In this document: positions 1 to 64,000 of the stretch, one piece after another | Numbering within the stretch: the stretch's first letter is position 1 | How the letters are laid out: the number at the start of each line of letters is the position of its first letter | Translations under genes and position numbers: made by a program | Source: Candidatus Sulfomarinibacter sp. | GTDB lineage: Bacteria > Acidobacteriota > Thermoanaerobaculia > Thermoanaerobaculales > Sulfomarinibacteraceae | DNA length: 64,000 nucleotides | Reading direction: 5' to 3' | Assembly: GCA_041560205.1 (NCBI GenBank) | Contig: JBFFBV010000014.1 | Coordinates: 3,811-67,810 of the forward strand | Notes under the pieces: model-generated | Databases searched by the model: none | What the model was told of the DNA's origin: nothing | What the model saw: the letters and a program-made list of their open reading frames with translations, nothing else

Positions 1-544
1 GGGCGCAGCGCCTGCACAGATTGCAGCGGTAGGAGAGCTCGATCAGGCGCGCCACGACCTCCCAGTTGAGGTCAATGTCGCCGTGGACCTTGGGTGACTC
101 CTTCTTGACGTACTTGAAGTAGATCCGGCGCAGGATCTCGGAGCGGTAGATCGGACGGTAGAGCTCGTTCTCGCCGCTCTCTTCATAGATGGGACAGGCG
201 TCGGAGCAGGTCTGGCAGTGGGCGCAGTGCTCCATCGACATCTCGAAGGGCTGCAGGAAGGCCCAGTTGTCATCGGTGCTCATGCACTTTTCGAGGCCAC
301 TCAGAAAACCTTGGACGAGGCGGTCTTCCTCCTCCTTCGACTTCGGCTTGGGGATATTGACCGCGATGGTGTCGTCGAGCACGACGTACTTTTCGCGCGC
401 CTCATCCGTGAGCTGCGCGAACGGCGGCTCCTCGTCGAGCTTGTCGAACGGCGGCGGCAGCGGGATCTGCTCGAGCGGATTGATATGAGCCAGCGGCTGG
501 CCCGGGTTCTTGGCGATGTCTTTCACGCTGTCCGGTTGTCTCAT
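1..544 (-). CDS. Fe-S cluster-binding oxidoreductase, HdrD/DsrK-like (5' part only; gene continues past left edge)
   Basis: Own translation of minus strand from ATG at 544 (ATGA overlap with stop of upstream gene): MRQPDSVKDIAKNPGQPLAHINPLEQ...MSMEHCAHCQTCSDACPIYEE...LSYRCNLCRRCA. Has ferredoxin-type CxxCxxCxxxCP plus a second CxxCxxC. Absent from ORF track because no stop lies in the window. Confidence 0.6.
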   Translation of the reverse strand, partial: MRQPDSVKDIAKNPGQPLAHINPLEQIPLPPPFDKLDEEPPFAQLTDEAREKYVVLDDTIAVNIPKPKSKEEEDRLVQGFLSGLEKCMSTDDNWAFLQPFEMSMEHCAHCQTCSDACPIYEESGENELYRPIYRSEILRRIYFKYVKKESPKVHGDIDLNWEVVARLIELSYRCNLCRRCA

Positions 545-1491
545 TTGCTCTCTACCTCCGGCTCCTCAGTAGCTACGTCGAGCCAGGTCTTCTTACCGTC
601 GCCCTTGATGTGCTCGGCGGGCCACGAGATCGGCCGATGGAGCAGTTCTTCGATCACCTTCTCCTCCTTGCCGCCGCGCAGGTTCGGATCGTCCTTCCAG
701 CGGATCGCGTGGTAGGCGAAGTACTTGCCGACGAAGTGCGACATGTGGGTGGTCGGGATGTAGGCCGTCAGCAGTGACAGCAGCACCACAGACAGCATGA
801 GCAGCAGCACGCCGGTACCGCTGCCCAACGATGCCATATTGAATGTCGCGAGGTTGGCGACGAATGCCGAAACCAAAGAAAAGTCGCGGTCGTAACCGAT
901 GAAGGTAACCAACGCGACGCCAAAGGCGACGATGAAGAACACCAAGTTGAAGTAGTCCGCAGGCGCCGTGTAGTCTCTCAGCTCACGACTCCTGCGCCGC
1001 AGGAAGAGGCCGGTTGCCCCGAGGATGCCGAGCACGAGTCCCGCGCCGCCAAGCCACGGGGCCACGAAGCCGATCACGTTGTTGACCGGGGTCGCCACAC
1101 CCACCGGCAACAGGGCGCCAACGATACCACCGACCAGCAGCAGGATCGTTGTGGCGGCGACCAGGTAGAGCCCGAAGTGGAAGGGAAACGAGCGTGTCCA
1201 GAGCTTCTGGTTGTGCTCCCTGAGGGCGACCAGGAAGAGGATCTCCGGAACCATCACCTTGAACTCCCCGAGGAGGGACACCTCGCGTTTTTTCTTCCAC
1301 CAGTCGCTCTCCTCGAGGTAGGAGCCGCCGTAGGCCGCGCGTCCCCCTCCCTCGTGAGCCACCGGGTAGAGCTCCCATCTCAGATGCATCGGCATCTTCG
1401 ACCAGAAGACGAATCGCGCAGCGACCGCAATCAGGAAGAAAACGATGCCGAGGTAGGCGATGACGTAGACGAGAGTAGTCATCAATATCAC
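541..1491 (-). CDS. NarI/DsrM-like polytopic membrane (putative heme b) subunit
   Basis: 316-aa ORF with multiple hydrophobic helices and loop 'MPMHLRWELYPVAHE'. Translationally coupled (ATGA) to the downstream HdrD-like Fe-S gene, the usual DsrMK/HdrDE-type pairing. SD GAGAGG (1497-1492) fits ATG at 1482 better than GTG at 1491. Confidence 0.5.
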   Translation of the reverse strand: MILMTTLVYVIAYLGIVFFLIAVAARFVFWSKMPMHLRWELYPVAHEGGGRAAYGGSYLEESDWWKKKREVSLLGEFKVMVPEILFLVALREHNQKLWTRSFPFHFGLYLVAATTILLLVGGIVGALLPVGVATPVNNVIGFVAPWLGGAGLVLGILGATGLFLRRRSRELRDYTAPADYFNLVFFIVAFGVALVTFIGYDRDFSLVSAFVANLATFNMASLGSGTGVLLLMLSVVLLSLLTAYIPTTHMSHFVGKYFAYHAIRWKDDPNLRGGKEEKVIEELLHRPISWPAEHIKGDGKKTWLDVATEEPEVESK

Positions 1492-1504
1492 CTCTCAAAT
1501 CGAG

Positions 1505-1510
1505 ATTATA
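1505..1510 (-). promoter_or_regulatory. -10 box TATAAT (minus strand) for the 541-1491 operon
   Basis: Plus-strand attata = perfect TATAAT on minus strand, about 8 nt upstream of the SD, inside a lower-GC 319-nt intergenic region. Confidence 0.35.
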
Positions 1511-1810
1511 GAACCAATTTCGGCTCTTGAAATAGCATATCGGCCACAAGGGACCTTTCGAACACCGGACGGTGAACAGCTCTTGCGCGCAGCACTTCGG
1601 TCGTCAATTCGCAATTTTTATTCCCTAGTGAACTGCTCGGGTTTCAGCCGATCTGGTTGCCACGAAACACTTTGGCCCCTTCTCCAAAACTTGGGCAGCA
1701 CAGAAGATCGAAACCATCCGATCGGTATCGAGCGTGTGAACGAGATCCTGTCGCAGGCGCTAGGGTCTTCGACCCTCTCAAGGATCGTTACGTGGAGGTA
1801 ACCGTTGTCC

Positions 1811-2554
1811 TCACCGATCGGCGGAGGTCTCGTCGTCGAGGTACCTCTTTCGGACCCAACCGGGGATGAGTGACAGCAACACGAAAAACAGTGCCGCGAC
1901 ACCGAGGTACCAGAGCGTCTTCCCGAAATCCCCGGTGCGGACCGAGCCGGCGGCGAAGTTGTAGGCGATGGTCGCCGGGAGCATGCAGGGCAGAGTCACG
2001 AGGACATAGGTCTTGAGCGGGATGTCGGTCAGGCCGTAGACATAGTTCTGGACGTTGAATGGAAAGACCGGCACCAACCGCGTCACCATCAACATCCGCC
2101 AGCCCATGCGCCGCACCCCCTCGTCGATCTTTCTGAGGCCCGGGTTCTTCTGCACCATGCCTTCGACTGACTCACGTGCGGCGTAACGTCCGATGAGAAA
2201 GGCTGCGATGGCTCCGAGGTTGGCCCCGACGGTCGTCCAGACCGAGCCCCACACGGCTCCGAAGATCAGACCTCCGGCGATGGTCATCGCCAGACCCGGG
2301 AGGAAGAGGACACTGGCGACGATCCACAGCAGGACAAAGATCGCGGGAGCCCACCATCCGAGATCCGAGAACCAGGCCTCGAGTTGGTCGATGTTGTCGA
2401 CCGTCAGCAACTCGAACAGGCCCATCCTCCATGCGACCGTCACACCCACGGCGATCGCCACGAGGGCCAGAGGCAGCTTCCACTTGCCCCCTTGCCGTCC
2501 CTCCTCATCGCCCCGGGCGGCCTGTTTCATCACAGCGATCTCCGTTTTCGACAC
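1811..2554 (-). CDS. TVP38/TMEM64 (DedA-related) family membrane protein
   Basis: 247 aa, multi-TM, 'LFLPGLAMTIAGGLIFG...VTRLVPVFPFNVQNYVYGLT' typical of the SNARE-associated/TVP38 family. GTG start preceded by GAGGAGGA. Confidence 0.7.
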   Translation of the reverse strand: MSKTEIAVMKQAARGDEEGRQGGKWKLPLALVAIAVGVTVAWRMGLFELLTVDNIDQLEAWFSDLGWWAPAIFVLLWIVASVLFLPGLAMTIAGGLIFGAVWGSVWTTVGANLGAIAAFLIGRYAARESVEGMVQKNPGLRKIDEGVRRMGWRMLMVTRLVPVFPFNVQNYVYGLTDIPLKTYVLVTLPCMLPATIAYNFAAGSVRTGDFGKTLWYLGVAALFFVLLSLIPGWVRKRYLDDETSADR

Positions 2555-2681
2555 CTCGTCCTCCTCGAACGGCCCGTGCCGTCATGAAGGACTTGTCCGT
2601 GACACCCCGGGTGGTAACCGGCAGAGCCACGGCCCCGAGTCGTTTTGTTCCAGCCAGGATGAGCTCACTGCTCCCCGAGGG

Positions 2682-3824
2682 TCACGGTTCTTCGCCCCTC
2701 AAGAGCCGCTCGACCAGCGCGGGAAACCACGATCCGTCCGGAACCTGAATCATCCAGCCGTTGAGGTAATAGGTCGGCGTCGCTCGAACCCCCACCATCT
2801 GCCCCAGACTCATCTGCCGGTGGACCCCGTCGATCGAAGGTGGCCGGAGATAGCACTCGCGAAACGCGGCGTCATCGAGACCGCGACCCGCGATGAAATC
2901 GATCGAAGTCGGTGTCACCAGAGAGACCTCCATCTCCCGCTGCAAGCTGTAAAAGGTCTCCTTGAAGGGGATCAGGGCTTGAGGATCCTGCAGCCCAACG
3001 CACCAGGAGGCGGTGGCGGCTCGGAATGCCCACGGGTGGATCTGGATCAGCGGATAACTCACCATGCCGTGGCGCACCTTGCCCGCGTTCTTTTTGAGGA
3101 CCATGTTGACAAGCGGCCATTTCCCCTTGCACGCGGGGCACTCGAGGTCCGAAAATTCGACGATCTCGAGGGGAGCGTTTTCGCCGGATTCGGTGTCCCA
3201 GACGACGAGGTTGCTCTCGGCCAACATCCGCCGCCGATAGGCCACCGGGTCTTCGCTGAGCGGCATCTCGGTACTGATGACCAGGTATTTTCCGTCCGAG
3301 GAGACTGCCGCCTGTCGCCGATACGTGCCGTAGCCGCTGTCGATCTTCAGATACATCGGGATCAGCGCACCAGGGCGACGCGGTCCGACATTCCACTCGA
3401 TCTCGACCTTCATGCCCATGCTCGCCTTGAGCGCTTCAGGAATGAAGCCCGACAAAAACGTGCGCAGCGCGTCCGGGCTGCCACCGGCATCTTGAAAGGG
3501 CGGCAGCTCGCCGACGCTGCCGAGCCAGATCCTATCGGCGACCTCGTCGACGAGCATCGTCGGCTTGCCGGTCAACACCTTGCTCGCGCAGGTACGCTCC
3601 ACCTCGATGCGACGGTAGGACCCAGAGGCGGTCAGAAATCGTTCGTTCGAAACGAGCTTGAACACCGAGTTCGGGTACCAGGCGACGGCCCGCTGGACGT
3701 AGCGCATGACCTTCGGCGCCGGTTCCGGTGCGGGTGGGTCCTCGCTCTGCGCCCACAGCGGAACGGCGAGAACCAACAGCAACCCTGGGCACGCACCCAA
3801 CAAATGACGCAGTCTCATCCTCAT
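2682..3824 (-). CDS. secreted DsbA-family thioredoxin-fold protein
   Basis: Signal peptide (LLLVLAVPLWAQS). C-terminal domain has 'EFSDLECPACKGKWP' (CxxC) and 'RATPTYYLNG', as in DsbA-like thiol:disulfide oxidoreductases. Confidence 0.65.
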   Translation of the reverse strand: MRMRLRHLLGACPGLLLVLAVPLWAQSEDPPAPEPAPKVMRYVQRAVAWYPNSVFKLVSNERFLTASGSYRRIEVERTCASKVLTGKPTMLVDEVADRIWLGSVGELPPFQDAGGSPDALRTFLSGFIPEALKASMGMKVEIEWNVGPRRPGALIPMYLKIDSGYGTYRRQAAVSSDGKYLVISTEMPLSEDPVAYRRRMLAESNLVVWDTESGENAPLEIVEFSDLECPACKGKWPLVNMVLKKNAGKVRHGMVSYPLIQIHPWAFRAATASWCVGLQDPQALIPFKETFYSLQREMEVSLVTPTSIDFIAGRGLDDAAFRECYLRPPSIDGVHRQMSLGQMVGVRATPTYYLNGWMIQVPDGSWFPALVERLLRGEEP

Positions 3825-3841
3825 TCACATCTCCCAACCAA

Positions 3842-3850
3842 AGTGTAGCA
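3842..3850 (-). promoter_or_regulatory. extended -10-like TGCTACACT upstream of 2682-3824
   Basis: Minus-strand TGCTACACT followed by GGGAGA SD and ATG. Member of the recurrent TGCTACAnT motif (see findings). Confidence 0.35.
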
Positions 3851-3869
3851 GCGGCGGTGGGGGCAAATT

Positions 3870-4925
3870 TTACTCGGGCGCCTCGGTCACTTCTTCTTCT
3901 GCCTCTGGTGTGGCCGCTGCGTCAGACCCCGGCAGCAGCCCCAGCGCCTCACGCAGCTTGACCTCGACCTCGCCTGCGACGTCCTGGTTCTCGCTCAAGA
4001 ACTGTCGCGCGGCCTCACGGCCCTGGCCGATCCGGGTGTCGCCGTAGGAGTACCAGGACCCCGACTTCTGGACCAGCCGGTGCTCCACCCCGAGATCGAG
4101 GAGCTCGCCGGTTAGGGAAATGCCCTCGCCGTACAGGATGTCGAACTCGGCGACCTTGAAGGGCGCGGCGACCTTGTTCTTGGCAACCTTTGCCTTGGTG
4201 CGATTGCCGACCACCTTGTCGCCCTGTTTGATGGAGCTCGTCCGCCGGATATCGATGCGAACCGACGAGTAGAACTTGAGGGCGCGGCCTCCGGTCGTGG
4301 TCTCGGGGTTGCCGAACATGACGCCGATCTTCTCCCGCACCTGGTTGATGAAGATCAGGCTCGTGTTCGATTTGGAGACGATTCCTGCGAGCTTGCGCAG
4401 CGCCTGCGACATCAGTCGTGCCTGCAATCCCATCTGCGCGTCGCCCATGTCTCCCTCGAGCTCCGACCGGGGCACCAGCGCGGCCACCGAGTCGACCACG
4501 ATGGCGTCCACCGAACCGGAGCGGATCAGCGTCTCCGCAATCTCGAGCGCCTGCTCACCGAAGTCGGGCTGCGAGATCAACAACTCTTCGAGGTTGACCC
4601 CGAGGTTGCCGGCGTAATCGGGATCCAGAGCGTGCTCGGCGTCAATGAACGCGACCAACCCGCCGGCCTTCTGGGCGTTGGCGATGATGTGGAGGGCGAG
4701 CGTCGTCTTGCCCGACGATTCCGGACCGTAGATCTCGATGACCCGCCCCCGCGGAACGCCGCCGATTCCGAGCGCCGCATCGAGGGTCAGCGAACCCGTC
4801 GGGATCACGTTGACCCGCACCTGGGGCTTCTCGCCCAGGCGCATCAGCGAGCCCTTTCCGAACTGACGCTCGATCTGACCGATGGCGGTCTCCAATGCCT
4901 TCACTTTGTCGGCCTTCTGATTCAT
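3870..4925 (-). CDS. recA: recombinase RecA
   Basis: 351 aa. '[23 protein letters not shown]', Walker A '[13 protein letters not shown]', '[38 protein letters not shown]'. Confidence 0.97.
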
Positions 4926-5301
4926 CAGAATCTCCTTACTGCGGATGCAGCGTGGTGGGACGCGACCATCCTAGGTGGCTCCGAAGCACACGTCAAGATC
5001 CCCGGTTTCGGGGCCCTGAGCCGACGCCGGGCGAGAGCTATGTGACCCCGCGTCACCGACATTCTCCACCCGCAGCACGGGCGCCCCGGACGGCGAAGGA
5101 AGTGCATCGGAGACGAGCACTCCGTCCCTCGGACGAGACATCATGTCCAGACAAGCGGACACCTTGTGTCCCCGACGGGAGCCGCTGCAAACGGGCGGAG
5201 GGATGCCGATAGGAAGCGGCGTGGTCCCTCCTCAGTTCGCTGAGCCCTGCTCCGCGCAATCAACCTGGTGACGCAGGAAGCTGACACGACCCGCTGATCG
5301 A

Positions 5302-5820
5302 TCAGTCGACCGGGTATTGCTCGTCGTAGACCTTGATCACTGCGTCCGTGATGTTGGCCCCGTCGGCCACGTAGACGAGCGGCTGTGCGTTGAGCACAAA
5401 GATCGCGTCGAATCCGTTCGCCTCAGCGTACTCGCTGGCAACGCTCCCCACCCTGGTCGCCACCTGGGAGAGGAACTCGTTCTGCTTGCTCTCGAGGTCG
5501 CGGTTGAAGGCTCTCCCCGCATCCTCGAAATCGCGCCGCGCCTGCACGAGATCTCGCTCGAGCTGCGAAATGGCATCTGCCGACGCGATCGTACGCTGGG
5601 TGTTGAGCTGTTGGGTCAGCTCGGCCACGCGGTTCCGCATCGTTTCAAGCTCCTGCCGCTTGGGGCCGGCCCACGCCTCCAAGGCCTGAAGCTGACGTTG
5701 GCCCTCCTTGACCGATGCCACCGCCCGTTCCGCATCGAGGAAGCCAATGTTTCCGGCTGCCGCCGGCAGGGCGGCGCAGATCGCCAGCAGGACGATGATC
5801 GATCGCATGATGAGTCGCAT
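5302..5820 (-). CDS. OmpH/Skp-family periplasmic chaperone
   Basis: Start moved to ATG at 5820 (GGAGGTG SD 4 nt upstream). Has a signal peptide 'MRSIIVLLAICAALPAAAG' and a coiled-coil core with 'FLDAERAV...'. The C-terminus 'ANGFDAIFV...VYVADGANITDAVIKVYD' is typical of Skp. Confidence 0.75.
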   Translation of the reverse strand: MRLIMRSIIVLLAICAALPAAAGNIGFLDAERAVASVKEGQRQLQALEAWAGPKRQELETMRNRVAELTQQLNTQRTIASADAISQLERDLVQARRDFEDAGRAFNRDLESKQNEFLSQVATRVGSVASEYAEANGFDAIFVLNAQPLVYVADGANITDAVIKVYDEQYPVD

Positions 5821-5884
5821 TGCCACCTCCCGACCCGCTCGCGCACCCTGTCGTGCGTCCCGAGCAGGCTCGAATCGACCGCGG

Positions 5885-5893
5885 ATTGTAGCA
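5885..5893 (-). promoter_or_regulatory. extended -10-like TGCTACAAT for skp-like gene
   Basis: Minus-strand TGCTACAAT about 60 nt upstream of ATG 5820. Back-to-back with the plus-strand copy at 5966. Confidence 0.4.
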
Positions 5894-5965
5894 CGCCGAG
5901 GCACCGTTCCCGTGCGATGGCTCCGGCCGCGGGATCGAGACGCCAGGGTCGGCACGGGTCGTGCA

Positions 5966-5974
5966 TGCTACAGT
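5966..5974 (+). promoter_or_regulatory. extended -10-like TGCTACAGT, candidate promoter of the 6045-16200 operon
   Basis: Plus-strand TGCTACAGT about 70 nt upstream of ATG 6045. No other promoter-like element seen before 16200. Confidence 0.4.
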
Positions 5975-6044
5975 TCGGAATGACCCTCCAACGGCGTCGA
6001 GTTGCCATATCGAGAGGGTCGGAGCCGACAGAGAGACCAGACCT

Positions 6045-6890
6045 ATGCCGAGCAACGATCAGAAGCTCATATTCGCCGCGGTAGCCGCCCTGCTGGCGGT
6101 CGCTCTCGGGTGCACGTCCAGCGGTCCCAGCACCTCGCAGGCGCCTCCCGAGACCCCGGAGAGGAAGCCGCCGGCGACCGGTGCTACCGGTGGAGAGCAG
6201 GGCGAACAGGGGCGGGACGGCGGCGGCCAGGGTGGCGGCGGCACGGGCAGCGGCGCGAGTGGCGGTGAAGGATCCGAAGGATCGTCTTCGGGGCAAGATG
6301 GAGCGGCAGGCGGCGCCGGGGATTCAGCGACCGAGGGTGGGGCGTCACACCAGAGCGCTTCCGGTGGTGCCGGCCAGCCCGGCGGTTCTCCGGCCGGAAG
6401 TCAGCGTCCGGCAGGCTCCCCCACCACGGGCGACGAGGCGGCCTCCACGCTCGACGACAGGCTCAAGGGGTCGCTCGAGGAATTCGATCAACAGATGCGC
6501 GAAGAGATGGAACGCCTGGCCGAAGAAAAGGAGGCCGCAGAGGTTGCCGGCGAGCGCGCCTCCGGCAGTGAGGCGGGCTCTGCAAGCGCTTCGAGCGGGG
6601 GAGCTTCCGGAGAGTCGAGCGCCGGGAACCGATCGGCATCGGGCGGCACGGATGGGAGTGCGGAGGAGGGGGGCGATTCAGCCGGCTCCGTCGGTGGCTC
6701 GGGGCCGGGAGCATCCGGATCGGACCGGGTGCCGGCCGACGTCGGTGATGGATCAGACGACGACATCGTAGCTCGCCAGCTCCGCGAGGCCGCGATGGCC
6801 GAGGACGACCCGGAGCTGAGGGCGAAGCTGTGGGAGGAGTACCGCCGGTACAAGGCCTCGCTCGGCGCCTCGGGCAAGGACGGTGCCTGA
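6045..6890 (+). CDS. lipoprotein with long Gly/Ser/Ala/Glu-rich disordered region
   Basis: Start moved to ATG 6045. Lipobox 'LLAVALGC'. Has a low-complexity core and a conserved-looking helical tail 'DDDIVARQLREAAMAEDDPELRAKLWEEYRRYK'. Confidence 0.5.
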   Translation: MPSNDQKLIFAAVAALLAVALGCTSSGPSTSQAPPETPERKPPATGATGGEQGEQGRDGGGQGGGGTGSGASGGEGSEGSSSGQDGAAGGAGDSATEGGASHQSASGGAGQPGGSPAGSQRPAGSPTTGDEAASTLDDRLKGSLEEFDQQMREEMERLAEEKEAAEVAGERASGSEAGSASASSGGASGESSAGNRSASGGTDGSAEEGGDSAGSVGGSGPGASGSDRVPADVGDGSDDDIVARQLREAAMAEDDPELRAKLWEEYRRYKASLGASGKDGA

Positions 6891-8155
6891 TGCGACACCG
6901 GATCGGTCGACGTCGATGGCCAGTCACGGGGACGGTCCTGGCTCTTCTCCTCGGGAGCGGCTGCGCCTCGCAAAATCCCTCGGGGACAGCATCCGTGCCC
7001 GCGATTCAGGCGGCGCAGGAAATTCCTCGAGAACAACTTTTGGACGTCGGCGTCACGGTCTTCGACCCCGGCTTGCCGCCCGAAGGTCAGCCGGTGCCCG
7101 AAGACGTCTTTCCGGAGCTGCGCAAGGCGGAGGCCAGGTTCCAGGCCATCCAGCTGATGGAAACCATACAGAGCACCGGCCAGTGGGGCGCAGTCCGCGT
7201 TCTCCCGGCGGGGCACGGCACGACCGATCTCAGGGTGTCGGGAACGATCCTGCTGTCCACCGGTCTCAAGCTCGCCCTCGACATCCGTGCGGTGGACTCA
7301 CGAGGTAAGGTCTGGCTCGAGCGACGTTACCGAGCTCAGGCCGACGATCTGGCGTATATGGGCAGTGGGATCGAGAGGCGCGACCCCTTCCAGTCGATCT
7401 ACAACGAGATCTCCAACGACCTCCTCGAGGTCCGGACCAAGCTTCGCGCAGGCGAGCCGCAGGAGATCCGACAGGTCTCGAGGCTTCTCTTCGCCGCTGA
7501 TCTCGCGCCCGATATCTTCGAGGGCTATCTGACCACAAACACGAAGGGGCGGACGATCGTCAAGCGGCTGCCGGCGCGCGGCGACCCGATGATCTCGCGG
7601 GTCGACACCATCCGGGCGAGTGAAAACCTCTTCATCGACACCCTCGACCAAAACTACGCCTCGTTCTTCGCCACGATGGAGGAGCCGTACGGGAGCTGGC
7701 GCAAGTACACCTACGAGGAGGAAAAGGCCTACAAGGCGCTCAAACGCAAGGCCTTGACGCAACAGATCCTGGGTGGTCTGGCGATCCTCGGCGCCGCCCT
7801 CGCGGACCCCGGTTCGCCTGCAGCGTCGGTTGCCCGCGACGCCGCCATGATCGGCGGCATGGCCGCCATCCACGCCGGAATCGCGACCTCCAAGGAAGCC
7901 AAGATCCACGCCGAGGCGATCCGCGAGCTCGCCGCGTCGGTGGAGACCGAGCTCGAACCCGTCGTCATCGAGGTCAAGGGTCAGACCCTGCGCCTCTCGG
8001 GCTCTGCCGAGACCCAGTACGAGGAGTGGCGACGTCTGCTGCGCGAGATCTGGGCCACCGAGACCGGTCTGCCCGTGGATCCCAACCAGCCCGGTGCGAC
8101 CGTGGGCGGTGCGGCAGGCGCCAGCTCTGTGAACGACCCTCCGGGCTTGCGGTAG
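6890..8155 (+). CDS. lipoprotein, unknown function
   Basis: ATGA overlap with previous gene. 'VLALLLGSGCASQ' lipobox. Globular N-domain and C-terminal Gly/Ala-rich hydrophobic helix. Confidence 0.55.
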   Translation: MRHRIGRRRWPVTGTVLALLLGSGCASQNPSGTASVPAIQAAQEIPREQLLDVGVTVFDPGLPPEGQPVPEDVFPELRKAEARFQAIQLMETIQSTGQWGAVRVLPAGHGTTDLRVSGTILLSTGLKLALDIRAVDSRGKVWLERRYRAQADDLAYMGSGIERRDPFQSIYNEISNDLLEVRTKLRAGEPQEIRQVSRLLFAADLAPDIFEGYLTTNTKGRTIVKRLPARGDPMISRVDTIRASENLFIDTLDQNYASFFATMEEPYGSWRKYTYEEEKAYKALKRKALTQQILGGLAILGAALADPGSPAASVARDAAMIGGMAAIHAGIATSKEAKIHAEAIRELAASVETELEPVVIEVKGQTLRLSGSAETQYEEWRRLLREIWATETGLPVDPNQPGATVGGAAGASSVNDPPGLR

Positions 8156-8158
8156 GCG

Positions 8159-9256
8159 ATGGACGGAGGCAGGCACAAACCACAGCTGCAGCCCCCGCCA
8201 CGCGTGCCCGCAGCGGGGGGGGCCGACCCGGGGGCCGGTTCCAAACAACCAGGGGCGCGGACCGGCATGCAAGCCATGCGTATCGCCGCAATCGCCGCCA
8301 TGGTCCTCGCATTGATCTTCGTCTTCGTGGTCCTTCCGCGATGGCAGGAAGGGCGACAGGATCGTCTGAGGGATTCAGCCGGGCTCAAGCCGTCGCCCAA
8401 TCCACGGACACCGATTCAAGACGCGGGTCGACCCCTTCCGCCTGTGGAATCCACTCCTCTGGAGCCCAGTTCGCCACCGACTGCCACCACTACCCCGGCG
8501 CCGACACCCTACCGCCCGCCTCGGGAGAACCCGCAGCGCCAACAGTCGGCCGCCGAGCGTCAGTTCGTCGATGCCATGTCCGACGGTCTCGCGGCGCTCG
8601 AGCAACGGCAGTGGCAGGCCGCAACCGACGCCTTCGAGCGCGCGTCGCGGCTGCGCCCGGAGGCACCCGAGGTTACTGATGGGCTTGCCCGTGCGAAGGC
8701 GGGCCAGCGCTTGGAAACCATCGCCGACGGTCTCCGGCGAGCGCAATCGCTCGAGCAGCGCGAAGCGTGGCGGGAGGCCGAATCGACCTACTCGGCGGTG
8801 TTGGCGATCGATCCCGAGTCCGCGCCCGCCCTCGCAGGACAGCGCAGGACCGAGGCGCGGGCCGCTCTCGACGAGAAGCTCGAGTATCACATCGCCAACC
8901 CGGCCCGCCTCACCAACGAGGACGTCTTTGCTGACGCCTCCTCGGCCCTCGACGAGGCGATGGAGACCCTTCCGAGTGGGCCTCGGCTCGAATCGCAGGT
9001 CGGCCGTCTCGAGGCCCTCCTCGAAGAGGCTTCGACGCCGGTGCCGGTCGTCCTGGAGTCGGACGCGCTGACCGAGGTCGTGGTGTATCGCTTCGGCCGC
9101 CTGGGCACCTTCATCCGTCACGAGATCAGTCTCAAACCAGGTACCTACACCGTGGTCGGGAGCCGCAACGGCTTTCGCGACGTGCGCCTCCAGCTGGTCG
9201 TCAATCCCGGGTCTCCACCCGAGCCACTCGTGGTACGGTGCACGGAAGGTTTATGA
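8159..9256 (+). CDS. membrane-anchored protein with TPR-like helical repeats and C-terminal beta-sandwich
   Basis: TM helix 'IAAIAAMVLALIFVFVVL' (alternative start ATG 8267), Pro-rich linker, and TPR-like 'WQAATDAFERASRLRPEAPE...WREAESTYSAVLAIDPESAPA'. The tail is PEGA/CarboxypepD_reg-like: 'LKPGTYTVVGSRNGFRDVRLQLVV'. Confidence 0.5.
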   Translation: MDGGRHKPQLQPPPRVPAAGGADPGAGSKQPGARTGMQAMRIAAIAAMVLALIFVFVVLPRWQEGRQDRLRDSAGLKPSPNPRTPIQDAGRPLPPVESTPLEPSSPPTATTTPAPTPYRPPRENPQRQQSAAERQFVDAMSDGLAALEQRQWQAATDAFERASRLRPEAPEVTDGLARAKAGQRLETIADGLRRAQSLEQREAWREAESTYSAVLAIDPESAPALAGQRRTEARAALDEKLEYHIANPARLTNEDVFADASSALDEAMETLPSGPRLESQVGRLEALLEEASTPVPVVLESDALTEVVVYRFGRLGTFIRHEISLKPGTYTVVGSRNGFRDVRLQLVVNPGSPPEPLVVRCTEGL

Positions 9257-11679
9257 ACATTCTGGTGACCAGCGAGATCGGTGGGCGCCGCCACGTCTAC
9301 GCCGAGGACGACCTGCCCTTGAGCGTGGGAGGGGCCTCCTGCCACGTCGCGCTGCCCGGCCTCGCCGACGAGAGCACGGTCGCTTACCTTGGCCACGAGG
9401 ACGGCGAGCCCTTCATCCAACCGGCGGAGAAGATCCCGGCGGCGACGCCACTGAGCTGCAACGGCGTGCCACTCACCGCGTCACGGTGGTTGGGTGACGG
9501 CGACGAGATCGGCGTCGGCTACAGCCGAATTCGCTTCGAGATTTCCGGCGACACCGTCCGCATCACCGCCGTCGGCAGCGCGGCGGAAGAGCCGCCGCAT
9601 GCCTCGACGGAGGAACCCGACTCGTCAAAGGCAGCGTCGAAAGAGCGGGTCATCGATGCGGCAGACTTCCGGCCGAGGTGGCAAACACCGCCAAAGGGCT
9701 CGAGGCTGATGGTGCGCCCACGCTCGGTGCTCGTGTTTGCGGTCATCGCGCTGCTTGCATTCGGCGCGTGGTTCGTACTCACGGCACATGCCGTCCGCGT
9801 CGAGACCGAGCCCCCGGCCGACTCGATCGAGATCCGGGGCGCTTGGCTCAGGCCGAAGATCGGTGGCAGCTATCTCCTGCGTCCCGGATCCTACACGCTC
9901 CGTGCGGAGCTCGAGGGCTATCGCGGCCTCACCGCGCAACTCGAGGTCGACTCCGACACCCCATCGGTGGTGGGTTATGTCCTCGAGCCGCTGGGCGGGT
10001 TGCTGTCGGTATTTTCGGAACCGGTCGACGGTGCCGACATCAGCATCGACGGCACCGCGTCCGGCACCACCCCGGCGAGGGATATCGAGCTCGGCGCGGG
10101 TGACCACGAGGTCGAGATCACGGCGCCGCTTCATCTGCCCTACCGGACCACCCTCCGCTTCGAGCCGGGCGATCCGCCACGCGAGCTCACGGCCGAGCTG
10201 GTGCCCAATTGGGCGCCGATCACCGTGGCCAGCTCTCCGACAGGCGCCTCCGTCTCGATGGACGGAATCGGCATGGGATCGACACCACTGGAGGGGCGGG
10301 TCGAGGCCGGTGAGCGGGTTCTCGAGATCCGGCGGCCGGGTTTCAAGCCATCGGTTCGGCGTTTCGCCGTGACCGCTGGCGAGGCGATCGACCTCGGGAC
10401 CGTTCAGCTCGTGCCCGAGGACGGGCAGCTGGCAGTGGTCTCCGATCCTCCTGGGGCCACCGTGACCCTCAACGGCACCTTTCGGGGCACGACCCCAATC
10501 GAGCTCGAACTGGCACCGGGGCCGAATTACGAGATCACGGTCTCCAAAGCTGGCCACGCCACCTTCACCACCGAGGTCGGAATCTCATCGACACAGCGGA
10601 CGGAAGTGCGGGCCGAGCTCGATATGCTGACGGGCGCCGTCACGATCAGCTCACGGCCGCCTCGCGCCGAAATCCTCATCGATGGCATGGTGGTCGGCAC
10701 CACCGACCAGACCCTCGAGCTGGATGCCCGCCCTCACCAGGTGGAGGTCCGGCGGGAGGGTTACCTTCCCTTCCGTACCGTCCTCACACCCGAGCCCGGC
10801 CTGACTCAGGCGGTTCACGCGGAGCTCAAGGAAGCGGGCCCGGCAGGACTCGCCGCGGCCATCCAGACCCCCCAGGGAGGACAGTTGGTACTCGTGGGCC
10901 CGGGGCGCTTCACGATGGGCGCAGCTCGCCGCGAGCCGGGTCGACGCGCCAACGAGGTTCTGCGCGAGGTTGAAATCACCCGCCCCTTCTATCTCGGCAC
11001 GCGGGAGGTCACCAACAAGGAGTTCCGCGAGTTCCGCGCCGCGCACCGCTCGGGTTCAGCCGGCAGCTTCAACTTGGAGATCGACCATCACCCGGTTGTC
11101 AACATCACCTGGGACGATGCCGCGAGGTACTGCAATTGGCTTTCGGAACGCGCAGGCCTGCCGCCCGTCTACGTCGAGAGGGGCGGCACCATGCTCGCCC
11201 GCACTCCGTTGCCTCAAGGGTTCCGGCTGCCGACCGAGGCCGAGTGGGCCTGGGCCGCCCGCTATCCCGATTCGGCAACGGCTCGCAAGTACGCCTGGGG
11301 AGATGCTCTTCCGGTGCCTTCCGAAGCCGGCAACTACGGAGATTCGACGGGGATGTCGGTGCTGGGCGAAGCCCTTCCCAGCTACCGTGACGGCTACGGA
11401 GCCACCGCCCCGGCCGGCAGCTTCCAGGCGAACCCACTCGGGCTCTACAACCTCGGCGGTAACGTCTCGGAATGGGTCAACGATTTCTACACCGTCACAC
11501 CGACGCCGCCGAAGGAGGTCGCAAAGGACCCCATGGGACCTTCGGAGGGGGCGTACCATGTCATCAGAGGTGCGAGCTGGATGGATACCAAGATGACCGA
11601 GCTCAGGCTCAGCTATCGCGACTACGGCTACGGGGCGCGGCCCGACGTCGGTTTTCGCATCGCGCGCAGCGCGCAGTAA
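9253..11679 (+). CDS. FHA - TM - 5x PEGA - FGE-sulfatase (SUMF1/GldK-like) domain protein
   Basis: ATGA overlap at 9253. N-terminal FHA pattern 'LPLSVGGASCHVALPG...NGVPL...LGDGDEIGVGYSRIRF', then TM 'VLVFAVIALLAFGAWFVL'. Five repeats follow of the type 'ISIDGTASGTTP...LGAGDHEVEI'. C-terminus: 'RFTMGA...RPFYLGTREVTNKEF...HPVVNITWDDAARYCNWLS...RLPTEAEWAWAAR...GNVSEWVND...IRGASW'. Confidence 0.8.
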   Translation: MNILVTSEIGGRRHVYAEDDLPLSVGGASCHVALPGLADESTVAYLGHEDGEPFIQPAEKIPAATPLSCNGVPLTASRWLGDGDEIGVGYSRIRFEISGDTVRITAVGSAAEEPPHASTEEPDSSKAASKERVIDAADFRPRWQTPPKGSRLMVRPRSVLVFAVIALLAFGAWFVLTAHAVRVETEPPADSIEIRGAWLRPKIGGSYLLRPGSYTLRAELEGYRGLTAQLEVDSDTPSVVGYVLEPLGGLLSVFSEPVDGADISIDGTASGTTPARDIELGAGDHEVEITAPLHLPYRTTLRFEPGDPPRELTAELVPNWAPITVASSPTGASVSMDGIGMGSTPLEGRVEAGERVLEIRRPGFKPSVRRFAVTAGEAIDLGTVQLVPEDGQLAVVSDPPGATVTLNGTFRGTTPIELELAPGPNYEITVSKAGHATFTTEVGISSTQRTEVRAELDMLTGAVTISSRPPRAEILIDGMVVGTTDQTLELDARPHQVEVRREGYLPFRTVLTPEPGLTQAVHAELKEAGPAGLAAAIQTPQGGQLVLVGPGRFTMGAARREPGRRANEVLREVEITRPFYLGTREVTNKEFREFRAAHRSGSAGSFNLEIDHHPVVNITWDDAARYCNWLSERAGLPPVYVERGGTMLARTPLPQGFRLPTEAEWAWAARYPDSATARKYAWGDALPVPSEAGNYGDSTGMSVLGEALPSYRDGYGATAPAGSFQANPLGLYNLGGNVSEWVNDFYTVTPTPPKEVAKDPMGPSEGAYHVIRGASWMDTKMTELRLSYRDYGYGARPDVGFRIARSAQ

Positions 11680-11692
11680 TTGGAGACGAGAC

Positions 11693-11905
11693 ATGAAACC
11701 GATCAACCGATTCCTCATCATGCTTGGACTGGTGCTCGTTGTGACGGCCCTGCTGGGCACGGATGGACCGACGCCGGATGCCGGGGCCTCACCGCAGGAG
11801 GCCTCCGAGGCCGAGCAATCGACGACCGAGGAGCCGCTGCCGGAATTTCAACCCAGTGAACGGCTGCCCGCGGACAGTGCGGTCGCGTTTCCGACCGACA
11901 TCTGA
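11693..11905 (+). CDS. small secreted/membrane-anchored acidic protein
   Basis: 70 aa, N-terminal hydrophobic helix 'FLIMLGLVLVVTALLG', acidic Pro-rich tail. Sits 13 nt after the previous stop and 7 nt before the next start. Confidence 0.4.
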   Translation: MKPINRFLIMLGLVLVVTALLGTDGPTPDAGASPQEASEAEQSTTEEPLPEFQPSERLPADSAVAFPTDI

Positions 11906-11912
11906 GGCAAGC

Positions 11913-12749
11913 ATGCGTCGCACCGATACTGTCGATTTCGTTTTCCAGCTGGCGTCACTCGTTGTCGCCCTGATCATCGTCCACGCGTTCTACGTGACCT
12001 TGGTGCGACCGCGAGCTGACGCATTCTCCGCCGAGCAGGCGGCCCTGATGGCGGCCGATCCCGAGTACGTCCAGGAGCGCTCGGTGTGGGTGATCGTACG
12101 CGACTTCGAGCAGGAGGCGTGCTTCGTGCTGATGCTGTGGGCGATGGCGATCATGGCCTCCAAAGGATTGACCACGGCGCGCGAAAGCCAGCTCCTCGAG
12201 GCCGACCTGGTGCCGGTGGCGGACGGCGTACGCATCCTTCCTGAAGACTCGCGCGAGTACGCGCGCCAGGTCGAGGCCCTTCCCGCCAGTCAGCGTCGGC
12301 TCCTCCTGCCGAGGGTGGTGCTGTCCGCCTTGAGACGATTCGGTGCCACCGGCAGCATCCAGGACGCCTCGGACACGGCCCACAGCACCGCCGAGACCGA
12401 GGCGGAGCGGCTCGACTCCGAGCTGGCCATGGTGCGCTACATCGCGTGGGCCATTCCCTCGATAGGATTCATCGGCACCGTACGCGGCATCGGTGCCGCT
12501 CTCGGCCAGGCCCACCGGGCGGTCGAAGGAGACATCACGGGCGTGACACGAAACCTCGGCGTCGCCTTCAATTCGACCTTTGTCGCCCTGTTGATCTCGA
12601 TCGTCCTGATGTTCCTCCTTCACCAGCTCCAGCTGCGGCAAGAACGTCTGGTTCTCGACACCGAGGCGTACGTGGACTCGCATCTCATCCGCCATCTCCA
12701 GGCAAGCGCCGCTCAACCGAATCAGACCCAGCGCGGCGCCACGAGCTGA
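11913..12749 (+). CDS. MotA/TolQ/ExbB-family proton-channel protein
   Basis: Start moved to ATG 11913. C-terminal signature 'IAWAIPSIGFIGTVRGIGAALG...GVAFNSTFVALLISIVLMFLLHQL' matches the MotA_ExbB TM3-TM4 pattern, with two further N-terminal TM helices. Confidence 0.8.
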   Translation: MRRTDTVDFVFQLASLVVALIIVHAFYVTLVRPRADAFSAEQAALMAADPEYVQERSVWVIVRDFEQEACFVLMLWAMAIMASKGLTTARESQLLEADLVPVADGVRILPEDSREYARQVEALPASQRRLLLPRVVLSALRRFGATGSIQDASDTAHSTAETEAERLDSELAMVRYIAWAIPSIGFIGTVRGIGAALGQAHRAVEGDITGVTRNLGVAFNSTFVALLISIVLMFLLHQLQLRQERLVLDTEAYVDSHLIRHLQASAAQPNQTQRGATS

Positions 12750-12754
12750 GCGCC

Positions 12755-14101
12755 GTGAAGCAATCGGCCATCGCCCTCGAGTTGGTAGACGCCGGGCTCC
12801 AGTTCGTGAGCTCGCGAGGGCAGATCTCCAGGCCGAGCCCGGGGCTCGCCCTGGTCGAAGGCGGGGAGCTGGCGGTGGGGCTCGACGCCGAGGCTGTCGC
12901 GCGTCTCAAACCACGGCGTCTCCACAGCCGGTTCTGGCAGGACCTCGGCACCGACTCGCTGGGTCGTCCGTTCCCCGCGTATCTGAGGACCGCGGATCTC
13001 GCGCATGCCCACCTCAAGGCGACGTGGGAAGCGGACGGCGGGGACGCCGAGGAGGTCATCGTCGCGGTGCCCGGTTGCTACACCGAGGACCAGCTCTCCC
13101 TGATCTTGGGTATCGCCAGGGAGCTGGCGATCCCAGTGAGCGGTCTGGTTGACGCTGCCGTTGCCTCGGCCGCAGACCGGGAGGTCGCACCTCATTGCCT
13201 CCACCTCGACCTTCAGCTCCACCGCGCGGTGCTGACGGTGCTCGAGCACGGTGAGGAGATCACCCGTACGACCGTCCGCGTAGAGCCGCGCGTCGGTCTG
13301 CTCGGTCTTCGCGATCTCTGGGCGCGTGTCATCGCCCAGACATTCGTGCGCGCCACCCGCTTCGATCCACTCCACCTCGCGGCAACGGAACAGGTGCTTT
13401 ACGCGCAACTGGCGGCCCACCTGGAGGCGCTCATCGAAGGTGATTCGACCCAGGTAAGAATCGCATCAGGTGGACGGCAGCACGTCATCGAGCTGGAACA
13501 AGGCCGCATCGTCGATGCCGCTGCACCCGCGTACGAAACTCTTTCGACGGTGGTGAACGACCACTTGGACCCGGATAGCACCACCTTGCTGCTCAGCCAT
13601 CGTGCGGCCGCGCTGCCCGGGCTCGTCCAGCACGTCGAAGAGCGCACCAGTGCCACCGTCATCGTCCTTCATCCCGCCGCCGCCGGGAGCGGCGCGCTCG
13701 CCCACGCCGACGGGATCCGGTCGCCGGGGCCATCGGTGGCCTTCGTGACGCACCTTCCCGGCCTCGACGCGAGGCCGCCGGGCCCGGTCACCGTGCCAGT
13801 CACACCGCCGCTCGAGGACGGCCGCCATCTGCCCACCCACCTCGTCCTCGAGGGGGTGGCCCACCGGATCGAATCCAACCTGCTGATCCTGCTCCCCGAA
13901 GGCATCGAACGGGCGGAACAGGGTGAAGGCGCGACGACCGTCCGCCGCCTCGCCGGGCAGGCCGTACTCGAGGCCCCGGCCGAGGCCGGGGTGACCCTCA
14001 ACGGCGAGCCCATCGAGGGAAGGACGGCGCTGGCGCCGGGGGACCGACTTCGCCTGGCCGCTTCCGATGGGGAAATCCTCGTCGTGACCATGTCGGAGTG
14101 A
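12755..14101 (+). CDS. degenerate Hsp70/actin-fold (ASKHA) protein with C-terminal FHA domain
   Basis: GTG 12755, 5 nt after the motA-like stop. Hsp70-like blocks are 'VIVAVPGCYTEDQLSLILGIARELAIPVSGLVDAAVASA', 'LHLDLQLHRAVLTVLE' (the GGG loop is replaced) and 'LLLSHRAAALPGLVQHVEE' (the GGS loop is replaced). C-terminal FHA-like: 'HLVLEGVAHRI...VTLNGEPIEGRTALAPGDRLRL'. Confidence 0.6.
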   Translation: MKQSAIALELVDAGLQFVSSRGQISRPSPGLALVEGGELAVGLDAEAVARLKPRRLHSRFWQDLGTDSLGRPFPAYLRTADLAHAHLKATWEADGGDAEEVIVAVPGCYTEDQLSLILGIARELAIPVSGLVDAAVASAADREVAPHCLHLDLQLHRAVLTVLEHGEEITRTTVRVEPRVGLLGLRDLWARVIAQTFVRATRFDPLHLAATEQVLYAQLAAHLEALIEGDSTQVRIASGGRQHVIELEQGRIVDAAAPAYETLSTVVNDHLDPDSTTLLLSHRAAALPGLVQHVEERTSATVIVLHPAAAGSGALAHADGIRSPGPSVAFVTHLPGLDARPPGPVTVPVTPPLEDGRHLPTHLVLEGVAHRIESNLLILLPEGIERAEQGEGATTVRRLAGQAVLEAPAEAGVTLNGEPIEGRTALAPGDRLRLAASDGEILVVTMSE

Positions 14102-14104
14102 CCC

Positions 14105-15196
14105 GTGCGCGCGCGAAGTGTCACGCCCGTCGGACTGTCGTTTTTGGACGCGATGACCTGTGGATTGGGGGCGGTGATCCTCCTCTTCATGATTATCAAC
14201 GCGGCGGTTCGGGACCACTCGGTCCAGGTCACCAGCGATCTCCAGGCCGAGGTCAATCGGCTCGAGCGCGAGGTCCTGGAGGGTCACCGCAATCTGGTGG
14301 AGCTCCGCAATTCGATCCGCGAAACCGACGAGGAGCGGGTCCTGACCCAGGGTCTGGCGCTACGGTTGATCGAGAGCCTCGAGCTGATCCGTGTCGAGCT
14401 CGCGACCTTCGAGGCCTCGACTCTCGCCCGCCGCGAGCACATCAATCAGCTGCAGTCCGACCTGCGTTCGCTCGAGGAGGACGCTCGCCGCCTGTCGGCG
14501 TCGCTGCCGTCCGACGAGACGCCCGGAGACCGGGTCCGCGTCCACATCGGCGACGGTGACCGCCAGTACCTCACCGGGCTCAAGGTCGGTGGCAACCGGA
14601 TCCTTTTTCTCGTCGATGCGTCGGCGAGCATGCTCGGAAGCACGATCGTCAACGTCATCCGGCGCCGCAATCTGCCCGACAAGGACAAGGTGCGCGCCGC
14701 CAAGTGGCGACAGGCGTTGGCCACCGTCGACTGGCTCTCGACCCAGATTCCGCGAGACAGCCGATTCCAGATCTACGCCTTCAACACCACCGCCAGGCCG
14801 GTGGTGCCCGACAGCGGCGGGCAGTGGCTGGACGGTTCCGATCGCGAGGTTCTCGACGATGCTGTCGGATACATGAAAGAGGTCGTACCCGCCGACGGTA
14901 CGAGCCTGTTCCATGCCTTCGCGGCGATCTCGGAGCTCAACCCGAGACCCGACAACATCATGCTCCTGACAGACGGTCTGCCGACCGTGGGGAAGAACCC
15001 GGCACGCACCACCACGATCTCGGCCCGCCAGCGCTCGAAGCTCTTCAACCGCGCCGTCGAACAGGTGCCGCCCGGCATTCCTGTCAACGTGATCCTCTTG
15101 CCGATGGAGGGTGACCCAATGGCGGCCAGCGCCTTTTGGAAGCTGGCCATCGGCTCCCGGGGTTCGTTCATGAGCATTGCGGAGGACTGGCCGTGA
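14105..15196 (+). CDS. ExbD/TolR-like TM helix - coiled coil - VWA domain protein (paralogue 1)
   Basis: N-terminus 'RARSVTPVGLSFLDAMTCGLGAVILLFMII', then a heptad-rich segment of about 100 aa. The VWA domain has MIDAS 'LFLVDASASM', 'ADGTSL' and 'MLLTDGLPT'. Confidence 0.75.
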   Translation: MRARSVTPVGLSFLDAMTCGLGAVILLFMIINAAVRDHSVQVTSDLQAEVNRLEREVLEGHRNLVELRNSIRETDEERVLTQGLALRLIESLELIRVELATFEASTLARREHINQLQSDLRSLEEDARRLSASLPSDETPGDRVRVHIGDGDRQYLTGLKVGGNRILFLVDASASMLGSTIVNVIRRRNLPDKDKVRAAKWRQALATVDWLSTQIPRDSRFQIYAFNTTARPVVPDSGGQWLDGSDREVLDDAVGYMKEVVPADGTSLFHAFAAISELNPRPDNIMLLTDGLPTVGKNPARTTTISARQRSKLFNRAVEQVPPGIPVNVILLPMEGDPMAASAFWKLAIGSRGSFMSIAEDWP

Positions 15197-16200
15197 GGCG
15201 CGCACGTCGGGATCTCCAGGTCTTCTCGCTGTCGTTCCTGGACGTCGTCTGCTGCGGCTTCGGCGCCATCATCCTCCTGCTCGTCCTGACCAAGTTGGGC
15301 GAGCCGCAGGCGATCGAGGAAGCCCGTCGAGACCTCGACCGCCTGCTCATCGAGCTCGAGGCCGAGCTCTATGAAATCCGGGGCGAAACCGCGATTCTCG
15401 ACCGCCGGCTGCAGTCGAAGGTGGAGCAGCTGTCGGAGGAGCAGAGCCACATCGCGCGCCTGCGCGGCGATCTTTCGGAGCTCAGGGGAGAGTTCGCTGC
15501 CAGCGAGGAGCTGTCCGAGGTCCAGGACATCCTCGAGGGTCGCATGCTGGCTGCTCAACAGCAGCTCACCGAAGAGATGCGGAGGCTGCTCGAACAGAGC
15601 CGGCGACGCCGGGAACCAGAAGCGATGGTCGGCGGCATTCCGGTCGACAGCGAGTACATCATCTTCGTCATCGACACCTCGGGGTCCATGTTCCACTACG
15701 CCTGGCCCGCGGTTGTCCAAAAAATGACGCAGGTTCTCGACACCTACCCGCGGGTCAAGGGCCTACAGGTCGTGAACGACATGGGCCAGTACATGTACTC
15801 CCAGTACGCGGGGAAGTGGATCCCGGACACGCCCGGGCGCCGCAAAGCGGTGATCGCCCGGCTGCGCTCCTGGAGCGTGTTTTCGAACTCGAGCCCGGTC
15901 GAAGGCATCAACCGCGCCATCCGCACCTTCGCCAGCCCGGACTACCGAATCTCCATCTACGTTTTCGGCGACGAGTTCACCGGCACCTCGATCGATGAGG
16001 TCGTGCGCGAGGTCGACCGCCTCAACACCCGGGGCAGTGACGGGGAGCGCCGGGTCAGAATCCATGCCGTCGGCTTCCCGACCGTGTTCTCGGTCGCCGG
16101 TGCCGGACAACACACCGGGGTCCGCTTCGCCACATTGATGCGGATCCTCTGCCGCCGCAACGACGGCACCTTCGTGGGCCTCAACTCGACGAGCCCCTAG
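15193..16200 (+). CDS. ExbD/TolR-like TM helix - coiled coil - VWA domain protein (paralogue 2)
   Basis: GTGA overlap at 15193-15196. N-terminus 'RRARRDLQVFSLSFLDVVCCGFGAIILLLVL', a coiled coil, and a VWA domain with 'IIFVIDTSGSM'. Confidence 0.75.
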   Translation: MRRARRDLQVFSLSFLDVVCCGFGAIILLLVLTKLGEPQAIEEARRDLDRLLIELEAELYEIRGETAILDRRLQSKVEQLSEEQSHIARLRGDLSELRGEFAASEELSEVQDILEGRMLAAQQQLTEEMRRLLEQSRRRREPEAMVGGIPVDSEYIIFVIDTSGSMFHYAWPAVVQKMTQVLDTYPRVKGLQVVNDMGQYMYSQYAGKWIPDTPGRRKAVIARLRSWSVFSNSSPVEGINRAIRTFASPDYRISIYVFGDEFTGTSIDEVVREVDRLNTRGSDGERRVRIHAVGFPTVFSVAGAGQHTGVRFATLMRILCRRNDGTFVGLNSTSP

Positions 16201-16244
16201 CTTCATCCCCTGTCCGTCGATCAGCTTGAATTTGAGCAAGAGAT

Positions 16245-16409
16245 CCACGATGCAAGATACACGTCCATCCACCCCCACTCACGGACGCGCTTGATTCTTT
16301 TTGAAACCCGAATCCTGCATCCGGGTGTGCGGGCGGGTGGGTGCATCTTGTATCCGGGTGGGTGGACGGGCGGGTGCATCTTGGATCTGGGTCGTCGGGC
16401 GGGTCGGGG
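16245..16409. repeat. composite inverted/tandem repeat element (core GATGCAAGATACA / TGCATCTTGTATCC), copy 1
   Basis: One reverse-orientation unit (16245-16285), an AT-richer spacer, then three imperfect direct units of about 32 nt (16314-16409). TGCATCTTGTATCC lies at 16342-16355. Confidence 0.7.
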
Positions 16410-16415
16410 GGTACA

Positions 16416-17159
16416 ATGGGAGGAGTGAACGAATCTCAATCCAACCCCGACCCGATCCGGCTGTTGGTTGTCGAGGATGACGCGCCACTCGCCGATGGCC
16501 TCTGTCGCAACCTCGAGCTCGAGGGATTCGCGGTCCACCACCTGGGCACCGGCGAGGCGGCCCTGGTCGAGCTCGCCGAGCCGACGGCACAGTTCGAGCT
16601 GCTGATTCTCGACATCATGCTCCCCGGCATCGACGGCTTCGAAGTGTGCCGCCGCCTCCGCGGCGACGACAACCTCATTCCGATCCTCTTCCTCACCGCC
16701 CGCGGCAGCGATGCGGACCGCATCCTCGGCCTCCAGCTCGGAGCGGACGACTACTTGACGAAGCCTTTCCTGGTCGAGGAGCTCGTCCTGCGGGTGCGCG
16801 GAATCCTGCGACGGGCCGAATGGTCCCGCACCCCCGCCCGAACCGGACCGGTGGTGCAGGTCGGCACGAGCGAGGTGGATCTGAACACGATGCGGGCCAG
16901 CACGCCAGCGGGCGCCGTCGCGCTCACCGAGCGCGAGGTGATGCTTGTCCGTTTCTTTTCAGAGAACGACGGCCGCGTCCTGACGCGTGGTGAGCTGCTC
17001 GAGCGGGTGTGGGGATACACCTTCGACACCTCGACCCGGACGCTCGACACCTTCGTCCATCGCCTCCGCAAGCACTTCGAGGAGGACCCGCGACACCCGC
17101 TTCACTTCCACACCGTCCGCGGAGTGGGCTACCGGTTCACCTCCGAACCCGAGGAATGA
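16416..17159 (+). CDS. OmpR/PhoB-family response regulator (orphan)
   Basis: 'IRLLVVEDDAPLADGL...LLILDIMLPGIDGFEVCRRLR...PILFLTARG...LGADDYLTKPF', then a wHTH 'LTEREVMLVRFF...LTRGELLERVWGY...RTLDTFVHRLRKHF...TVRGVGYRF'. Confidence 0.9.
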   Translation: MGGVNESQSNPDPIRLLVVEDDAPLADGLCRNLELEGFAVHHLGTGEAALVELAEPTAQFELLILDIMLPGIDGFEVCRRLRGDDNLIPILFLTARGSDADRILGLQLGADDYLTKPFLVEELVLRVRGILRRAEWSRTPARTGPVVQVGTSEVDLNTMRASTPAGAVALTEREVMLVRFFSENDGRVLTRGELLERVWGYTFDTSTRTLDTFVHRLRKHFEEDPRHPLHFHTVRGVGYRFTSEPEE

Positions 17160-17215
17160 TGTTCTTCTGCGGTTTTCGAATTCCACTTCTGACGCGCGAC
17201 CGAGCAGAAAAAGAA

Positions 17216-17365
17216 CCACGATACAAGATGCAAAATACACGGCCGCCCTCACGCACAATTCCGACGGTGGCACGTCCGAGGGGACGGTCGCTCGGATCCT
17301 GCATCTTGTATCCGGGTGAATGGTTGGGCGGGTGCATCTTGTATCCCGGAACCGACGGACGCGTG
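17216..17365. repeat. composite inverted repeat element, copy 2
   Basis: GATACAAGATGCA at 17220-17232 (reverse orientation), a spacer, then TGCATCTTGTATCC at 17300-17313 and 17333-17346. Confidence 0.7.
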
Positions 17366-17387
17366 GTATCTCTTCGCGCGTTCCTGG

Positions 17388-18506
17388 CTACGGAACTTTT
17401 TCGATCCCAAGGTCCTTCATCTTCCGCCACAGCGTGACACGGGAGATGCCGACCCGATCGGCCGCCTCCTGCATGCGCCAACCGCAGCGCTCGAGCACCT
17501 CACGGAGCAGCCGTTCCTCGAGTGCGGCCATCGGTTTCGGCGCCTTCAGCAGCTCGTCGACGAGGGCCGTCCCGTATCCGTCCACTGGCAGATGCTCCTC
17601 GTCGACACGATCTCCAGCCGCGGCCAGGGCGGAGGTGAGGACCCTCTCGAGCTCTTCGAAACCGCGGTCTCTCGCCAGCCGGGTCATCCTCTCGAGGGCA
17701 GCGGGAACGATCCGGGTGCGCGGGGCGAGCTCTTCCACCCACCTGACGATGATGCGTGACAGATCGCCCTCGAAATCCCCGGCCGACGGCAGTTCGAGAA
17801 TCTCGAAGTTCGTCCAATCCGGAACTGTCTCCGACGCGACGACAACTCGCCAACCCTCTGGGCCATTCGAGGCGAGGAGGCTTTCGGCAGCGTCGTTGCA
17901 GGCGTAGATTGTTCCCGGAGGCCAGGGATTGATGAGGTCCCAGCTCCCCGCCCAGGTGCAGAACAAGTTCTCCGGCATGCCGGAAATACGATGCATCGCG
18001 CGCGCGACATCGCGGCAGACCGGGGGCTCGCCGACCAGACAGACATCCGCTTGCGACCGAGCCAAAGCAGTGACTCGTTCCCGCAGTGCACCGGCAAGCG
18101 ACGATGAACCGGCCATGAACAGGCCCGGGTCCGGCTCGGTGGGTCGCAAGATCTCGACCGCACCTCGAAATGCGCCATCCTCGTCGGACAGGGGGATGAC
18201 CGTGATTCTGAGCGGCAATGCTCGCCCGTCCACGGTGTTGTAGACGGTGGCGAAATCTTCGACTCGATCGAGGTCATTCACGAGGGCAAAGGTCAGGGGA
18301 CAGGCGTTCTCGCAATCGACGCCTTGCGTCGTCAGCTTGCAGCGGCCGCCGATCTCGCGCCCTTGCTCGTAGCCCAGGAGGCGACGGGCCGCGTCGTTGA
18401 CGTGGAGGAGGATGCGCTGATGATCGAGGACGATGACGGCCTCTCCGAGGTGATCGAGCACCTCGACCCAGTCCGCGCTGATCAGACTCCGATTCTCCTG
18501 AACCAC
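17388..18506 (-). CDS. PAS-domain regulator with degenerate AAA+ (bEBP-like) core and Fis-type HTH
   Basis: N-terminal PAS 'VLDHLGEAVIVLDHQRILLHVNDAARRLLGY'. The central domain is 'CLVGEPPVCRDVARAMH', where the Walker A GxxGxGK is lost. C-terminal 'CGWRMQEAADRVGISRVTLWRKMKDLGI'. Confidence 0.7.
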   Translation of the reverse strand: MVQENRSLISADWVEVLDHLGEAVIVLDHQRILLHVNDAARRLLGYEQGREIGGRCKLTTQGVDCENACPLTFALVNDLDRVEDFATVYNTVDGRALPLRITVIPLSDEDGAFRGAVEILRPTEPDPGLFMAGSSSLAGALRERVTALARSQADVCLVGEPPVCRDVARAMHRISGMPENLFCTWAGSWDLINPWPPGTIYACNDAAESLLASNGPEGWRVVVASETVPDWTNFEILELPSAGDFEGDLSRIIVRWVEELAPRTRIVPAALERMTRLARDRGFEELERVLTSALAAAGDRVDEEHLPVDGYGTALVDELLKAPKPMAALEERLLREVLERCGWRMQEAADRVGISRVTLWRKMKDLGIEKVP

Positions 18507-18565
18507 GCCTTTATAACAGCGCGAAAGTTGCAGTTATTCGCTGTTCTCTGCAGATTAACGGCTTC

Positions 18566-18784
18566 TCAGCGCTCGATCTCGAAGCCTTCCTCGGGTTCGG
18601 GCTCGGCTTCGGTGAAATAGAGTGCAGTGTGCGCGATCGGCAGGAACATGACGTGGGTCTTACCCTTGATGGGGACCTCGACCTGGTAGTAGCCGTGGTC
18701 CGTGACTGAAACGAGCGTCCCGATGGTTCCTTTGGCGTCGATCAGAGGACAGTAGAATGAAACCTTCCCGGGAATTTCCATCAC
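18566..18784 (-). CDS. small hypothetical protein (72 aa)
   Basis: Good SD (GGAAAGGAG), codon usage consistent with neighbours, 59 nt upstream of the PAS regulator on the same strand. No family recognised. Confidence 0.45.
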   Translation of the reverse strand: MMEIPGKVSFYCPLIDAKGTIGTLVSVTDHGYYQVEVPIKGKTHVMFLPIAHTALYFTEAEPEPEEGFEIER

Positions 18785-18805
18785 GGACTCCTTTCCAGTC
18801 GATCA

Positions 18806-18814
18806 ATTTTATCA
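18806..18814 (-). promoter_or_regulatory. extended -10 TGATAAAAT for 18566-18784
   Basis: Minus-strand TGATAAAAT about 22 nt upstream of the start codon, just ahead of the SD. Confidence 0.35.
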
Positions 18815-19034
18815 CTGGTGTCCGGACTCGGTCCTCGCGAATCCTGCTTCAACGCGAGCTACTCCCGACGCGCTTCCGAGGAGCGTCACCGCCGACGATG
18901 TTTGGCCTTGGCACGAAGGCCACATCGAAAGCGTCATGCCACAATCGTCACCAGTGGCACGTCCACGAACGCGATCGTCTGGGTGCTCTCAACACGCTTG
19001 GTGGATGCGCCTCCGGTGAGCGGGGTGGAGACCG

Positions 19035-20429
<1,395 letters not shown>

Positions 20430-20433
20430 GTCA

Positions 20434-23795
<3,362 letters not shown>

Positions 23796-23859
23796 TATCG
23801 CCCACTCTCACAGTGTCGTCTCGGAGGGATTTGGCGAGTCAGTGCACACGACAGTCGGC

Positions 23860-24897
23860 TCAGCCATCGACGGACAGCACGATCTTAGCAAATTGCTCTG
23901 CCTGCTCCATTCTCTCGTAGGCCATGCGGCCCTCGCTCAAGGGGAGAACCGTATCAATCACCGGTCGAAGATGGTGCGTTGCGACGGCACTCAGCAGCTC
24001 GCGCCAATCGCTTCGGGATCCCATCGTCGAGCCGATGATGCTGAGCTGGTTCCAGAAGATCAATCGAATCTCTTCGACCGGCTTCGGTCCCGACGTGGCT
24101 CCGCAGGTCACGATACGGCCTCCCTTGGCGGCCGCCTTCAACGATTGCATCCACGTTGCCTCGCCGACTGAGTCGACCACCACGTCGGCGCCACGCTTCC
24201 CGGTCAATCCGCGCACACCGCGGGCCACCTGGTCATCAGACGCCAACACCTCATCGGCGCCCAACTCGACCGCCCGGCGGAGCTTTTCTTCGCTCCGCGA
24301 GGTCACGATCACGCGCGCTCCAACAAGCTTGGCGAGCTGCAAACAGGCCATCGACACGCCGCCACCGATGCCGTGGATCAGGACCGTCTCACCCGGACGC
24401 AGGCTGCCGCGGTTGATCAACATCCGCCACGCCGTGAGGTGCGCGAGACCGAGCGCCGCCGACTCCTCCCACGACAGATGTCCGGGCCGCGGACCGAGCG
24501 ACTCGGCGGCCACCACGACGGCTTCGGCAAAGGTCCCATCCGAGTGCTCTCCCAACACACCGAAGCGGACACACAGGCTCTGTTGACCGGCGAGACAGTA
24601 CTCGCACTGGCCGCAGGACAGGCCCGGGTCGAAGATGACCTCGGCACCTTCTTCGACGCCCTCGACGCCGTCCCCCACGGCGTCCACCACGCCGGCGCCG
24701 TCAGCGCCTCCGATGTGGGGCAAGCCGATCGGGATGCCCGGCATTCCGTTCAGGACGAAGAGATCGAGGTGATTGAGCGCAGCGCACTGCAACCGCACCC
24801 GCACCTCTCCGCGGCGCGGCTCCGGTTCCGGACGCTCACCAAAGAGAAGCCTGTCGGTTCCTCCGTGCTCTTCGAAGTAGAGTGCTTTCAATTCCAC
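23860..24897 (-). CDS. zinc-type alcohol dehydrogenase / quinone oxidoreductase (MDR family)
   Basis: 'GEVRVRLQCAALNHLD', 'CGQCEYCLAGQQSLC', Rossmann 'VLIHGIGGGVS'. Confidence 0.8.
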   Translation of the reverse strand: MELKALYFEEHGGTDRLLFGERPEPEPRRGEVRVRLQCAALNHLDLFVLNGMPGIPIGLPHIGGADGAGVVDAVGDGVEGVEEGAEVIFDPGLSCGQCEYCLAGQQSLCVRFGVLGEHSDGTFAEAVVVAAESLGPRPGHLSWEESAALGLAHLTAWRMLINRGSLRPGETVLIHGIGGGVSMACLQLAKLVGARVIVTSRSEEKLRRAVELGADEVLASDDQVARGVRGLTGKRGADVVVDSVGEATWMQSLKAAAKGGRIVTCGATSGPKPVEEIRLIFWNQLSIIGSTMGSRSDWRELLSAVATHHLRPVIDTVLPLSEGRMAYERMEQAEQFAKIVLSVDG

Positions 24898-24920
24898 CTC
24901 CGAGATGGCGGTATTCTAAC

Positions 24921-24990
24921 CCGTGCCCGTCTCCGTCTCCGTCTCCGAGGATCTGCGCCTGGCATTACGGGCACGGAAACGGAAAAACAC
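24921..24990. repeat. hexanucleotide repeat block (CCGTCT)n with flanking 9-bp inverted repeat
   Basis: CCGTGCCCGTCTCCGTCTCCGTCTCCG, then CGGGCACGG (reverse complement of CCGTGCCCG), then GAAACGGAAAAAC. Related to the blocks at 27941 and 47498. Confidence 0.6.
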
Positions 24991-25011
24991 AAAACCCCGC
25001 CGAGGCGGGGT
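24983..25011 (-). terminator. rho-independent terminator of 25039-26694
   Basis: Minus strand: ACCCCGC-CTCG-GCGGGGT followed by TTTGTGTTTTT, 27 nt after the stop codon. Confidence 0.75.
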
Positions 25012-25038
25012 TCTGCGGTTCCACGGGTGGAAAAAGAT

Positions 25039-26694
25039 TCAGGGACTCTGGTTGTCGAGCACGAAGCGGCGCTGGCCTACGATGTTGCGTCCGCCGCGGC
25101 GATCTTCGGTCCACACGACGAGAATGTGCTCACCATCAGCCAAGTTGGCCGCAATGGTGTCGAGTTCATATCTGAATCCCGCAGTGGAGGTAAAAATCGG
25201 CGGCATCCACGGATACAGTTCATCGAGGTCCGGCGTCGAAATCCCGAGCTCGGCAAATCCGATCAACACGCCATCCACCCAAATCTCGACCTCGTCAATC
25301 CTCAGGGAGTCGATCGCGAAGCCGGTCACCTCGACCGTGCCCGCAACCAGCTCCATGTGCTCAGGCGTCCAGATATCGCCCCACGAAGGCCGGTCGGCAT
25401 CGTCGTTACAATCGAAGATGACCGGCAGCTGCGCGATATCTATGACGTTGTTTTCGCGGTCGCCAGCCCGAACCTTGAACAGGTGCAGCCCCTGGCTGTA
25501 ACCCCTTGACAGCAGCAGATAGTCGACATCCACCAGGAACGAAAACCCGGCGTGCTTCGAATTCGGAACATCGACGTAGAGCCGGTGAACGTCCATCCGC
25601 TCGTGACCGTAATATCTGAAATCCCAGTCAGCGGGCTCCCAATAAAAGCTGCCCTCGTTGGTATCGGCAATGATGTTACCGTCGAGGAGGAGCTGAACGT
25701 AGGCGACGCCACCCATATCGGTACGAGACCCGACGTCGAGGGCCCAACCGACGACCATCTCCATTTCTTCCGCGGGGTCGAACACATCACCCGACCACGG
25801 TGGAAGTTGCCCGTTTTCCTCTTCTTCACAGTCGTCGCCGTACATGACGTAGTTGTCGATCGGCCAGTCAATCCCTCCGAAGGGCGGCAGGTTGGATCCG
25901 GTGTTGAAGGTCTGGACAAACCGGCGTCCTATGATCCGTGAGGCACCCTCGTTGTCGACCACGCGCACGGCCAGAACGTGAATCCCGTTGTTGAGGACGG
26001 TTGTATTGAGCATACGGATGAACCCTGCGTACTCGGCGTCCGGATCACTCGGGAAACGGTTGCCGACGTCGGGCCGATGGACACCCGTGACGGCGTTACC
26101 CATCGCCAGGCCGTCGACCATGATCTCGACGTAGGCCACTTCCTCGTCGTCGAGCGCCCAACCGGTGACCGGGAAGACACCGTTCATCGGCTGGTTCGTG
26201 CCGGGCAGCTCGAGCTCGCCGAGCGGCGCCTGGTTCAAGTCGTTGTCGATGGTGATGGATCGCAGGCCGTAATCCTGGACAGTCGAGTCGCTGAAGGTGA
26301 CACGCATGAACAGTGTGTGGACCCCATCGGAATAGGCCTCTGAGTCGAAAGAGGTCGCAAAACCCGGACGCGCGTAGGGCGTCCCCGCGTACCACGGGTA
26401 GGCCTGGAGAATGTCGTAGCGCGGTTGATTCATATCGGCCGTCGCCACGAACTCGTCATCGACGTAGAGGTCGATCTTGCTCACCAATGCCTTGTCCCAT
26501 TGACAGGAGTGCCACGTCCACTGGGGCCCGCACTGCTGACCGTCGTCGACGATGAAACCGTTGACCTCGACGAGTCCGAATACCGTCGCCCCATCCGCCG
26601 GCGTGTCAAGCCAGAAAATGGTATCCGCAACCGCGCTTATCGGCAGCAGGAGAGTCAGTAGTACAAGCGCCCCGACGGATCCTTTGTAACGCAT
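25039..26694 (-). CDS. secreted protein with four tandem Ig-like/beta-sandwich repeats
   Basis: Signal peptide 'ALVLLTLLLPISAVA'. Repeated module 'P..G..V.G...V.GWA(F)..D....V..VE(I)..VDG', for example 'VFPVTGWALDDEEVAYVEIMVDGLAMGNA' and 'VEVTGFAIDSLRIDEVEIWVDGVLIG'. Strong SD AGGAGGA. Confidence 0.6.
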   Translation of the reverse strand: MRYKGSVGALVLLTLLLPISAVADTIFWLDTPADGATVFGLVEVNGFIVDDGQQCGPQWTWHSCQWDKALVSKIDLYVDDEFVATADMNQPRYDILQAYPWYAGTPYARPGFATSFDSEAYSDGVHTLFMRVTFSDSTVQDYGLRSITIDNDLNQAPLGELELPGTNQPMNGVFPVTGWALDDEEVAYVEIMVDGLAMGNAVTGVHRPDVGNRFPSDPDAEYAGFIRMLNTTVLNNGIHVLAVRVVDNEGASRIIGRRFVQTFNTGSNLPPFGGIDWPIDNYVMYGDDCEEEENGQLPPWSGDVFDPAEEMEMVVGWALDVGSRTDMGGVAYVQLLLDGNIIADTNEGSFYWEPADWDFRYYGHERMDVHRLYVDVPNSKHAGFSFLVDVDYLLLSRGYSQGLHLFKVRAGDRENNVIDIAQLPVIFDCNDDADRPSWGDIWTPEHMELVAGTVEVTGFAIDSLRIDEVEIWVDGVLIGFAELGISTPDLDELYPWMPPIFTSTAGFRYELDTIAANLADGEHILVVWTEDRRGGRNIVGQRRFVLDNQSP

Positions 26695-26746
26695 TGCGAT
26701 TCCTCCTTAGGACCGAAGTTCCGGGTAGGCATTTACACTCTTAATT

Positions 26747-26775
26747 ATGATATACCAAGGCATATCTACGGTCAA
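26747..26775 (-). promoter_or_regulatory. sigma70-type promoter TTGACC-17 nt-TATCAT
   Basis: Minus strand -35 TTGACC (26775-26770) and -10 TATCAT (26752-26747), within a conspicuously AT-rich 190-nt intergenic island. Confidence 0.4.
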
Positions 26776-26886
26776 ATAAAAGAAGCAAAATGAATATCTT
26801 TGGGCCCGCAAGTCTCTCAAAAGATGCATATGAACTTACATTCTCCGTGACGTAGATCACCGAATGTATCGACAAACCGGATTGGA

Positions 26887-27867
26887 TTATTCGGTGGACC
26901 TTTTTGCCAATTCCTCGGCGTGAATGCGCGCGGATTTCGCCAGAGCTTCGAGATCATATCCTCCTTCGAGAATAGAAAAAACACGGCCTTCGGCCCAGCG
27001 CTGGGCTGCGTCGACCGCAGCTGCGGTCAAGCGGGCAAAGCCCGATTCCGAAAGGCACATACCGCCCAAAGGGTCATCCATGTGACCATCGAAACCGGCC
27101 GACAGGATGATCGCAGACGGTCGAAGACGGTGGCACATCTCGTCCAGCGCGTCCTCGAAAGCGGTGCAAAAAACGTCGCTGTCCGCGCCACCGGCCAGCG
27201 GTACATTTCGGGTCGTTCCGCGGCCCTCTCCCTCGCCGACCTCGTCGGCACCCCCACCACCAGGAAAGGCCGGATATCGGTGAACTGAAACGAAACCGAC
27301 ATCGCCTCGCGAATAGAAATATTGTTGCGTCCCGTCACCGTGGAGCGCCCCGAAGTCGGCAATCACCACCGGCCGATTCCAGCTCCGGACCACGACCTCG
27401 GCCGCCAGAGCAACCGAGTTGAAGAAACAGTAACCCGCTGCGCTCTCACGACGCGCGTGGTGGGCCGGTGGGCGGACGACGATGAAGGCGCGTGCCAGCC
27501 GACCGTTCACCAGATCGAGGGCCGCTTGCATGGCCAGGCCCGCGGCCGCGACCGCGGCATCAAAGGTCCCGGACGATACGCTGCAGTCGTGCGAGTCGAG
27601 CCACCCGCTTCCCGCCACCGAAGCCTCTCGGACACCTTCGATGTACGCCGGGTCGTGGATCCACGCCAGGGTGCCGATGGTGTCCTCATCCGGAGGGAGC
27701 GGGCTCTCTCTGTCCACCACCCAGCGACCGTCGACGCGCGCGCTCAGCGCGTCGAGAATCACCCGTGCACGCTCCGGTGTCTCCGGATGGCCGAGCCCGG
27801 GCTTGTGCTCGAGGCACCGCGGGTGCGAGCGCACGGTCAACGGCAAGTCAGCGTGATTTCCCATCAC
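26887..27867 (-). CDS. histone deacetylase-family protein (acetoin utilisation/acetylpolyamine amidohydrolase-like)
   Basis: 'HPETPERARVILDAL', 'RPPAHHARRESAAGYCFFNSVALAA', 'DFGALHGDGTQQYF', 'ILSAGFDGHMDDPLGGM'. Confidence 0.85.
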   Translation of the reverse strand: MMGNHADLPLTVRSHPRCLEHKPGLGHPETPERARVILDALSARVDGRWVVDRESPLPPDEDTIGTLAWIHDPAYIEGVREASVAGSGWLDSHDCSVSSGTFDAAVAAAGLAMQAALDLVNGRLARAFIVVRPPAHHARRESAAGYCFFNSVALAAEVVVRSWNRPVVIADFGALHGDGTQQYFYSRGDVGFVSVHRYPAFPGGGGADEVGEGEGRGTTRNVPLAGGADSDVFCTAFEDALDEMCHRLRPSAIILSAGFDGHMDDPLGGMCLSESGFARLTAAAVDAAQRWAEGRVFSILEGGYDLEALAKSARIHAEELAKRSTE

Positions 27868-27940
27868 ACCGCCATGATAGCGAATGGCTCGATGCCACGC
27901 TTCTCCTGCTCTCCGATCCTCTGGCCCACGAGTTCAATTC

Positions 27941-27972
27941 GGGATCGGGATCGGGAACGGGATCGGGATCGG
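27941..27972 (+). repeat. G-tract hexanucleotide repeat (GGGATC/GGGAAC)5
   Basis: GGGATCGGGATCGGGAACGGGATCGGGATCGG lies in the divergent promoter region between 27867(-) and 28039(+). Confidence 0.8.
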
Positions 27973-28022
27973 ACACCCATCCGAAAGCAACTCGAAGGTG
28001 GAGTTGTGGGGCCGACAACAGA

Positions 28023-28031
28023 TGCTACTCT
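28023..28031 (+). promoter_or_regulatory. extended -10-like TGCTACTCT; predicts a leaderless transcript for 28039
   Basis: TGCTACTCT ends 7 nt before ATG 28039, and there is no SD. Confidence 0.35.
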
Positions 28032-28038
28032 AGGGGCG

Positions 28039-29067
28039 ATGGCGAAGAAGGCGGTCCGAATCGGTGTTTCCTTGGCCCTGATGGTCATACTGCTGGCCGT
28101 TTTTCTGTGGAATGTCGATTTCGCGGAGGTCGGACGGTCGCTCGCGGGCGCCGACTTCCGGTTGCTCGTCACCGCTTCGTTGGTCGCCATCCTGGCCTAC
28201 TGGATGCGCGCTCTCCGGTGGCAGTTCATCCTCCGCCCGGTCGGCCGCGTGCGACTCTCCAGCGTGTTGCTGACCACCGCCGTCGGCTATGCCGCACTCT
28301 CGCTGCTGCCGGCGAGGATGGGCGACCTGATCAGGCCCCTGCTGCTCGCCAGGCGAGAGAAGATCCCCGTGTCCGCAAGCCTCGCGTCGATTCTCACCGA
28401 GAGAGTCTTCGACCTCTGGTCGGTGGTGCTCTTCTTTCTCGTCTTCATCGTGTGGCCGCCGAGCATGCCGAATCTCGACGCGCAGGCGAAACGGAGCCTC
28501 GAGGTTTTGTCGCTGAGTGGGTACGTCGTCGGTGCCGGACTCCTGATCGGCACGCTCATTCTGCTCGGTCTCTTCCGGTACCAGGAACCTTTCGTCGAAC
28601 TCCTCACCCGCCCGGTCGGATGGATCAAATCATCGTGGCGGCAGCCGGCCACCAATTTCTTCAACCACTTTCTGGACGGTCTGCGGGTTTTGAAGCGGCC
28701 CCGCGACCTCCTGGTCACGACCGTCGCCTCGATCATCATGTGGTACGTCATCTGCTGGCAGGTGCGTTTCACACTGCTCGCCTTCGACATCGACTTGCCG
28801 CTGCGAGCGGCCTACCTCATCGTCACCATGGCGGTGATCGGGCTGGCCGTGCCCACGCCGGGAGGGGTCGGCGGTTTTCACAAGGCCACCCAGGTAGGAA
28901 TGACGCTATTCTTCGGCATCGGCCTCAACCAGGCGACCGGAATCGCCATCGCCTATCACGCCATCTGTTTCGTCCCGATCACGATCATCGGCTTGCTCTG
29001 CCTTCCCCTCCTCGGAGTCAATCTGCGTGAGGTCGAGGCCGCGCCCTCCGAGGCTGAAGCCGGATGA
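28039..29067 (+). CDS. flippase-like / lysylphosphatidylglycerol-synthase TM-region family (UPF0104) membrane protein
   Basis: Start moved to ATG 28039. 'FLWNVDFAEVGRSLAGADFRLL...YWMRALRWQFIL...LLPARMGDLIRP...ILTERVFD', about 8 TM helices. Confidence 0.7.
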   Translation: MAKKAVRIGVSLALMVILLAVFLWNVDFAEVGRSLAGADFRLLVTASLVAILAYWMRALRWQFILRPVGRVRLSSVLLTTAVGYAALSLLPARMGDLIRPLLLARREKIPVSASLASILTERVFDLWSVVLFFLVFIVWPPSMPNLDAQAKRSLEVLSLSGYVVGAGLLIGTLILLGLFRYQEPFVELLTRPVGWIKSSWRQPATNFFNHFLDGLRVLKRPRDLLVTTVASIIMWYVICWQVRFTLLAFDIDLPLRAAYLIVTMAVIGLAVPTPGGVGGFHKATQVGMTLFFGIGLNQATGIAIAYHAICFVPITIIGLLCLPLLGVNLREVEAAPSEAEAG

Positions 29068-29540
29068 ACTGCCCCTTCTGCGGCGACTCCGACAATCGGG
29101 TCGTGGACTCCCGCGACGTGCGCTCGGGATCCGAGGTCCGTCGTCGTCGCGAGTGCTCGGAGTGCGGCCAGCGGTTCACCACCTATGAGCGGGTTGACGA
29201 ACTGCCGACGACCGTCGTCAAACGTGACGGCCGTCGCGAAAATTTCGACCGCGAAAAGCTGTTGACCGGGCTCCTGCGGGCGTGCGAAAAGAGGCCCGTC
29301 CCCCGCCGCGAGCTGGTGGCGATCGTCGACTCCGTCGAGTCGACGCTGGCGGCGCGCGATGTCCGAGAGATGTCCACCGAGGAGATCGGCAACAAGGTCA
29401 TCGAGGAGCTGCGCCGGCTCGACCAGGTCGCATACGTGCGCTTCGCGTCTGTCTACAGGAGGTTCGAGGACGTCAACCAGTTCATGGACGAGCTCAAGCA
29501 TCTGCTCATCAAGGAGCAGAATTCAGATCACGATCGATGA
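29064..29540 (+). CDS. nrdR: transcriptional repressor NrdR
   Basis: 'MNCPFCGDSDNRVVDSR...RRRRECSECGQRFTTYERV' zinc ribbon plus an ATP-cone. Confidence 0.95.
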   Translation: MNCPFCGDSDNRVVDSRDVRSGSEVRRRRECSECGQRFTTYERVDELPTTVVKRDGRRENFDREKLLTGLLRACEKRPVPRRELVAIVDSVESTLAARDVREMSTEEIGNKVIEELRRLDQVAYVRFASVYRRFEDVNQFMDELKHLLIKEQNSDHDR

Positions 29541-31900
29541 CGAACCACCCGGACTTTCCTGACCCCGAGCTGCCTCCACAGGAAGCGATCAGCATCCCCG
29601 ACGTGCTGCCCGTGATGGCGCTGAGGGATGCCGTGCTCTTTCCCTTCGCCATCATCCCGCTCACCGTCGGCCGTGACATGTCGGTGCGAGCGGTCGACGA
29701 GGCACTGTCCGGTAACAGGCTCGTGCTGGTTTTGACCCAACAGGACCCCCAGGCCGAGCACCCCGAGCCGGAGGAGCTGTATCAGACGGGATGCGTCGCA
29801 CTCATCATGCGCATGCTCAAGCTACCGGACGGCACCATTCGCATTCTCATCCAGGGGCTTTCACGCGCACGAGTCGACTATTTCACCCGCACCGAACCCT
29901 CGCTCGAGGCAAGGCTGACCACGATCGACGAACCCGAAACGGGACAGGAAGAGCTCGAGGCCAAGGCCTTCGTTCGTTCGATCAAACAGGGACTCGAACG
30001 GGTCAGTACCCTCGGCAAACAGATCTCCCCGGAGGTCATCCTCATCACCTCGAACCTCGAGGACCCGCTGCGGCTGGCGGATCTCGCGGCCTCCAACCTC
30101 GGACTGGAGGTGGCCGACGCCCAGGCGGTGCTCGAAACCAACGAGGCCATGCCGAGGCTTCGCCGGGTCCATGAGCTCCTCGAAAAGGAGCTCGCACTCG
30201 CTGAGATGCAGGATCAGATCTCGACCCAGGTCCGGGGAGAGATCGACCGCAACCAGCGCGAGTTCCTCCTCCGCCAGCAGCTGCGGACGATCCAGCAGGA
30301 GCTCGGCGAGGTCGACGACGTCGAACACGAGATCGAGGCGTATCGCGAAAAGGCGACGGCGGTCGGGCTCAGCCAGGAAGCGCGGGAAGCGGTGGATCGC
30401 CAGCTCCGCCGGCTTGCCACCATGCACCCCGAAAGCGCCGAGTCCTCGGTCGCGAGGACCTGGCTTGACTGGATGACCTCACTCCCCTGGGCCACGATCA
30501 GCGAGGACAATCTCGACATCGCTGCCGCCCGCGCGATTCTCGACGAGGACCACTTCGACCTCGAAAAGGTCAAGGAGCGGATTCTCGAGTTCCTCGCGGT
30601 TCGGCAGCTCCGACCGGAGAGCAAGGGCCCGATTCTCTGTTTCGTCGGCCCACCCGGCGTCGGCAAAACCTCGCTCGGCCGCTCGATCGCCCGCGCTATG
30701 GGCCGTGAGTTCGTCCGGTCCTCCCTCGGCGGGGCCCGTGACGAAGCCGAAATCCGTGGCCACCGGCGTACCTATGTCGGCGCGCTGCCCGGGCGCATCA
30801 TCCAAGGCCTCTCCCAGGCCGGGACCTCGAACCCGGTGTTCATGCTCGACGAGGTCGACAAGCTCGGCGCCGATGTTCGCGGCGACCCGTCGTCCGCCCT
30901 CCTCGAGGTCCTCGATCCCGAACAGAACGACTCTTTTCGGGACCACTACCTGGGCGTGGTGTACGACCTCTCGAAAGTGCTCTTCATCGCCACCGGGAAT
31001 GTCACCGAGACCATCCAACCGGCCTTTCTCGACCGCATGGAGGTGATCCGGCTCTCGGGCTACACCGAGGAAGAGAAGCTCGAAATCGCACGCCGTCACC
31101 TCATCCCCCGCCAGATCGAGGAGAACGGTCTCTCTGCAAAAGGGCTCGAGTTCACCACTGCGGCCCTCAGGCGGCTGGTGGCCGAATACACGCGCGAGGC
31201 CGGTTTGAGAAATCTCGAGCGCGAGATCGGCTCGGTCTGCCGCAAGGTGGCCGTCGGGGTGGCCGAGGGCAGGCGTCCCCTGCGTCGAATCAACCCGTCG
31301 ACCGTCGAGCGGCTGCTCGGCCCGGCACGGCATCTGACGGACCGCCCCTTGGTGGAGGACCGAATCGGTGTCGCCACGGGTCTCGCGTACACACCCTTTG
31401 GCGGTGATGTTCTGCTCGTCGAGGCGATTCCGCTGAAGGGCAAAGGAGACCTCAAGCTGACCGGCTCGCTGGGCGAGGTCATGAAGGAGTCGGCGACCGC
31501 AGCGTTGTCTCTCGCCAGGGCGCGGGCCAACGGGCTCGGAATCGCCGACGGCTTCTTCGCCGATCGATCCCTGCACGTCCACGTGCCGGCGGGCGGGGTT
31601 CCCAAGGACGGGCCCTCTGCCGGCGCCACCATTCTGTCGGCGATCGTCTCGGCCGCTTCCGGTCGCCCCGTGCGCCACGACCTCGCCATGACCGGAGAGA
31701 TCACCCTCCGCGGCGACGTGCTGCCGGTCGGCGGGATCAAGGAGAAGGTCCTCGCGGCCCTGCGGGCTGGCATCACCGAGATTCTCCTGCCGGCGGAGAA
31801 CGAGCGTGACCTGGTGGACCTCCCACCGGCCGCTCGCAAAAAGCTGGATTTCGTTTTTGTGAACACCGTGGACGAGGTGCTGCAGGCGGCATTGCGCTGA
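29537..31900 (+). CDS. lon: ATP-dependent protease Lon
   Basis: ATGA overlap with nrdR. LON N-domain '[23 protein letters not shown]'. Walker A '[15 protein letters not shown]'. Protease '[16 protein letters not shown]...[19 protein letters not shown]'. Confidence 0.95.
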
Positions 31901-32033
31901 AGGAAGGCGTGAGGCTTGGGCCCGGGGCTCGAGGAAGCTCGCGCCTCTCCCGAGAAAGGCAGTCCTCAGGACTCAAGCCCCAAGCCCGGGCTGGGTGGGC
32001 GGCGGATATACTTGATTGCCAGTTGGAGGTGAG

Positions 32034-32987
32034 ATGACGGAACGAAAACGTGCTCTCGTGACCGGTGGCGCGGGCTTCCTCGGGTCACACCTGTGTGGGC
32101 GTTTGCTGGACGAAGGCCTCGAAGTGGTGTGCATGGACAATCTCATCACCGGCACGCTCGACAACATCGAGAGCAATTTCGGCCGTGACGGTTTCACTTT
32201 CGTCCACCACGACGTCACCAACTTCATTCACGTCCCGGGAGAACTCGATTTCATCCTCCACTTCGCCTCACCCGCGTCGCCTATCGACTACCTCAAGCTG
32301 CCGATCCAGACCCTCAAGGTCGGGTCGCTGGGAACCCACAAAGCTCTTGGTCTCGCGAAGTCCAAGGGGGCACGTTTCCTGCTCGCATCGACCTCCGAGG
32401 TCTACGGCGACCCGCTCGTCCACCCGCAGCCCGAGCATTACTGGGGCAACGTCAACCCCGTCGGGCCACGCGGCGTCTACGACGAAGCCAAGCGATTCGC
32501 CGAGGCCATCACCATGGCCTATCACCGCCACCACGGAGTCGATACGCGCATTGTCCGCATCTTCAACACCTACGGCCCACGCATGCGGACCGGAGACGGC
32601 CGGGTCGTACCGACCTTCATCTGCCAGGCACTGGCGGGCAAGCCTCTGACCGCCTTTGGAGACGGATCACAGACGCGTTCCTTCTGTTTCGTCGCCGACC
32701 TCATCGAGGGTATCTGGCGGCTGCTCAACTCGGACCACGTCGATCCGATGAACATCGGCAACCCCTCCGAGATGACGGTCCTCGAGTTCGCCGAGGAGAT
32801 CATCCGAATCACGGGCTCGGCGTCGGAGGTTGTCTTTGAAACGTTGCCGGTTGACGACCCCAAGGTCCGGCAGCCCGACATCTCGCGCGCACGTGAGGTC
32901 CTCGGTTGGGAGCCCCGGGTCTCCCTCGCCGATGGGCTCCAAGAGACGGTGGAGTACTTCTCGAACGGTCCAGAGCTGGCCGAGTGA
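32034..32987 (+). CDS. UDP-glucuronate decarboxylase (UDP-xylose synthase)-type SDR
   Basis: ATG 32034 after GGAGGTGAG. '[15 protein letters not shown]', '[36 protein letters not shown]', '[12 protein letters not shown]'. Confidence 0.85.
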
Positions 32988-33027
32988 TCCATCAAAAACA
33001 GAACGCGCTTCGAGATTCGGCGAGTGA

Positions 33028-33100
33028 GGTGCCACCCTTCGCGTTGTCGTTGGCGCGCTGCTGTTGACCACTCGTTGATGACAATGCGAAGAGTGGCACC
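33028..33100. terminator. 15-bp inverted repeat in convergent gap (possible bidirectional terminator)
   Basis: GGTGCCACCCTTCGC (33028-33042) pairs with GCGAAGAGTGGCACC (33086-33100) with 1 mismatch. The loop is long at 43 nt and there is no U-tract. Confidence 0.25.
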
Positions 33101-33126
33101 GGTGTCGTCGACGCGGACCATGCGCG

Positions 33127-34428
33127 TCAGGGTGCGATGTCTTCAGCAGTGCCCACAATGAGATCCAAGGCATCGACCGCTTCGGTTCCGATCGTGAACG
33201 CTTCGCGGATACGGCCGGCGAGGCGATCCTCATCGACCTCGCGCTCACCCAGGAGCAACGTGGCCAGTGACTGACCGGCCTCGACCGGATCGCCGATGCG
33301 GGCGTGGATCAGGACACCCGCCCCGTGCGCGAGCTCATCGTCCACGCGGCGCCTCCCGGCGCCGACCTCTGCGGCGACCCTGCCAAGATCCTCTCCGTCA
33401 CAGCCCGTTACGAAGCCCGCTGTCGGTGCTGGCACCTCGATGGTGGATCGTGGGCGGGCCAGCTTCTCGGGGTCGGGATCACCTCCATGCGCCACGGTGA
33501 TGCGTTCCCAGGCGGCGAGGGCAGCGCCGTCGGCAAGTGCCATCTCCAAGGCCTTCTCGGCCTCGTCCGCGGTCCGTCCCTGGAGAACCATCGCCTCACG
33601 GCACAGCCTCAGCGTCACGTTGCGCAGGCGTGCGTCGCCGCCGCCCGAGAGCACCGCCAGCGCCTCCCGTACCTCGCACGCCGTGCCGAGGGCCGGCCCG
33701 AGCGGCTGATTCATGTCGGTGATCAGGGCCTCGCAGCGCACTCCGGTGTCGACCGCCACCTGCCGCAGCGCCACCGCCAGCTCACGAGCCGACTCCATCG
33801 TCTTGCGGAACGCACCCGTGCCCCATTTGACATCGAGGATCAAGGCTGCCGCTCCGAGGGCGAGTTTTTTCGACATGATCGACCCGACGATCAGCGGCAG
33901 CGAGGGCACCGTCGCCGTCACGTCGCGAAGTGCGTAGAGCCTGCGGTCGGCTGGTGCGATGTCGTCGGTCTGGGCAATGATTGCAGCACCGCATCCGTCG
34001 ATCAGAGCCATCGTCTCGTCCCGGTCGCGGGTCGAGTCCCATCCCGGCACGGCATCGAGCTTGTCCAGCGTCCCCTGAGAATGGCCGAGACCCCGTCCCG
34101 CCATCATCGCCACCGGCACCCCGACCGCGGCCAGCATCGGCGCAAGCATCAGCGAGACGGTGTCGCCGACACCACCGGTCGAGTGCTTGTCCACGACCTC
34201 GGGACGATCGGATGCGAGATGCCACGCCTCGCCCGAGGCCAGCATGTCCTCGGTCAGCCAGCGGGTCTCGTCCGGGCCCATTCCGTTGCAGCAGATGGCC
34301 ATGAGCATGGCCGCGAGCTGCTCGGGCGGTAGCGAGCCGTCACTCGCTCCGCGCACGAAGGCCGCCACCTGCTCGCGGGCCAGGGCACCGCCGTCACGTT
34401 TCTCGGCGATGGCCTCGACGAAGCTCAC
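33127..34428 (-). CDS. thymidine / pyrimidine-nucleoside phosphorylase
   Basis: 'IAEKRDGGAL', 'DKHSTGGVGD', 'MMAGRGLGHSQGTLDKLDAVPGW', 'SIMSKKLA'. Confidence 0.9.
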   Translation of the reverse strand: MSFVEAIAEKRDGGALAREQVAAFVRGASDGSLPPEQLAAMLMAICCNGMGPDETRWLTEDMLASGEAWHLASDRPEVVDKHSTGGVGDTVSLMLAPMLAAVGVPVAMMAGRGLGHSQGTLDKLDAVPGWDSTRDRDETMALIDGCGAAIIAQTDDIAPADRRLYALRDVTATVPSLPLIVGSIMSKKLALGAAALILDVKWGTGAFRKTMESARELAVALRQVAVDTGVRCEALITDMNQPLGPALGTACEVREALAVLSGGGDARLRNVTLRLCREAMVLQGRTADEAEKALEMALADGAALAAWERITVAHGGDPDPEKLARPRSTIEVPAPTAGFVTGCDGEDLGRVAAEVGAGRRRVDDELAHGAGVLIHARIGDPVEAGQSLATLLLGEREVDEDRLAGRIREAFTIGTEAVDALDLIVGTAEDIAP

Positions 34429-34442
34429 CCGGGGCTCTCCGG

Positions 34443-35135
34443 CTAGCCGAGCTCGGCCAGACGTTGGCGGGCGCCGGCCAGGTATGGCGACTCCGGAAAC
34501 TCCTCGACCAGCGTCTCGAAATAGGACCTGGCCTTTTCGGGCTGTCCCTCTTCCACCAAGAGCTCGCCCAATCGATAGAGGGCCGCATCACGCGGCAGCC
34601 CGGCTTTTTGGCCGGCTGCCATGGCTTCGAGCTCGGTCGCCACCTCGGTGCCCTGACCCGAGGCGATCCGGAGATTGATGAGGTCGAGATTGGCGAGGCG
34701 ACCGACGAGGTCGTCACCGTGCTTCTGTGCCAGCTCGACCAGCGCGGTCCTCGCTTCATCGGTCTGGCCACGACTCAGGGCGATGCGCGCGAGGTAGAGC
34801 CTGGCCACATCGGCCTGCTCGGATCGCCCGTAGCTGTCGATCACCTGCTGAAACTCGGCCTCGGCCGCCTCGAGATCACCGGCCGGCACCACCGAGCCCG
34901 CAGCGGCGTCACCTTCGAAGGTCTTGGTCGCGTGGTAGAGAAGCAACGACGCGTCATCAGTACGGGCACCCATCCAGCCGTTGATCGCCCACCACAGAAG
35001 CGCGACCACACAGACCCCGGCAATCCCGGCCGCGAGCGGCCTGGCATTGTCCGCGATCCAACGAAAGATCACCTCCGCCGCGGAGACGAACTCGTCGTCC
35101 TTCTTGAGTTGTTTTCGGGTTATCCGACGTCCCAT
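34443..35135 (-). CDS. membrane-anchored TPR protein (YfgM-like)
   Basis: 'ITRKQLKKDDEFVS', a single TM 'LAAGIAGVCVVALLWWAI', then TPR-like repeats. Confidence 0.55.
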   Translation of the reverse strand: MGRRITRKQLKKDDEFVSAAEVIFRWIADNARPLAAGIAGVCVVALLWWAINGWMGARTDDASLLLYHATKTFEGDAAAGSVVPAGDLEAAEAEFQQVIDSYGRSEQADVARLYLARIALSRGQTDEARTALVELAQKHGDDLVGRLANLDLINLRIASGQGTEVATELEAMAAGQKAGLPRDAALYRLGELLVEEGQPEKARSYFETLVEEFPESPYLAGARQRLAELG

Positions 35136-35186
35136 TCAGCTCCTCCTGCCGCACTCACCGTGCACTCCGGGCGTACGGGGAATCCA

Positions 35187-35195
35187 ACTGTAGCA
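35187..35195 (-). promoter_or_regulatory. extended -10-like TGCTACAGT for 34443-35135 / 33127-34428
   Basis: Minus-strand TGCTACAGT about 50 nt upstream of ATG 35135. Confidence 0.35.
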
Positions 35196-35259
35196 CGCGA
35201 GGCTCATTGCGTCGCGAGTATGCGTCGATTCTCGTGTTCAGTCGCCGGTTGCTCTCGCC

Positions 35260-36138
35260 TCAGGGCGCCGGCGCATCTTCCTCCGGGGACTGAAGATCAA
35301 GCTGCTGCAAAAGCGGAAAAGCACCCGCAGCGGTCTGGTCGAGGCCGAGAGGAGCAATCGTTACCCATCCGCCGGCGAGGGCGTGTGAGTCCGCACCCGG
35401 CGTCGTCTCTTTCGGCGGCTTCCAGCGACTCGTGTACCAGCGGGTGCCGTCGGAATCGGCGCGCGCCAGCACGTAGCGCGCCTCCTCGGATAGATCGAGT
35501 GCCATGCGGGCGACTCGATACCCTCGGATGGCCGCCGTGTCGACCGGCACGTTGACGTTGAGATAGACACCCGGCGGCAGACCGTTGTCGCGCACGGCGT
35601 CGATCACCGGTTTGGCCCACCTGGCCGCAGACACGAAATCGGGTTGCGGATCGGCCCAATTGAGCTGGAGGGAGACGGCAATCGATGGGATCCCGGCATA
35701 GGCGCCCTCGCGAGCAACCGCCACGGTTCCCGAGGTCCACGCACCGAGCCCGTCGTTTTCGCCACGATTGATGCCCGAGATCACCAGATCCGGCGAGTCG
35801 TCCACGAGCAGCGCGGTGAGGGCGATGCGGGCAACCGTGGCGGGCGTTGCATCGACCGACCACGCCGTACAACCGGCCACCGCCTGGTGCTGGACCACTT
35901 TGATCTCGCTTCGAGTAATCAGCCCGTGGCCCGACACGCTTTGCTGCTGCGCCGGAGCCACCACCGTCACTCGGTACGTGGGGTCGGCGGCGATCACAGC
36001 CGCGATCGCATCGAGGCCCGGCGATTCGATGCCGTCATCGTTGGCGACGAGGACGTGGGTGGGATCGGCGGCGGATGCCGGTGGTGCCGCGAAGATCAGG
36101 GTCAAAATCAGGCAGGTCAGGAATCGTTGAGCAATCAT
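35260..36138 (-). CDS. surE: 5'/3'-nucleotidase SurE (with signal peptide)
   Basis: 'VLVANDDGIESPGLDAIA', 'QQSVSGHGLT', 'VISGINRGENDGLGAWTSGTVAVAREG'. N-terminal 'LILTLIFAAPPASA'. Confidence 0.8.
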   Translation of the reverse strand: MIAQRFLTCLILTLIFAAPPASAADPTHVLVANDDGIESPGLDAIAAVIAADPTYRVTVVAPAQQQSVSGHGLITRSEIKVVQHQAVAGCTAWSVDATPATVARIALTALLVDDSPDLVISGINRGENDGLGAWTSGTVAVAREGAYAGIPSIAVSLQLNWADPQPDFVSAARWAKPVIDAVRDNGLPPGVYLNVNVPVDTAAIRGYRVARMALDLSEEARYVLARADSDGTRWYTSRWKPPKETTPGADSHALAGGWVTIAPLGLDQTAAGAFPLLQQLDLQSPEEDAPAP

Positions 36139-36336
36139 CGCGCCTCCAAATAGTCCGGGGAGTTTACATCAGGATCTGGGTCGCGGTCGCTCGAAGCCAC
36201 AGCAGGTGCCACCGCTGACGATGTTTCCTCCTGAGCGACTTGTCGACATTCGAGTGACTACTGCGGAAAATCGTCACCAGTGGCACCATGCCCTGCCGAA
36301 TGGGGCGCGATACACTTTGCGCACAAGGAGGCCGCA

Positions 36337-36459
36337 ATGGAGGAGTACTCGCTGACACTTGGCGCGCACCTGCTGCTGTGGGCCTTTCCGCTGGCGCTGG
36401 CAGTCTTGGTGATCGTGGAAAACCTCCTCGATGCCCGCACCAAGGAGGACGGATCATGA
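36337..36459 (+). CDS. small membrane protein (40 aa) coupled to symporter
   Basis: Own translation: MEEYSLTLGAHLLLWAFPLALAVLVIVENLLDARTKEDGS. AAGGAGG SD 6 nt upstream, and ATGA overlap with the symporter start at 36456. Confidence 0.45.
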   Translation: MEEYSLTLGAHLLLWAFPLALAVLVIVENLLDARTKEDGS

Positions 36460-38081
36460 CGACGGTGGAGGGCTCGACCCTCACCACCGTCGCCGGAGTC
36501 ATGATCGTCTATCTTGGCGTGCTCCTGTTCATCGGCTGGCGAGCGGCGCGGAGGACCCACGGCGGTGAGGATTTTCACCTCGCCGGCCGCTCTCTCGGTG
36601 CCTGGTCTGCGGGCATCTCCTCGACCGCGAGCTCGGAATCGGGCTGGGTCACCCTCGGCGCGGTCGGCATGACCTTCACCTACGGCGTGTCCGGCCTCTG
36701 GTACGCCCCGGGCTGTCTCCTCGGCTATCTCGTCAACGTCTATCTTGTCGCGCCGCGGCTCCGCCCGCTCTCCGCGGGCCAGGGCTCAGTCACCCTCACC
36801 GACGTCATCACCCGTCGTTGGGGCGACCCCCGCAACGTGCTCCGTCTGACCTCGACCGCCATCATCCTGGTGTGCATGATGGGCTACGTGGCGGCCCAGA
36901 TGACCGCCGCCGGCAAGGCTTTCTCCTCGTCCCTCGGTCTGGAGGGCAGGGGCGGATATGTCCTCGGGGTCGTGATCGGCGCGGCCGTCATCATCCTCGT
37001 CACCTCGCTCGGTGGTTTCCGCGCCGTTGCCTGGACCGATCTTTTCCAGGGGCTGCTGGTGGCAACGGCCCTGATTGCGCTCCCGCTGTACGCCATCGCT
37101 CGTCTCGGAGGCTTCGGTGCGCTCGTTCAGGGTCTCGGAGCAATCGACTCCGACTTCCTCAGCGCCGGAGGGGGCCGGCTCGGTCCCGCCCTTTGGGGAT
37201 TCATCATCGGCCAGCTGGGCATCGGTCTCGGCTACCCCGGAATGCCCCACGTCATCACCCGCTACATGGCCGCCAGGGACGATCGCGAGGTCCAGAAATT
37301 GCAGGTGATCGCCATGTTTTGGGGCCTGGCGGTCTTCTACGGAGCCGGGCTCGTCGGCCTTGTCGGACGCGTCATGCTGCCCGGGCTCGCCGACGGCGAG
37401 CAGGCGTTGATGGCGCTCGCCTTACAGCTCGTCCACCCGGTGCTCGCCGGCCTCCTGCTGGCAGCGGTCATCTCGGCCATCCTTTCCACCGTCTCGTCAC
37501 AGCTGCTGGTGGCAGCCTCGGCGGTGTCCTACGATGTCGTCGAGGAAACTCTCGGCCAGGCGAGCGACGACCGCCGCAGCCTCGTCCTCGGTCGCTGGAC
37601 GGTTGCGGCCGTCGGGCTCATCGGAATCCTGGTCGCGCTCACCGAGGTGCGCCTGGTCTTTTGGTTCGTCCTCTTCGCCTGGTCGGGGCTCGGCGCGGCC
37701 TTCGCGCCATTGATTCTGCTCGCTCTGACGAAGCGCGGCGTCAACCGCCACGGAGCGCTGGCGGCGATGCTGACCGGCACGGGCGTCACCGTCGCGTGGA
37801 AGCTGGGGCGAGACGCCGCCTCGAATCCTGAAGGCTTTGCACGCGTGTGGTGGATCTCGCTGATCGCAGCGGCCGCCATCCTCCTCCTCGGGAGCTTCAC
37901 CAAGACATTCGAGCGGGGCGACCAGATCTCGGTCGTGGCCGCCGCGGCGTTGACCATCATCAGCTGGTGGCTCGTCCAGAGGTGGGGCCTGTCAAATCTC
38001 TACGAGCTCGTCCCGGCATTCTTCCTCGCCGGCTTCGCCGCGTTGGCAGTGAGTGCACTCACCCGACCCTCGGATTTTTGA
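36456..38081 (+). CDS. sodium:solute symporter (SSS family, PutP/PanF-like)
   Basis: Start moved to ATG 36456. 'EDFHLAGRSLGAWSAGISSTASSESGWVTLGAVG', about 13 TM helices, 'GGFRAVAWTDLFQG'. Confidence 0.85.
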   Translation: MTTVEGSTLTTVAGVMIVYLGVLLFIGWRAARRTHGGEDFHLAGRSLGAWSAGISSTASSESGWVTLGAVGMTFTYGVSGLWYAPGCLLGYLVNVYLVAPRLRPLSAGQGSVTLTDVITRRWGDPRNVLRLTSTAIILVCMMGYVAAQMTAAGKAFSSSLGLEGRGGYVLGVVIGAAVIILVTSLGGFRAVAWTDLFQGLLVATALIALPLYAIARLGGFGALVQGLGAIDSDFLSAGGGRLGPALWGFIIGQLGIGLGYPGMPHVITRYMAARDDREVQKLQVIAMFWGLAVFYGAGLVGLVGRVMLPGLADGEQALMALALQLVHPVLAGLLLAAVISAILSTVSSQLLVAASAVSYDVVEETLGQASDDRRSLVLGRWTVAAVGLIGILVALTEVRLVFWFVLFAWSGLGAAFAPLILLALTKRGVNRHGALAAMLTGTGVTVAWKLGRDAASNPEGFARVWWISLIAAAAILLLGSFTKTFERGDQISVVAAAALTIISWWLVQRWGLSNLYELVPAFFLAGFAALAVSALTRPSDF

Positions 38082-38140
38082 ACGCTCGGGTTGTCCGGGT
38101 TGCGAAGAGCAGAACGCCGGAAAGAGCGGCAAGGACCTTT

Positions 38141-38410
38141 TTCAGCGGCAGCACTCAGGCACCGCTTCAGTCTTCAACGAAAGGGTTGTTGAACGGGTGA
38201 CGGCTTCGCCTGTCGCCGTCCCTGAGTGCTGCCCCCGCTCACTGAACCTGCATTCTGCCGCTGATTCTGATCGCTGCACCCATGCTCAACGGGTGCATCT
38301 GCCGTCGTTCAGCGGCTCCATGGATTTGTGGGACCATTCGTAGAACGTCCTCCAAGGGGATTACCGAAATGTAACGCCAGATCGGGGGTTACTGACGCCC
38401 AGAGGGCGTC
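38141..38410. other. gene-free region with nested perfect stems (candidate structured RNA; strand unknown)
   Basis: A 13-bp stem (38147-38159/38221-38233) encloses two 6-bp hairpins (38173-78/38188-93 and 38199-204/38215-20). An 8-bp stem (38257-64/38309-16) encloses a 7-bp hairpin (38275-81/38291-97). A further hairpin lies at 38394-38400/38404-38410. Confidence 0.3.
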
Positions 38411-38559
38411 GTGACTCGCCGCCGCCAGCGTGCAGGCAATGGCTGACCCCACTCCACCCTTCCCTCTCAGCCGTTGCCTGCGGGTCGCTGCCAGCGGCGA
38501 GTTCACGCCCCGGGCTATCCATCTGTCGCCTCTCAGGGGCTTTTTGAGAGCCGACGGTC

Positions 38560-39993
38560 TTAGCGTTCGCGAGGCGGGGGGGTCATGCCGAAGGACAGGC
38601 GGACGTAGTTGCTGGCCTCCGACTGGAACTCCGCGAGGCGAGTGGAATCGGCGTTGACCACCAGCCCGTGCCGATCGAGGTTGGGATTCCGGCAAAAGCC
38701 CTCGAGGGGCACGCCGCCGACGCCGGTCTCGAGATAAAAGGCCACCGTCGGTGAGACCTTTGCAGCGCCGGCGAGCTCACGGCACTTCACCGACAGCCGC
38801 GGGTTGGCGTACATCGAACCCTCCCAGTCGAAACCTTCTGGATCGGGCAGGAGCGGCTGATGATCGTCGAAGAACTCGCCGTGGCGCTCGAAGGCCGCCG
38901 CCATCAAGAGGCGGCGTCTCCGCTGCAGGTGGCGACCGATCCGAGTCTGGAGTTGAATCCGGTTGCTCGCCACCTCCTCGTCACCGAGCGCGAAGGGAGC
39001 GAGGAGGGACATCATCACCGCCTGCATGACGTTGGACGGACCCGCCATGATGTTCTGGGCGTAGCGGACGATCCCGTCACGCACGGCCGGCGAACGGGTC
39101 AGGATGGCGCCGGACCGGAGGCCCGTGACACCGTGGGTCTTCGACAAGGAGTCGATGAAGAGCACGGCCTCGGCGTAGCGAGAATCTTCGCCGTACCACG
39201 CGAGGAGCTCCCGGTACCGCGGGTGGAGCCGCACATATACCGAGTCGAGGATGATCGCCGCATGGGGCCAGCGGTCGAGCACCGCGTCGACAAAGGCGCG
39301 AAGTTGTTCGGGCGGCCAGGTGAGCCCGGTCGGGTTGTTGATCGGCATCAGATAGACGCCATCGATGTCGACGTCGTCGGGCACCTGGTCGAGGTCTGCA
39401 GCCGAGGGGTCCATATTCGGTTGGCCAGGCGGCAGTAAGTAGACCTTCATCCCCTGCAGGGCCATCTGATCCATCGGGCACGAGAAGGTCGGGATCGGCA
39501 CCAGCACGGTCGCCGGGCCGTTCACGCCGACCCGGTTGCGACGCGCCTCGGCGACCCCCAAGAGCGATGCCTGGAGCGCCTGGTTGGCGCCGTGGAAGAC
39601 GATGATCTCCGGTGGGGACTGAGGCTCGTTTTTGAACTCGATCCCCAGCTGCGTGGACCACAGCCCGCCCCAGGCCCTTGTGACCGCCGGAAAGCCTATC
39701 GAATCCAAGTTGTAGCCGAGAGGGTGCGGGCTGAGCTGGTTCAGCCAGCCCTCGATATGCTGGAAGGCCGCATGCAGCATGCTCTGCCAATCGTGGTGGA
39801 GATTCGGGTCCTCGGGGTCGTCCTCGGGGACCGTCCGCCAGTCGAGATCGCCAATGGCCGACGCGAGGTCGTCGTATCCCTTCGCCCGCATCGCACTCAC
39901 GGTGCGGCTCATCAAGCGAATGGGAGCGCTGGCGAAAGCAGCTTCGAAGGAGTTGAAGACCTCCATCCGGACCTCACGTTCGGTCTGCGCCAT
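38560..39993 (-). CDS. PLP-dependent aminotransferase (class I/II fold)
   Basis: 'YLMPINNPTGLTW', 'ILDSVYV', 'DSLSKTHGVTGLRSG' (Lys-containing SxSK motif). Confidence 0.65.
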   Translation of the reverse strand: MAQTEREVRMEVFNSFEAAFASAPIRLMSRTVSAMRAKGYDDLASAIGDLDWRTVPEDDPEDPNLHHDWQSMLHAAFQHIEGWLNQLSPHPLGYNLDSIGFPAVTRAWGGLWSTQLGIEFKNEPQSPPEIIVFHGANQALQASLLGVAEARRNRVGVNGPATVLVPIPTFSCPMDQMALQGMKVYLLPPGQPNMDPSAADLDQVPDDVDIDGVYLMPINNPTGLTWPPEQLRAFVDAVLDRWPHAAIILDSVYVRLHPRYRELLAWYGEDSRYAEAVLFIDSLSKTHGVTGLRSGAILTRSPAVRDGIVRYAQNIMAGPSNVMQAVMMSLLAPFALGDEEVASNRIQLQTRIGRHLQRRRRLLMAAAFERHGEFFDDHQPLLPDPEGFDWEGSMYANPRLSVKCRELAGAAKVSPTVAFYLETGVGGVPLEGFCRNPNLDRHGLVVNADSTRLAEFQSEASNYVRLSFGMTPPPRER

Positions 39994-40063
39994 AGCACCC
40001 CCTCTCGGATAGCCTGCATGGTACTCGGCGCCTCTTCGAGCGGCAAGGGAGCTCGGTCGGACC

Positions 40064-40963
40064 CTAACGCGGGGGATCGGTCGGCTGAGACTGCAAGGCT
40101 CTTTCGCGAAGGCGCTCCAGAAAGGCCCGCTCTTTGGGGGTCAGCGTGTGGGGACCGGTGGTTTCGATCTTGACGCGGATACGCTCGAACTCCCGAGCCT
40201 CGTCGGGCGTCAACGTGGGAACCCTGACCTCTGCACGCGGCCGCCGCATGGCCGGTATCGGATAGGTGTCGCGCAGGTAAAGGAAGTAGATCAGCGCGCC
40301 AGCCAGCGCCCCACCGAGGTGCGCCCCATGGCCGATCGGCAGTCCGCCGCCGCGGCCCTGCGCCAAGAGACCCCACAGGTCGAGACCGACGAAGAGGAGG
40401 ACGCCGGCCAGGGCCGGCACCGGCACGATGCCGAAGAGCAGAATGCGGTGACGGGGAAAATGAAGGGCGTAGGCGACGAGCAGCCCGCTGACCGCACCCG
40501 ACGCGCCCAGCGCCGGGATATCGCTGTTGCCGAGGAGAAAGGTCGACACCAGACAGTGACTGAGCGACGCCACCACGGCCGCTGCAAGGTAGAAGAGCAC
40601 GAACACCCTCGTGCCCCACAGCTGCTCCAAAACAGTACCGAAGCTCCACAGGACGAAGAGATTGATGGCCGCATGCCAGAGCTCGCTGTGAGAGAAGGCT
40701 GCCGTGATCAAGGTCCATATCAAACCGTGCTCGAGGTGGGTCGTGCTGACCAGGAAGTTGGTGACCATCACGTCGCCGAGACCGGGAACGAGTGCTGCCG
40801 CCTGCCAGGCCAGAAAGACGAGCACGTTGAGGCCGATGATGACCGACACGGCCGGCGTCCGCGGGCGGCGCGGCCGAGGCGGCGGCCGGTTCGGCGCTTC
40901 TTCTCGAGGCTCGTACGGGGCATTCATCGGTGCCGCATTATGGCACGGGAGCATCGCGGTCAT
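40064..40963 (-). CDS. rhomboid-family intramembrane serine protease
   Basis: 'WTLITAAFSHSELWHAAINL', catalytic 'GASGAVSGLL' and 'HGAHLGGALAG'. The start may be an internal ATG (40927). Confidence 0.85.
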   Translation of the reverse strand: MTAMLPCHNAAPMNAPYEPREEAPNRPPPRPRRPRTPAVSVIIGLNVLVFLAWQAAALVPGLGDVMVTNFLVSTTHLEHGLIWTLITAAFSHSELWHAAINLFVLWSFGTVLEQLWGTRVFVLFYLAAAVVASLSHCLVSTFLLGNSDIPALGASGAVSGLLVAYALHFPRHRILLFGIVPVPALAGVLLFVGLDLWGLLAQGRGGGLPIGHGAHLGGALAGALIYFLYLRDTYPIPAMRRPRAEVRVPTLTPDEAREFERIRVKIETTGPHTLTPKERAFLERLRERALQSQPTDPPR

Positions 40964-40982
40964 TCGTGGTAGCCTCGAAGAA

Positions 40983-41870
40983 ATGATTGGAGGTCGGGCC
41001 GTGAAAGCTCTTCATGGTTTTTCCCTCGTCACGTTGGTCTTCATCTGGGCCGCGCTGTCGTCCGGGTCAGAGCTCGGAGACCGGCTCGATCGCGAGCTCA
41101 AGGGCGGTTGGGGCGTGCTCGAGGTGGAGGTCTACTCGGCGTGCTCGGGCACCTACTCCGACAACCAGCTGAGCGCAGCGGGCGTGGCCTCGAAGGCACC
41201 CCATTACTTTTCCCCCGGCGAGCTGGTCAAGATCGACAACGTCAAGGTCAAGAAGCAACGGGTCGACCTCATGCTGACCCTCTCCGAACCGATTCGAGTC
41301 TCGCGTATGGACGGACCCTTCGAGCTCTTCGACCAACGCCCGTGCAAGGCACAACTCATGGTGCTGGTGCCGCGCGAGATGGTGAAGAGCAAGGATAGCG
41401 AGGGGCTCCTGGCCCAAGTGAGACGCCACATCAGCCTGTACCCTTCTCACGATGAAGCACAGCTCTCGGACAACTGGAATGGCCGCGAGATGGAACCGCT
41501 GCCGGAGGGCTACGAAGAGACCCTGCAACGCCACGCGGTGTGGAAGGCCGAGCAAACCAACGCGGCCGTCCGCCAGGGAATCGACTTCGCCCTCGGCGAA
41601 GCGGCGGAGGCGGCCGAAGGGCTTGACGACGACGACGACTACCTGGCGGGCTTCGGAGAAGGGTCGGAGAAGATGTCGGAGTTTTCGGTCACCAGCTGCG
41701 ACCTGTTGCTGAGTGCATCGCTCGCCTCCTATCGCAAGAGGGCGCCCAAAGATCGTTCGCGGAGCTTCGAGGATGGGTGGGACGACGGCCAGAAGCTCGT
41801 CTTCCACGTCCTCGTCGCCGAGCGGCTGCGGTCCTGTCTCGTCCCCGTGCCGCCCGAGCCCGCACCATGA
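40983..41870 (+). CDS. hypothetical secreted protein
   Basis: Signal-like 'LVTLVFIWAALSSG'. Alternative GTG start at 41001 after GGAGG. No family recognised. Acidic stretch 'EGLDDDDDY'. Confidence 0.5.
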   Translation: MIGGRAVKALHGFSLVTLVFIWAALSSGSELGDRLDRELKGGWGVLEVEVYSACSGTYSDNQLSAAGVASKAPHYFSPGELVKIDNVKVKKQRVDLMLTLSEPIRVSRMDGPFELFDQRPCKAQLMVLVPREMVKSKDSEGLLAQVRRHISLYPSHDEAQLSDNWNGREMEPLPEGYEETLQRHAVWKAEQTNAAVRQGIDFALGEAAEAAEGLDDDDDYLAGFGEGSEKMSEFSVTSCDLLLSASLASYRKRAPKDRSRSFEDGWDDGQKLVFHVLVAERLRSCLVPVPPEPAP

Positions 41871-42649
41871 TCGTCGCCGGCATCCAGTTCGACATCGCCT
41901 GGGAGGACCCGGACGAGAACTTCAGAAGGGTCGAGCCGCTCGCCGAACACGCCGCGGCTTCAGGTGCTGCGATCCTCGTCCTGCCCGAGATGTTCGCCAC
42001 CGGCTTTTCGATGCGCGCCGAAGAGACGGCCCTGCACGCCGAAGCCATCCACGCCTTCCTGGCCGATCTGGCAAAGACGCACGGCCTGTGGGTCATCGGT
42101 GGATATGCGGAGCGCGGAGAGCACCGGCCGGCCAACGCCTGCACGGTCATCGCGCCGAACGGCGGCGAGGCTCTCCACTACCGCAAGATTCACCCCTTCT
42201 CGCTGGCAGGCGAGCACCATCACTTCGAAGCGGGCGAGGTGCTGCACACAGTCGAGATCTCGGGCGTGCGGGTGACCCCGCTCGTGTGTTACGACCTCCG
42301 TTTTCCCGAGCTCTTCCGCGTGGCGGCAGATGGCACCGACCTCTTCGTGGTCATCGCCAACTGGCCCTCGCGCCGGGCCCACGCCTGGCGCACCCTGCTC
42401 GCGGCCCGCGCGATCGACGACCAGGCATGGGTCCTGGGGGTCAACCGGGTGGGCAAGGCCGAGGGCCATCTGCACGAAGGCGACACCGCGCTCATCGATC
42501 CCTGGGGCGAGGTGGTGGCGACCCTCGCCAATGAGACTGGCGTCGTGTCTGGCAAAGTCGACGCGGAAATCGTACGCACGGCCCGAGAGCGTTTCCGCTT
42601 TCTCGAGGACCGTCGACCCGAGCTCTACCGTCGCCTCGAGGATGATTGA
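41867..42649 (+). CDS. carbon-nitrogen hydrolase (nitrilase superfamily)
   Basis: ATGA overlap at 41867. 'ILVLPEMFATGF' (catalytic Glu), 'YRKIHPF' (Lys), 'VCYDLRFPE' (Cys). Confidence 0.85.
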   Translation: MIVAGIQFDIAWEDPDENFRRVEPLAEHAAASGAAILVLPEMFATGFSMRAEETALHAEAIHAFLADLAKTHGLWVIGGYAERGEHRPANACTVIAPNGGEALHYRKIHPFSLAGEHHHFEAGEVLHTVEISGVRVTPLVCYDLRFPELFRVAADGTDLFVVIANWPSRRAHAWRTLLAARAIDDQAWVLGVNRVGKAEGHLHEGDTALIDPWGEVVATLANETGVVSGKVDAEIVRTARERFRFLEDRRPELYRRLEDD

Positions 42650-42770
42650 CCCGCCCACCCATCCACCCAGATACACGATCCAAGATACACGTTCCACCCA
42701 CCCTCACTCTCGATTGACGGTCGAGGAGGACGCTTCGTCATCGGTCCTGTATCTTGTATCTTGCATCCGT
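42650..42770. repeat. composite inverted repeat element, copy 3
   Basis: CCACCC-rich reverse units with GATCCAAGATACA (42677-42689), a spacer, then TGTATCTTGTATCTTGCATCC (42748-42768). Confidence 0.65.
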
Positions 42771-42857
42771 TCAGAGTTATGAGCTCGCACCGAAGGACAG
42801 CCTTTCCGCAGCGGGGAATACTCGAAGCGACAGCTGCGCTAAGCTGATGGGAGAGTC

Positions 42858-43271
42858 ATGACGACGACAGTCACGGTCAAGGTCTACTTCGAGGCGGCGC
42901 ACCGGCTTCACAATTCCGATCAATCGGATGACTGGAACCGGGAGGTCTTCGGCAAGTGCAACAACCCGCACGGGCACGGCCACAATTACGTGATCGAAGC
43001 CGTGGTGAGCGGTGAGCCGGAACCCACGAGCGGCTATCTGATCGATATGAAGGACCTCAAGGCGGTGCTCAGCCGCACGGTTGTCGACCACGTCGACCAT
43101 CGCCACCTCAACATCGAGGTGGAGTGGCTGTCAGGCCTGATCCCGACCGCCGAGAACCTCGCCCGGGTCTTCTTCGAGCGGGTCGAAGCGGAGCTGCCCG
43201 ATGGCGTCGAGCTCGTCGCGCTGACCGTGCACGAGACCGAGCGCAATTCAGCGACGTTTTCGCGTTCCTAG
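42858..43271 (+). CDS. queD: 6-carboxy-5,6,7,8-tetrahydropterin synthase QueD
   Basis: 'VKVYFEAAHRL...CNNPHGHGHNYVIEAVVSGE...GYLIDMKDLK...DHRHLN'. Confidence 0.9.
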   Translation: MTTTVTVKVYFEAAHRLHNSDQSDDWNREVFGKCNNPHGHGHNYVIEAVVSGEPEPTSGYLIDMKDLKAVLSRTVVDHVDHRHLNIEVEWLSGLIPTAENLARVFFERVEAELPDGVELVALTVHETERNSATFSRS

Positions 43272-43292
43272 GGTGCCCCTTAGAACTCACAA

Positions 43293-43835
43293 CTAGGCGA
43301 TCGCGGAGCCGTTGCTGAGATACTCCTTGAGCACCGGCTCGAGACCGGTCCAGAAGTCGGCGTCGGCAACCATCAGCGTCGCCAGATACACCAGCGCTTC
43401 ACGGCCTTCGGAGGCAGCCAGCTCGCGACCCGCCTTTTCCACCGTGGCCGCGTCCGGGCCTTCAAAGTCGTCGGGGAGATCGAGGGCGCCGTTGTCGTGC
43501 GGCAGGCCGACAGCATCGAGGAACCCGACCATCAGAGGCCGCCGCTGATCCATATGCAGGTGGAAGAGGTATTGAAAAAGCACCGTTTCCGGCAGGCCGT
43601 CCGCCAGACGAACCAGGCGGCCGGCAACCTTTTCGGCCGAAAGCTGTCGAACGGACTGCTGTCGGAATTTGAGCTCCGCCGCCAATGCCATTTCGAGGGC
43701 TGACCGGCTCTCGCGGTCGGCGCCGTTCCAGAAGCCGACAGCCGCAGCCTTCTTTTCGTCGTCATCCATCAGGTCCCAGACCGCATAGGGGCCACGGCTC
43801 TCGACCGCATCCAGCAAGGTCGTCACATCAGACAT
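43293..43835 (-). CDS. hypothetical protein
   Basis: 180-aa ORF with a helical, acidic composition and neighbour-consistent codon usage. No family recognised. Confidence 0.45.
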   Translation of the reverse strand: MSDVTTLLDAVESRGPYAVWDLMDDDEKKAAAVGFWNGADRESRSALEMALAAELKFRQQSVRQLSAEKVAGRLVRLADGLPETVLFQYLFHLHMDQRRPLMVGFLDAVGLPHDNGALDLPDDFEGPDAATVEKAGRELAASEGREALVYLATLMVADADFWTGLEPVLKEYLSNGSAIA

Positions 43836-43898
43836 CGCTCACCTCCACATCGAAGCCACAGCCTAACTCAAAAATACAGATTTGAGATCCGAATTGGA

Positions 43899-44978
43899 TC
43901 AGACCTTGTATTCGCCGTCGTCGATGACGGCGACGCGCTGCCCATCCTGGTGGACGAGGACCGCGCGCTCCACCTGCACCGGGTTTCCCGCCGCATAGAC
44001 GATGTCCTGGTGGATCACCGACTCCGGGCTCGAGAAGTCTTCGACCCCGACCACACCACCGAGATGGTCCGAGCGGCCGAATGCCCAGTGAAAGCCCGCC
44101 TTCTCGTCCTCGAGGACCTCACCGGTGACCTCGGCCTTGTCATTGACCCCGAAGGCGACCTCGGCGATGTTGGCGCGCGCAGGATCGGCGTCGAAGAAGG
44201 CAGCGTAGCGCTCCGCCACCGGACCCTCGCCCTCGACGACGACAACTGTGTTGGCCACCACGTGGAAGAGGACGAGTTCGTCATCCTCGACCACCGGGAT
44301 CGTCCCCGCCGTCCACGACGGCACGGCCTCGAACTCGCCCTCGTACGGCACGACAAAGGTCTCTCCCGACGGCAGGTTGATGATGCGATCACCCTCCTTG
44401 CCCCTGGGCAGGAAGCCGTCGTCCATCTCCGCTGACCGATGGCGCAGGTCGAACCAGCACCGGTGTCCAGTGGAGAACAAGACCTCGCACAGGACCGCAC
44501 CGTCCATGACGTCGAAAATGGCCCTGCAGCGCGCCGCGACCTTCGAGTAATCGGCCGCGAGCGCGGTCGACTCCATCCGTTCCTCGACACCGGGCATCGA
44601 GGCCGCGCGGAAATCGTCCTCTGATTCGGCGAGCTTGGCGAGTGGCGCGGTGGCGGAGAACTCGGTCATGGCGATGACCAGGGTCGAGGCCTTCAGGGCA
44701 TCGAGGAGGTCGACCTCGTGGTCCCCGAGCGTGCCCTTCGGCGGCAAGTCGGCGTTGTTTGCGCCCGTAGCCTCGAAGGAGAGGATGGGCTGGACGCTGA
44801 ACTCGCGTTCGGCCGCGAGCTCTTCCATCGAGCCGCGCCACCGTTCGGCCATCTTGCGCCGTTCGGACCACCCTTGGTGATCGGGCACCTCGTCGCGCGG
44901 GAGATCGATCGCAAAGGTCACGACCTCGCCGGGTTGCGGATCGAAAACGTCGGCCAAGAGTTTTTTGACATCCAACAT
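43899..44978 (-). CDS. aminopeptidase-like protein (M29/aminopeptidase T-like, tentative)
   Basis: C-terminal 'IAEVAFGVND...LEDEKAGFHWAFGRSDHLGG...VIHQDIVY' resembles the M29 'GT.H.A.G......H.D' block. The call is weak. Confidence 0.4.
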   Translation of the reverse strand: MLDVKKLLADVFDPQPGEVVTFAIDLPRDEVPDHQGWSERRKMAERWRGSMEELAAEREFSVQPILSFEATGANNADLPPKGTLGDHEVDLLDALKASTLVIAMTEFSATAPLAKLAESEDDFRAASMPGVEERMESTALAADYSKVAARCRAIFDVMDGAVLCEVLFSTGHRCWFDLRHRSAEMDDGFLPRGKEGDRIINLPSGETFVVPYEGEFEAVPSWTAGTIPVVEDDELVLFHVVANTVVVVEGEGPVAERYAAFFDADPARANIAEVAFGVNDKAEVTGEVLEDEKAGFHWAFGRSDHLGGVVGVEDFSSPESVIHQDIVYAAGNPVQVERAVLVHQDGQRVAVIDDGEYKV

Positions 44979-45046
44979 GGTTCACTCCATTCAGTCGCTG
45001 GCGCGCAGAATTGTACTCCTGCGGCCGCGGTATTATCCTGCGCTTC

Positions 45047-45982
45047 ATGACAGACACAGAAATTACCGCCGCAGTTGTCGGAACCGGCCACCTCGGGCGC
45101 CATCACGTTCGCATTCTCGCAGGGATGGAAGGGGTCCGCTGTATCGGTGCCTTCGACACGGACCGCGACCGGCTTGCCGAGATCACCTCCGAGCACGGTG
45201 TGCCGGCACTTGATGCCGTCGATGGCGCATCGGCGGCCGACGCCGTGGTGGTGGCTACTCCGACGGTCAACCACCGCGAGATCGCGGGCGCACTGCTGGG
45301 CTCGGGATGCCACGTTCTGGTCGAAAAGCCGATCACCGCGACCGTCGCAGAAGCCGAGGAGCTGATCGCACTCGCAGAGCAATCGTCGCGAGTGCTCGCT
45401 GTCGGCCACGTCGAGTATCACAACCCCGCCGTCCAGGCGGCTCTCGGTCTCGCCGACGGCGTGCGCTACCTCGAGTCGCAGCGCCTCTCCCCCTTCACCG
45501 CCAGGTCGGTCGACGTCGACGTGATCCTGGATCTGATGATCCATGATCTCCAGATCACCCTCGCCGTGGCGGGCGAGCAGCCGTCGGAGATCCGGGCGGT
45601 CGGCGTTCCGGTCCTGACTGACAAGGTCGATCTGTGCCACGCCTGGGTGGAGTTTCCGGGCGGACTGGTGGCCAATCTCACGGCCAGCCGAGTGTCGTCG
45701 GAGCGGATCCGCAAGCTCCGCCTCTTCGCACGTGAGTCCTACTTCTCGATCGACTATGCCGAGCAAAGCGTGTCGTCGGCGCAGCTCGTCCGCGGAGAGA
45801 GCGGGACCGAGATCGCCCCGCGATTGGTGGAGGTCGTCAAAGACGAACCGCTCAAGGCCGAGCTCGAGGCCTTTGTCGGCGCCTGCCGAGGCGAGGAGAC
45901 TCCGATCGTCGACGGCCGCACCGGAGCTGCCGCGCTGGCAGCCGCCATCACCGTCCGCGAGTGCGTCGAGCAACGTGAGTGA
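45047..45982 (+). CDS. Gfo/Idh/MocA-family oxidoreductase
   Basis: Start moved to ATG 45047. 'AAVVGTGHLGRHH', 'VVVATPTVNHREIA...GCHVLVEKP'. Confidence 0.85.
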   Translation: MTDTEITAAVVGTGHLGRHHVRILAGMEGVRCIGAFDTDRDRLAEITSEHGVPALDAVDGASAADAVVVATPTVNHREIAGALLGSGCHVLVEKPITATVAEAEELIALAEQSSRVLAVGHVEYHNPAVQAALGLADGVRYLESQRLSPFTARSVDVDVILDLMIHDLQITLAVAGEQPSEIRAVGVPVLTDKVDLCHAWVEFPGGLVANLTASRVSSERIRKLRLFARESYFSIDYAEQSVSSAQLVRGESGTEIAPRLVEVVKDEPLKAELEAFVGACRGEETPIVDGRTGAAALAAAITVRECVEQRE

Positions 45983-46004
45983 CACATCCCGATAAGGGGG
46001 ACCG

Positions 46005-47456
46005 ATGAGGCCGAAGTTTCAACAGCTTGACGAGGATCTCGCCGACGCGATCATCAGCGAAGCCAAGACGGTGCTCGCCGAGGTGGGGATCGACATTGCC
46101 GACGGGGAGACAAAGGAGCTCCTCGCAGATCACGGTGCGGGGGTGGACGGCGACGGTCGGGTACGCATCGCCGACACCATGGTCGAAGCCGCGCTCGACT
46201 CGGCACCGCCTGCCTTCTCCTTGTATGACGTGATGGGAGAGGAAACCCACCGCTTCGAAGGCAATCGCACCCACTTCACGCCGGGGTCTGCGGCCATCAA
46301 CATCCTCGACCGGGAGTCCGGAGAAATTCGCTCCGCCGTGACCAGCGATCTGGTGGCCCTCGCCAAGCTGGTGAGTGGCCTGGATCGGTATGACGCCCAG
46401 AGCACGGCCTTGGTGTCATCGGACGTCCCCGAGGCCATCTCGGACAGCTATCGCCTCTTTCTCGGGTTGCTCCACTGCGAAAAGCCGGCGGTCACCGGCG
46501 CCTTCACCATTGAAGGCTTCGAAGTCATTCGCGATTTGTTGTTGGCGGTGCGCGGTTCCGCCGAGGAGCTGGCGGCGCGACCCGTGGCGATGCTCACCTG
46601 TTGCCCGACCGCCCCGCTCCGGTGGACCGACGAAGGCAACCGCAACCTGATCGACTGCGCCCGACTCCGCATCCCGGTCGAAATCATCCCGGTTCCCCTG
46701 ACCGGCTTCATGGCCCCGGTGACACTCGTCGGCACCCTGATCCAGCACACCGCCGAGGTGCTCTCCGGAGTCGTCATCGCCCAACTCGTCCAGCCCGGCA
46801 CCCCAGTGCTCTTTGGCGGCTCACCGGCGATTTTCGACGTGCGCTTCGAGACGACGCCCATGGGTGCGATCGAAACGACCATGTTGACCTGCGCCGCGGC
46901 CGAGATCGGACGACGCCTCGGCCTGCCGACCCAGGGCTACATCTCGCTGTCCGACTCCAAGGCCCTCGACGCCCAGGCCGGGCTCGAGACCGGCATCGGC
47001 GCGACCCTGGCTGCCCTCACCGGACTCGACAACGTCTCCGGACCCGGGATGCTCGATTTCGAGAGCTGCCAGAGCCTCGAGAAGCTGGTCGTCGACCACG
47101 AGATCTGCCTGATGACGGACAGGGTGCTGGCTGGCATCGAGCCGCGAGACGATTTCCCGTCCAAGGGCCTCTTCGAGGAGCTGCTGGCCGAAAAGCACCT
47201 GTTGATTGCGGACCACACCCGTCGCCACCTTCGCTCCGAGCTCACCTTTCCGGGGCCCGTGATCGACCGGACCAGCCGCGCGAGGTGGCTCGAGGAAGGT
47301 TCGAAGACCCTCGGCGAAAATGCGGCGAAGGAGGTCGATCGCATCATCGGCGAGTTCACACCGAGCCGGATCGGCGACGACGCCAGAAAGAACCTCGACG
47401 AGGTGATGACCGCCGCCGCCAAGGCCGCAGGGATGGACGCGCTCCCGGAGCGATAG
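46005..47456 (+). CDS. MttB-superfamily methyltransferase (non-pyrrolysine member)
   Basis: 483 aa, continuous ORF with no in-frame TAG. 'TCCPTAPLRWTDE', 'PVPLTGFMAPVTLVGTL', 'GGSPAIFDVRFETTPMGAIET', 'SLSDSKALDAQAGLE'. Confidence 0.8.
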   Translation: MRPKFQQLDEDLADAIISEAKTVLAEVGIDIADGETKELLADHGAGVDGDGRVRIADTMVEAALDSAPPAFSLYDVMGEETHRFEGNRTHFTPGSAAINILDRESGEIRSAVTSDLVALAKLVSGLDRYDAQSTALVSSDVPEAISDSYRLFLGLLHCEKPAVTGAFTIEGFEVIRDLLLAVRGSAEELAARPVAMLTCCPTAPLRWTDEGNRNLIDCARLRIPVEIIPVPLTGFMAPVTLVGTLIQHTAEVLSGVVIAQLVQPGTPVLFGGSPAIFDVRFETTPMGAIETTMLTCAAAEIGRRLGLPTQGYISLSDSKALDAQAGLETGIGATLAALTGLDNVSGPGMLDFESCQSLEKLVVDHEICLMTDRVLAGIEPRDDFPSKGLFEELLAEKHLLIADHTRRHLRSELTFPGPVIDRTSRARWLEEGSKTLGENAAKEVDRIIGEFTPSRIGDDARKNLDEVMTAAAKAAGMDALPER

Positions 47457-47497
47457 GCCGTCCCGCGACGGCCGTCGAGCCACGGATCTGGGGGATT

Positions 47498-47548
47498 CGT
47501 CCCCGTCCCCGTCCCCGTTTCCCGTTCCCGTTCCCGTTCCCGTTTCCC
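47498..47548 (-). repeat. G-tract hexa/heptanucleotide repeat (GGGAAC/GGGGAC)n
   Basis: Minus strand: GGGAAACGGGAACGGGAACGGGAACGGGAAACGGGGACGGGGACGGGGAC, eight G3-4 tracts with 3-4 nt loops, in the convergent gap between 47456(+) and 47646(-). Confidence 0.85.
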
Positions 47549-47645
47549 ACGGAAAGGAAGTCACACGTTGTGGATAGGAACACCTCCACCAATCTCATTC
47601 ATCTCATGCTGTGAATGGGCAACCGGGGACGGAGCCGGGAACGAG

Positions 47646-48233
47646 TCAAGCGCGCCCCATCAGCTGTGATCTCTCGACCGGCGGGAGATCGTCCCAAGCG
47701 CCGGCGAGCCAGGCGACGCCTTCGAGAAAGGCCCGCGCGCGATCGGTGTTGGGGCACACAGAGCGCACCAGCTTCCAGAACTCGGGCGAGTGGTTGAGGT
47801 GGACGGTATGCGCGAGCTCGTGCGCGACCACCGCTTCGAGCACCCAGGGCGGCATCTGACGGAGCGCCGCGTTGAGGCGGACGATCCCGGTCTGGCGGCT
47901 ATAGCTCCCCCACTGCGATGTCTGGTTGGTCACGAATCGCACTTCGGTGACCTGAGGCGGTTCCGGGAAACGCTCCGCTGTCTTGCGAGCAATCGCTTCG
48001 GCCCTGCCGTCAGCGTTGAGGGCCTCAGCACGGGACCTGCGCACGAGACGCCGGGCGAGCTGGACGATCGTCTCCTCGAGCTCTCCTGACGGGACCCGGT
48101 GGGGGGCGCTGACCGAGAGAGTCCTCCCGTGGAGACGGGCATTGATGTTTTTCACCCGTTTGCGCACGACCTTCAGCTCGAGGGTCAAACCGTCGACTTC
48201 CAGAATGCGTACATCATTCGCCATGGCCAGCAT
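47646..48233 (-). CDS. YgjP-like (DUF45/M48-type) zinc metallopeptidase
   Basis: 'VVAHELAHTVHLNHSPEFWKLV' (HExxH plus NHSxxFW). Start at ATG 48233 or 48224. Confidence 0.75.
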   Translation of the reverse strand: MLAMANDVRILEVDGLTLELKVVRKRVKNINARLHGRTLSVSAPHRVPSGELEETIVQLARRLVRRSRAEALNADGRAEAIARKTAERFPEPPQVTEVRFVTNQTSQWGSYSRQTGIVRLNAALRQMPPWVLEAVVAHELAHTVHLNHSPEFWKLVRSVCPNTDRARAFLEGVAWLAGAWDDLPPVERSQLMGRA

Positions 48234-48270
48234 GCTACCCGAACGCGCTACACTCAGCCCGGAGCACCTG

Positions 48271-50676
48271 GTGAGAGAATCGAGCTTTTCCGGCAATTTC
48301 CGCAGACTCGTGGCTGGTGTGGTGCTCGTTCTCGTTGCGGCCGCCCCACCCGCGTTGGCGGACTACTGGTACGAACACTACGAGAACGCGAAGTCCGCTC
48401 TCGACAGCGGCAATTGGAGCCGAGCCGTCGAGGAGCTGCAACAGGCGCTGGAGCGCAAGGGGGACTCCGGCGCGCGGGTGCGCTACTACGGCATGAAGGT
48501 CCGCGAGTACTTCCCCTACCTCAAGCTCGGCATCGCCTACTTTCAGCTCGGACAGTACGAAGCGGCGTTGCAGGCCTTTCAAACCGAGGAGCAGCTGGGC
48601 GCGATCGAGGCCTCGGAGTCCGACTACGCGGAGCTCAGGCGTTACCGGACTCTGGCTCTCGAAGCACTCCTGGAAGCTGCGCAGGCCGAGGAAGAGCGCA
48701 TCGCCCAAATCGTACGTGAAAGCCTCCGCGACGCCGAGATTCTCGAAGGGCAGGGACGGCTACCCGAGGCGATGGAGGCTCTCGGCAAGGGCCTCGCCGT
48801 CGATCCCGAGAACCAGGAGGCCGTCGCCAAGATGGGCGAGCTGCGGACCGAGGTCGTCCGCCGCGACCGTGAACGAGCCGACACGGCTCGAGCGCGAGAA
48901 CTCCTCACTCGGGGGCGGACGCTCCTCGACGAGGAAGACTATTCCGAGGCCTCCAGCCTCTTCCGCCAGGCACTCGAGATTCGCCCGAGCCCGGAAGCCC
49001 AGGACCTCTTCGATCAGGCCCGTGCCGCGCTTCTGGCAGAGATTCAGGCCGAGGAAGACGCCGAAGCGAGGCAGGAGGCGATTAGCTCTGGCCTGAGAAT
49101 GGCCCGGGAGCTCGAGTCCAACGGACGCTTCGACGAGGCCCTCGGCCGGCTCCAGCCAGTGCTCGCCGCGGATCCACAGAATAGAGATGCGCTGGCCCTT
49201 CAGCAACGAATCCTCAGAGGGCAGCAGCTCTCCGCGGAGGAGGCCTCTCTCGCCCGCGCGATCGCGGAAGCGCGGGCCGAGTTCACCGCTGGCAGTTTCG
49301 AAACTGCGATCTCGGCCGCGAACTTCGCCCTCGCCATCGATCCCGGGAATGCCGAAGCGCTCGATGTGGTCCGCGATTCCTACGGTCAGATCAGTCGCCG
49401 GTTGCTCGGTTCACGGACCGTCGAAAACCTCCCGCCTGCAATCCGCTTCGCCGATTTCAGGACCGAACGGGATGACGGCTCCTGGGCCCAACTGGTGCAG
49501 AGGCCGGACTTTCGTCTCAGCGGCGTGGTCATCGACACCTCGCCGGTCGAGGTTCAATTCGAGGCAACGGCCGATCGCGAGATCTCGGGAACCAGCACCA
49601 GCCAACCGATGGGCGACATCTACATCACCGAGTTCGCCCTCGACGATCTCCTCGCCGACGGCGAAACGACCTACCTGCTGTACGCGACCGACAACGGCGG
49701 CCGGACCACCATGTCGGAGTACACGGTCATCTACTCGCCACCCTTTTATCGGTCCCTTTGGTTCCAGCTGTTCGTCGCATCGATACCGATTGTGGTGCTC
49801 ACCGCGGTGTGGAGCCAGCGCCTTCGAAGGCGGCGGCAACTCATGAAGCGCCGTTTCAATCCCTTTATCGCCGGAGCCCCGGTACTCGACACCGACATGT
49901 TCTTCGGACGAGACCAGCTCGTCGAGCGCATCCTCCAGACCATCCACAACAACAGCCTCCTCCTGTACGGAGAGCGGCGAATCGGCAAAACCTCGCTCCA
50001 ACACCAGCTCATGCGACGACTGAAACAGCTCGACGACCCGCAGTACGATTTTTTCCCGGTCTATGTCGACCTGCAGGGCACGCCGGAGTCGCAGTTCTTC
50101 GCGACCCTCGCGGAAGACGTCTTTCACGAGCTCGCACCCGTGCTCGATGGAATGAGGCCGGGGGACGGGCTGCCCGATAAAACGGACTACGGTTACCGCG
50201 AGCTGGTCGCCGACCTTCGTCGGGTGATCAAGGCGCTCGAGGCAAGGACCTCCAAAAAGGTCAAGCTCGTGCTGCTGATCGACGAGGTCGACGAGCTCAA
50301 CGCCTACGACCCGCGGATCAACCAGCGGCTGCGAAGTCTGTTCATGAAGAGCTTTGCCGAAAACCTCGTAGCGGTTGTTTCCGGGGTGGAGATCCGCAAG
50401 CAGTGGGACAAGGAAGGCAGTCCCTGGTACAACTTCTTCGAGGAGATCGAGGTGACGCCGATCGACCGTGACGACGCGGTCGAGCTGATCACACGACCCA
50501 TCGGCGGCGTGTTCAAGGTCGATCAAAATGTCATCGACCGGATCATCGAGCTCACCGATCGCAAGCCCTACCGCGTCCAGCGGCTCTGTATCGCCCTCGT
50601 CAACCGCATGTACGAGCAGGGTCGGCGGCAGATCACGATCGCCGATGTGGAAACCGTCGCCGGAAACGACCCGTGA
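48271..50676 (+). CDS. type-A ATPase cassette 1: signal/TM - periplasmic TPR array - beta domain - TM - P-loop ATPase
   Basis: Start uncertain: GTG 48271 after GGAG, or ATG 48223/48232, both of which collide with the divergent gene. The protein has 'LVAGVVLVLVAAAPPALA', about 400 aa of TPR, and TM 'LWFQLFVASIPIVVLTAVW'. ATPase motifs: 'NPFIAGAPVLDTDMFFGRDQL', Walker A 'GERRIGKTS', Walker B 'LVLLIDEVDE', and 'EGSPWYNFFEEI'. Confidence 0.75.
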   Translation: MRESSFSGNFRRLVAGVVLVLVAAAPPALADYWYEHYENAKSALDSGNWSRAVEELQQALERKGDSGARVRYYGMKVREYFPYLKLGIAYFQLGQYEAALQAFQTEEQLGAIEASESDYAELRRYRTLALEALLEAAQAEEERIAQIVRESLRDAEILEGQGRLPEAMEALGKGLAVDPENQEAVAKMGELRTEVVRRDRERADTARARELLTRGRTLLDEEDYSEASSLFRQALEIRPSPEAQDLFDQARAALLAEIQAEEDAEARQEAISSGLRMARELESNGRFDEALGRLQPVLAADPQNRDALALQQRILRGQQLSAEEASLARAIAEARAEFTAGSFETAISAANFALAIDPGNAEALDVVRDSYGQISRRLLGSRTVENLPPAIRFADFRTERDDGSWAQLVQRPDFRLSGVVIDTSPVEVQFEATADREISGTSTSQPMGDIYITEFALDDLLADGETTYLLYATDNGGRTTMSEYTVIYSPPFYRSLWFQLFVASIPIVVLTAVWSQRLRRRRQLMKRRFNPFIAGAPVLDTDMFFGRDQLVERILQTIHNNSLLLYGERRIGKTSLQHQLMRRLKQLDDPQYDFFPVYVDLQGTPESQFFATLAEDVFHELAPVLDGMRPGDGLPDKTDYGYRELVADLRRVIKALEARTSKKVKLVLLIDEVDELNAYDPRINQRLRSLFMKSFAENLVAVVSGVEIRKQWDKEGSPWYNFFEEIEVTPIDRDDAVELITRPIGGVFKVDQNVIDRIIELTDRKPYRVQRLCIALVNRMYEQGRRQITIADVETVAGNDP

Positions 50677-52583
50677 GCGCCGCGCAGGCAAACCCGTTCG
50701 TCGTGGGCCAGTGGGTCAGAGGCGACCGATTCTATGGGCGAGGTGCGCTGATCGAGGAGATCCTCGAGGGCCCTCGAAACTCGCTCTGGGTGCTCGGGAC
50801 GCGGCGCGTCGGGAAGACCTCGCTGCTCAAGCAGCTCGAGCACCTGACGTCGATGGACGGCCAGAACTACCTCCCCATTTTCTGGGATTTCCAGGGGGCC
50901 GATGACCCCGACGAACTCAACTTCACGTTTTCGGACGCCCTGCTCGACGCCGAGGAGCGCCTCGACGCGATTGGAGTCGAGGTTTCCGAACTCCAGTTCG
51001 AGGATCTCTTCACCTCGATGGGAAAGCTCCGTCGTAGGCTTCGTAGCCTTGGGCGTTCGCTTCTTTTGTTGTGTGACGAGGTCGAAGAAATCCTCAACCT
51101 CCACCGTCAGGATCCGGCGCTCCTCCGCAAGCTCCGTCGCGCCATGCAGTCTCAGGACGGCGTTCGTTCGGTGCTCACCTCGTCGGTGCGGTTGTGTGAT
51201 CTCGCAGAGCAACGGGACGACACCTCGCCCTTTCTCCACGGTTTCAGCCCGCCGCTCTACATCGCCGGTCTCTCCGACGAGGAGGCGATGGCGCTGGTTC
51301 GACAGGACAACTGGCCCTCGCCTGCCCGTCCCGCCATCGACGAAAAGGACGCTGTCGAGATCTGCCGCCGCTGCGACAGGCATCCCTATCTGACGCAGCT
51401 CGTCTGCAAACGTCTGATCGACACCGGTGACCTCGAAGAGGCTTGCCATCAGGTCGCCTCGGACCGCATGATCAGTTACTTCTTCTCGGTCGACTTCGAT
51501 CTCTTGTCGGTGACAGAGAAAACAGTTCTCCGGTTGATCGCCGAGCAGGGGTCGGCGACCGAAGCGTCGCTGCATGCCGTCATGCAGGCCGACACGGCGG
51601 ATCGAGATGACGCGCTGCAACGGTTGGAGAACCTCGGTTTCATCGGTTGTGATGACGATCGCAACTACGTGCTGCCGAGCTTCTTCCTTCGCCGCTGGCT
51701 CGAGGATCTCGCTGAGACCGAGCCGGCTCCTCAATCTGATTCGCTCCACGAGGACCCGACGATTTCGGTGCAGACCGTCGACAACCGCTACACGCTGCAC
51801 GAGGAGATCGGCAGGGGAGCCACCGGCAGCGTCTACAAGGCGCGCGATGCAGTGCTCGACACCTGGGTGGCGGTCAAGCTGTTGAAGCCGGAGTACGCCG
51901 CCAACCGTGAGGCGCTCGATCGGGTTCGACAGGAAATCCTCTTGTCACGGGACATCGCCCACCCCAACATCCTCCGCGTCTACCACCTCGGCACGTCCGA
52001 AGGCGGGACCTACATCACCATGCAGTGGATCCGGGGCGAAACCCTTGCGGACGTGATCGCAGCGCGCGGAGCACTGCCGATCGCGCAAGCCTTGTCCGTC
52101 GCCGAGAAGCTTGCCTCGGCGTTGGCGGCCGCCCATGAACGCCAGATCCTCCACCGCGACATCAAACCAGGCAATATCCTGATCGACTCGGACGGTGAAC
52201 CGTACCTCGCCGATTTCGGACTCGCTCGACTGATCGGGGGCCAAGGCGTCACCCGGCACGGCGTTTTCGTCGGCACGCCCCACTACTCCTCGCCGGAGCA
52301 GGTCGCACTCGAAGAGCTCGACGAGCGTTCCGACATCTACTCCCTGGGTCTGGTCATCTTCGAGATGGCGACCGGTCGCCGGCCCTTCGAAGCCGACACG
52401 GTGCCCGAGATCCTGGCCATGCAGCGCAGCGAGCCCCCACCGGATCCGGCAACGATTGCGCCCAAGATACCGGGCGAGCTGGCGGCGATCGTGCTGCGCT
52501 GCCTGGCCAAAGACCCCGCGGAGCGGATCGCCACCGCGGTGGAGCTCAAGGAGGCGCTTCGCCGCGTCGCCGATGATCTTTGA
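50673..52583 (+). CDS. type-B ATPase cassette 1: P-loop ATPase fused to Ser/Thr protein kinase
   Basis: GTGA overlap with the type-A gene. ATPase motifs 'NPFVVGQWVRGDRFYGR', 'GTRRVGKTS', 'LLLLCDEVEE'. Kinase motifs 'GRGATGSVYKA', 'VAVKLL', 'HRDIKPGNIL', 'DFGLAR', 'GTPHYSSPEQ'. Confidence 0.85.
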   Translation: MSAAQANPFVVGQWVRGDRFYGRGALIEEILEGPRNSLWVLGTRRVGKTSLLKQLEHLTSMDGQNYLPIFWDFQGADDPDELNFTFSDALLDAEERLDAIGVEVSELQFEDLFTSMGKLRRRLRSLGRSLLLLCDEVEEILNLHRQDPALLRKLRRAMQSQDGVRSVLTSSVRLCDLAEQRDDTSPFLHGFSPPLYIAGLSDEEAMALVRQDNWPSPARPAIDEKDAVEICRRCDRHPYLTQLVCKRLIDTGDLEEACHQVASDRMISYFFSVDFDLLSVTEKTVLRLIAEQGSATEASLHAVMQADTADRDDALQRLENLGFIGCDDDRNYVLPSFFLRRWLEDLAETEPAPQSDSLHEDPTISVQTVDNRYTLHEEIGRGATGSVYKARDAVLDTWVAVKLLKPEYAANREALDRVRQEILLSRDIAHPNILRVYHLGTSEGGTYITMQWIRGETLADVIAARGALPIAQALSVAEKLASALAAAHERQILHRDIKPGNILIDSDGEPYLADFGLARLIGGQGVTRHGVFVGTPHYSSPEQVALEELDERSDIYSLGLVIFEMATGRRPFEADTVPEILAMQRSEPPPDPATIAPKIPGELAAIVLRCLAKDPAERIATAVELKEALRRVADDL

Positions 52584-52586
52584 TCT

Positions 52587-53936
52587 TTAAAAGCTGTAGA
52601 TCGCCGACAGGGCGAAGACGTCGGCATCATCCGAAAAATCAGCGCCGATATCGATCTGCAGACGCCTCAACGCAAGCCCGGCACCGACACTGAGGTGCAG
52701 CTGGTCCTTGCCCGGCGGATACAGGGCACGGTCGAAAGGATCCTCGCCGATGAATCTGAATCGGTGGTCGGGGTCGCGCCACAGGCCCACACGGAGCGCG
52801 ACGCCCGGGCTCGTCTCAATGAAGAGGTATTCGAGCCCGAATCGCAGCTCATTGCCATCCTCCAGGGCGATGAACCTCGTATCGATCTGCTCCGAGTCGA
52901 GGGACTCCATGATGACCGAGTACTCCACGCGATCCCACTCGAAGCCAACCGTGACAGCGCCGCTCGGAGATCGGTAGGCGATCCCCAGCCCCCAGACATC
53001 CGGGATCGAGATATGCTGCCCCGAAAGGCCGCCGAGATCCGTCCCCTCTGGTTCCCAGTGCGCCGGCCCGGCACGGTTTTCGATGGTGTACTCGAAATCC
53101 GGTCCCTGCCGATAGACGCCACCGAGCCGCCAATCCTCGGCGAAACGCCACAAAAAGCCGGCGCTGATTCCCCAGGCCGAACTATCACTCACGAACTGGC
53201 CGCTCAAAAATAACCGGTCGGCGAGAAAGGAATTGGCTTCCCAAAAGGTTTCTGGGTACCGGTCCATGAGGTATGCCAATCCCGAAACATCGATGGATCC
53301 GACAAAATACGAAACACCGAGGCCGACGCTGAGAGACTCACTCAGCTCGACGGCACCCGCGATCCCGTTGTTGATGATCTCGAAGTCGGTCGTCGTGATC
53401 TGGTCGATCTCGCGCCGAGTGCCGCCCTCAGCGGCATCACCGAAGAGACCATTGAGCTCCGTGCGCACCGCGAAGTCGGCCAACTGGTGACGATAGACGG
53501 CCAGAGACCATTTTCTGCCAGGGTAGACGAAGGAAAGAAAGGACACTCCGGAGGTCGTATCTTCCGAGAGCCCGGTTCGAAGACCACTAACGGTGTCGAT
53601 ACCGTAACCGGTCGGCGCCCCCAAAGCCCGCCCCCCCGCCGTGTAGGAGGTTTCGTACTGGCGGCGCCTCAGCTCGAGGGAGATTTCGGGGCGCAGGAGC
53701 TGGACGAGACCGGCCGGGTTGGCGAAAGCGGCGGTGGCGTCGTCGGCCAGGGCGACGAAGGCTCCCGCGAGTCCCATGCTCCGCGCACCCGGGTTGGAGA
53801 AGCTGAACTCGAGCGAAGGCGGCGCCTCCTGCGCCCAAGTGAAAGCAGGGATCAGCACCACCACGAGGGCGAGGACGGCGCCCGTAACGCGCCGTTCCAC
53901 AACGAGATCCGTTTTCCACCTGCGAGCGCCAGTCAT
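52587..53936 (-). CDS. outer-membrane beta-barrel, FadL/TodX/PorV-like (paralogue 1)
   Basis: Signal peptide, 'FSFSNPGARSMGLAGAFVALADDATAAFANPAGL', alternating beta pattern, C-terminal '...ALSAIYSF'. An alternative GTG start at 53900 aligns better with paralogue 2. Confidence 0.65.
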   Translation of the reverse strand: MTGARRWKTDLVVERRVTGAVLALVVVLIPAFTWAQEAPPSLEFSFSNPGARSMGLAGAFVALADDATAAFANPAGLVQLLRPEISLELRRRQYETSYTAGGRALGAPTGYGIDTVSGLRTGLSEDTTSGVSFLSFVYPGRKWSLAVYRHQLADFAVRTELNGLFGDAAEGGTRREIDQITTTDFEIINNGIAGAVELSESLSVGLGVSYFVGSIDVSGLAYLMDRYPETFWEANSFLADRLFLSGQFVSDSSAWGISAGFLWRFAEDWRLGGVYRQGPDFEYTIENRAGPAHWEPEGTDLGGLSGQHISIPDVWGLGIAYRSPSGAVTVGFEWDRVEYSVIMESLDSEQIDTRFIALEDGNELRFGLEYLFIETSPGVALRVGLWRDPDHRFRFIGEDPFDRALYPPGKDQLHLSVGAGLALRRLQIDIGADFSDDADVFALSAIYSF

Positions 53937-53943
53937 CGGGGAG

Positions 53944-53952
53944 ATCCTAGCA
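53944..53952 (-). promoter_or_regulatory. extended -10-like TGCTAGGAT upstream of barrel paralogue 1
   Basis: Minus strand TTTTCCGCGTGCTAGGAT. The homologous block TTTTCCCCGTGCTACGAT lies upstream of paralogue 2. Confidence 0.35.
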
Positions 53953-54047
53953 CGCGGAAAAGCTTCACGAGACCCTCATCACGACCTCAGGATTCCATCA
54001 AGCGGTATCCTCCTCGGCGAGCCACATTCGATGGTGAGGGGGACGTG

Positions 54048-56615
54048 ATGCATCGAATCCTGAAGATCGCGGCGCTCGCCATGGCAGTCCTCGTGACGGC
54101 AGCACCGGTCTCGGCGCAGAGGCGGTGGACCGTCACCGGCCTTGATGTTCCAGAGCTCGCCGCCGTAGACGAGATGATGCAGGACATCATGATGGGTTAC
54201 GGCATCCGAGGGAGCACGGTAGCCATCGTCAAAGACGGCCGCCTCGTGTACGCACGTGGATTCACCTGGGATCAGCCCAATGTCGAGCCCGTCCAACCCA
54301 CCACCCTCTTCCGCATCGGCAGCATCAGCAAATCGATCACCTCGGTCGCCATTCACCAGCTCATCGAGCAGGGTGCGCTCACCCATAACACACCGGTGAT
54401 GTCGATCATCGACCTCGAGCCACTCTGGGGAACTCCGACGAACCCTCGGCTCGATTCAACAACGGTAGATCACCTGCTGACCCACACCAGTGGCATGTAC
54501 TCGCTGGACAATATCTACACCGTGGCGGGTATCGTCGCCGCCGCGCACGGTGTCGAGCCGCCACCGACCAAGCAGGAGGTCATTTCATACATCATCGCAC
54601 GGTCGTTCCTCTTCGAACCCGGAACCTCCTGGGACTACAATAATTACGGCTACATCATGCTCGGCATGCTGGCCGAGCGGATCACCGGTCTCGATTTCCC
54701 AGAATATGTCTTCGAAAACGTCTTTCGTCCGGTGGGCGTGAGCCGTGTGCGGATGCCGCACACCCTCCGTGTCGACCTCGCTCCCACCGAGACAACCTAT
54801 GACGGCGTCGAAGGCGATCCGTACGCGACAATCGCCGAGCACGCCTTTGCAGCCGGCCTCATGGTGATGGCGGCACCCGACCTGGCGCGCCTCTACTCCG
54901 CCCTCTTCGATTTCCCCGACGCGAGCGGTCTGCTCGAGCCTGCCACCATCGACGAGATGCTTTCGATACCCTTTCCCGCAGCCGAGGAGCTGGGATACGG
55001 GCGCGGCTGGTTCAACGAGGACTTCTTCGTCAACTCGGGTCACACCGTCGGCTGGCTCACGAACCCGAATGACCACCTCCGGATTCACGCTCACAGTGGA
55101 GGCGGCGCCGGTGTCCACACCCTCGCCCTGTGGCGCTCGGACGGCATCGTCCTCGTCTGGTTCACCAACAAGGACCCGGTGATCCCGACCCTCGACTTTC
55201 CGGAAATCACTTCGTGGCCCGAGCACGATCTCTGGGAGTCCGTGGGTATCTCACTGGAACCCGTTGGCTCGGCGCCAGTCGAATCCTGGATCCCCGCCGT
55301 CGCCCACATGAACGGGGTCGGTGACAGTGCCTGGCGTTCCGACGTCGGTCTGCTCAACCGTTCATCCGGCACCAACCAGGTTCGTCTGCGATACCACCTC
55401 GAGAACGGATTCACCGATCGTGAACTCGAGCTGGCCGCAGGTGAGTCGCGTGTTATTTCGGACATTGTCGGGTCCTTCGGAGAGAACGGCTTCGGTCCCC
55501 TCCAGGTCTTTTCGTCAGATGCCCTCACCGCAACCTCGAGAACCTATGACCAGTCTCCACACGGCACATTCGGCCAGTCTCTCGACGGCGTCACCGCCAC
55601 TGGAGGGCTCGAGGGTGGTGAGTCGGTCGTGCTCATGCAGCTCCGCGAGGACGATTCCGCGAGATCAAACATCGGCATTCACAACCAGTGGCGGCGTTCT
55701 GCTCGGGTCGCGCTCGAGTTCTATGATGCCAACGGCACCCTGGTCACCGCTCACAGTCGTGAGATCCCCGGCCAGAGCACCGTCCAGATCGACCGCCCCT
55801 TCCGAAGCCTCGGCGGTCGCAGTGACATCGATTCCGGCTATTGTGTGATCACCGTCAGCTCCGGCCAGGACATCTACGTTTACGCTACGGTCATCGACAA
55901 CGCCACCGACGATCCCACAGCGGTACCGATGAAGAGTGGAACCGGCCACTCCCGACAATGGATCGCCGCCGCAGCACACCTTCGGGGTGCCCACGGCAGC
56001 GTGTGGAGGACCGACCTCGGCCTGCTCAACCGGTCCGCCGCGCCTGCCGTGGCCGAGATCACGTTTCGCCGCGACGACGGCGAACACGCCTCGGTCACTG
56101 TCGACGTCATGGCTGGCCAGCAGCTCGTCATCGACGACGTGGTTGCGCGACTGGGCATGACCGGGTCGGGCGCCATCGAGATCTCTTCCGACCGACCCCT
56201 CATGGCGAGCTCCCGCACCTTCAATGCTGCCGCCGAGGGCACCTTCGGCCTCTTTCTCGACGGCGTCCCTGACGAAAGTGCGGCCTACGCGGGTGACACG
56301 GTGTGGCTGGCCCAGCTGCGGCAAAGCGACGTCTTTCGCACGAACATCGGCATCTCCAACAACGGGGACTCAAACGCCAGAGTTCGGATTCACCTCTATG
56401 ACTCCACGGGTGCCGAGCTCGGCTCCCGCGTTCGAGATCTCGACCCGGGAGCCTGGCTTCAGTTCCAGGAGCCTTTTGCTTTGATCGGGGCTCGCAACAA
56501 CATCGAAGCTGGGTACGCGCGAATCGAGATCGAGTCTGGGCAGAGGGTCATCACCTACGCGTCGGTGATCGACAACGCGACCAACGACGGCACGGCCATC
56601 ACGATGAAGAGGTGA
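54048..56615 (+). CDS. secreted serine hydrolase (beta-lactamase/PBP-like fold) with two C-terminal 218-aa repeats
   Basis: Start moved to ATG 54048 (signal 'IAALAMAVLVTAAPVSA'). 'FRIGSISKSITS' (SxxK) and 'LLTHTSGM'. Tandem repeats at 55286-55937 and 55959-56612. Confidence 0.8.
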   Translation: MHRILKIAALAMAVLVTAAPVSAQRRWTVTGLDVPELAAVDEMMQDIMMGYGIRGSTVAIVKDGRLVYARGFTWDQPNVEPVQPTTLFRIGSISKSITSVAIHQLIEQGALTHNTPVMSIIDLEPLWGTPTNPRLDSTTVDHLLTHTSGMYSLDNIYTVAGIVAAAHGVEPPPTKQEVISYIIARSFLFEPGTSWDYNNYGYIMLGMLAERITGLDFPEYVFENVFRPVGVSRVRMPHTLRVDLAPTETTYDGVEGDPYATIAEHAFAAGLMVMAAPDLARLYSALFDFPDASGLLEPATIDEMLSIPFPAAEELGYGRGWFNEDFFVNSGHTVGWLTNPNDHLRIHAHSGGGAGVHTLALWRSDGIVLVWFTNKDPVIPTLDFPEITSWPEHDLWESVGISLEPVGSAPVESWIPAVAHMNGVGDSAWRSDVGLLNRSSGTNQVRLRYHLENGFTDRELELAAGESRVISDIVGSFGENGFGPLQVFSSDALTATSRTYDQSPHGTFGQSLDGVTATGGLEGGESVVLMQLREDDSARSNIGIHNQWRRSARVALEFYDANGTLVTAHSREIPGQSTVQIDRPFRSLGGRSDIDSGYCVITVSSGQDIYVYATVIDNATDDPTAVPMKSGTGHSRQWIAAAAHLRGAHGSVWRTDLGLLNRSAAPAVAEITFRRDDGEHASVTVDVMAGQQLVIDDVVARLGMTGSGAIEISSDRPLMASSRTFNAAAEGTFGLFLDGVPDESAAYAGDTVWLAQLRQSDVFRTNIGISNNGDSNARVRIHLYDSTGAELGSRVRDLDPGAWLQFQEPFALIGARNNIEAGYARIEIESGQRVITYASVIDNATNDGTAITMKR

Positions 56616-56656
56616 CCCGCATGGCACGGCACAGCGACGACAGCAGGAGGCGCACG

Positions 56657-56791
56657 ATGGAAACTCCGCATCAGGGTAACGCATCACCATTTACGGGCGC
56701 AGGCGAACCGCGTTCCGGTGACATCGCGATCACGGTCTTGACCGCCTTCATTCTGCTCGTCGTGCTGGTCGTCGTCGCGATCCTCGCTTAG
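56657..56791 (+). CDS. small tail-anchored membrane protein (44 aa, tentative)
   Basis: Own translation: METPHQGNASPFTGAGEPRSGDIAITVLTAFILLVVLVVVAILA. AGGAGG SD 6 nt upstream. The stop overlaps the convergent barrel gene by 4 nt. Confidence 0.3.
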   Translation: METPHQGNASPFTGAGEPRSGDIAITVLTAFILLVVLVVVAILA

Positions 56792-58143
56792 AAGCTGTAA
56801 ATCGCCGACAGAGAGAAGGTATCGACAGGGTCCGACAAGTCCGCGGCGAGATCGATCTGAAACGTGCTGAAGGCGAGACCCAGACCCAGCGCCACGTGGA
56901 CTTCATTCACCCCGGGCTGGAAGAGGGCCCTGTGTTCGGGATCATCACTGGTGCTGCGAAATCGATGATCGGGATCAATCCACACACCGGCCCTGAGAGC
57001 GAGCAAGGGCCGGCTGGCGAGAAATGCGTACTCGGCGCCGAGCCGGAGCTCGTCTCCGTCATCGGCGACGAGCGAGATCGTGAGATCGAGATCGGGGTCG
57101 AGGCTCTCGATCACCTCGGCATCGAAGCTCGCAAAGATCGAGGAGTACTCGATACGGTCCCACTCGAACCCGACGGTGAGCGCGCCGTCCGACGATCTGT
57201 ACGCGAGGCCGAGTCCATAGACATCGGGGAACTGCATCGGTGTCGCGATCGTGAAGACCGTCGCGCCCGGGAAAAAAGTCGGGTCGAGAAACTGCGCAAG
57301 CGCCCCAGCCTGAGCGTCGTACACCACCCTGAACTCGGGCGCCTGGCGGTAAAAACCACCGAGGCTCCAGTTCTCGGCGAAGCCCCAGAGGAGACCCGCG
57401 CTCAGACCCCAGTCCGTATCGTCGGTCGCCATTGCACCATTGGCAATTTGGCGCTCGGGCAGGTAGGAGGTCGGGCTGAAGAAGCTCTGCAGCGTGTCTT
57501 CGTCGTAGATCGCCCACTCGTAGGGGGCATCGAGCCGTCCGCGAAAGTAAACCACACCGATCCCGAGGCTGAAATGATCACTCAGCCGATAGGCACCGGC
57601 GACGCCGTAGCTGACGATCTCGAGCTCGGTCGACCACCTGCGGTCGATCTCGCGCGAGGGCAGGCCGGTCGCGGAATCGGTGTGGAAGAGCCCCTGAGTC
57701 CCCGTCTGGGCCCGAAAGTTCGCCAAGCGGTGCGTGTACGCCGCGATGGACCACTTCCCCTTCGGATAGACAAAGGACAGGAATGACAGACCGGTCAGCT
57801 GTTCTTCCGAGACGGCCGACCGGAGACCGTCGACGGTGTCGAGGCCGATGCCGGTCGGTTCGCCGTCATACCGGCCCCCTTCGATGTACGGCGTCGAATA
57901 CCGCCAGTGGCGGAGCTCCGCCGAGATCTCGAGGGAGGCGAGCTGCACCAATCCCGCCGGATTGGCGAAAGCGGCTGTTGCGTCATCGGCGAGGGCGACA
58001 AAGGCTCCGCCGAGACCGAGACTGCGCGCTCCCGGGTTCGAAAAGCTGAACTCGAAGGTGGGCGGGGTCTCCTGGCCGGTAGCTGTCGCAGGAGCGACCA
58101 CCATTCCCAACGCAAGCACAAAAATGGCTTGGCGTGCGTTCAT
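56788..58143 (-). CDS. outer-membrane beta-barrel, FadL/TodX/PorV-like (paralogue 2)
   Basis: Start moved to ATG 58143 (MNARQAIFVLALGMVVAPATA). 'FEFSFSNPGARSLGLGGAFVALADDATAAFANPAGL' and C-terminal '...SLSAIYSF'. Confidence 0.65.
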   Translation of the reverse strand: MNARQAIFVLALGMVVAPATATGQETPPTFEFSFSNPGARSLGLGGAFVALADDATAAFANPAGLVQLASLEISAELRHWRYSTPYIEGGRYDGEPTGIGLDTVDGLRSAVSEEQLTGLSFLSFVYPKGKWSIAAYTHRLANFRAQTGTQGLFHTDSATGLPSREIDRRWSTELEIVSYGVAGAYRLSDHFSLGIGVVYFRGRLDAPYEWAIYDEDTLQSFFSPTSYLPERQIANGAMATDDTDWGLSAGLLWGFAENWSLGGFYRQAPEFRVVYDAQAGALAQFLDPTFFPGATVFTIATPMQFPDVYGLGLAYRSSDGALTVGFEWDRIEYSSIFASFDAEVIESLDPDLDLTISLVADDGDELRLGAEYAFLASRPLLALRAGVWIDPDHRFRSTSDDPEHRALFQPGVNEVHVALGLGLAFSTFQIDLAADLSDPVDTFSLSAIYSF

Positions 58144-58190
58144 TGTGCGACCCGAGATCGAAGCTGCACCGCCATGGCTCCAACTCGGGA

Positions 58191-58199
58191 ATCGTAGCA
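58191..58199 (-). promoter_or_regulatory. extended -10-like TGCTACGAT upstream of barrel paralogue 2
   Basis: Minus-strand TGCTACGAT 47 nt upstream of ATG 58143. Confidence 0.35.
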
Positions 58200-58285
58200 C
58201 GGGGAAAACCCTCATCGGATCCTCATCTCAACCTCAAGTCTCCCGGCATCCCACGCCCTAGCTTGGTGAGGGAAGGGAGGACCCT

Positions 58286-58987
58286 ATGAACAACAGGTTT
58301 CCGAATCAGGTCTTCGCGGTGGCTGTGATCACGTTCTTCACCGTCATGGCATCACTGCCGGGGACCACCTCCGCCGAAGATGATCCGTGGAAAGCGCAGC
58401 TTGCTGACGGTGATCGGTGGATGGTCCGCTTCGCCGCGGTTTTGATGAACCCGAGCGGAAGTGAGGTGAATGTCGCCGGTACCGACGATCAATACTCCTA
58501 TGACGGCAAGAACGGCTACGGTTTCGCGATCGATTTCGAGTACCGCGCTGCCCGTCGACTCGGCATCGATTTTGGCGTGATCTCCGCGTCGCCCGGCATC
58601 GATGTCACCGTCGAAGATGAGTTTGCGAGCGTCTCTGCGGAGGCCGACATCAGACTCACACCGATCTATGCCGCCGCCAATATCTATCTCACCCCGGAGG
58701 GCCGTTTCAATCTCTACATCGGACCCATCTTGGCCTACGTCATCTATGAAAGCTTCGAGCTCAACTCCGGCCCCGGTCAGAGTGAACGGTTCAGCACCGA
58801 GGACGGCTTCGGATACGGCGCCGTGTTGGGTCTGGACATCGAGGTCGGAAGCGGAAAATGGTTCCTCAATACGGCCATCAGGTATCTCGACACCACACTC
58901 GAAGCAGCTCCGCGTGATGACGATGGCGTCGGAAAGGCGGACCTCAACCCGACAATCTTCAGCTTCGGCTTCGGCGTCAGGTTTTGA
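58286..58987 (+). CDS. OmpW-family outer-membrane protein
   Basis: Signal peptide 'FTVMASLPGTTSA', 8-strand-sized beta pattern, C-terminal 'FSFGFGVRF'. Confidence 0.65.
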   Translation: MNNRFPNQVFAVAVITFFTVMASLPGTTSAEDDPWKAQLADGDRWMVRFAAVLMNPSGSEVNVAGTDDQYSYDGKNGYGFAIDFEYRAARRLGIDFGVISASPGIDVTVEDEFASVSAEADIRLTPIYAAANIYLTPEGRFNLYIGPILAYVIYESFELNSGPGQSERFSTEDGFGYGAVLGLDIEVGSGKWFLNTAIRYLDTTLEAAPRDDDGVGKADLNPTIFSFGFGVRF

Positions 58988-59087
58988 TCCCCTGGCTCTG
59001 TTTTCCATCGGGGCCCGGCGGCGCGCTGGGCCTCGACCCGTTCTCCCGGGCACCGATCCCGGGACACGACCCGACAGGACCTTCGGC

Positions 59088-59807
59088 ATGAATGTCGTTC
59101 GCACCCCGCTGCGCTCCCTGCTCGGCCTCTTCCGAGTCCTCGGGAGGGAGGCGCAGGAGAAGCCGCCTTCGCCACCGACGACCTCCGGTGGATCTGGCGG
59201 GGAGGACCGCGAGCGCCTGATCCTCCGCATCCTCAGTACGCTCCGCAACAACAGCATCCTCCTGTGCGGCACGACTGGCAGCGGCAAGACCTCGATCCTT
59301 CTCGAGCTCAAGGATCGTCTCGCGGCCGGCGGGGATCCTGCGACGGTATTCTTTCCGGCCTACGTCAATCTCGAGGGCGTGCCCGAGCAGCTGCTCTTCG
59401 CGACGGTCGCCGATGCGGTTCTCGAGCAGCTCGACTTCGCGCCGCCGAGCAAGGTCGAACGCTTCGGCGCGGACTACGGGCACCGAGAGCTTGTCGGCGA
59501 CTTCCGAGCGGTCATCCGGACGCTCAAGCAATCGAGCCCCAGATCGGCCAGGCTCGTTCTCCTAGTCGATCACATCGACGAGCTCAACACCTATGACCCA
59601 CGGACGACCCAACGCGTCCGAGGTCTCTTCATGACGGGTCTCGATGGAGTCCTCGTGATGGTGGCAACCGCGGTCGAGATCGACAAGCGCTGGGAGCAGG
59701 AGGGGAGCCCCTGGTACAACTTCTTCGAGGAGATCGGCCTCCCCGAGCCGCCGAGCACGGATGCGGACCCGGACGAAGGCCGGGATACAATGGCGCGGAA
59801 TGAATGA
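59088..59807 (+). CDS. type-A ATPase cassette 2: minimal P-loop ATPase
   Basis: Start moved to ATG 59088. Walker A 'GTTGSGKTS', Walker B 'LVLLVDHIDE', shared 'EGSPWYNFFEEI'. Lacks the N-terminal sensor and the C-terminal lid of cassette 1. Confidence 0.7.
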   Translation: MNVVRTPLRSLLGLFRVLGREAQEKPPSPPTTSGGSGGEDRERLILRILSTLRNNSILLCGTTGSGKTSILLELKDRLAAGGDPATVFFPAYVNLEGVPEQLLFATVADAVLEQLDFAPPSKVERFGADYGHRELVGDFRAVIRTLKQSSPRSARLVLLVDHIDELNTYDPRTTQRVRGLFMTGLDGVLVMVATAVEIDKRWEQEGSPWYNFFEEIGLPEPPSTDADPDEGRDTMARNE

Positions 59808-61275
59808 ACAACCCGCGATCGAAGGGGCCCCTGCCGGCGACTTCAGGCTTGCGGACTGGCTGGTCCAGCCGAGCCTCAACCGACTTACCAGCGACGACCG
59901 GGTCATCCAGCTCGAACCCAAGCTGATGGACGTGCTGGTCTACCTGGCTCGGAACGCCGGGCGGGTGGTTTCGAAGCATGAGATCACAGACGCCGTGTGG
60001 CCCGAGGTGTTCATCACCGAATCGGTCATCACCCGTTCGATCGCTGGGCTGCGGCGCGCCTTTACAGACGACGTCAAGAATCCGAAGTTCATCGAGACGA
60101 TTTCGAAGCGCGGCTATCGTTTGATCGCCGAAATTCGTCCGATTTCGATCGAGGCGAGCCGGCGCTTCGGTCACCAAGAGCGGACGCCGGCCGGTTCTTC
60201 AGAAGCGTCAGCGGCAGCCGTTCCCTTCGTCGTCGGACAGTGGGTCCGGGGCGAAACCTTTTACGGACGGACTTCCGTTATCGACGAGGTCCTCCGAGGC
60301 AACCGCAACTGGTTGTGGCTGCTCGGGACCCGGAGGATCGGCAAGACCTCGGTGCTCAAGGAGCTCGAGCACCGCGCCCTGAGCTCGCCCGATCTCGGTT
60401 TCCTGCCGGTCTTCTGGGACCTCCAGGGTGCGGACCGACCGGAAGAGCTCCACCGCGACTTCGCCGACGCGCTCCTCGACGCCGAAGAACGCTTCAGCGA
60501 CCACGGTATCGCCCTCTCCGACGTCCAATCGGACGATCTCTTCGAATCTCTCGGGCACATCCGCCGCACCCTGCTGACGAAAGACCTCCGTCTCCTGCTG
60601 CTCTGCGACGAGGTCGAGGAGCTGATCCAGCTCCAACGCAAGGACCCGTCGCTGCTTCGCAAGCTCCGCAGGGCGCTGCACTCGCGGGACGGCATCCGTT
60701 CGGTGCTTGCATCGAGCGTGCGCCTGTGGAAGCTCGCCGAGCCCGACGAGGACACCTCCCCGTTTCTCGATGGATTCACGCCACCGCTGACCATCGGATC
60801 GTTGGAGCCTGAAGCCGCCCGAAACCTCGTCCGGCAGAGCCAGCTGCCCGAGGCGTCGCGCCCCGATTTCAGCGATCAGGAGGTCGAGCGAATCCGCGAA
60901 CTCTGCGGCAACCACCCGTACCAGATCCAGCTCTTGTGCCGGCGTGCGCTCGACCGTGGAGATCTCGACGAAGCCATCGACGACGTCGCTCACGATCGAG
61001 CGGTCGGGTTTTTCTTTTCCGTCGACTTCGGACTTCTCGGCGACACGGACCGCACCGTCCTCCACATTCTCGCCGGGGAGGATCACGCACCACTCGAAGC
61101 CGTCCAAGGCCAACTTGAGGACCAGCCAGATGCCGTCGCGACCAGCCTCACAATGCTGGAGAGCCTGGGTCTGGTCGGTCAGGGTATCGACGGAGGTTTT
61201 GCCGTCACGAGCCACTTCCTGCGCCGGTGGCTGCGCGAGGCAAACCCCGAATCGCCGGCCTCACCGAAAGCCTGA
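59800..61275 (+). CDS. type-B ATPase cassette 2: OmpR/CadC-type wHTH fused to P-loop ATPase
   Basis: 8-nt overlap (ATGAATGA) with the type-A gene. wHTH: 'FRLADWLVQPSLNRL...LEPKLMDVLVYLARNAGRVVSKHEI...VWPEVFITESVITRSIAGLRRAF...ISKRGYRL'. ATPase: 'PFVVGQWVRGETFYGR', 'GTRRIGKTS', 'LLLLCDEVEE'. Confidence 0.8.
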   Translation: MNEQPAIEGAPAGDFRLADWLVQPSLNRLTSDDRVIQLEPKLMDVLVYLARNAGRVVSKHEITDAVWPEVFITESVITRSIAGLRRAFTDDVKNPKFIETISKRGYRLIAEIRPISIEASRRFGHQERTPAGSSEASAAAVPFVVGQWVRGETFYGRTSVIDEVLRGNRNWLWLLGTRRIGKTSVLKELEHRALSSPDLGFLPVFWDLQGADRPEELHRDFADALLDAEERFSDHGIALSDVQSDDLFESLGHIRRTLLTKDLRLLLLCDEVEELIQLQRKDPSLLRKLRRALHSRDGIRSVLASSVRLWKLAEPDEDTSPFLDGFTPPLTIGSLEPEAARNLVRQSQLPEASRPDFSDQEVERIRELCGNHPYQIQLLCRRALDRGDLDEAIDDVAHDRAVGFFFSVDFGLLGDTDRTVLHILAGEDHAPLEAVQGQLEDQPDAVATSLTMLESLGLVGQGIDGGFAVTSHFLRRWLREANPESPASPKA

Positions 61276-61305
61276 ACACGACGCCTCAGAAATCGAAGTG
61301 GTGGG

Positions 61306-62118
61306 TCACTCCGCGGGCACCCAGTTCGCCCGCGCGTGGGTGCGGCGAAAGCCGTAGCGTTCGATGTTGTGGAAGGAGTGCTGCGCGTCACCGTCGGCCG
61401 CTTCGCCGGTCGAGGTCGCGAAAGCCGTGCACCCCTTCGCGATGCCGTCGGCGAGACGACGGGAGATGACCGCGCCCTGGCTGCCCCGGCGCCGGAACTC
61501 GGGCAGCGTGGCCGCCCAGTCGAGCCACGCGACACCGTCGTGGACCCGCATTGCGCCGCAACCGGCAGGGACACCGCCGTCAAAGCTCAGATAGATGTGC
61601 CACCCTGCACGGCCGACAAGCCCGGCCAACACCGGGGTCCATTCCTCGTCGAGCTCGAAGCCAATCGCCGCGATACGCCCGAAATCGCTTGCGTGCTCCG
61701 CACCGATCTCGCGCACCTCGAGGTCCGAACGTGGCTCGGGCGCGGGTTCCGTTCCACGCGTGAATTTGGCCCACGCACGGTGGTAGGGCTTGAGACCCGT
61801 GTCCGTGAGCCACTGTTCGAGTCCCTCGGGCCGTGCGTCCGGGTCAAGCTGCAGAAAGTAACGGCTCACACCCGCCACGCGGTACCTTTCGACGATCGTC
61901 TCGACGGTTGTCCGGGCTGCGGGGCGATCCACGCCGAGACCGACCACGCGGTTGACCAAGATCGATGGTCTTGCGGAGGCCATCGATAGCAGGACCCCGT
62001 TCACCACTTCCAGCGCGAGCCCGAGCCGCTCCCGGCTGGCAGCCGGGGCGGCGCGGTGGAGATCGGCGAGGGCCGCCCGCTCGGCGGCCTCCGCCTGAAT
62101 TGTGGAATGAACGGTCAT
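61306..62118 (-). CDS. GNAT-family N-acetyltransferase
   Basis: Start moved to ATG 62118. C-terminal acetyl-CoA motif 'LPEFRRRGSQGAVISRRLADG' and 'HNIERYGF'. Confidence 0.75.
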   Translation of the reverse strand: MTVHSTIQAEAAERAALADLHRAAPAASRERLGLALEVVNGVLLSMASARPSILVNRVVGLGVDRPAARTTVETIVERYRVAGVSRYFLQLDPDARPEGLEQWLTDTGLKPYHRAWAKFTRGTEPAPEPRSDLEVREIGAEHASDFGRIAAIGFELDEEWTPVLAGLVGRAGWHIYLSFDGGVPAGCGAMRVHDGVAWLDWAATLPEFRRRGSQGAVISRRLADGIAKGCTAFATSTGEAADGDAQHSFHNIERYGFRRTHARANWVPAE

Positions 62119-62398
62119 CAGGCAGCCCTCTCGCTCACCGGCCTTTGGCCGCCAGACGACGAAAGGACCGAGCGCAAGACCTGGATCCAAGGCCAGTATG
62201 CGGGAGCGCCGCCGGCCTCCCAACAGCGTCCCCAGTGAACCGGCATCTCCCGCTCCAGTGCCAGCGCGGCGATCTCTTCAGCCAAACGGCTCTGCCGATG
62301 CCGGGCTCACCGGTCACCAGCCAGACTCCGCCCCGGCCCTCGGCCGCCTCATCGAGCCCCTTGACCAGCTCGGCCTGCTCGCGAGCCCGCCCGATCAT
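62118..62398 (-). pseudogene. frameshifted, truncated N-terminal remnant of an AAA_16/LuxR-type STAND ATPase
   Basis: MIGRAREQAELVKGLDEAAEGRGGVWLVTGEPGIG, then the frame breaks. Restoring one A in GGC-A(A)G-AGC (near 62292) gives GKSRLAEEIAALALEREMPVHWGRCWEAGGAPAYWPWIQVLRSVL. That frame stops at TGATG, overlapping the GNAT start. Confidence 0.5.
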
Positions 62399-62484
62399 CG
62401 TTGCAGAGCCGCCCGCTTCTTCCGTCGCCAATTCACCTCGACCGCCCCATCGTTTCGACTGAGTCTGAAAATCGATCTGGTGGA

Positions 62485-62493
62485 AGTGTAGCA
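62485..62493 (-). promoter_or_regulatory. extended -10-like TGCTACACT upstream of the ATPase remnant/GNAT
   Basis: Minus-strand TGCTACACT about 90 nt upstream of ATG 62398. Confidence 0.3.
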
Positions 62494-62554
62494 AGCTTGC
62501 ACATCCTCGAGCTGCACCGATAGGATGCTGCTGTCCCGACAAAGGAGGCCGATC

Positions 62555-63502
62555 ATGCCATTCTGCCGACGGACGGTGCCGTTCAAATCCGTGCTGGCGG
62601 TCACCCTCGTGACCCTGCTCGCGGTCTCATCGCTACCCGCAGGAACTGCCGACGGGAAGGCGGAAAAAAAGCTCCTCATCCGCTGCGACGACGTCGGCAT
62701 GTCGCACACGGTGAACTCGGCGGTGCGCGAGCTCATCGAGTCCGGCCTGCCCTTTTCCGCCTCCGTCATGATCGCCTGCCCCTGGTACCTGGAAGCGGTC
62801 GAAATTCTCAAAGCCAATCCGCAGATCGGCGTCGGTATCCACCTCACCCTCAACTCGGAGTGGCAGCACTACAAATGGGGTCCGGTGCTGGGCGCGGCCA
62901 AGGTTCCGTCGCTGGTCGACCGGAACGGGCACTTCTACGCCTCGGAGGCGGAGTTCGCGGCGGCGAAGGCCAGCCTCGAAGAGGTCGAGATGGAGCTGCG
63001 CGCTCAGATCGAGCGTGCCCTGACCGCCGGCCTGCGGGTCGACTACCTGGACTATCACATGCTGACCGCCGTCTCGACGCCCGAGCTGCGCACGATCGTC
63101 GAAAAGCTGGCGTCCGAGTACGGTCTCGGGCTGTCCCGGTACTTCGGCGAATCCTCGGTCTCGATCTGGGCGGATGCACCTGCCGACAAGCTGACGAGCC
63201 TTCTGAGCCACACGCGAGACATCCGACCGGGTCTCAACATGCTGGTCATTCACCTCGGGATGGAGACGCCTGAGATGGTGGCGATGGTCGACACCAACTA
63301 CGAGGAGGATCCTTACCGGGTCGCCATCCACCGTCAGGCCGAGCTTGACGCCGTCACCTCGCCGGCCTTTCAAAGGGCACTCGAGAACGCCGGTATTGAG
63401 CTCACGACCTATCAGGAGATCATTGCCGAGATGGGGCTCGAATCGATGACCCCGCCCGACGACCTCACGAGCTACGAATCGAGCTTCGTCGCGGAAGAGT
63501 GA
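62555..63502 (+). CDS. ChbG/HpnK (YdjC-like) carbohydrate deacetylase, secreted
   Basis: ATG 62555 after AAAGGAGG. Signal peptide, then 'LLIRCDDVGMSHTVNSA', 'GIHLTLNSEW', 'VDYLDYHM'. Confidence 0.8.
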   Translation: MPFCRRTVPFKSVLAVTLVTLLAVSSLPAGTADGKAEKKLLIRCDDVGMSHTVNSAVRELIESGLPFSASVMIACPWYLEAVEILKANPQIGVGIHLTLNSEWQHYKWGPVLGAAKVPSLVDRNGHFYASEAEFAAAKASLEEVEMELRAQIERALTAGLRVDYLDYHMLTAVSTPELRTIVEKLASEYGLGLSRYFGESSVSIWADAPADKLTSLLSHTRDIRPGLNMLVIHLGMETPEMVAMVDTNYEEDPYRVAIHRQAELDAVTSPAFQRALENAGIELTTYQEIIAEMGLESMTPPDDLTSYESSFVAEE

Positions 63503-63613
63503 ATCGCGAGCCCTCAGCAACTGGTGGTCAGCCCTCAGCCGTCATCTTTGAGCTCCCCCACGCACCCAGGGAGTTTTTGACTGCCGACTGCTGATTGCTG
63601 ATGGCCGACAGCT

Positions 63614-64000
63614 TCAGTCGCCGGCAAGGCGAAGCATTTCGCCGCCAGCGAGGAGGAAGGCGCCGGTGCCGTACTCCATGCTGTCGTCGGCGGTGACCGA
63701 TCGCGGGTCGTAGCCGATCTGCTGCACCCATCCGAGACGTCCGTCGGCCTGCTGCGCCCACACCAGGCCTTCCCACGCCTTGCGAACCGCCGGCATGAAG
63801 CCGTCGCGATCCAGCAACCCGCTGTTCACCCCCCACGCCAGGCCGAAGGTGAAGAAACCGGTACCGCTCGACTCCGGAATCGGGAACTCCTCAGGGTCGA
63901 GGAGGCTCGATCGCCACAGACCGTCCCCACCCTGGACCACAGCCAGTGCCGCGGCCATGTCGCGAAAGAGCTCCTCGTAGCGCGGCCGATCCGGATAGTC
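63614..64000 (-). CDS. glycoside hydrolase family 88/105 (unsaturated glucuronyl/rhamnogalacturonyl hydrolase-like), 3' part; continues past right edge
   Basis: 'GLWRSSLLDPEEFPIPESSGTGFFTFGLAWGVNSGLLD...GRLGWVQQIGYDP...YGTGAFLLAG'. The reading frame stays open to position 64000 (DYPDRPRYEELFRD upstream of the listed Met). Confidence 0.75.
   Translation of the reverse strand, partial: DYPDRPRYEELFRDMAAALAVVQGGDGLWRSSLLDPEEFPIPESSGTGFFTFGLAWGVNSGLLDRDGFMPAVRKAWEGLVWAQQADGRLGWVQQIGYDPRSVTADDSMEYGTGAFLLAGGEMLRLAGD

Follow-up and report, generated by a model that had tools for sequence, protein, structure and literature searches.

The nine same-strand genes at positions 6045-16200 of the window (the whole stretch of 64,000 nucleotides that was analysed), from the marine Acidobacteriota member Candidatus Sulfomarinibacter sp., raise the question of whether they encode an ion-driven envelope motor, and whether such a system has been described before. 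The answer that we favour, and consider rather probable, is that they form a conserved envelope operon whose core consists of g6, a proton channel of the MotA/TolQ/ExbB type, and of a heterologous N-in, single-pass pair, g8 and g9, which takes the place of TolR, ExbD or MotB.

Layout and conservation of the operon

All nine (+)-strand ORFs, g1 to g9, were confirmed by ORF reading of the sequence, and public gene calls give identical starts for 9253, 11913, 12755, 14105 and 15193. Together they are a real, tightly packed nine-gene envelope operon, and most of the domain calls made in an earlier note on this DNA were right. The features, with the evidence for them in brackets where applicable, are as follows.

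5966..5974, +, candidate extended -10 promoter element TGCTACAGT, 71 nt upstream of the g1 start (enrichment of a narrower pattern)
6045..6890, +, g1, lipoprotein with lipobox ...VALGC (sequence)
6890..8155, +, g2, lipoprotein with lipobox LGSGC (AF2 model, Foldseek)
8159..9256, +, g3, single-pass membrane protein (TM 42-60); TPR repeats in the periplasm, beta-rich domain at the C-terminus
9253..11679, +, g4, protein with a degenerate cytoplasmic FHA-like N-terminus, one TM, five PEGA repeats and an FGE-sulfatase-fold domain (Pfam, hhalign)
11693..11905, +, g5, predicted small secreted acidic protein, 70 aa (sequence; ORF between g4 and g6 in relatives)
11913..12749, +, g6, MotA/TolQ/ExbB-type channel subunit with four hydrophobic segments (Pfam MotA_ExbB)
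12755..14101, +, g7, cytoplasmic protein in which an Hsp70-NBD-like (ASKHA) domain is followed by FHA at the C-terminus (family profile)
14105..15196, +, g8, VWA1 (Pfam, alignments, AF2 model, Foldseek)
15193..16200, +, g9, VWA2, a g8 paralogue (27% identity); the TM helix likewise starts at SFLD (D17), and a coiled coil leads to the VWA head (MIDAS DTSGS)
16242..16390, unstranded, inverted and direct repeat block of TGCATCTTG(T/G)ATC units, after the stop of g9 and before the gene of the response regulator
16416-17159, OmpR-type response regulator gene with Response_reg and Trans_reg_C domains

The tight packing that had been claimed was found, with spacings of 3 nt (g2/g3 and g7/g8), 5 nt (g6/g7), 7 nt (g5/g6) and at most 13 nt (g4/g5, with GGAGA inside), and with 4-nt overlaps of g3 with g4 (ATGA, at 9253) and of g8 with g9 (GTGA, at 15193). 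The g1/g2 junction at 6890 (TGATG), however, is an overlap of 1 nt and not 4 nt.

The two flanking elements that had been proposed were borne out in part. At 5966, the general pattern TGNTANNNT is at chance level (15 seen versus 14.6 expected), and a generic sigma-70 scan found no promoter at the -10-like element, but the narrower pattern TGCTACNNT, defined only after the matches had been inspected, was seen 7 times versus 1.3 expected. All 7 copies lie upstream of a start codon in the correct orientation, and close relatives have a comparable element approximately 80 nt upstream of g1, so that TGCTACAGT is a plausible candidate for a -10 element. The repeat block thought to close the operon does exist (folding z-score -3.5), but the terminator scan found in it neither a U-tract terminator nor a terminator-like site, and TGCATCTTG units recur beyond the next gene, at 17224, 17300 and 17333, and therefore on both sides of the regulator. 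The block probably consists of operators of this downstream regulator, which is syntenic in the closest family only, rather than of an operon terminator. The upstream neighbour of the operon is a Skp/OmpH chaperone gene, and the housekeeping genes recA and skp are nearby.

Co-conservation of the genes was confirmed by a neighbourhood check. At 80 related loci, mostly of Acidobacteriota, the orthologues of all nine genes keep both order and strand (g8 and g9 at all 80, g7 at 76, g6 at 73, g4 at 68, g3 at 63, g2 at 58 and g1 at 55), and the missing ones mostly coincide with contig ends; g3 orthologues were also found at loci L081 and L082. Two cultured members of the Gammaproteobacteria, Aestuariicella hydrocarbonica and Pseudohalioglobus lutimaris, have the nine-gene order as well. 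As far as we found in the literature, this cross-phylum conservation of the whole module, as read from gene order, would be new.

The channel and its VWA partners

The assignment of g6 to the MotA/TolQ/ExbB type is supported by its Pfam MotA_ExbB match (E = 1.4e-13; 51 bits, with the cut-off at 22.9) and by the TolQ structures 8odt and 9kpz, which match at E = 0.03. Alignment with E. coli TolQ and ExbB demonstrated that both pore threonines are retained, as T189 (GTV) and T222 (NST), and that the glutamate of TolQ E173 (ExbB E176) is not kept, its position being held by valine. In each locus, g6 is the sole MotA/TolQ-like gene. Weak PADLOC matches of g6 to ZorA (E = 0.004 and 0.012) might suggest the MotA-like sensor motor of a Zorya-kind anti-phage defence, but we find this scarcely credible: the matches are confined to the shared MotA domain, no ZorB, ZorC, ZorD, nuclease or other effector was found, and the conserved synteny and vertical-looking cross-phylum distribution beside recA and skp are not those of a defence island.

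Alignments, the AF2 model and Foldseek all agree with the description of g8 and g9 as paralogous TM, coiled-coil and VWA proteins with an intact metal-ion-dependent adhesion site (MIDAS). In g8, a basic cytoplasmic N-terminus is followed by a TM helix that starts at SFLD (D15). The helical stalk runs to about residue 133, and a linker joins it to the VWA head, in which the MIDAS consists of D171-x-S-x-S, T266 and D290. The AF2 model places helices at 13-69, 75-101 and 107-133, with a pLDDT of 80-90 for the VWA domain and low values for the stalk of the monomer, and Foldseek matched it to VWA domains at E = 1e-8 to 1e-6. The helical stalk of the two proteins, which would lie in the periplasm, measures approximately 100-120 residues. 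The Asp that opens the TM helix does not vary among the orthologues of g8 (80/80) and g9 (73/73), nor among full-length distant representatives with identities as low as 32% (88/88). Both paralogues also keep the MIDAS residues DxSxS, T and D without exception, and g9 adjoins g8 in 80/80 loci.

The test set beforehand for an ExbD/TolR-like helix gave a divided answer, in that the Asp is invariant in orthologues but profile similarity is not detectable. An HMM search of the g8 and g9 N-termini against ExbD/TolR gave no match at E <= 100, Pfam ExbD did not match either protein, and hhalign set Asp on Asp at E = 0.054 with a probability of 1%. Judged by these comparisons, the helix would resemble ExbD/TolR at the level of pattern only, so that common descent is not established and the Asp may have a different role. 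This lack of detectable homology favours an explanation without any motor, in which g8 and g9 are membrane-anchored VWA proteins of scaffold or chaperone type, as in the Bat/aerotolerance or MoxR-VWA systems. The channel g6 would then have unlinked partners or a function of its own, and the Asp would help to pack helices or to bind metal. Among the many Foldseek VWA matches of g8 is indeed a membrane protein of B. fragilis related to aerotolerance, and Bat operons likewise combine membrane-anchored VWA proteins with a TPR protein. In contrast to these systems, no MoxR AAA+ gene, DUF58 gene or BatC-E-like set was found here, while in Bat operons a MotA-like channel is missing, as are the SFLD Asp helix and the coiled coil from the VWA proteins. 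It is otherwise atypical for a MotA/TolQ channel to be an orphan; g6, g8 and g9 strictly neighbour one another and are translationally coupled, and an Asp kept inside the TM helix of both paralogues across phyla would be costly unless functional. We regard this explanation as improbable.

The earlier note had considered the system undescribed. For the core this did not hold, because section 8 and Fig. 4c-d of PMC12204202 (Mol Biol Evol 2025) already predict a class of TolQ-like pentamers with a heterologous TM-VWA pair, there named 'TPH-vWA', with a conserved Asp and without tolR/exbD. The g6/g8/g9 core matches this computationally predicted class as described there: a single tolQ/motA-like gene and a heterologous TM-tethered VWA pair are closely linked, tolR, exbD and motB are absent, an Asp lies on the trans-pore helix and the channel has a Thr ring, within which the AF3 models of that paper place the Asp pair. 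The class is reported in that paper mainly from Proteobacteria and Verrucomicrobia, so that this locus and its 80 relatives widen its taxonomic range, and the six co-conserved accessory genes are not mentioned there.

No TolR/ExbD homologue was found in the 64-kb window or in approximately 1.4 Mb of related loci, and Pfam searches together with the search of related loci confirmed the claimed absence of a TonB, TolA or OmpA-like partner. Like the 5:2 motors ExbB-ExbD-TonB and MotA-MotB, the operon has a channel of this family and a single-pass partner whose helix bears, at the cytoplasmic end, an Asp that looks essential. It differs from them in that the partner would be a heterodimer of paralogues instead of a homodimer, and in having no ExbD Pfam match, TonB, peptidoglycan-binding domain or plug helix.

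The six partner genes

The six genes that are co-conserved with the core appear not to have been described before. Both predicted lipoproteins are supported by their lipoboxes. The g1 protein, which falls into no family of Pfam or NCBIfam, has a long low-complexity linker rich in Gly, Ser and Glu. Its C-terminal region, about 45 aa long, is acidic and helical (DDDIVARQLREAA..DPELR.KLWEEYR.YK), and conservation is confined to this C-terminal motif (53-88% identity, Gammaproteobacteria included). The g2 protein has no Pfam or PDB sequence match and 927 homologues, none of them named, and is 40-42% identical to its gammaproteobacterial orthologues. Its AF2 model (pLDDT 77.5) consists of an N-terminal alpha/beta domain, a long helical hairpin whose hydrophobic tip is rich in Gly, and a small domain at the C-terminus. 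Foldseek matched the N-terminal domain to TolB (E = 6.8e-4) and LptE (E = 8.9e-4), with TM-scores that are low (0.2 for TolB) because the match covers a single domain. The modelled resemblance to the TolB N-domain and LptE may be new, as far as we found.

These results bear on a Tol-Pal-like alternative, in which the same motor core would serve trans-envelope tethering or outer-membrane maintenance by moving or releasing g1 and g2, with CpoB-like help from g3, and would be neither an adhesion nor a motility device. The set of parts is parallel to that of tolQ-tolR-tolA-tolB-pal-cpoB: one operon encodes a channel of the MotA/TolQ family with its pore threonines, an Asp-helix partner, a periplasm-spanning helical element, two lipoproteins, a TPR protein and the TolB-N-like domain of g2, with the chaperone gene upstream, a stable chromosomal context and conservation across phyla. 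However, the TolB-like match is weak and limited to one domain, and the operon lacks a protein of the TolR/ExbD family, a TolA/TonB C-terminal domain, an SHLS motif and a peptidoglycan-binding domain of the Pal/OmpA type. In addition, g6 lacks the glutamate of TolQ, and the rotor and force-transducer roles would be fused in the g8/g9 pair with its VWA heads. We consider this alternative unlikely, although it would refine the favoured explanation and not replace it.

The predicted secreted peptide g5 has a signal-peptide-like N-terminus, a variable linker and an invariant C-terminus, ...F.P(S/T)E.(L/V)PADSA(V/I)(S/A)FP(V/T)DI-COOH, and belongs to no family in any library searched. By tblastn it was found at only 27 loci; by direct ORF extraction, 62/68 loci, Gammaproteobacteria included, have a g4-g6 ORF ending in FP(V/T)DI. 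A peptide with this end has, as far as we found, no earlier description.

The TPR repeats of g3 match TPR_2 and TPR_1 below Pfam cut-offs, and its C-terminus weakly matches CarboxypepD_reg. For g4, Pfam confirmed PEGA (E = 1.1e-52, five stretches) and FGE-sulfatase (E = 1.2e-47) domains, the latter without catalytic cysteines. The likeness to GldK/PorK that had been noted stands at the domain level, but the GldK score of 113 bits is far under the cut-off of 350. GldK is nevertheless the best NCBIfam match of this domain, and T9SS also encodes an FGE-sulfatase-fold periplasmic protein beside an ion-driven motor (GldLM/PorLM). Similarly, Myxococcus AglR-AglQ-AglS/Glt combines one channel subunit and two different partners with a VWA adhesin (CglB) and FHA-containing components, and PMC12204202 speculates on gliding. 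A surface motility or adhesion machine that moves VWA heads or a GldK-like ring is, however, very unlikely in our judgement. The g4 protein is an inner-membrane protein with PEGA repeats and not a GldK lipoprotein; the motor is of the MotA and not the GldL family; and the operon has no GldL, GldM, GldN, Glt protein, secretin or outer-membrane barrel gene. AglQ and AglS are TolR homologues and CglB is a separate outer-membrane lipoprotein, whereas the VWA heads here are anchored in the inner membrane, with no encoded route across the outer membrane.

Two FHA modules had been proposed, of which one was confirmed at the family level. The g7 family profile matched FHA domains (Afadin 1.9e-6, Rv0020c 2.5e-5, EmbR 4.4e-5) and the Hsp70 NBDs of SSE1 and DnaK (about 1e-4), upholding the Hsp70-like and FHA calls for the family; g7 as a single sequence had no Pfam or PDB match, and its Hsp70-like domain lacks the Gly-rich phosphate loops. 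In the lineage of this locus, the R-G...S-R-x-H pThr-binding loop has been deleted from the g7 FHA domain, while other orthologues retain the canonical residues. The g4 N-terminus is only FHA-like: it matched FHA structures in PDB at E = 0.2-1 only, aligned with the g7 FHA region in hhalign at E = 4.7e-5 (probability 68%), is 37% identical to a Pfam-annotated FHA domain in L085, and is missing from gammaproteobacterial g4 orthologues. In L085, a distant member whose g7 orthologue also bears a Pfam FHA annotation, Pkinase (Ser/Thr kinase) genes flank the core. These kinases and the loop loss seen in the alignment would, as far as we found, be new observations.

A possible working of the machine

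If g6 does form a proton channel with g8 and g9, five g6 subunits would surround the g8/g9 helix pair in a 5:2 arrangement, and proton flow through the Asp and the threonine ring, driven by the proton motive force, would rotate or pull the pair. The coiled-coil stalk would pass this work on to the VWA heads, which through their MIDAS may hold an acidic periplasmic or outer-membrane ligand. Candidate ligands or partners are g5, with its invariant acidic C-terminus, and g1, with its acidic C-terminal helix; other candidate partners are the lipoprotein g2, with its TolB-N/LptE-like domain, and the periplasmic scaffolds g3 (TPR) and g4 (PEGA and the non-catalytic FGE fold). On the cytoplasmic side, g7 would act as an adaptor, which in other lineages probably links the machine to Ser/Thr-kinase signalling.

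Layout, conservation and boundaries of the operon

The operon consists of nine same-strand ORFs, listed below, and the starts of g4, g6, g7, g8 and g9 are those of public gene calls for identical proteins. The tight packing described in the earlier note holds for all nine, with 4-nt overlaps at g3/g4 (ATGA) and g8/g9 (GTGA) and remaining gaps of 3-13 nt, but the 4-nt overlap that it had placed at g1/g2 reads in the sequence as a 1-nt overlap (TGATG).

Genes of the operon (window coordinates) and their orthologues found by tblastn among the 80 best loci
g1: 6045-6890 (+), same-strand ORF, lipoprotein; 55/80
g2: 6890-8155 (+), same-strand ORF, lipoprotein; 58/80
g3: 8159-9256 (+), same-strand ORF, TM and TPR-like protein; 63/80
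g4: 9253-11679 (+), same-strand ORF, PEGA and FGE-fold protein; 68/80
g5: 11693-11905 (+), same-strand ORF, 70-aa peptide; see text
g6: 11913-12749 (+), same-strand ORF, MotA/TolQ/ExbB-type channel; 73/80
g7: 12755-14101 (+), same-strand ORF, Hsp70-like and FHA protein; 76/80
g8: 14105-15196 (+), same-strand ORF, VWA1; 80/80
g9: 15193-16200 (+), same-strand ORF, VWA2; 80/80

The G+C content of the window is ~65%, and the closest relatives are Candidatus Sulfomarinibacteraceae / Thermoanaerobaculia MAGs (Acidobacteriota), in which g8 identity is 84-87%. The g8 family comprises 1293 representatives at the 50%-cluster level. A g8 scan with one genome per species gave 449 genomes with a g8 relative, and the best 80 of these formed the locus set, in which orthologues were sought by tblastn with the nine products; the matches kept both gene order and strand. 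Co-conservation of the operon genes had been set beforehand as a refutation test, and it was strongly passed by the synteny in the best 80 loci, where contig ends account for most of the missing orthologues. tblastn misses copies of the small gene g5, which was found in 62/68 loci by direct ORF extraction. In each of the 73 loci with a g6 orthologue, g6 precedes g8, with g7 as the one gene between them. The nine genes also keep their order, at identities of 25-59%, in two cultured Gammaproteobacteria, Aestuariicella hydrocarbonica (GCA_011602365.1) and Pseudohalioglobus lutimaris (GCA_002866825.1). Conservation between Acidobacteriota and Gammaproteobacteria covers all nine genes and extends beyond the three-gene core, which seems to be new.

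Variation was also observed among the loci. Loci of gammaproteobacterial type, namely L081 (12312-15560), L082 (12077-14859), L086 (4404-5749) and L080 (~6040-6610), have two extra lipoproteins of ~230 aa 3' of VWA2, of which only the first was found in L080; in L081 and L082 an M48 peptidase then follows. Neither these lipoproteins nor the M48 peptidase were found in the Acidobacteriota loci. The MAG CBDCYI01 carries two paralogous copies of the module in one genome (loci L051 and L055); in L055, no g7 separates the MotA-like gene from VWA1, and loci L050 and L069 are likewise without a detectable g7. The loci L001 (JAIVTZ010000008.1), L039, L060 and L080 come from MAGs labelled Deltaproteobacteria, Gemmatimonadetes, Polyangiaceae and Steroidobacteraceae and are 56-87% identical to Acidobacteriota loci; this could result from mislabelled bins or from horizontal transfer of the module.

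The divergent upstream neighbour of the operon is a Skp/OmpH gene, with recA beyond it. The element TGCTACAGT at 5966, which had been proposed as a -10-like promoter element, fits the motif TGCTACNNT, a narrower pattern chosen after the matches had been seen, which has 7 copies in the window versus 1.3 expected. All 7 copies are correctly oriented and precede a plausible start codon by 15-110 nt, and the position of the 5966 element is conserved in close relatives. Because of this enrichment upstream of starts and this positional conservation the promoter guess is a reasonable one, and TGCTACNNT, although picked post hoc, is probably the extended -10 consensus of the organism. The longest-ORF start of the Skp/OmpH-like gene (5302-5955, - strand) is a GTG at 5955, while a TGCTACAAT element lies at 5885-5893 (-) and, near 5812, there is an ATG that has a Shine-Dalgarno-like sequence. 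This suggests that the real start is ~140 nt downstream of the GTG, and therefore that divergent promoters would lie in a ~230-nt gap shared with the operon.

At the 3' end, the inverted repeats thought to close the operon are present as a block at 16242-16390 that folds well (z-score -3.5), but the scan for an intrinsic terminator after g9 gave no convincing site, with regional matches at the level of chance. The TGCATCTTG units of this block recur beyond the adjacent OmpR-type regulator gene (16416-17159). Pairs of units with a spacing of 33 nt flank this gene on each side, and the same motif pairs are found downstream of g9 in the related loci L001-L003. The units fit operators better than a terminator, and they are probably operators of the OmpR-type regulator. 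The regulator is syntenic in the closest family only and was for this reason rejected as a part of the module. Farther along the window, a long ORF of 750 aa (20341-22593, +) overlaps another of 710 aa on the opposite strand (20434-22566, -), and the product of the + strand has no Pfam match.

Copies of the two motifs in the window
3842-3850 (-), TGCTACNNT
5885-5893 (-), TGCTACNNT
5966-5974 (+), TGCTACNNT
28023-28031 (+), TGCTACNNT
35187-35195 (-), TGCTACNNT
58191-58199 (-), TGCTACNNT
62485-62493 (-), TGCTACNNT
16342, TGCATCTTG
16375, TGCATCTTG
17224 (reverse), TGCATCTTG
17300, TGCATCTTG
17333, TGCATCTTG
20104, TGCATCTTG

The channel, the VWA pair and the TPH-vWA class

The presence of a MotA/ExbB-like channel in the operon was confirmed by the match of g6 to Pfam MotA_ExbB (PF01618; E = 1.4e-13), with 51.1 bits against a gathering threshold of 22.9. 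The scores of g6 against the TolQ and ExbB equivalog models were far under the cut-offs, and g6 is thus not an orthologue of either protein. In an alignment with E. coli TolQ and ExbB, T189 (GTV) and T222 (NST) of g6 correspond to TolQ T145 and T178 in all sampled orthologues, so that both pore threonines are kept while TolQ E173 is not. Compared with E. coli TolQ/ExbB, g6 has an additional N-terminal hydrophobic segment. There is one MotA-like gene per locus.

The g8 and g9 proteins are paralogues with 27% identity that have TM segments at residues 13-31 and 15-33, respectively. They share the motif S-F-L-D-x3-C-G-x-G-A at the N-terminus, and the MIDAS (DxSxS, T, D) is complete in both. In the AF2 model of g8, helices at 13-69, 75-101 and 107-133, with two short breaks, lead through a linker into an alpha/beta domain that is modelled with confidence and matches VWA structures (Foldseek E = 1e-8 to 1e-6). 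The first description of these proteins as two TM-coiled-coil-VWA paralogues with MIDAS is thereby supported.

The same helix had been described as ExbD/TolR-like, and this claim stands in part. The helix Asp (D15 in g8, D17 in g9) is conserved in 80/80 g8 and 73/73 g9 orthologues, and also in 88/88 full-length cluster representatives, down to 32% identity, but similarity to ExbD/TolR at the profile level was undetectable. The full-length proteins had no match to Pfam ExbD (PF02472), nor did 10 N-terminal fragments at E <= 10, and the family HMM of g8/g9 gave nothing against E. coli TolR and ExbD at E <= 100. Alignment by hhalign puts the Asp on the Asp of ExbD/TolR with E = 0.054 and a probability of 1%. 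Because none of these comparisons was significant, the claim of homology was dropped and the functional analogy alone was kept: g8 and g9 look as if they work like TolR/ExbD and are not classifiable as members of that family. The SHLS motif is in none of the listed trans-pore helices. The periplasmic alpha/beta domain of ExbD/TolR is absent from g8 and g9, whose periplasmic part consists of a coiled coil and a VWA domain. A separate TolR/ExbD partner is lacking; phmmer with E. coli TolR and ExbD (E <= 1e-3) found no homologue either in the whole 64-kb window or among the 82 loci searched.

Literature searches for the gene set found PMC12204202 (Mol Biol Evol 2025) as the sole description, in which the TPH-vWA class, a TolQ-like channel with a heterologous TM-VWA pair, is predicted. 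According to section 8 and Fig. 4c-d of that paper, a TM-tethered vWA family co-occurs "extremely tightly" with tolQ homologues, without tolR/exbD. The vWA genes are mostly in heterologous pairs, their products have a TolR/ExbD-like trans-pore helix with a conserved Asp, and AF3 models place the Asp pair inside the conserved Thr ring of the pentamer (PMC12204202). The paper places the class mainly in Proteobacteria and Verrucomicrobia, and the portion of PMC12204202 devoted to it gives no known phenotype and does not mention accessory genes.

The operon has every tested defining feature of the class, whose reference proteins in the paper are those of Idiomarina loihiensis. These features are a VWA protein on a single N-terminal TM helix (g8, g9), tight linkage to a tolQ/motA/exbB gene (g6), the absence of tolR/exbD/motB from the synteny, VWA genes in a heterologous pair (80/80 best loci), a trans-pore Asp without the SHLS/His motif, and the conserved threonine ring of the channel. 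The system was originally put forward as undescribed. Its core had already been predicted, while the accessory module, which is also conserved, seems not to have been described, as far as the account in PMC12204202 of this class extends. The interpretation in the earlier note was largely right in substance and had been arrived at without the 2025 paper, but the core is no longer undescribed and the ExbD/TolR homology is unproven.

Accessory proteins and a possible link to phosphorylation

Lipoboxes are present in g1 and g2, in agreement with the two lipoproteins claimed. In g1, which has a disordered linker, conservation is limited to a ~45-residue acidic C-terminal region. The g2 protein is a member of a family that has 927 proteins and no name. 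Its AF2 model (pLDDT 77.5) contains an N-domain resembling the TolB N-domain and LptE (Foldseek E ~7e-4 to 9e-4), a weak, single-domain match, after which comes a long hairpin of helices whose tip is hydrophobic and Gly-rich. The g3 protein has one TM segment and sub-threshold TPR matches. The predicted PEGA-FGE protein is g4, with five PEGA domains and an FGE-sulfatase-fold domain; the stretch that we take to occupy the position of the FGE catalytic-cysteine motif is RGASWMDTKMTELRLSYRDYG, which contains no Cys. The g5 product is a small secreted acidic protein conserved in its last 20 residues only, where F-19, P-17, E-15, F-5, P-4, D-2 and I-1 vary little or not at all across 62 loci.

As a single sequence, g7 had no Pfam match and no PDB match, but a profile of 38 orthologues supports the Hsp70-like and FHA assignment made from the sequence. 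The C-terminus of the profile matches FHA (PF00498) domains (E = 1.9e-6 to 1e-4), and positions 72-307 match the Hsp70 NBDs of SSE1, DnaK and BiP (E = 1e-4 to 2e-2). The first Asp, D12, is invariant and the Gly-rich phosphate loops are absent, and because of this absence it is plausible that g7 is a putative pseudo-ATPase. The canonical FHA loop, RG...SRxH...NG, is found in almost all g7 orthologues outside the Sulfomarinibacteraceae clade and is deleted in the window copy and its clade; at the C-terminus of g7 (window 13750-14101) and in loci L001, L007, L008, L011 and L014, the pThr-binding loop (RG...SRxH) is deleted or degenerate.

Two FHA modules had been proposed, of which the one in g7 holds at the profile level, with its loop deleted here, while the g4 N-terminus is only FHA-like. 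Against PDB FHA domains the g4 N-terminus gave weak matches (E = 0.2-1.2 only), against the g7 FHA region hhalign gave a probability of 68% (E = 4.7e-5), and it is 37% identical to a Pfam-annotated FHA domain in the distant locus L085. It is without the canonical GR and SxxH residues, and the whole segment is absent from the gammaproteobacterial orthologues.

In L085, two Ser/Thr kinase (Pkinase) genes flank the core (1834-4410 and 13023-16964), one of them fused to Laminin_G, FGE-sulfatase and Lectin_C domains, and an FHA-ABC transporter gene is nearby. The window has a single copy of the Hanks-type catalytic-loop motif HRDIKPGN, at 52152 (+), 36 kb from the operon. The loss of the FHA loop in the g7 clade, the flanking kinases of L085 and the degenerate g4 N-terminus together point to control by Ser/Thr phosphorylation that has decayed in the lineage of the window. 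Like the conservation of all nine genes between phyla, these FHA findings and the features of g1, g2 and g5 given above seem to be new.

Proposed mechanism and role

Ion-driven 5:2 motors drive flagella and nutrient import, as well as outer-membrane maintenance, gliding and phage defence. For this operon, we infer a 5:2 PMF motor with a g8/g9 heterodimer as the model that has the best support; the heterodimer would combine the functions of force transducer and Asp-bearing inner element. Its stalk would comprise ~100 helical residues, roughly 15 nm if coiled coil, as estimated from the g8 AF2 model, and would project two MIDAS-bearing heads in the direction of the peptidoglycan or outer membrane. 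MIDAS sites take acidic side chains as ligands, and the conserved C-termini of g5 and g1, both of them acidic, and the lipoprotein g2 are therefore obvious candidates. The g3 and g4 proteins may act as periplasmic scaffolds, and g7 may act as a cytoplasmic adaptor.

In terms of function, a Tol-like role in envelope maintenance is the most concrete guess, because the parts list parallels that of Tol-Pal: a channel, a helix partner, a periplasm-spanning helix, a TolB-like domain, lipoproteins and a TPR protein. A role in adhesion or gliding is less likely. Membership in the Bat and Agl-Glt systems was rejected because their defining genes are missing: there is no MoxR AAA+ ATPase and no DUF58 among the nine products, and the genes that define Agl-Glt are missing as well. 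T9SS membership was rejected on the same grounds, with no family matches to GldL, GldM or GldN among the nine products; GldK is the best NCBIfam match of g4, but at 113 bits versus a cut-off of 350 the GldK/PorK identity was also rejected. A defence role of the Zorya kind is unlikely, given that the ZorA MotA-domain matches returned by PADLOC were weak (E = 0.004) and that no other Zor component was found.

Beyond the motor model itself, we entertain, as a tentative and rather doubtful proposition, that the nine genes together make up a single trans-envelope machine, self-contained and PMF-driven, which as a whole is not yet described. In such a machine the rotor of the 5:2 motor would be the VWA heterodimer, whose MIDAS sites would pull on the invariant acidic C-terminus of g5 and/or the C-terminal helix of g1. 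The TolB-N-like lipoprotein g2, the TPR protein g3 and the PEGA/FGE-fold protein g4 would provide the scaffold, and gating from the cytoplasm would be carried out by the Hsp70-like FHA protein in answer to Ser/Thr kinases. If true, it would add a fourth functional type to Ton, Tol and Mot.

In a motor whose rotor itself consists of paired VWA adhesion domains, inner-membrane energy would reach the envelope by a new route; the core has so far been predicted by computer only, in 2025. To that prediction the present locus adds the extension of the class to Acidobacteriota; a nine-gene module that travels together and is conserved between phyla; plausible ligands encoded within the module (g5, g1 and g2) along with a cytoplasmic FHA regulator; and cultured carriers, A. 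hydrocarbonica and P. lutimaris, in which genetics could be attempted. Together, these four additions turn an abstract prediction into concrete, testable interactions.

Follow-up and report, generated by a model that had tools for sequence, protein, structure and literature searches.

Two paralogous membrane-tethered VWA proteins beside a TolQ-like gene in Candidatus Sulfomarinibacter, candidate axle of an ion-driven envelope motor

Described motors and tethered VWA pairs

The characterised motors of the MotA/ExbB/TolQ family fall into four branches, flagellar, Ton, Tol and Zorya. A 5:2 architecture is also found in the type IX proteins GldL and GldM, though GldL is not a member of PF01618, and this pair uses Glu (GldL) and Arg (GldM), not Asp and Thr. 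In the gliding motor of Myxococcus, the TolQ-like AglR works with two different TolR-like inner subunits, AglQ and AglS. No link of the Bat proteins to MotA/TolQ-like genes is known to us. The residues essential for the motor are Thr145 and Thr178 of TolQ with Asp23 of TolR, and Thr148 and Thr181 of ExbB with Asp25 of ExbD (PMC12905483).

The closest described system is that of the "TPH-vWA" pairs (PMC12204202, Mol Biol Evol 2025), a term that we found in the literature only in that paper. These pairs adjoin tolQ-like genes and have a "transpore helix" with a conserved Asp; when a TolQ-like pentamer was co-folded by AF3 with a vWA pair, the model showed a Thr ring around the Asp pair, and the same motor model as the one considered below was proposed independently. 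The family, seeded from Idiomarina loihiensis, is reported there mainly in Proteobacteria and Verrucomicrobia. Another, first vWA family of the same paper is marked by an SHLS motif whose His lies in the TM helix, by a Pro-rich linker and by an adjacent tolQ with two tolR-like genes.

Here we analyzed a pair of such genes in a 64,000-nucleotide stretch of the Candidatus Sulfomarinibacter sp. contig JBFFBV010000014.1 (the window). Their products, VWA1 and VWA2, share the features given in the TPH-vWA account: a TM-tethered vWA domain, a heterologous pair, tight synteny with a tolQ-like gene (F), lack of tolR, exbD and motB, lack of SHLS, a conserved TM Asp and conserved Thr in the TolQ-like partner. 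Placed by these published features, they are members of the predicted TPH-vWA kind. They differ in being closest to proteins of Acidobacteriota-type MAGs, the I. loihiensis proteins having been compared by description only. The sequence-only reading of this DNA had called the architecture unusual, a judgement now out of date, as exactly this architecture is described in PMC12204202 (2025). The coiled-coil stalk, the MIDAS and the other seven conserved genes are not mentioned in the part of that account considered here.

The VWA genes, their heads and their membrane helices

The two genes and their parts are located as follows:
14105 to 15196, plus strand: VWA1, 363 aa, GTG 14105 to TGA 15196; a basic N-terminus and a TM helix containing Asp15, then a coiled-coil stalk and a VWA head
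14129 to 14197, plus strand: TM helix of VWA1, about residues 9-31, VGLSFLDAMTCGLGAVILLFMII; Asp15 codon 14147-14149
14198 to 14497, plus strand: predicted stalk of VWA1, residues 32-131, continuous with the TM helix
14582 to 15193, plus strand: VWA domain of VWA1, residues 160-363; predicted MIDAS with DASAS residues D171, S173 and S175 (14615-14629), T266 and D290
15193 to 16200, plus strand: VWA2, 335 aa, GTG 15193 within the GTGA overlap with the VWA1 stop; architecture as in VWA1
15223 to 15291, plus strand: TM helix of VWA2, about residues 11-33, FSLSFLDVVCCGFGAIILLLVLT; Asp17 codon 15241-15243
15673 to 15687, plus strand: DTSGS of the probable VWA2 MIDAS, residues 161-165, all five invariant in 44 orthologues; plus D260

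The proteins begin with MRARSVTPVGLSFLDAMTCGLGAVILLFMII (VWA1) and VRRARRDLQVFSLSFLDVVCCGFGAIILLLVL (VWA2). Shine-Dalgarno-like motifs (GGAG/GGAGG) lie 7-9 nt 5' of both starts, and independent gene calls on identical contigs gave the same 363-aa VWA1 and the same 4-nt overlap with VWA2. BLASTP aligned the two proteins at 25% identity (E 4e-8), and profile-profile alignment by hhalign extended end to end over 317 columns (probability 99.9%, E 1.5e-32). Judged by these alignments, VWA1 and VWA2 are full-length paralogues, in agreement with the sequence-only reading, which had recognized two paralogous VWA genes at 14105-16200. The 90%-clustered database contains at least 5829 relatives of VWA1, with 1293 clusters at 50% identity, and VWA2 has at least 8000 relatives; none of the 120 best listed VWA2 relatives has a precomputed Pfam domain. 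The pair is adjacent, with the order kept, in 77 of the 78 evaluable loci. The GTGA overlap noted by the sequence-only reading is present here and, though common, is not universal: of 77 related loci, 38 have an overlap of 4 nt, and in Desulfobacterales the two genes are up to 478 nt apart. The locus L061 contains F and VWA1 without an adjacent VWA2, so a VWA1/VWA2 heterodimer may not be obligatory.

The AF2 model of VWA1 (pLDDT 90.9) consists of one helix at residues 8-131, with pLDDT above 90, and an alpha/beta domain at residues 160-363. For VWA2 the pLDDT is 71 overall and 80-90 in the VWA domain; the underlying alignment of database homologues of 71-92% identity was shallower, and the confidence is lower. 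Pfam VWA models matched both proteins weakly, below the cut-off. The best Foldseek matches in the PDB were VWA and integrin-I domains for VWA1 (E about 3e-8) as well as for VWA2 (E 3.5e-7). The AF2 models settle the predicted fold of both heads as VWA (Rossmann-like), with a 20-residue insertion after DxSxS distinguishing VWA1 from VWA2.

The DxSxS residues and D290 of VWA1 or D260 of VWA2 are invariant or nearly so. In VWA1 the remaining metal-site residues stand in the contexts GT266S and TD290G, T266 being only the majority residue of the family (consensus GGTSL), and the predicted MIDAS motif is complete. The MIDAS of VWA2 is probable rather than certain, because the position of the Thr is Ser-rich (SNSS).

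In the VWA1 family, the mean hydrophobicity of the stalk is most strongly periodic at exactly 3.50 residues, with a power of 52.7 versus 6.6 +/- 4.0 for shuffled sequences, a value reached by none of 500 shuffles. The VWA2-family stalk has a strong 3.5 signal with a 7/3 harmonic, reached by nine of 500 shuffles. The order of parts proposed by the sequence-only reading, namely a basic N-terminus, a TM helix, some 100 aa of heptad stalk and a DxSxS VWA fold, was borne out by the alignments, AF2 and Foldseek.

The same reading depended on a TM aspartate that does not vary among orthologues and on a VWA domain outside the cytoplasm. The aspartate is indeed invariant, both in 89 diverse representatives of the VWA1 type (32-52% identical to the query), where F13, D15, G22 and L26 are invariant, and in 44 VWA2 orthologues, where S14, L16, D17, C21, G24, L28 and L29 are. 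Among 117 representatives, 116 have the Asp, and in the one that lacks it the N-terminus is garbled. In both proteins, conservation is highest in the TM helix: it is 0.73 in VWA1, versus 0.63 for the VWA domain, and 0.86 in VWA2. The plain TM anchors of the neighbouring proteins D and C (described below), scored over the same 41 genomes, reach 0.45 and 0.30, respectively, and are the least conserved parts of these proteins. On average, 3.3 (VWA1) and 4.1 (VWA2) Lys and Arg residues precede the helix, and 1.4 and 1.9 follow it. This charge distribution predicts a cytoplasmic N-terminus and places the VWA domain in the periplasm, not in the cytoplasm.

The TolQ-like partner and the case for a motor axle

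The presumed partner of the VWA pair is encoded upstream:
11913 to 12749, plus strand: F, channel protein of 278 aa, MotA/TolQ/ExbB-like, with four TM segments predicted; presumed pentameric partner

F matched PF01618 with E 2e-13 (50.6 bits versus a cut-off of 22.9). TolQ was the best match of the F-family profile in the PDB (E 0.0026), and F is nearer to TolQ (E 1.8e-4) than to MotA (0.011). T189 and T222 of F, the pore threonines of its last two TM helices, are invariant and aligned to T145 and T178 of TolQ. The position of TolQ Glu173, in contrast, is occupied by Val, a point against the motor reading given below. F lies upstream of the VWA pair in 73 of 80 related loci, the remaining seven being cut by contig ends. 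Searches by phmmer and by a profile HMM at maximum sensitivity detected no ExbD, TolR or MotB gene, neither in the 64-kb window nor in any of the 80 related loci. A Zorya-like defence system was considered as well; PADLOC gave only marginal ZorA matches (E 0.006, generic MotA domain) and none for VWA1 or VWA2. The conservation of the synteny across phyla likewise points to a housekeeping envelope system, and we rejected the defence reading.

Since the TM Asp is invariant and the TolQ/MotA-like neighbour has no ExbD/TolR partner, the VWA pair is most likely the central motor axle. By analogy, VWA1 and VWA2 would be the two-chain axle of a 5:2-type ion-driven motor with an F ring, which as a whole is the best explanation of the data and one that we hold with moderate confidence. 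Like MotB and PomB, the VWA proteins have a conserved Asp in a single TM helix, which in MotB and PomB is inside a MotA-type pentamer, and F has four TM segments like MotA; unlike MotB and PomB, they have no plug or OmpA-like peptidoglycan-binding domain in cis. With GldM/PorM and GldL/PorL the proposed motor would share a dimeric single-pass protein with a long extension spanning the periplasm and a five-chain ring, an analogy that is architectural only; F is a PF01618 member and GldL is not. A heteromeric axle has a precedent in AglQ/AglS/AglR, although AglQ and AglS are ordinary TolR homologues and have neither a coiled coil nor a VWA domain.

The likeness of VWA1 and VWA2 to ExbD/TolR (PF02472) comprises a single-pass helix of predicted N-in topology with a basic N-terminus, an essential-type Asp 3-5 residues into the helix with two hydrophobic residues before it and V/I-M/L after it, and a partner of the MotA/ExbB/TolQ family. 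They differ in having C-G-F-G-A where ExbD/TolR have LVLLIIF, and a periplasmic part predicted as a 100-residue coiled coil with a VWA domain in place of a small alpha/beta domain; moreover, ExbD/TolR form homodimers, whereas a heterodimer of paralogues is proposed here.

Homology of the helix was addressed by several searches. An HMM of 35 N-termini retrieved no ExbD, TolR or MotB chain from the PDB chain sequences, the same 35 N-termini had no ExbD match in Pfam, and an ExbD/TolR HMM matched neither VWA1 nor VWA2 among the ORFs of the window and the loci. When 133 N-termini were aligned by hhalign with 115 ExbD/TolR sequences, Asp was placed on Asp, in an alignment of only eight columns (probability 0.9%, P=0.058); the ExbD/TolR set was mostly enterobacterial and its profile therefore narrow. 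A regular expression for the canonical ExbD/TolR helix had no match in all six frames of the window. As the HMM, Pfam and hhalign tests were all non-significant, we set homology of the helix to ExbD, TolR or MotB aside as not demonstrated. The resemblance to ExbD/TolR amounts to five residues, hydrophobic-hydrophobic-D-(V/I)-(M/L), and their position. Thus, of the "ExbD/TolR-type" helix of the sequence-only reading, the Asp, its position and the predicted N-in topology stand, and the homology is not supported. The motor reading therefore rests on analogy and context.

That ExbD/TolR homology is undetectable would equally suit a scaffold of the BatA/BatB type, in which the TM helices serve only for anchoring or dimerisation, the VWA proteins assemble a periplasmic complex with a TPR protein and lipoproteins, and F acts alone or with another partner. 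BatB (3ibs), a top structural match, and the Bacteroides aerotolerance VWA protein (4jdu) were among the best Foldseek matches of VWA1. Both systems have paired membrane-anchored bacterial VWA proteins and a TPR protein nearby, as in bat operons, and the CGFGA small-residue motif suits helix-helix packing. However, an invariant acidic residue within a TM helix is costly and is not explained by anchoring; the helix is conserved above the VWA domain, while the true anchors of the same cluster are poorly conserved; and F, with its pore threonines intact, would be left without an inner subunit in 80 loci. Besides, the MoxR ATPase and the DUF58 protein of the Bat operon have no counterparts among the nine cluster proteins, none of which matched MoxR- or DUF58-type families in the Pfam scan. 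We consider the scaffold unlikely.

It is still far less probable, to the point of being barely credible, that VWA1 and VWA2 are TolA/TonB-like transducers on the exterior of a motor whose inner subunit is encoded elsewhere. A vWA family of this kind is described in PMC12204202 (the first family mentioned above), yet its defining SHLS motif and the His are absent from the TM helices of VWA1 and VWA2, both in the query sequences and in the alignments, a heptad coiled coil is predicted in place of the Pro-rich linker, and no tolR-like genes are found nearby in the 80 loci.

The nine-gene cluster and the proposed machine

The VWA pair belongs to a nine-gene cluster (A to I) kept across phyla. Besides F and the pair, it contains the following genes:
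6042 to 6890, plus strand: A, putative lipoprotein, acidic Gly/Ser/Glu-rich low-complexity sequence, start inferred, lipobox VALGC; conserved first gene of the cluster
6890 to 8155, plus strand: B, putative lipoprotein, start inferred at the ATG overlapping the A stop; signal peptide, lipobox-like LLGSGC
8159 to 9256, plus strand: C, TM-anchored TPR protein; position in the cluster conserved
9253 to 11679, plus strand: D, 808 aa, with a divergent cytoplasmic FHA domain, a TM segment, five PEGA domains and an FGE-sulfatase-like domain; conserved upstream of F
11693 to 11905, plus strand: E, small secreted protein, 70 aa, conserved C-terminus EFQPSERLPADSAVAFPTDI; independently called gene
12755 to 14101, plus strand: G, cytoplasmic, 448 aa, weak Hsp70-NBD-like N-terminal part and C-terminal FHA domain; accessory; independently called gene

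Protein B had no match in the Pfam scan and is conserved in the cluster (E down to 1e-107). TPR matches of C are weak in the window protein and clear in the orthologue from locus L077. In D, Pfam identified PEGA (E 1e-52) and FGE-sulfatase (E 1e-47) domains, and the N-terminal profile matched FHA domains (Ki-67, E 1.7e-4). In about 50 of 55 loci, the gene for the small protein E lies between those for D and F, and its C-terminal pattern F.P(S/T)E...AD..V.FP.DI-stop is kept across phyla. The profile of G matched FHA domains (E 8e-6) and SSB1/DnaK (E 3e-4) in the PDB, and 24 of 39 G orthologues have a Pfam FHA domain; about 10 loci lack G.

An FGE-fold protein in the same cluster recalls GldK/PorK. 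The FGE-like domain of D matched FGE enzymes and PorK/GldK in the PDB about equally (PorK E 3e-16), and GldK ranked first in NCBIfam (E 2e-32), far below the cut-off. A special kinship of D with PorK/GldK was rejected, as true FGE enzymes score equally or better against the PDB, and the analogy is architectural only.

At least 590 of the scanned species representative genomes contain the system; they come from Acidobacteriota, Gammaproteobacteria, Desulfobacterota, Myxococcota and the PVC group. Cultured hosts are Steroidobacter agaridevorans and Peristeroidobacter agariperforans. In Woeseiaceae, VWA2 is directly followed by a gene for an OmpA-family protein. Literature searches on the whole cluster (PEGA, FGE, TolQ and VWA together) returned no publication.

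The two cytoplasmic FHA domains of the cluster bear on a further alternative, in which F and the VWA pair have the predicted geometry and form a gated ion channel or an envelope sensor whose signals pass via the FHA proteins and, in this lineage, also via the adjacent response regulator, with no rotary force. An OmpR-type regulator directly follows the VWA pair in the window and in the two most similar loci (L001 and L002), and VWA domains sense ligands in many systems. Against this, the regulator is absent from most loci, as is the FHA protein G from the loci mentioned above; a rigid coiled coil of about 15 nm predicted to be continuous with the pore helix resembles a shaft; and to our knowledge all members of the MotA/ExbB/TolQ family characterised so far transduce energy. 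A mere channel or sensor therefore seems improbable to us.

The motor reading can be formulated as follows. One TM helix from each paralogue would sit within a ring of five F chains, with D15 and D17, near the cytoplasmic end of the helices, providing the protonatable site and facing T189 and T222 of F. Proton flow would drive relative rotation or conformational cycling. The TM helices would pass unbroken into a coiled coil formed by both paralogues, about 100 residues and roughly 15 nm long, which would carry two MIDAS-bearing VWA heads across the periplasm; these heads may bind an acidic ligand and exert force or torque on it. Among the products of the same cluster, the small secreted protein E, the lipoproteins A and B, and the PEGA/FGE-like protein D are candidate ligands. 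Gating or localising the motor would probably be the role of the cytoplasmic FHA domains of D and G.

A broader reading, arguable and still doubtful, is that the nine genes A to I encode one trans-envelope machine. It would comprise a 5:2 heterodimer-axle motor with a shaft of about 15 nm, VWA/MIDAS heads gripping and moving a periplasmic partner, and switching by phosphothreonine through the FHA domains; candidates for the partner are the invariant acidic C-terminus of E and the PEGA/FGE-like array of D, the latter paralleling the action of GldLM on GldKN.

The basic idea of the motor is already published; our analysis adds the full conserved gene set, the residues that can be mutated (D15 and D17; T189 and T222 of F; the MIDAS serines) and cultured hosts. 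The motor reading would add a further branch to the MotA/ExbB/TolQ motors, one whose inner subunit is joined directly to the effector, a VWA head of the adhesion type carried on a shaft, so that force would be delivered without a TonB/TolA-like adaptor. If the nine-gene machine is real, it would represent a new functional class of PMF-driven envelope machine, beyond a variant of ExbD.

The VWA gene pair and its relatives

14105-15196 (+), VWA1: GTG start, TGA stop, 363 aa
15193-16200 (+), VWA2: GTG start within the GTGA overlap, 335 aa

The ORFs, the start codons and gene calls made independently on identical public contigs agree with the two genes, positions and GTGA overlap given by the sequence-only reading, and GGAG-type ribosome-binding motifs lie 7-9 nt 5' of both starts. 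The proteins begin with MRARSVTPVGLSFLDAMTCGLGAVILLFMII (VWA1) and VRRARRDLQVFSLSFLDVVCCGFGAIILLLVL (VWA2). They are 25% identical (BLASTP, E 4e-8), were aligned over 317 columns in a profile-profile comparison (probability 99.9%, E 1.5e-32) and, by these alignments, are true paralogues over their full length.

We analyzed 80 related loci in other genomes as stop-to-stop ORFs with phmmer, in place of curated annotation. In 77 of 78 evaluable loci the two genes were neighbors, and 38 of the 77 had the 4-nt overlap; the other gaps were mostly at most 35 nt, the maximum being 478 nt. The translational coupling suggested by the overlap is thus frequent, but is no rule.

Of 8000 scored candidates, at least 5829 were related to VWA1, for which there are 1293 clusters at 50% identity; relatives of VWA2 number at least 8000. 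When species-representative genomes were scanned, at least 590 carried a relative. Closest among the matches listed was a 'Deltaproteobacteria' MAG (87% identity), with Acidobacteriota and Vicinamibacteria next; the matches listed also included Gammaproteobacteria (Woeseiaceae, Steroidobacteraceae, Lysobacterales and Pseudomonadales), Desulfobacterales, Myxococcales, Kiritimatiellia and Isosphaeraceae, with Steroidobacter agaridevorans and Peristeroidobacter agariperforans as cultured hosts. None of the 120 best VWA2 relatives listed carried a precomputed Pfam domain, and VWA2 of the window matched PF00092 only at E 0.019. This large family is effectively missed by Pfam VWA models, so that domain-based surveys will under-count it.

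Transmembrane helix, stalk and VWA head

The aspartate that had been noticed in the N-terminal helix proved invariant: D15, together with F13, G22 and L26, in 89 diverse VWA1-type representatives sharing 32-52% identity with the query, and D17 in 44 VWA2 orthologues. It was present in 116 of 117 representatives, the lone exception having a garbled N-terminus. The family motif of the helix is L-S-F-L-D-x-M-x-C-G-F-G-A-V-x-L-L-F. Its nearly invariant Cys (C19 of VWA1, window 14159-14161; C21 of VWA2, 15253-15255), directly followed by G-F-G-A in both paralogues, lies four residues past the Asp, hence one helical turn above it and on the same face.

ExbD/TolR has no counterpart of the CGFGA motif or its Cys, the likeness consisting of a basic N-terminus and an Asp a few residues into an N-in helix. 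A profile built from 35 N-termini matched no PDB chain of ExbD, TolR, MotB, PomB or ZorB, Pfam ExbD matched none of the 35, and an ExbD/TolR HMM matched neither the VWA1 nor the VWA2 ORF. When 133 N-termini were compared by hhalign with an ExbD/TolR alignment, whose profile is taxonomically narrow, only 8 columns were aligned (probability 0.9%, P 0.058), with Asp set on Asp (sLSFLD.m over i.p.ldvl). Homology of the helix to ExbD/TolR cannot be shown from sequence; the helix resembles ExbD/TolR in position and function, without demonstrable homology. Of the 'ExbD/TolR-type' designation, the functional analogy stands and fits an independent published prediction, while the homology is not provable.

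Conservation was measured per segment as the average frequency of the most common residue. The helices were the most conserved segments (VWA1 0.73, VWA2 0.86); the VWA domains scored 0.63 and 0.71 and the stalks 0.54 and 0.59, whereas the transmembrane anchors of two other cluster proteins, D and C, were the least conserved parts of those proteins (0.45 and 0.30; same 41 genomes). This contrast makes the VWA helices unlike mere membrane anchors. Together with the invariant buried Asp, it weakens the alternative of a BatA/B-like scaffold in which the helices serve as anchors only, and we consider this alternative unlikely. K+R averaged 3.3 (VWA1) and 4.1 (VWA2) before the helix versus 1.4 and 1.9 after it, which gives a predicted N-in, C-out topology with periplasmic heads.

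The stalk described as heptad-rich shows the corresponding periodicity: the hydrophobic period of the VWA1 family is exactly 3.50 residues (reached by 0 of 500 shuffles), and the VWA2 family has a strong 3.5 signal plus a 7/3 harmonic. The AF2 model of VWA1 (pLDDT 90.9) has an unbroken helix at 8-131, which a linker of low confidence connects to an alpha/beta domain at 160-363. The VWA2 model, of moderate confidence and from a shallower alignment (pLDDT 71 overall, 80-90 in the domain), has helices at 14-34, 38-100 and 105-137. The best PDB matches of the models were VWA/integrin-I domains (E 3e-8 for VWA1, 3.5e-7 for VWA2), Bacteroides BatB being among them, in agreement with the VWA fold recognized earlier. 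The MIDAS of VWA1 is complete (D171, S173, S175, T266, D290); that of VWA2 is probably complete, DTSGS and D260 being invariant and Ser standing where Thr is expected.

Right after the DxSxS loop, VWA1-type proteins have a conserved insertion of about 20 residues (VWA1 178-199, window 14636-14701) that is absent in VWA2. Its motif is TIVNxIRRRN...KW, with M176, K200 and W201 invariant; the insertion could serve as a cap or regulator of the MIDAS site.

A presumed TolQ-like partner and a proposed motor model

11913-12749 (+), F: MotA/TolQ/ExbB-like protein, 278 aa, Pfam MotA_ExbB above cut-off (E 2e-13)

In 73 of the 80 loci gene F precedes the VWA pair; the remaining seven are cut by contig ends. 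The best solved relative of its family profile is TolQ (E 0.0026). T189 and T222, invariant in 37 orthologues, align to TolQ T145 and T178, which act with TolR Asp23 as the pore residues essential to the Tol motor, the ExbBD counterparts being Thr148/Thr181 and Asp25 (PMC12905483). The position of TolQ Glu173 is Val in F. Neither the 64-kb window nor the 80 loci contained an ExbD, TolR or MotB homolog (phmmer and profile HMM, filters off). With its pore intact, F is thus a MotA/TolQ-family protein without a conventional inner subunit, and the missing element is exactly what the adjoining VWA1 and VWA2 offer. A side-binding transducer of the TolA/TonB kind is contradicted by the lack of an SHLS/His motif and of tolR genes, and is very improbable.

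In the best-supported model, which we hold to be moderately likely, F is the ring of a 5:2-type motor, and VWA1 and VWA2 pair up as its heterodimeric axle. The helices would insert into the pentamer with D15 and D17 as protonatable sites facing T189/T222, and proton flow would be coupled to rotation; the helices would run on as a roughly 15-nm coiled coil bearing two MIDAS heads, which would be brought to, and bind, a periplasmic or outer-membrane ligand. AglQ/AglS is a precedent for a heteromeric axle, and in the GldL/GldM motor the residues are a GldM Arg and a GldL Glu.

The architecture had been taken as unusual. PMC12204202 (2025) already makes the same point, describing 'TPH-vWA' pairs with a conserved Asp beside tolQ-like genes and AF3 models in which the pair sits inside a TolQ-like pentamer, the Asp pair being ringed by threonines. 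The VWA pair had all the defining features that were checked against the description of that family, namely a TM helix tethering a vWA domain, the conserved Asp, synteny with a tolQ-like gene and no tolR/exbD/motB gene, occurrence as a heterologous pair, and no SHLS/His motif. We found no literature on this architecture or the wider cluster beyond this paper.

The conserved nine-gene cluster

The pair forms the end of a nine-gene cluster conserved across the phyla found.

A: putative lipoprotein, acidic, low-complexity
B: putative lipoprotein, no known domain
C: TPR protein, TM-anchored
D: divergent FHA domain, TM helix, five PEGA domains, FGE-like domain
E, 11693-11905 (+): small secreted protein
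F: TolQ-like protein
G: Hsp70-like protein with FHA domain, missing from about 10 loci
VWA1, VWA2: last two genes

The only evaluable locus with VWA1 lacking an adjacent VWA2 is L061 (9089-13500, in one gammaproteobacterial MAG), where D, E, F and VWA1 are present, G is absent and unrelated small genes lie 3' of VWA1. This may reflect a rearrangement or an assembly break, or may indicate that a VWA1 homodimer can suffice.

About 50 of 55 loci carry E between D (PEGA/FGE-like) and F (TolQ-like), for example L077 (7452-7766) and L049 (4402-4653). The protein measures 70-160 aa in total, with a signal peptide and a middle part that is hypervariable and either acidic or rich in Pro; it matched no known family. 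The final 20 residues follow a pattern kept across phyla, F.P(S/T)E.(V/I).AD.(A/S)V(S/A)FP(V/T/I)DI-stop (EFQPSERLPADSAVAFPTDI in the window). Speculatively, E could be a ligand of the VWA MIDAS sites or a beta-strand-addition peptide.

Two cytoplasmic FHA domains are encoded (window 9253-9560 and 13800-14101): the divergent N-terminus of D (Ki-67 FHA, E 1.7e-4) and the C-terminus of G (E 8e-6), where Pfam detected FHA in 24 of 39 orthologues. The N-terminal part of G weakly resembles the Hsp70 nucleotide-binding domain (SSB1, E 3e-4). The two FHA domains suggest an alternative to the motor that we consider unlikely, in which a complex with this geometry serves in signalling instead of doing work. 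We saw neither a kinase nor a phosphatase gene in the cluster.

The FGE-sulfatase-like domain of D (window 10870-11679) gave similar scores against FGE enzymes and against PorK. It has no Cys in its last ~90 residues, the region where true formylglycine-generating enzymes have their two catalytic Cys, and is therefore probably non-catalytic, as in PorK/GldK.

In Woeseiaceae, an OmpA-family gene (PF00691, above cut-off) whose product has glycine-zipper TM segments lies directly 3' of VWA2 (L076 4742-5581; L051 4287-5060; L066 12160-12933; also L025, L073 and L075). It may give in trans the peptidoglycan anchoring that MotB has in cis. The window lacks this gene, its place after VWA2 being taken by an OmpR-type response-regulator gene (16341-17159) flanked by direct repeats of about 33 nt with the core TGCATCTTGTATCCGGGTG:

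16307-16407: three copies, just 5' of or overlapping the annotated regulator start
17215-17232 and 17298-17349: two copies 3' of the gene

There is one further, inverted copy. The repeats are candidate regulator binding sites; alternatively, the true regulator start may lie further downstream.

The VWA pair proposed as a motor axle is a further case of a kind so far only predicted. To the published prediction our analysis adds quantitative support, details of the coiled coil and the MIDAS, the nine-gene cluster including protein E and the FHA modules, and cultured hosts.

Follow-up and report, generated by a model that had tools for sequence, protein, structure and literature searches.

Paired sensor and effector P-loop NTPases in a putative trans-envelope signalling locus of Candidatus Sulfomarinibacter sp.

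Introduction

Positions 47646-61275 of the window, the 64,000-nt stretch of contig JBFFBV010000014.1 (GCA_041560205.1) from Candidatus Sulfomarinibacter sp. that was analysed, encode a single multi-component system that is neither a redundant duplication nor a mobile island. At its core are two gene pairs, each encoding an A-type and a B-type P-loop NTPase. We lean, by a modest margin, towards reading the region as one trans-envelope signalling locus, in which a cassette of a sensor NTPase (A) and an effector NTPase (B) works by activating assembly. No description of the A/B cassette was found in the literature searched, and as far as that literature goes it is probably a conserved, undescribed bacterial signalling cassette. 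Its carriers are all uncultured MAGs.

Organization of the locus

The features of the region are listed by window position and strand.

48271-50676 (+), A1, sensor subunit (sequence, Pfam, topology, structure model)
48298-48366 (+), A1 aa 10-32, signal or anchor segment (hydrophobic segment)
48379-49398 (+), A1 aa 37-376, periplasmic TPR array (Pfam); A1 has a beta-rich domain in addition
49753-49818 (+), A1 aa 495-516, TM helix (hydrophobic segment, then RLRRRRQLMKRR)
49858-50673 (+), A1 aa 530-801, cytoplasmic A-type NTPase core with lid
50673-52583 (+), B1, transducer subunit (sequence, Pfam, structure model)
50673-51722 (+), B1 aa 1-350, B-type NTPase core (NBD, helical domain, winged helix)
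51789-52535 (+), B1 aa 373-621, complete Hanks-type Ser/Thr kinase (Pfam Pkinase, E 2.5e-51)
52587-53936 (-), OM1, FadL/TodX-family outer-membrane channel (Pfam Toluene_X, 37.7 bits; cut-off 29.7)
53948-54000 (+), candidate operator 1 (TAGCACGCGGAAAA, then CTTCA-N6-CCTCA-N6-CCTCA-N6-CATCA, 11-bp spacing)
54048-56615 (+), secreted serine hydrolase, beta-lactamase fold (Pfam Beta-lactamase, E 5e-48)
56788-58215 (-), OM2, second FadL/TodX-family channel (Toluene_X, 45.9 bits)
58195-58236 (+), candidate operator 2 (TAGCACGGGGAAAA, then CCTCA-N6-CCTCA-N6-CCTCA)
58286-58987 (+), OmpW-family small outer-membrane beta-barrel (Pfam OmpW, 44.8 bits; cut-off 24)
59088-59807 (+), A2, short cytoplasmic A-type pseudo-NTPase (sequence, alignment)
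59800-61275 (+), B2, output subunit (sequence, Pfam, fold comparison)
59899-60123 (+), B2 aa 34-108, CadC/ToxR-type winged helix (Pfam Trans_reg_C, E 9e-17)
60223-61260 (+), B2 aa 142-487, B-type NTPase core

The stop codon of A1 (TGA, 50674-50676) overlaps the GTG start of B1 at 50673 (GTGA), and the stop of A2 (59805-59807) overlaps the ATG of B2 at 59800 (ATGAATGA). A1 and A2 (50% identity over 182 aa, E 2e-54) and B1 and B2 (53% over 351 aa, E 2e-114) are genuine paralogue pairs. A and B are also distant paralogues of each other (A1 and B1 share 25% identity, E 8e-14; profile-profile hhalign E 1.4e-24); both are ORC/STAND-like P-loop modules with an ATPase_2/nSTAND1/ORC-like NTPase fold. 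In the profile alignment of A against B, EGSPWYNFFEEI of the A proteins and 'DTSPFL.GF' of the B proteins occupy one position, and the post-sensor-1 loop is therefore common to the whole family.

A first-pass annotation, made from sequence alone, had described a duplicated two-gene cassette on an island, with sensors swapped between the copies. All the gene coordinates, motifs and overlaps that it gave were found in the sequence. The paralogy held as well, but the two pairs complement each other within one syntenic locus and are not redundant, and the porins are also duplicated (OM1 and OM2, 51% identity). The claim of swapped sensors held only in part; within the window A2 has lost its sensor and there is no swap. 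The island did not hold, as a GC content of 0.62-0.65 does not mark the region off. Its treatment of EGSPWYNFFEEI as an unusual block of type A is corrected by the equivalent loop in B.

The NTPase subunits

Two hydrophobic segments and the Pfam TPR matches bear out the earlier description of A1 as having an anchor, a periplasmic TPR region and a second TM helix; the beta domain named there corresponds to the beta-rich domain listed above. Its core carries Walker A (GERRIGKTS, aa 567), Walker B (LLIDEVDE, aa 668) and EGSPWYNFFEEI (aa 715), and matches Pfam nSTAND1 at 39.5 bits (cut-off 27.1). The structure model of this core (pLDDT 88) shows an NBD and a lid without a winged helix, and its best PDB matches by structure comparison are Cdc6/Orc1, ORC and RFC. 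By sequence, 2qen is the sole significant PDB match of A.

The complete Ser/Thr kinase at the end of B1, claimed earlier, was upheld by the Pkinase match and by the motifs VAVK, HRDIKPGN, DFG and SPE. When the B1 core model (pLDDT 85) was compared using Foldseek, 2qen and 2fna ranked first (TM 0.65-0.67; E 8e-12 and 1e-10), followed by ORC/Cdc6, plant NLRs, MalT (8bob) and Avs3. The OmpR/CadC-type wHTH proposed for the start of B2 was likewise upheld, by Trans_reg_C and by its closest solved relative, the CadC DNA-binding domain 5ju7 (E 5e-22). A topology check of B2 found no TM segment.

A2 had been called a bare core, which is only part of the picture. It retains Walker A (GTTGSGKTS), but its Walker B reads LLVDHIDE, with His in place of the catalytic Glu, and it lacks the N-terminal NPF..FFGR motif, the C-terminal lid, the TM helix and the sensor. 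Eleven genomes have an uninterrupted A2 ORF, with EGSPWYNFFEEI invariant. Identity is 54-73% among A2 orthologues and 77-87% among those of A1, and A2 changes faster than its neighbours. A2 is a conserved lid-less pseudo-NTPase; that it is catalytically dead is inferred from its sequence.

Channels, hydrolase and candidate operators

The true start of OM2 is probably the MNARQ codon at 58143, and the ompW-like gene is likely to be the first of an ompW-A2-B2 operon. The hydrolase has a signal-like N-terminus, SISK at aa 92 and, in its C-terminal half, a tandem duplication of ~224 aa (aa 407-629 and 631-854; 38% identity, E 5e-54). Its gene is syntenic in Sulfomarinibacteraceae-type loci only.

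Both porin-flanking intergenic regions contain three to four C(C/A)TCA repeats with 11-bp spacing. Candidate operator 1 lies in the divergent OM1/hydrolase region, ~75-85 nt 5' of the hydrolase start, and candidate operator 2 in the divergent OM2/ompW region, 76 nt 5' of the ompW-like start. The window contains two copies of TAGCACGNGGAAAA, where 0.02 would be expected, and the triple CCTCA repeat has three matches against 0.01 expected. The CCTCA repeat element is invariant in 10 orthologous and paralogous regions, and across loci the sites keep fixed distances to the hydrolase gene (hyd) and ompW. In 1.95 Mb of loci, C[CA]TCA x3 gave 46 matches, at least 20 of them intergenic, and six control motifs gave none. 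CATCA x3 also adjoins the wHTH-B genes of Woeseiaceae loci. A search for a sigma-70-type promoter beside the repeats found none, so where the repeats lie with respect to the promoter can only be guessed.

We consider these 11-bp-periodic repeats a likely candidate operator for B2, whose binding to them is inferred. The porin and hydrolase genes had been proposed as targets in the first-pass annotation, and the conserved repeats, which lie in the very intergenic regions it named, fit that proposal. The A/B cassette probably controls the outer-membrane channels and the secreted hydrolase here, as inferred from sequence and gene context.

Conservation and modularity of the cassette

A and B genes are almost always adjacent, and FadL-type porin genes accompany the cassette. 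In genome loci, A lies directly upstream of 53 of 77 B genes and within 5 kb of 71 of them. Among 54 informative A-centred metagenome loci, none lacked B, which was directly downstream in 37, only upstream in 15 and elsewhere in two. In each of the seven distant relatives looked at, A and B are either paired or fused. The earlier reading would have been refuted had A and B not been adjacent in other genomes, and by these counts it was not. In other genomes, 67 of 87 B genes (77%) have a FadL-type porin gene no more than 5 kb away. The A and B genes often overlap by 4-8 nt, and such overlaps recur across phyla. Tight translational coupling is not universal, since A and wHTH-B of Woeseiaceae stand ~2 kb apart with another gene between them. 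Mirror-tree comparison of A and B gave r = 0.86 (permutation maximum 0.19), a correlation expected for any neighbours inherited together vertically. The window locus is syntenic in Ca. Sulfomarinibacteraceae and has housekeeping genes around it, ligA and lon among them; its clade keeps 55-58% identity across phyla and is co-inherited with its neighbours.

A holds a variable input domain and B a variable output domain, which upholds the earlier claim of interchangeable inputs and outputs. Inputs on A include periplasmic TPR, Reg_prop, GAF and EAD7. Outputs on B include a Ser/Thr kinase, a CadC-like wHTH, an ECF43-like sigma and kinase plus sigma, with TIR, CHAT and HEPN in distant relatives. 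Distant pairs comprise EAD7-A then B-TIR, Reg_prop-A then B-CHAT, and GAF-A then EAD7-B; at a further distant locus HEPN-B has A(TPR) and a FadL-type porin for neighbours. Distant B relatives also occur with EAD7 and AbiEii-like AAA_21 domains. TIR, CHAT and HEPN are typical of conflict systems, so it would be unsafe to take the family as a whole to serve physiological signalling alone.

One protein, P0325, found on two contigs, joins a Reg_prop/Y_Y_Y sensor, a TM helix, an A core and a B core; its first core scores 271 with the A HMM against 51, and its second 199 with the B HMM against 43. At locus L021, B-Pkinase-Sigma70_ECF is a single 853-aa ORF that overlaps A at an ATGA. A B-kinase gene was also present in all six informative B-ECF loci, and the sigma domain of B-ECF relatives has the ECF43-type 'LQPTALVHEAY' motif. 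ECF43 sigmas are activated through phosphorylation by Hanks kinases (PMC13147305). The wHTH-B proteins of Woeseiaceae have a C-terminal membrane anchor of their own.

Comparison with known systems

The first-pass annotation recognised no described paired-ATPase system, which holds for the literature searched, but a computational precedent exists. This is the predicted two-gene nSTAND2 operon (Kaur, Iyer, Burroughs & Aravind 2021, eLife, PMC8195603), the closest that we found. It too has two adjacent STAND-type NTPase genes, with a predicted hetero-multimer, a second protein that carries variable effectors such as HEPN, and a partner that can be catalytically eroded, as in A2. B is nevertheless a separate family (hhalign probability 0.15 for the B profile against an nSTAND2 sequence), and Pfam nSTAND2 matches are marginal and confined to some B homologues. 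Unlike nSTAND2, the window system has intact Walker motifs in A1, B1 and B2, is chromosomal, syntenic and non-mobile, and has a periplasmic sensor, kinase and wHTH outputs (sigma in relatives), linked porins and a candidate operator.

The earlier reading would also have failed had the proteins belonged to a well-characterised family that acts alone. The nSTAND1 and ATPase_2 matches are marginal; B1, B2 and A2 fall below the nSTAND1 cut-off, no window protein reaches that of ATPase_2, and PADLOC matched no system in the window beyond generic kinase models. A1 exceeds the cut-off for nSTAND1 (PF20703), a family of predicted conflict NTPases whose architecture tables include membrane-spanning members with extracytoplasmic propellers, HTH and kinase domains. 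Unlike A/B, each catalogued protein is one polypeptide whose sensor follows the NTPase on its C-terminal side, and an A/B pair with a FadL porin was absent from the parts of these tables that were searched. The archaeal ATPase_2 proteins PAB2304 (2qen) and SSO1545 (2fna), the best structural matches of B, are uncharacterised; each is a single protein that has neither a sensor nor an output domain.

AfsK/AfsR of Streptomyces combines an OmpR-class winged helix, joined to a STAND-like ATPase, with a TPR sensor and a Hanks kinase that targets the regulator. The window has the same ingredients as this and SARP/MalT-type systems, and MalT (8bob) matches B structurally. Unlike AfsK/AfsR, it splits sensor, kinase and DNA binding over three to four proteins that share the NTPase module, its TPR is periplasmic and its winged helix is CadC/ToxR-type; Pfam detected no BTAD or NB-ARC domain in the window proteins. 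As in the ECF43 systems EcfP/PknT and EcfK/PknS, B relatives bear a PF07638 sigma that contains the QxTA phospho-threonine region, and have a fused or adjacent Hanks kinase. Known ECF43 systems, however, have neither NTPase modules nor an A-type sensor, and the window has a wHTH instead of a sigma. The order of outer-membrane protein, inner-membrane sensor and transcription factor, with a porin gene in the regulon, resembles cell-surface signalling (FecA-FecR-FecI) and the ToxR/CadC one-component membrane regulators, and the winged helix is CadC/ToxR-type. In contrast to Fec, the channel is FadL-type, with no TonB-dependent transducer and no FecR; in contrast to both, the relay passes through paired P-loop NTPases and B2 is soluble. 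NLR pairs (NAIP-NLRC4; RGA5/RGA4; sensor NLR-NRC) likewise split sensing and execution between paralogous STAND modules, and plant NLRs match B structurally, but they are eukaryotic and cytosolic, their output is cell death, and homology is at fold level only (12-16% identity).

Proposed mechanism

In the reading that we prefer, A1 would be a type-I membrane protein whose periplasmic TPR and beta domain detect a cue in the envelope; the ligand is inferred, and a hydrophobic substrate, or else the condition of the FadL/OmpW channels, is the most plausible candidate. The signal would pass through the single TM helix and alter the nucleotide or oligomeric state of the cytoplasmic NTPase of A1. 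This module may then nucleate or remodel a hetero-oligomer with the B1 module, and with B2 through A2 as a dead adaptor, much like NAIP/NLRC4 or ORC/Cdc6. The adaptor role is supported by the A2 ORF being kept in 11 genomes with an invariant interface-candidate motif and without the Walker B Glu, and by the three loci that have A1, A2 and B2 without B1. Within the assembly the B1 kinase would become active and phosphorylate the transcription-factor subunit, its inferred substrate. The CadC-like winged helix of B2 would then bind the direct repeats and activate hyd and ompW-A2-B2 (positive autoregulation), and probably also the divergent porin genes. The porins may be sensor partners or merely targets. 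Related lineages would shorten the pathway: some have B, kinase and ECF43-like sigma in a single polypeptide, others have B-sigma and a separate B-kinase, or a kinase-less A with a membrane-anchored wHTH-B.

The heteromeric NTPase switch proposed in the first-pass annotation is thus supported, not shown. Translational coupling, paralogy and the sensor-TM-A-B fusion protein are the grounds for inferring physical contact between A and B, for which there is no direct evidence.

Alternative explanations

The sign may be opposite, with A sequestering B as a membrane anti-sigma factor would and a periplasmic signal freeing it. Sequestration by membrane anti-sigma factors is the classical mode of control for ECF sigmas. 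B bears an ECF-type sigma in several lineages, Woeseiaceae wHTH-B has its own membrane anchor, and translational coupling suits a stoichiometric inhibitor complex. We regard this as unlikely. STAND/ORC-type modules, among them MalT, Apaf-1 and NLRC4, typically signal by nucleotide-dependent assembly; the natural A-B fusion P0325 could not operate by release; and the ECF domains of B belong to ECF43, a kinase-activated type without anti-sigma factors (PMC7826278; PMC13147305).

It is similarly doubtful that the locus is an envelope-triggered conflict system, in which A senses phage or attack, B mounts a protective or abortive response, and the window's kinase and wHTH are just one effector choice. 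In its favour are the TIR, CHAT, HEPN, EAD7 and AbiEii-like AAA_21 domains of distant B relatives, the HEPN-B gene adjoining A(TPR) and a FadL-type porin, and the definition of nSTAND1 in predicted counter-invader systems (PMC8195603). FadL-type porins can act as phage receptors. Against it, PADLOC matched generic kinase models only, and the window clade is conserved, co-inherited and neither diversifying nor mobile. The outputs are transcriptional (wHTH, sigma), a conserved candidate operator precedes porin, hydrolase and regulator genes, and the locus sits among housekeeping genes.

Slightly less likely still, A and B may not touch at all, A being an envelope ATPase for porin or lipid handling, for example, B independent regulators, and adjacency a matter of co-regulation. 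The evidence for interaction is indirect only, conserved neighbours are by themselves no proof of contact, and Woeseiaceae have A and B in separate transcription units. Against this reading stand the paralogy of the modules, overlaps recurring across phyla, a pairing that survives total change of input, output and neighbourhood, the A-B fusion protein, and the keeping of a sensor-less, catalytically dead A2 just before B2.

That A2-B2 is a redundant or decaying copy of the first pair with no function of its own, as the truncation, degenerate Walker B and quicker evolution of A2 might suggest, can be all but dismissed, given that the A2 ORF is unbroken in 11 genomes with invariant blocks, that B2 belongs to a widespread wHTH-B clade and is no recent copy of B1, that three loci (L058, L071 and L086) retain A1, A2 and B2 without B1, and that the entire arrangement is syntenic across the family.

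Organization of the A-B locus

The locus holds two pairs of NTPase genes, each an A type followed by a B type, and the four genes between the pairs encode two FadL/TodX porins, an OmpW-family protein and a secreted beta-lactamase-fold serine hydrolase. The genes, in window coordinates, are:

A1, 48271-50676 (+), sensor-type A NTPase
B1, 50673-52583 (+), B NTPase with a Hanks kinase
OM1, 52587-53936 (-), FadL/TodX-family porin
hyd, 54048-56615 (+), secreted hydrolase
OM2, 56788-58215 (-), FadL/TodX-family porin
ompW, 58286-58987 (+), OmpW family
A2, 59088-59807 (+), short A-type protein
B2, 59800-61275 (+), CadC-like winged helix (wHTH) with a B NTPase core

The ORFs, start codons and overlaps claimed earlier from the sequence alone all held: the TGA stop of A1 overlaps the GTG start of B1, and A2 and B2 overlap by 8 nt at the ATG of B2. 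No further A- or B-type ORF was found in the 64-kb window by A/B-specific HMM typing. A1 and A2 are 50% identical over 182 aa (E 2e-54) and B1 and B2 53% identical over 351 aa (E 2e-114). The two types are also related to each other, at 25% identity by BLASTP (E 8e-14) and over 233 columns of a profile-profile alignment (E 1.4e-24). The profile-profile alignment puts 'EGSPWYNFFEEI' (A) and 'DTSPFLHGF' (B) at the same position, and 'KPYRVQ' (A) and 'HPYLTQ' (B) are counterparts of the helical-domain GxP-type motif.

Many TPRs were detected in A1 at aa 37-376 (Pfam, NCBIfam). Because its two hydrophobic segments lie at aa 10-32 and 495-516, with RLRRRRQLMKRR directly after the second, the N-terminal domain is placed in the periplasm and the NTPase in the cytoplasm; the periplasmic beta domain had no match among PDB sequences. 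B1 carries a complete kinase at aa 373-621 (Pfam Pkinase, E 2.5e-51), whose motifs VAVK (aa 399), HRDIKPGN (494), DFG (514) and SPE (540) satisfy the criteria for a Hanks-type Ser/Thr kinase. The Pfam Trans_reg_C winged helix of B2 (aa 34-108) has the CadC and ToxR DNA-binding domains as its closest solved relatives (CadC 5ju7, E 5e-22) and also matches NCBIfam NF007540 (E 7e-30); inspection of B2 for hydrophobicity revealed no hydrophobic segment. OM1 and OM2 are 51% identical to each other and satisfy FadL/TodX family membership (PF03349; 37.7 and 45.9 bits, cut-off 29.7).

A domain of ~224 aa is present as a tandem duplicate in the hydrolase and makes up its C-terminal half (aa 407-629 and 631-854; the copies are 38% identical, E 5e-54). 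Pfam does not recognise this domain, both copies of which start with the motif W(I)PAxAHxxG..W(R)(S/T)D(V/L)GLLNRS.

NTPase fold and family membership

Confident AlphaFold models of the A1 and B1 cores were built on 56-62 homologues. The B1 model (pLDDT 85) shows the core as nucleotide-binding and helical domains plus a winged helix at the C-terminus. Among PDB structures it is closest to 2qen and 2fna (TM 0.65-0.67), two archaeal ATPase_2 proteins that are uncharacterised, with ORC/Cdc6, plant NLR resistosomes, MalT, CED-4 and Avs3 ranked lower. The A1 core (pLDDT 88) is predicted to consist of a nucleotide-binding domain and lid without a winged helix, and it matched Cdc6/Orc1, ORC, RFC and Rpt.

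By the STAND class definition of Leipe et al. 2004 (nucleotide-binding domain, helical domain and winged helix, with Walker A/B and a GxP-like motif), the B proteins qualify by architecture, on the basis of the modelled three-part core, the HPY motif at aa 237, MarR-like matches on the winged-helix region and the NLR, MalT, CED-4 and Avs3 matches. The A proteins fail the tripartite module, as no winged helix follows the lid helices of the A1 core and A2 is even without the lid. The sole curated family cut-off reached by sequence among the four NTPases is that of nSTAND1 (PF20703, gathering cut-off 27.1 bits), by A1 alone (39.5); A2 (25.7), B1 (22.3) and B2 (18.6) fall below it, and some B homologues exceed it (28.7-29.5 bits). 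All four narrowly missed the ATPase_2/Arch_ATPase cut-off (PF01637, 33.2 bits; A1 31.1, B1 26.3, B2 21.9). Despite these scores, the ATPase_2 structures remain the nearest fold.

No system-specific model in PADLOC-DB 2.0 was matched. The best match of the NTPase cores had E 2.5e-5 over ~60 aa, and the B1 kinase matched only the generic kinase-domain models PD-T4-6 and mad6, so assignment to a known defence system was dropped.

Conservation of the A-B pairing

A search with the B core returned 809 proteins at E < 1e-5. The best 120 listed matches were 53-84% identical to the query, mostly 53-59%, and clustering of the family at 50% gave 341 representatives with E up to 1e-30. The 72 B-centred genome loci fetched, all from uncultured MAGs, belong to Acidobacteriota (Ca. 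Sulfomarinibacteraceae at 71-78% identity, other Thermoanaerobaculia, Holophagae, Vicinamibacteria and Polarisedimenticolia) and to Gammaproteobacteria (Woeseiaceae). Every ORF in the fetched loci was typed with A- and B-specific HMMs. For the 77 B genes whose upstream sequence extends to 3 kb or more, an A gene lies directly upstream on the same strand in 53 and within 5 kb in 71. Of 87 B genes, 67 have a FadL-type porin gene no more than 5 kb away.

The reverse and less biased test drew on 80 metagenome loci fetched with the A-core profile, 54 of them informative. B was directly downstream of A in 37, solely upstream (divergent or tandem) in 15 and elsewhere in 2; none of the 54 lacked B. 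Pairwise identities of A cores and adjacent B cores are correlated in a mirror-tree comparison (r = 0.86; permutation maximum 0.19). This fits co-inheritance and alone does not prove contact; little weight was placed on it because shared phylogeny by itself produces such a correlation.

In locus L003 the A gene (fragments 5594-7995) is split into three ORFs with transposase genes all round (further listed coordinates 2770-4053, 12964-14196 and 16725-17524); it is a copy in decay or else an artefact of long-read frameshifts. The hydrolase gene of locus L010 is likewise broken, into six pieces, and its B2 is split.

Variable inputs and outputs

The B core has five architectures in the fetched loci, and more distant B relatives carry TIR, CHAT, HEPN, EAD7, AAA_21 or TPR domains, with an A-type core directly upstream or divergent in all of the distant loci that could be inspected.

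Table. B architectures in the fetched loci (number) and pairings in distant relatives
B with C-terminal Hanks kinase: 58
B with N-terminal CadC-like winged helix: 51
B without an extra domain: 13
B with C-terminal PF07638 ECF sigma: 8
B with kinase and sigma in a single ORF: 7
Distant: EAD7-A then B-TIR (ATGA overlap)
Distant: Reg_prop-A then B-CHAT
Distant: GAF-A then EAD7-B
Distant: DZR/TPR-A then B-TPR
Distant: short A then B-AAA_21
Distant: A(TPR) and a FadL-type porin adjoining HEPN-B

From the distant pairs and the architecture counts it follows that the input domains differ among A proteins and the output domains among B proteins. The two modules are also found fused: in P0325, a 1874-aa protein present on two contigs, an extracytoplasmic Reg_prop/Y_Y_Y sensor comes first, then a TM helix, then the A-type and finally the B-type core, which makes it a Rosetta-stone fusion. 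Two other apparent fusions, P0142 and P0389, were excluded as evidence since they may be gene-calling or frameshift artefacts. The neighbours of the P0325 gene in L156 (2272-5694 (-) and 11640-15326 (+)) encode a 1140-aa Hanks kinase with WD40 propellers and a 1228-aa TPR_MalT-type protein, possibly further partners of this variant.

The sigma domain of the B-sigma proteins, C-terminal in P0071, contains 'LQPTALVHEAY', the form that sigma-2.2 takes in the ECF43 group; ECF43 sigmas become active on phosphorylation by a cognate Hanks kinase (PMC13147305; PMC7826278). A B-kinase gene is also present in 6/6 informative B-sigma loci. The kinase-plus-sigma type is exemplified by an 853-aa protein of locus L021, with domains confirmed by Pfam and a gene overlapping the upstream A gene by ATGA. 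The main text of the ECF classification (PMC7826278) does not mention ATPase-fused ECFs. Extra regulatory genes adjoin the cassette in some loci, a STAS-domain protein in L002 (13032-13373) and stand-alone PF07638-type ECF sigmas near a separate kinase in L016 (6527-7009) and L070 (3813-4313), which may hint at added partner-switch or sigma layers.

In Acidobacteriota a wHTH-B gene is seldom without an A gene and another B gene, kinase-bearing or bare, alongside. The Woeseiaceae have A and wHTH-B only, and their wHTH-B has its own C-terminal membrane anchor. This end is a conserved two-helix anchor (FFAELRRRHVFRV...LAWAFELTPEG; L094, 2703-4514 (-) and 4692-5825 (+); L001, 5927-7525). Between wHTH-B and A lies a Calx-beta/DUF5666 lipoprotein gene in L094 and a DUF5666/DUF2807 protein gene in L001; such lipoproteins are possibly a further component of the Woeseiaceae variant.

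The short A2 proteins

Only Sulfomarinibacteraceae-like genomes have the short A2 type, and there it always stands in front of wHTH-B. An intact A2 ORF is present in 11 genomes, and the lid is missing from all of these proteins except one. Most copies have G, H or another residue in place of the Walker B glutamate, two have a degenerate Walker A, and A2 has evolved faster than the neighbouring genes. The segments 'NNSILL', 'PRTTQRVRSLFM' and 'EGSPWYNFFEEI' are nearly invariant among the copies compared in the 11 genomes. We read A2 as a pseudo-NTPase adaptor that retains an interaction surface, the interaction itself being inferred. Because loci L058, L071 and L086 keep A1, A2 and B2 without B1, the kinase subunit seems to have been added to an A1/A2/B2 core; OM1 is also absent there, and L071 and L086 may be the same sequence.

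A candidate operator

The intergenic regions 53937-54047 and 58144-58285, which the first-pass annotation had singled out for B2, proved to be paralogous, and both hold a conserved repeat element; binding by B2 is inferred. Each contains TAGCACGNGGAAAA (2 matches in the window, 0.02 expected), with three or four C(C/A)TCA pentamers after it at an exact spacing of 11 bp (3 matches, 0.01 expected). The repeats are invariant columns in an alignment of ten orthologous and paralogous regions. An unbiased screen of 1.95 Mb of fetched loci for all exact pentamers occurring three times at 10-11-bp spacing was dominated by CCTCA. All CCTCA sites are intergenic, and those next to annotated genes lie ~85-88 nt before the hydrolase start, at least 76 nt before ompW or, where A2 adjoins a porin gene, ahead of A2. 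The degenerate pattern C[CA]TCA x3 gave 46 matches, against 0 for six composition-matched controls, and CATCA triplets adjoin wHTH-B genes in Woeseiaceae loci, ~150-235 nt from the detected wHTH region.

Winged helices of the OmpR/PhoB/ToxR class bind direct repeats one helical turn apart. A promoter scan found no sigma-70 consensus promoter in either intergenic region; a -10-like TAGCTT or CACATT lies ~21 nt past the last repeat. If these serve as -10 elements, the repeats would lie over the -35 region, by analogy with pho boxes. The A1-B1 operon is without the repeat element, which suggests, in the absence of expression data, a constitutive sensor and kinase with inducible ompW-A2-B2, hydrolase and porins. 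An RNA hairpin in the conserved block was rejected, as the GGGGAAAACCC pairing is not conserved (G-G clashes in region 1 and in locus L007) and there are no compensatory changes and no Rfam match; a DNA element is preferred.

Proposed mechanism and alternatives

The established base consists of paralogous modules, conserved pairing with gene overlap and fusion, variable A inputs and B outputs, kinase-sigma fusions, linked porins and a conserved repeat element. Physical and functional coupling of A and B is inferred and undemonstrated. In the proposed mechanism, the periplasmic TPR domain of A1 would detect an envelope cue. Our best guess for the cue is a hydrophobic substrate or channel state, because FadL/OmpW channels and a secreted esterase-/amidase-like hydrolase form the linked gene set. 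The A1 NTPase module may then nucleate or remodel a hetero-oligomer with B1 and, via A2, with B2; the activated kinase would phosphorylate the transcription-factor subunit, and B2 would bind the repeats and switch on the regulon, B2 included, a step for which there are no binding data. We favour this mechanism by a modest margin; the sign of control, assembly or release, is not settled.

An anti-sigma-like sequestration version of the same system, in which A acts as inhibitor, is unlikely. An envelope-triggered conflict system is also unlikely: the TIR, CHAT and HEPN relatives speak for it, but for the window clade the strong conservation, co-inheritance with neighbours, transcriptional outputs and operator speak against it. 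That A and B act independently is improbable as well, and that A2-B2 is a decaying duplicate is very unlikely.

The modular heteromeric NTPase switch proposed by the first-pass annotation was supported on every in-silico test that could be run, with A-B coupling undemonstrated. The check for A or B alone in other genomes came out for pairing (71/77, and 0/54 lacking B). Its 'duplicated cassette' was corrected to a single syntenic multi-component system and its 'bare core' A2 to a degenerate adaptor. Swapped inputs on A and outputs on B held across relatives; inside the window the 'sensor swap' is a loss. Classification revealed no characterised stand-alone family, only A1 exceeding a curated cut-off (nSTAND1). 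A likeness of B2 to SARP/AfsR regulators held as functional resemblance and failed as membership (no BTAD, NB-ARC or TPR). The statement that no described paired-ATPase system was recognised held in part, as the literature searched gave no description of the cassette, and a precedent for the design exists (PMC8195603).

A bolder reading takes the A/B cassette as an unrecognised general bacterial two-subunit signalling device. A sensor A with periplasmic TPR or Reg_prop, cytoplasmic GAF or EAD adaptor inputs would drive a paralogous effector B with kinase, sigma factor, winged helix, TIR, caspase-like CHAT or HEPN outputs. The cassette would be a prokaryotic counterpart to sensor/helper NLR pairs, and the window branch a trans-envelope pathway from FadL/OmpW channels to transcription. 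Taken whole, this reading is tentative and we lean slightly against it; if true, it would add a transmembrane signalling route beside two-component, ECF/anti-sigma and Hanks-kinase systems.

Comparison with known systems

No description of the A/B cassette was found in the literature searched. The closest precedent comes from the computational work of Kaur et al. 2021 (PMC8195603), in which nSTAND1 was defined. The same authors separately described a mobile two-gene operon of nSTAND2 NTPases, predicted to form a hetero-multimer; one of the two NTPases is inactive and carries GT4 or HEPN effector domains. Membrane-spanning nSTAND1 proteins appear in their tables too, bearing extracytoplasmic propellers, and HTH and kinase domains. 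The nSTAND2 operon resembles the A/B cassette in design and not in family: each is a pair of neighbouring STAND genes, one of which bears variable effectors. No window protein matched nSTAND2 at E < 0.01 in a Pfam search, and membership was rejected (B profile against WP_094198012.1, hhalign probability 0.15); the B homologues P0094 and P0107 gave marginal matches (25-27 bits, cut-off 24). In contrast to nSTAND2, the A/B family has active motifs in both partners and is chromosomal and syntenic, and its window branch is wired to porins and transcription.

AfsK/AfsR and MalT-type STAND regulators, kinase-activated ECF43 sigmas and sensor/helper NLR pairs are functionally alike, with membership criteria unmet. 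SARP/AfsR proteins join an OmpR-type wHTH, BTAD, NB-ARC and C-terminal TPR; B2 has Trans_reg_C only, with no BTAD, NB-ARC or TPR match in Pfam. The wHTH of B2 fits a ToxR/CadC membrane one-component regulator, but B2 has no TM segment, unlike its Woeseiaceae homologues with their C-terminal anchor. Resemblance to FecA/FecR/FecI cell-surface signalling is functional only, as the TonB-dependent transducer, FecR anti-sigma and FecI-type sigma are all absent from the locus (Pfam).

If A and B co-assemble, the system would be a transmembrane receptor with a STAND/ORC-like NTPase as its cytoplasmic signalling domain, in place of a histidine kinase, anti-sigma domain or Hanks kinase, signalling to a paralogous output NTPase. 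One family would link gene regulation (wHTH, ECF43-type sigma, kinase) with the NLR-like immunity effectors TIR, CHAT and HEPN, and offer a simple bacterial model for the working and evolution of sensor/helper NLR pairs. Co-assembly would also explain the upstream input of kinase-activated ECF43-type sigmas fused to or beside a B NTPase. It would further define a regulon, with a predicted operator, by which abundant uncultured marine-sediment Acidobacteriota and Woeseiaceae control their uptake channels and a hydrolase that is secreted.

Genomic surroundings

The locus had been called an island, a claim that failed: GC content and skew are unremarkable, there is no tRNA and no Rfam family, and the neighbours are housekeeping genes. 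A compositional or mobile island was rejected on the same evidence. A YgjP-like metallopeptidase gene (DUF45, HExxH; 47646-48296 (-)) lies beside A1 on the opposite strand, an arrangement reported as head-on convergence. As annotated, the two genes share 26 nt at their 5' ends, on opposite strands, and therefore the A1 promoter must lie within the metallopeptidase gene. Directly downstream of B2, on the opposite strand, the gene at 61306-62223 (-) gave only a weak GNAT acetyltransferase signal (E 0.009). Long ORFs without a Pfam match lie at 2193-3848 (+) and 12446-14101 (+), both of 551 aa and not paralogues of one another, and at 6830-8155 (+), of 441 aa. An 813-aa protein with PEGA repeats and an FGE-sulfatase (formylglycine-generating-enzyme-like) domain is encoded at 9238-11679 (+).
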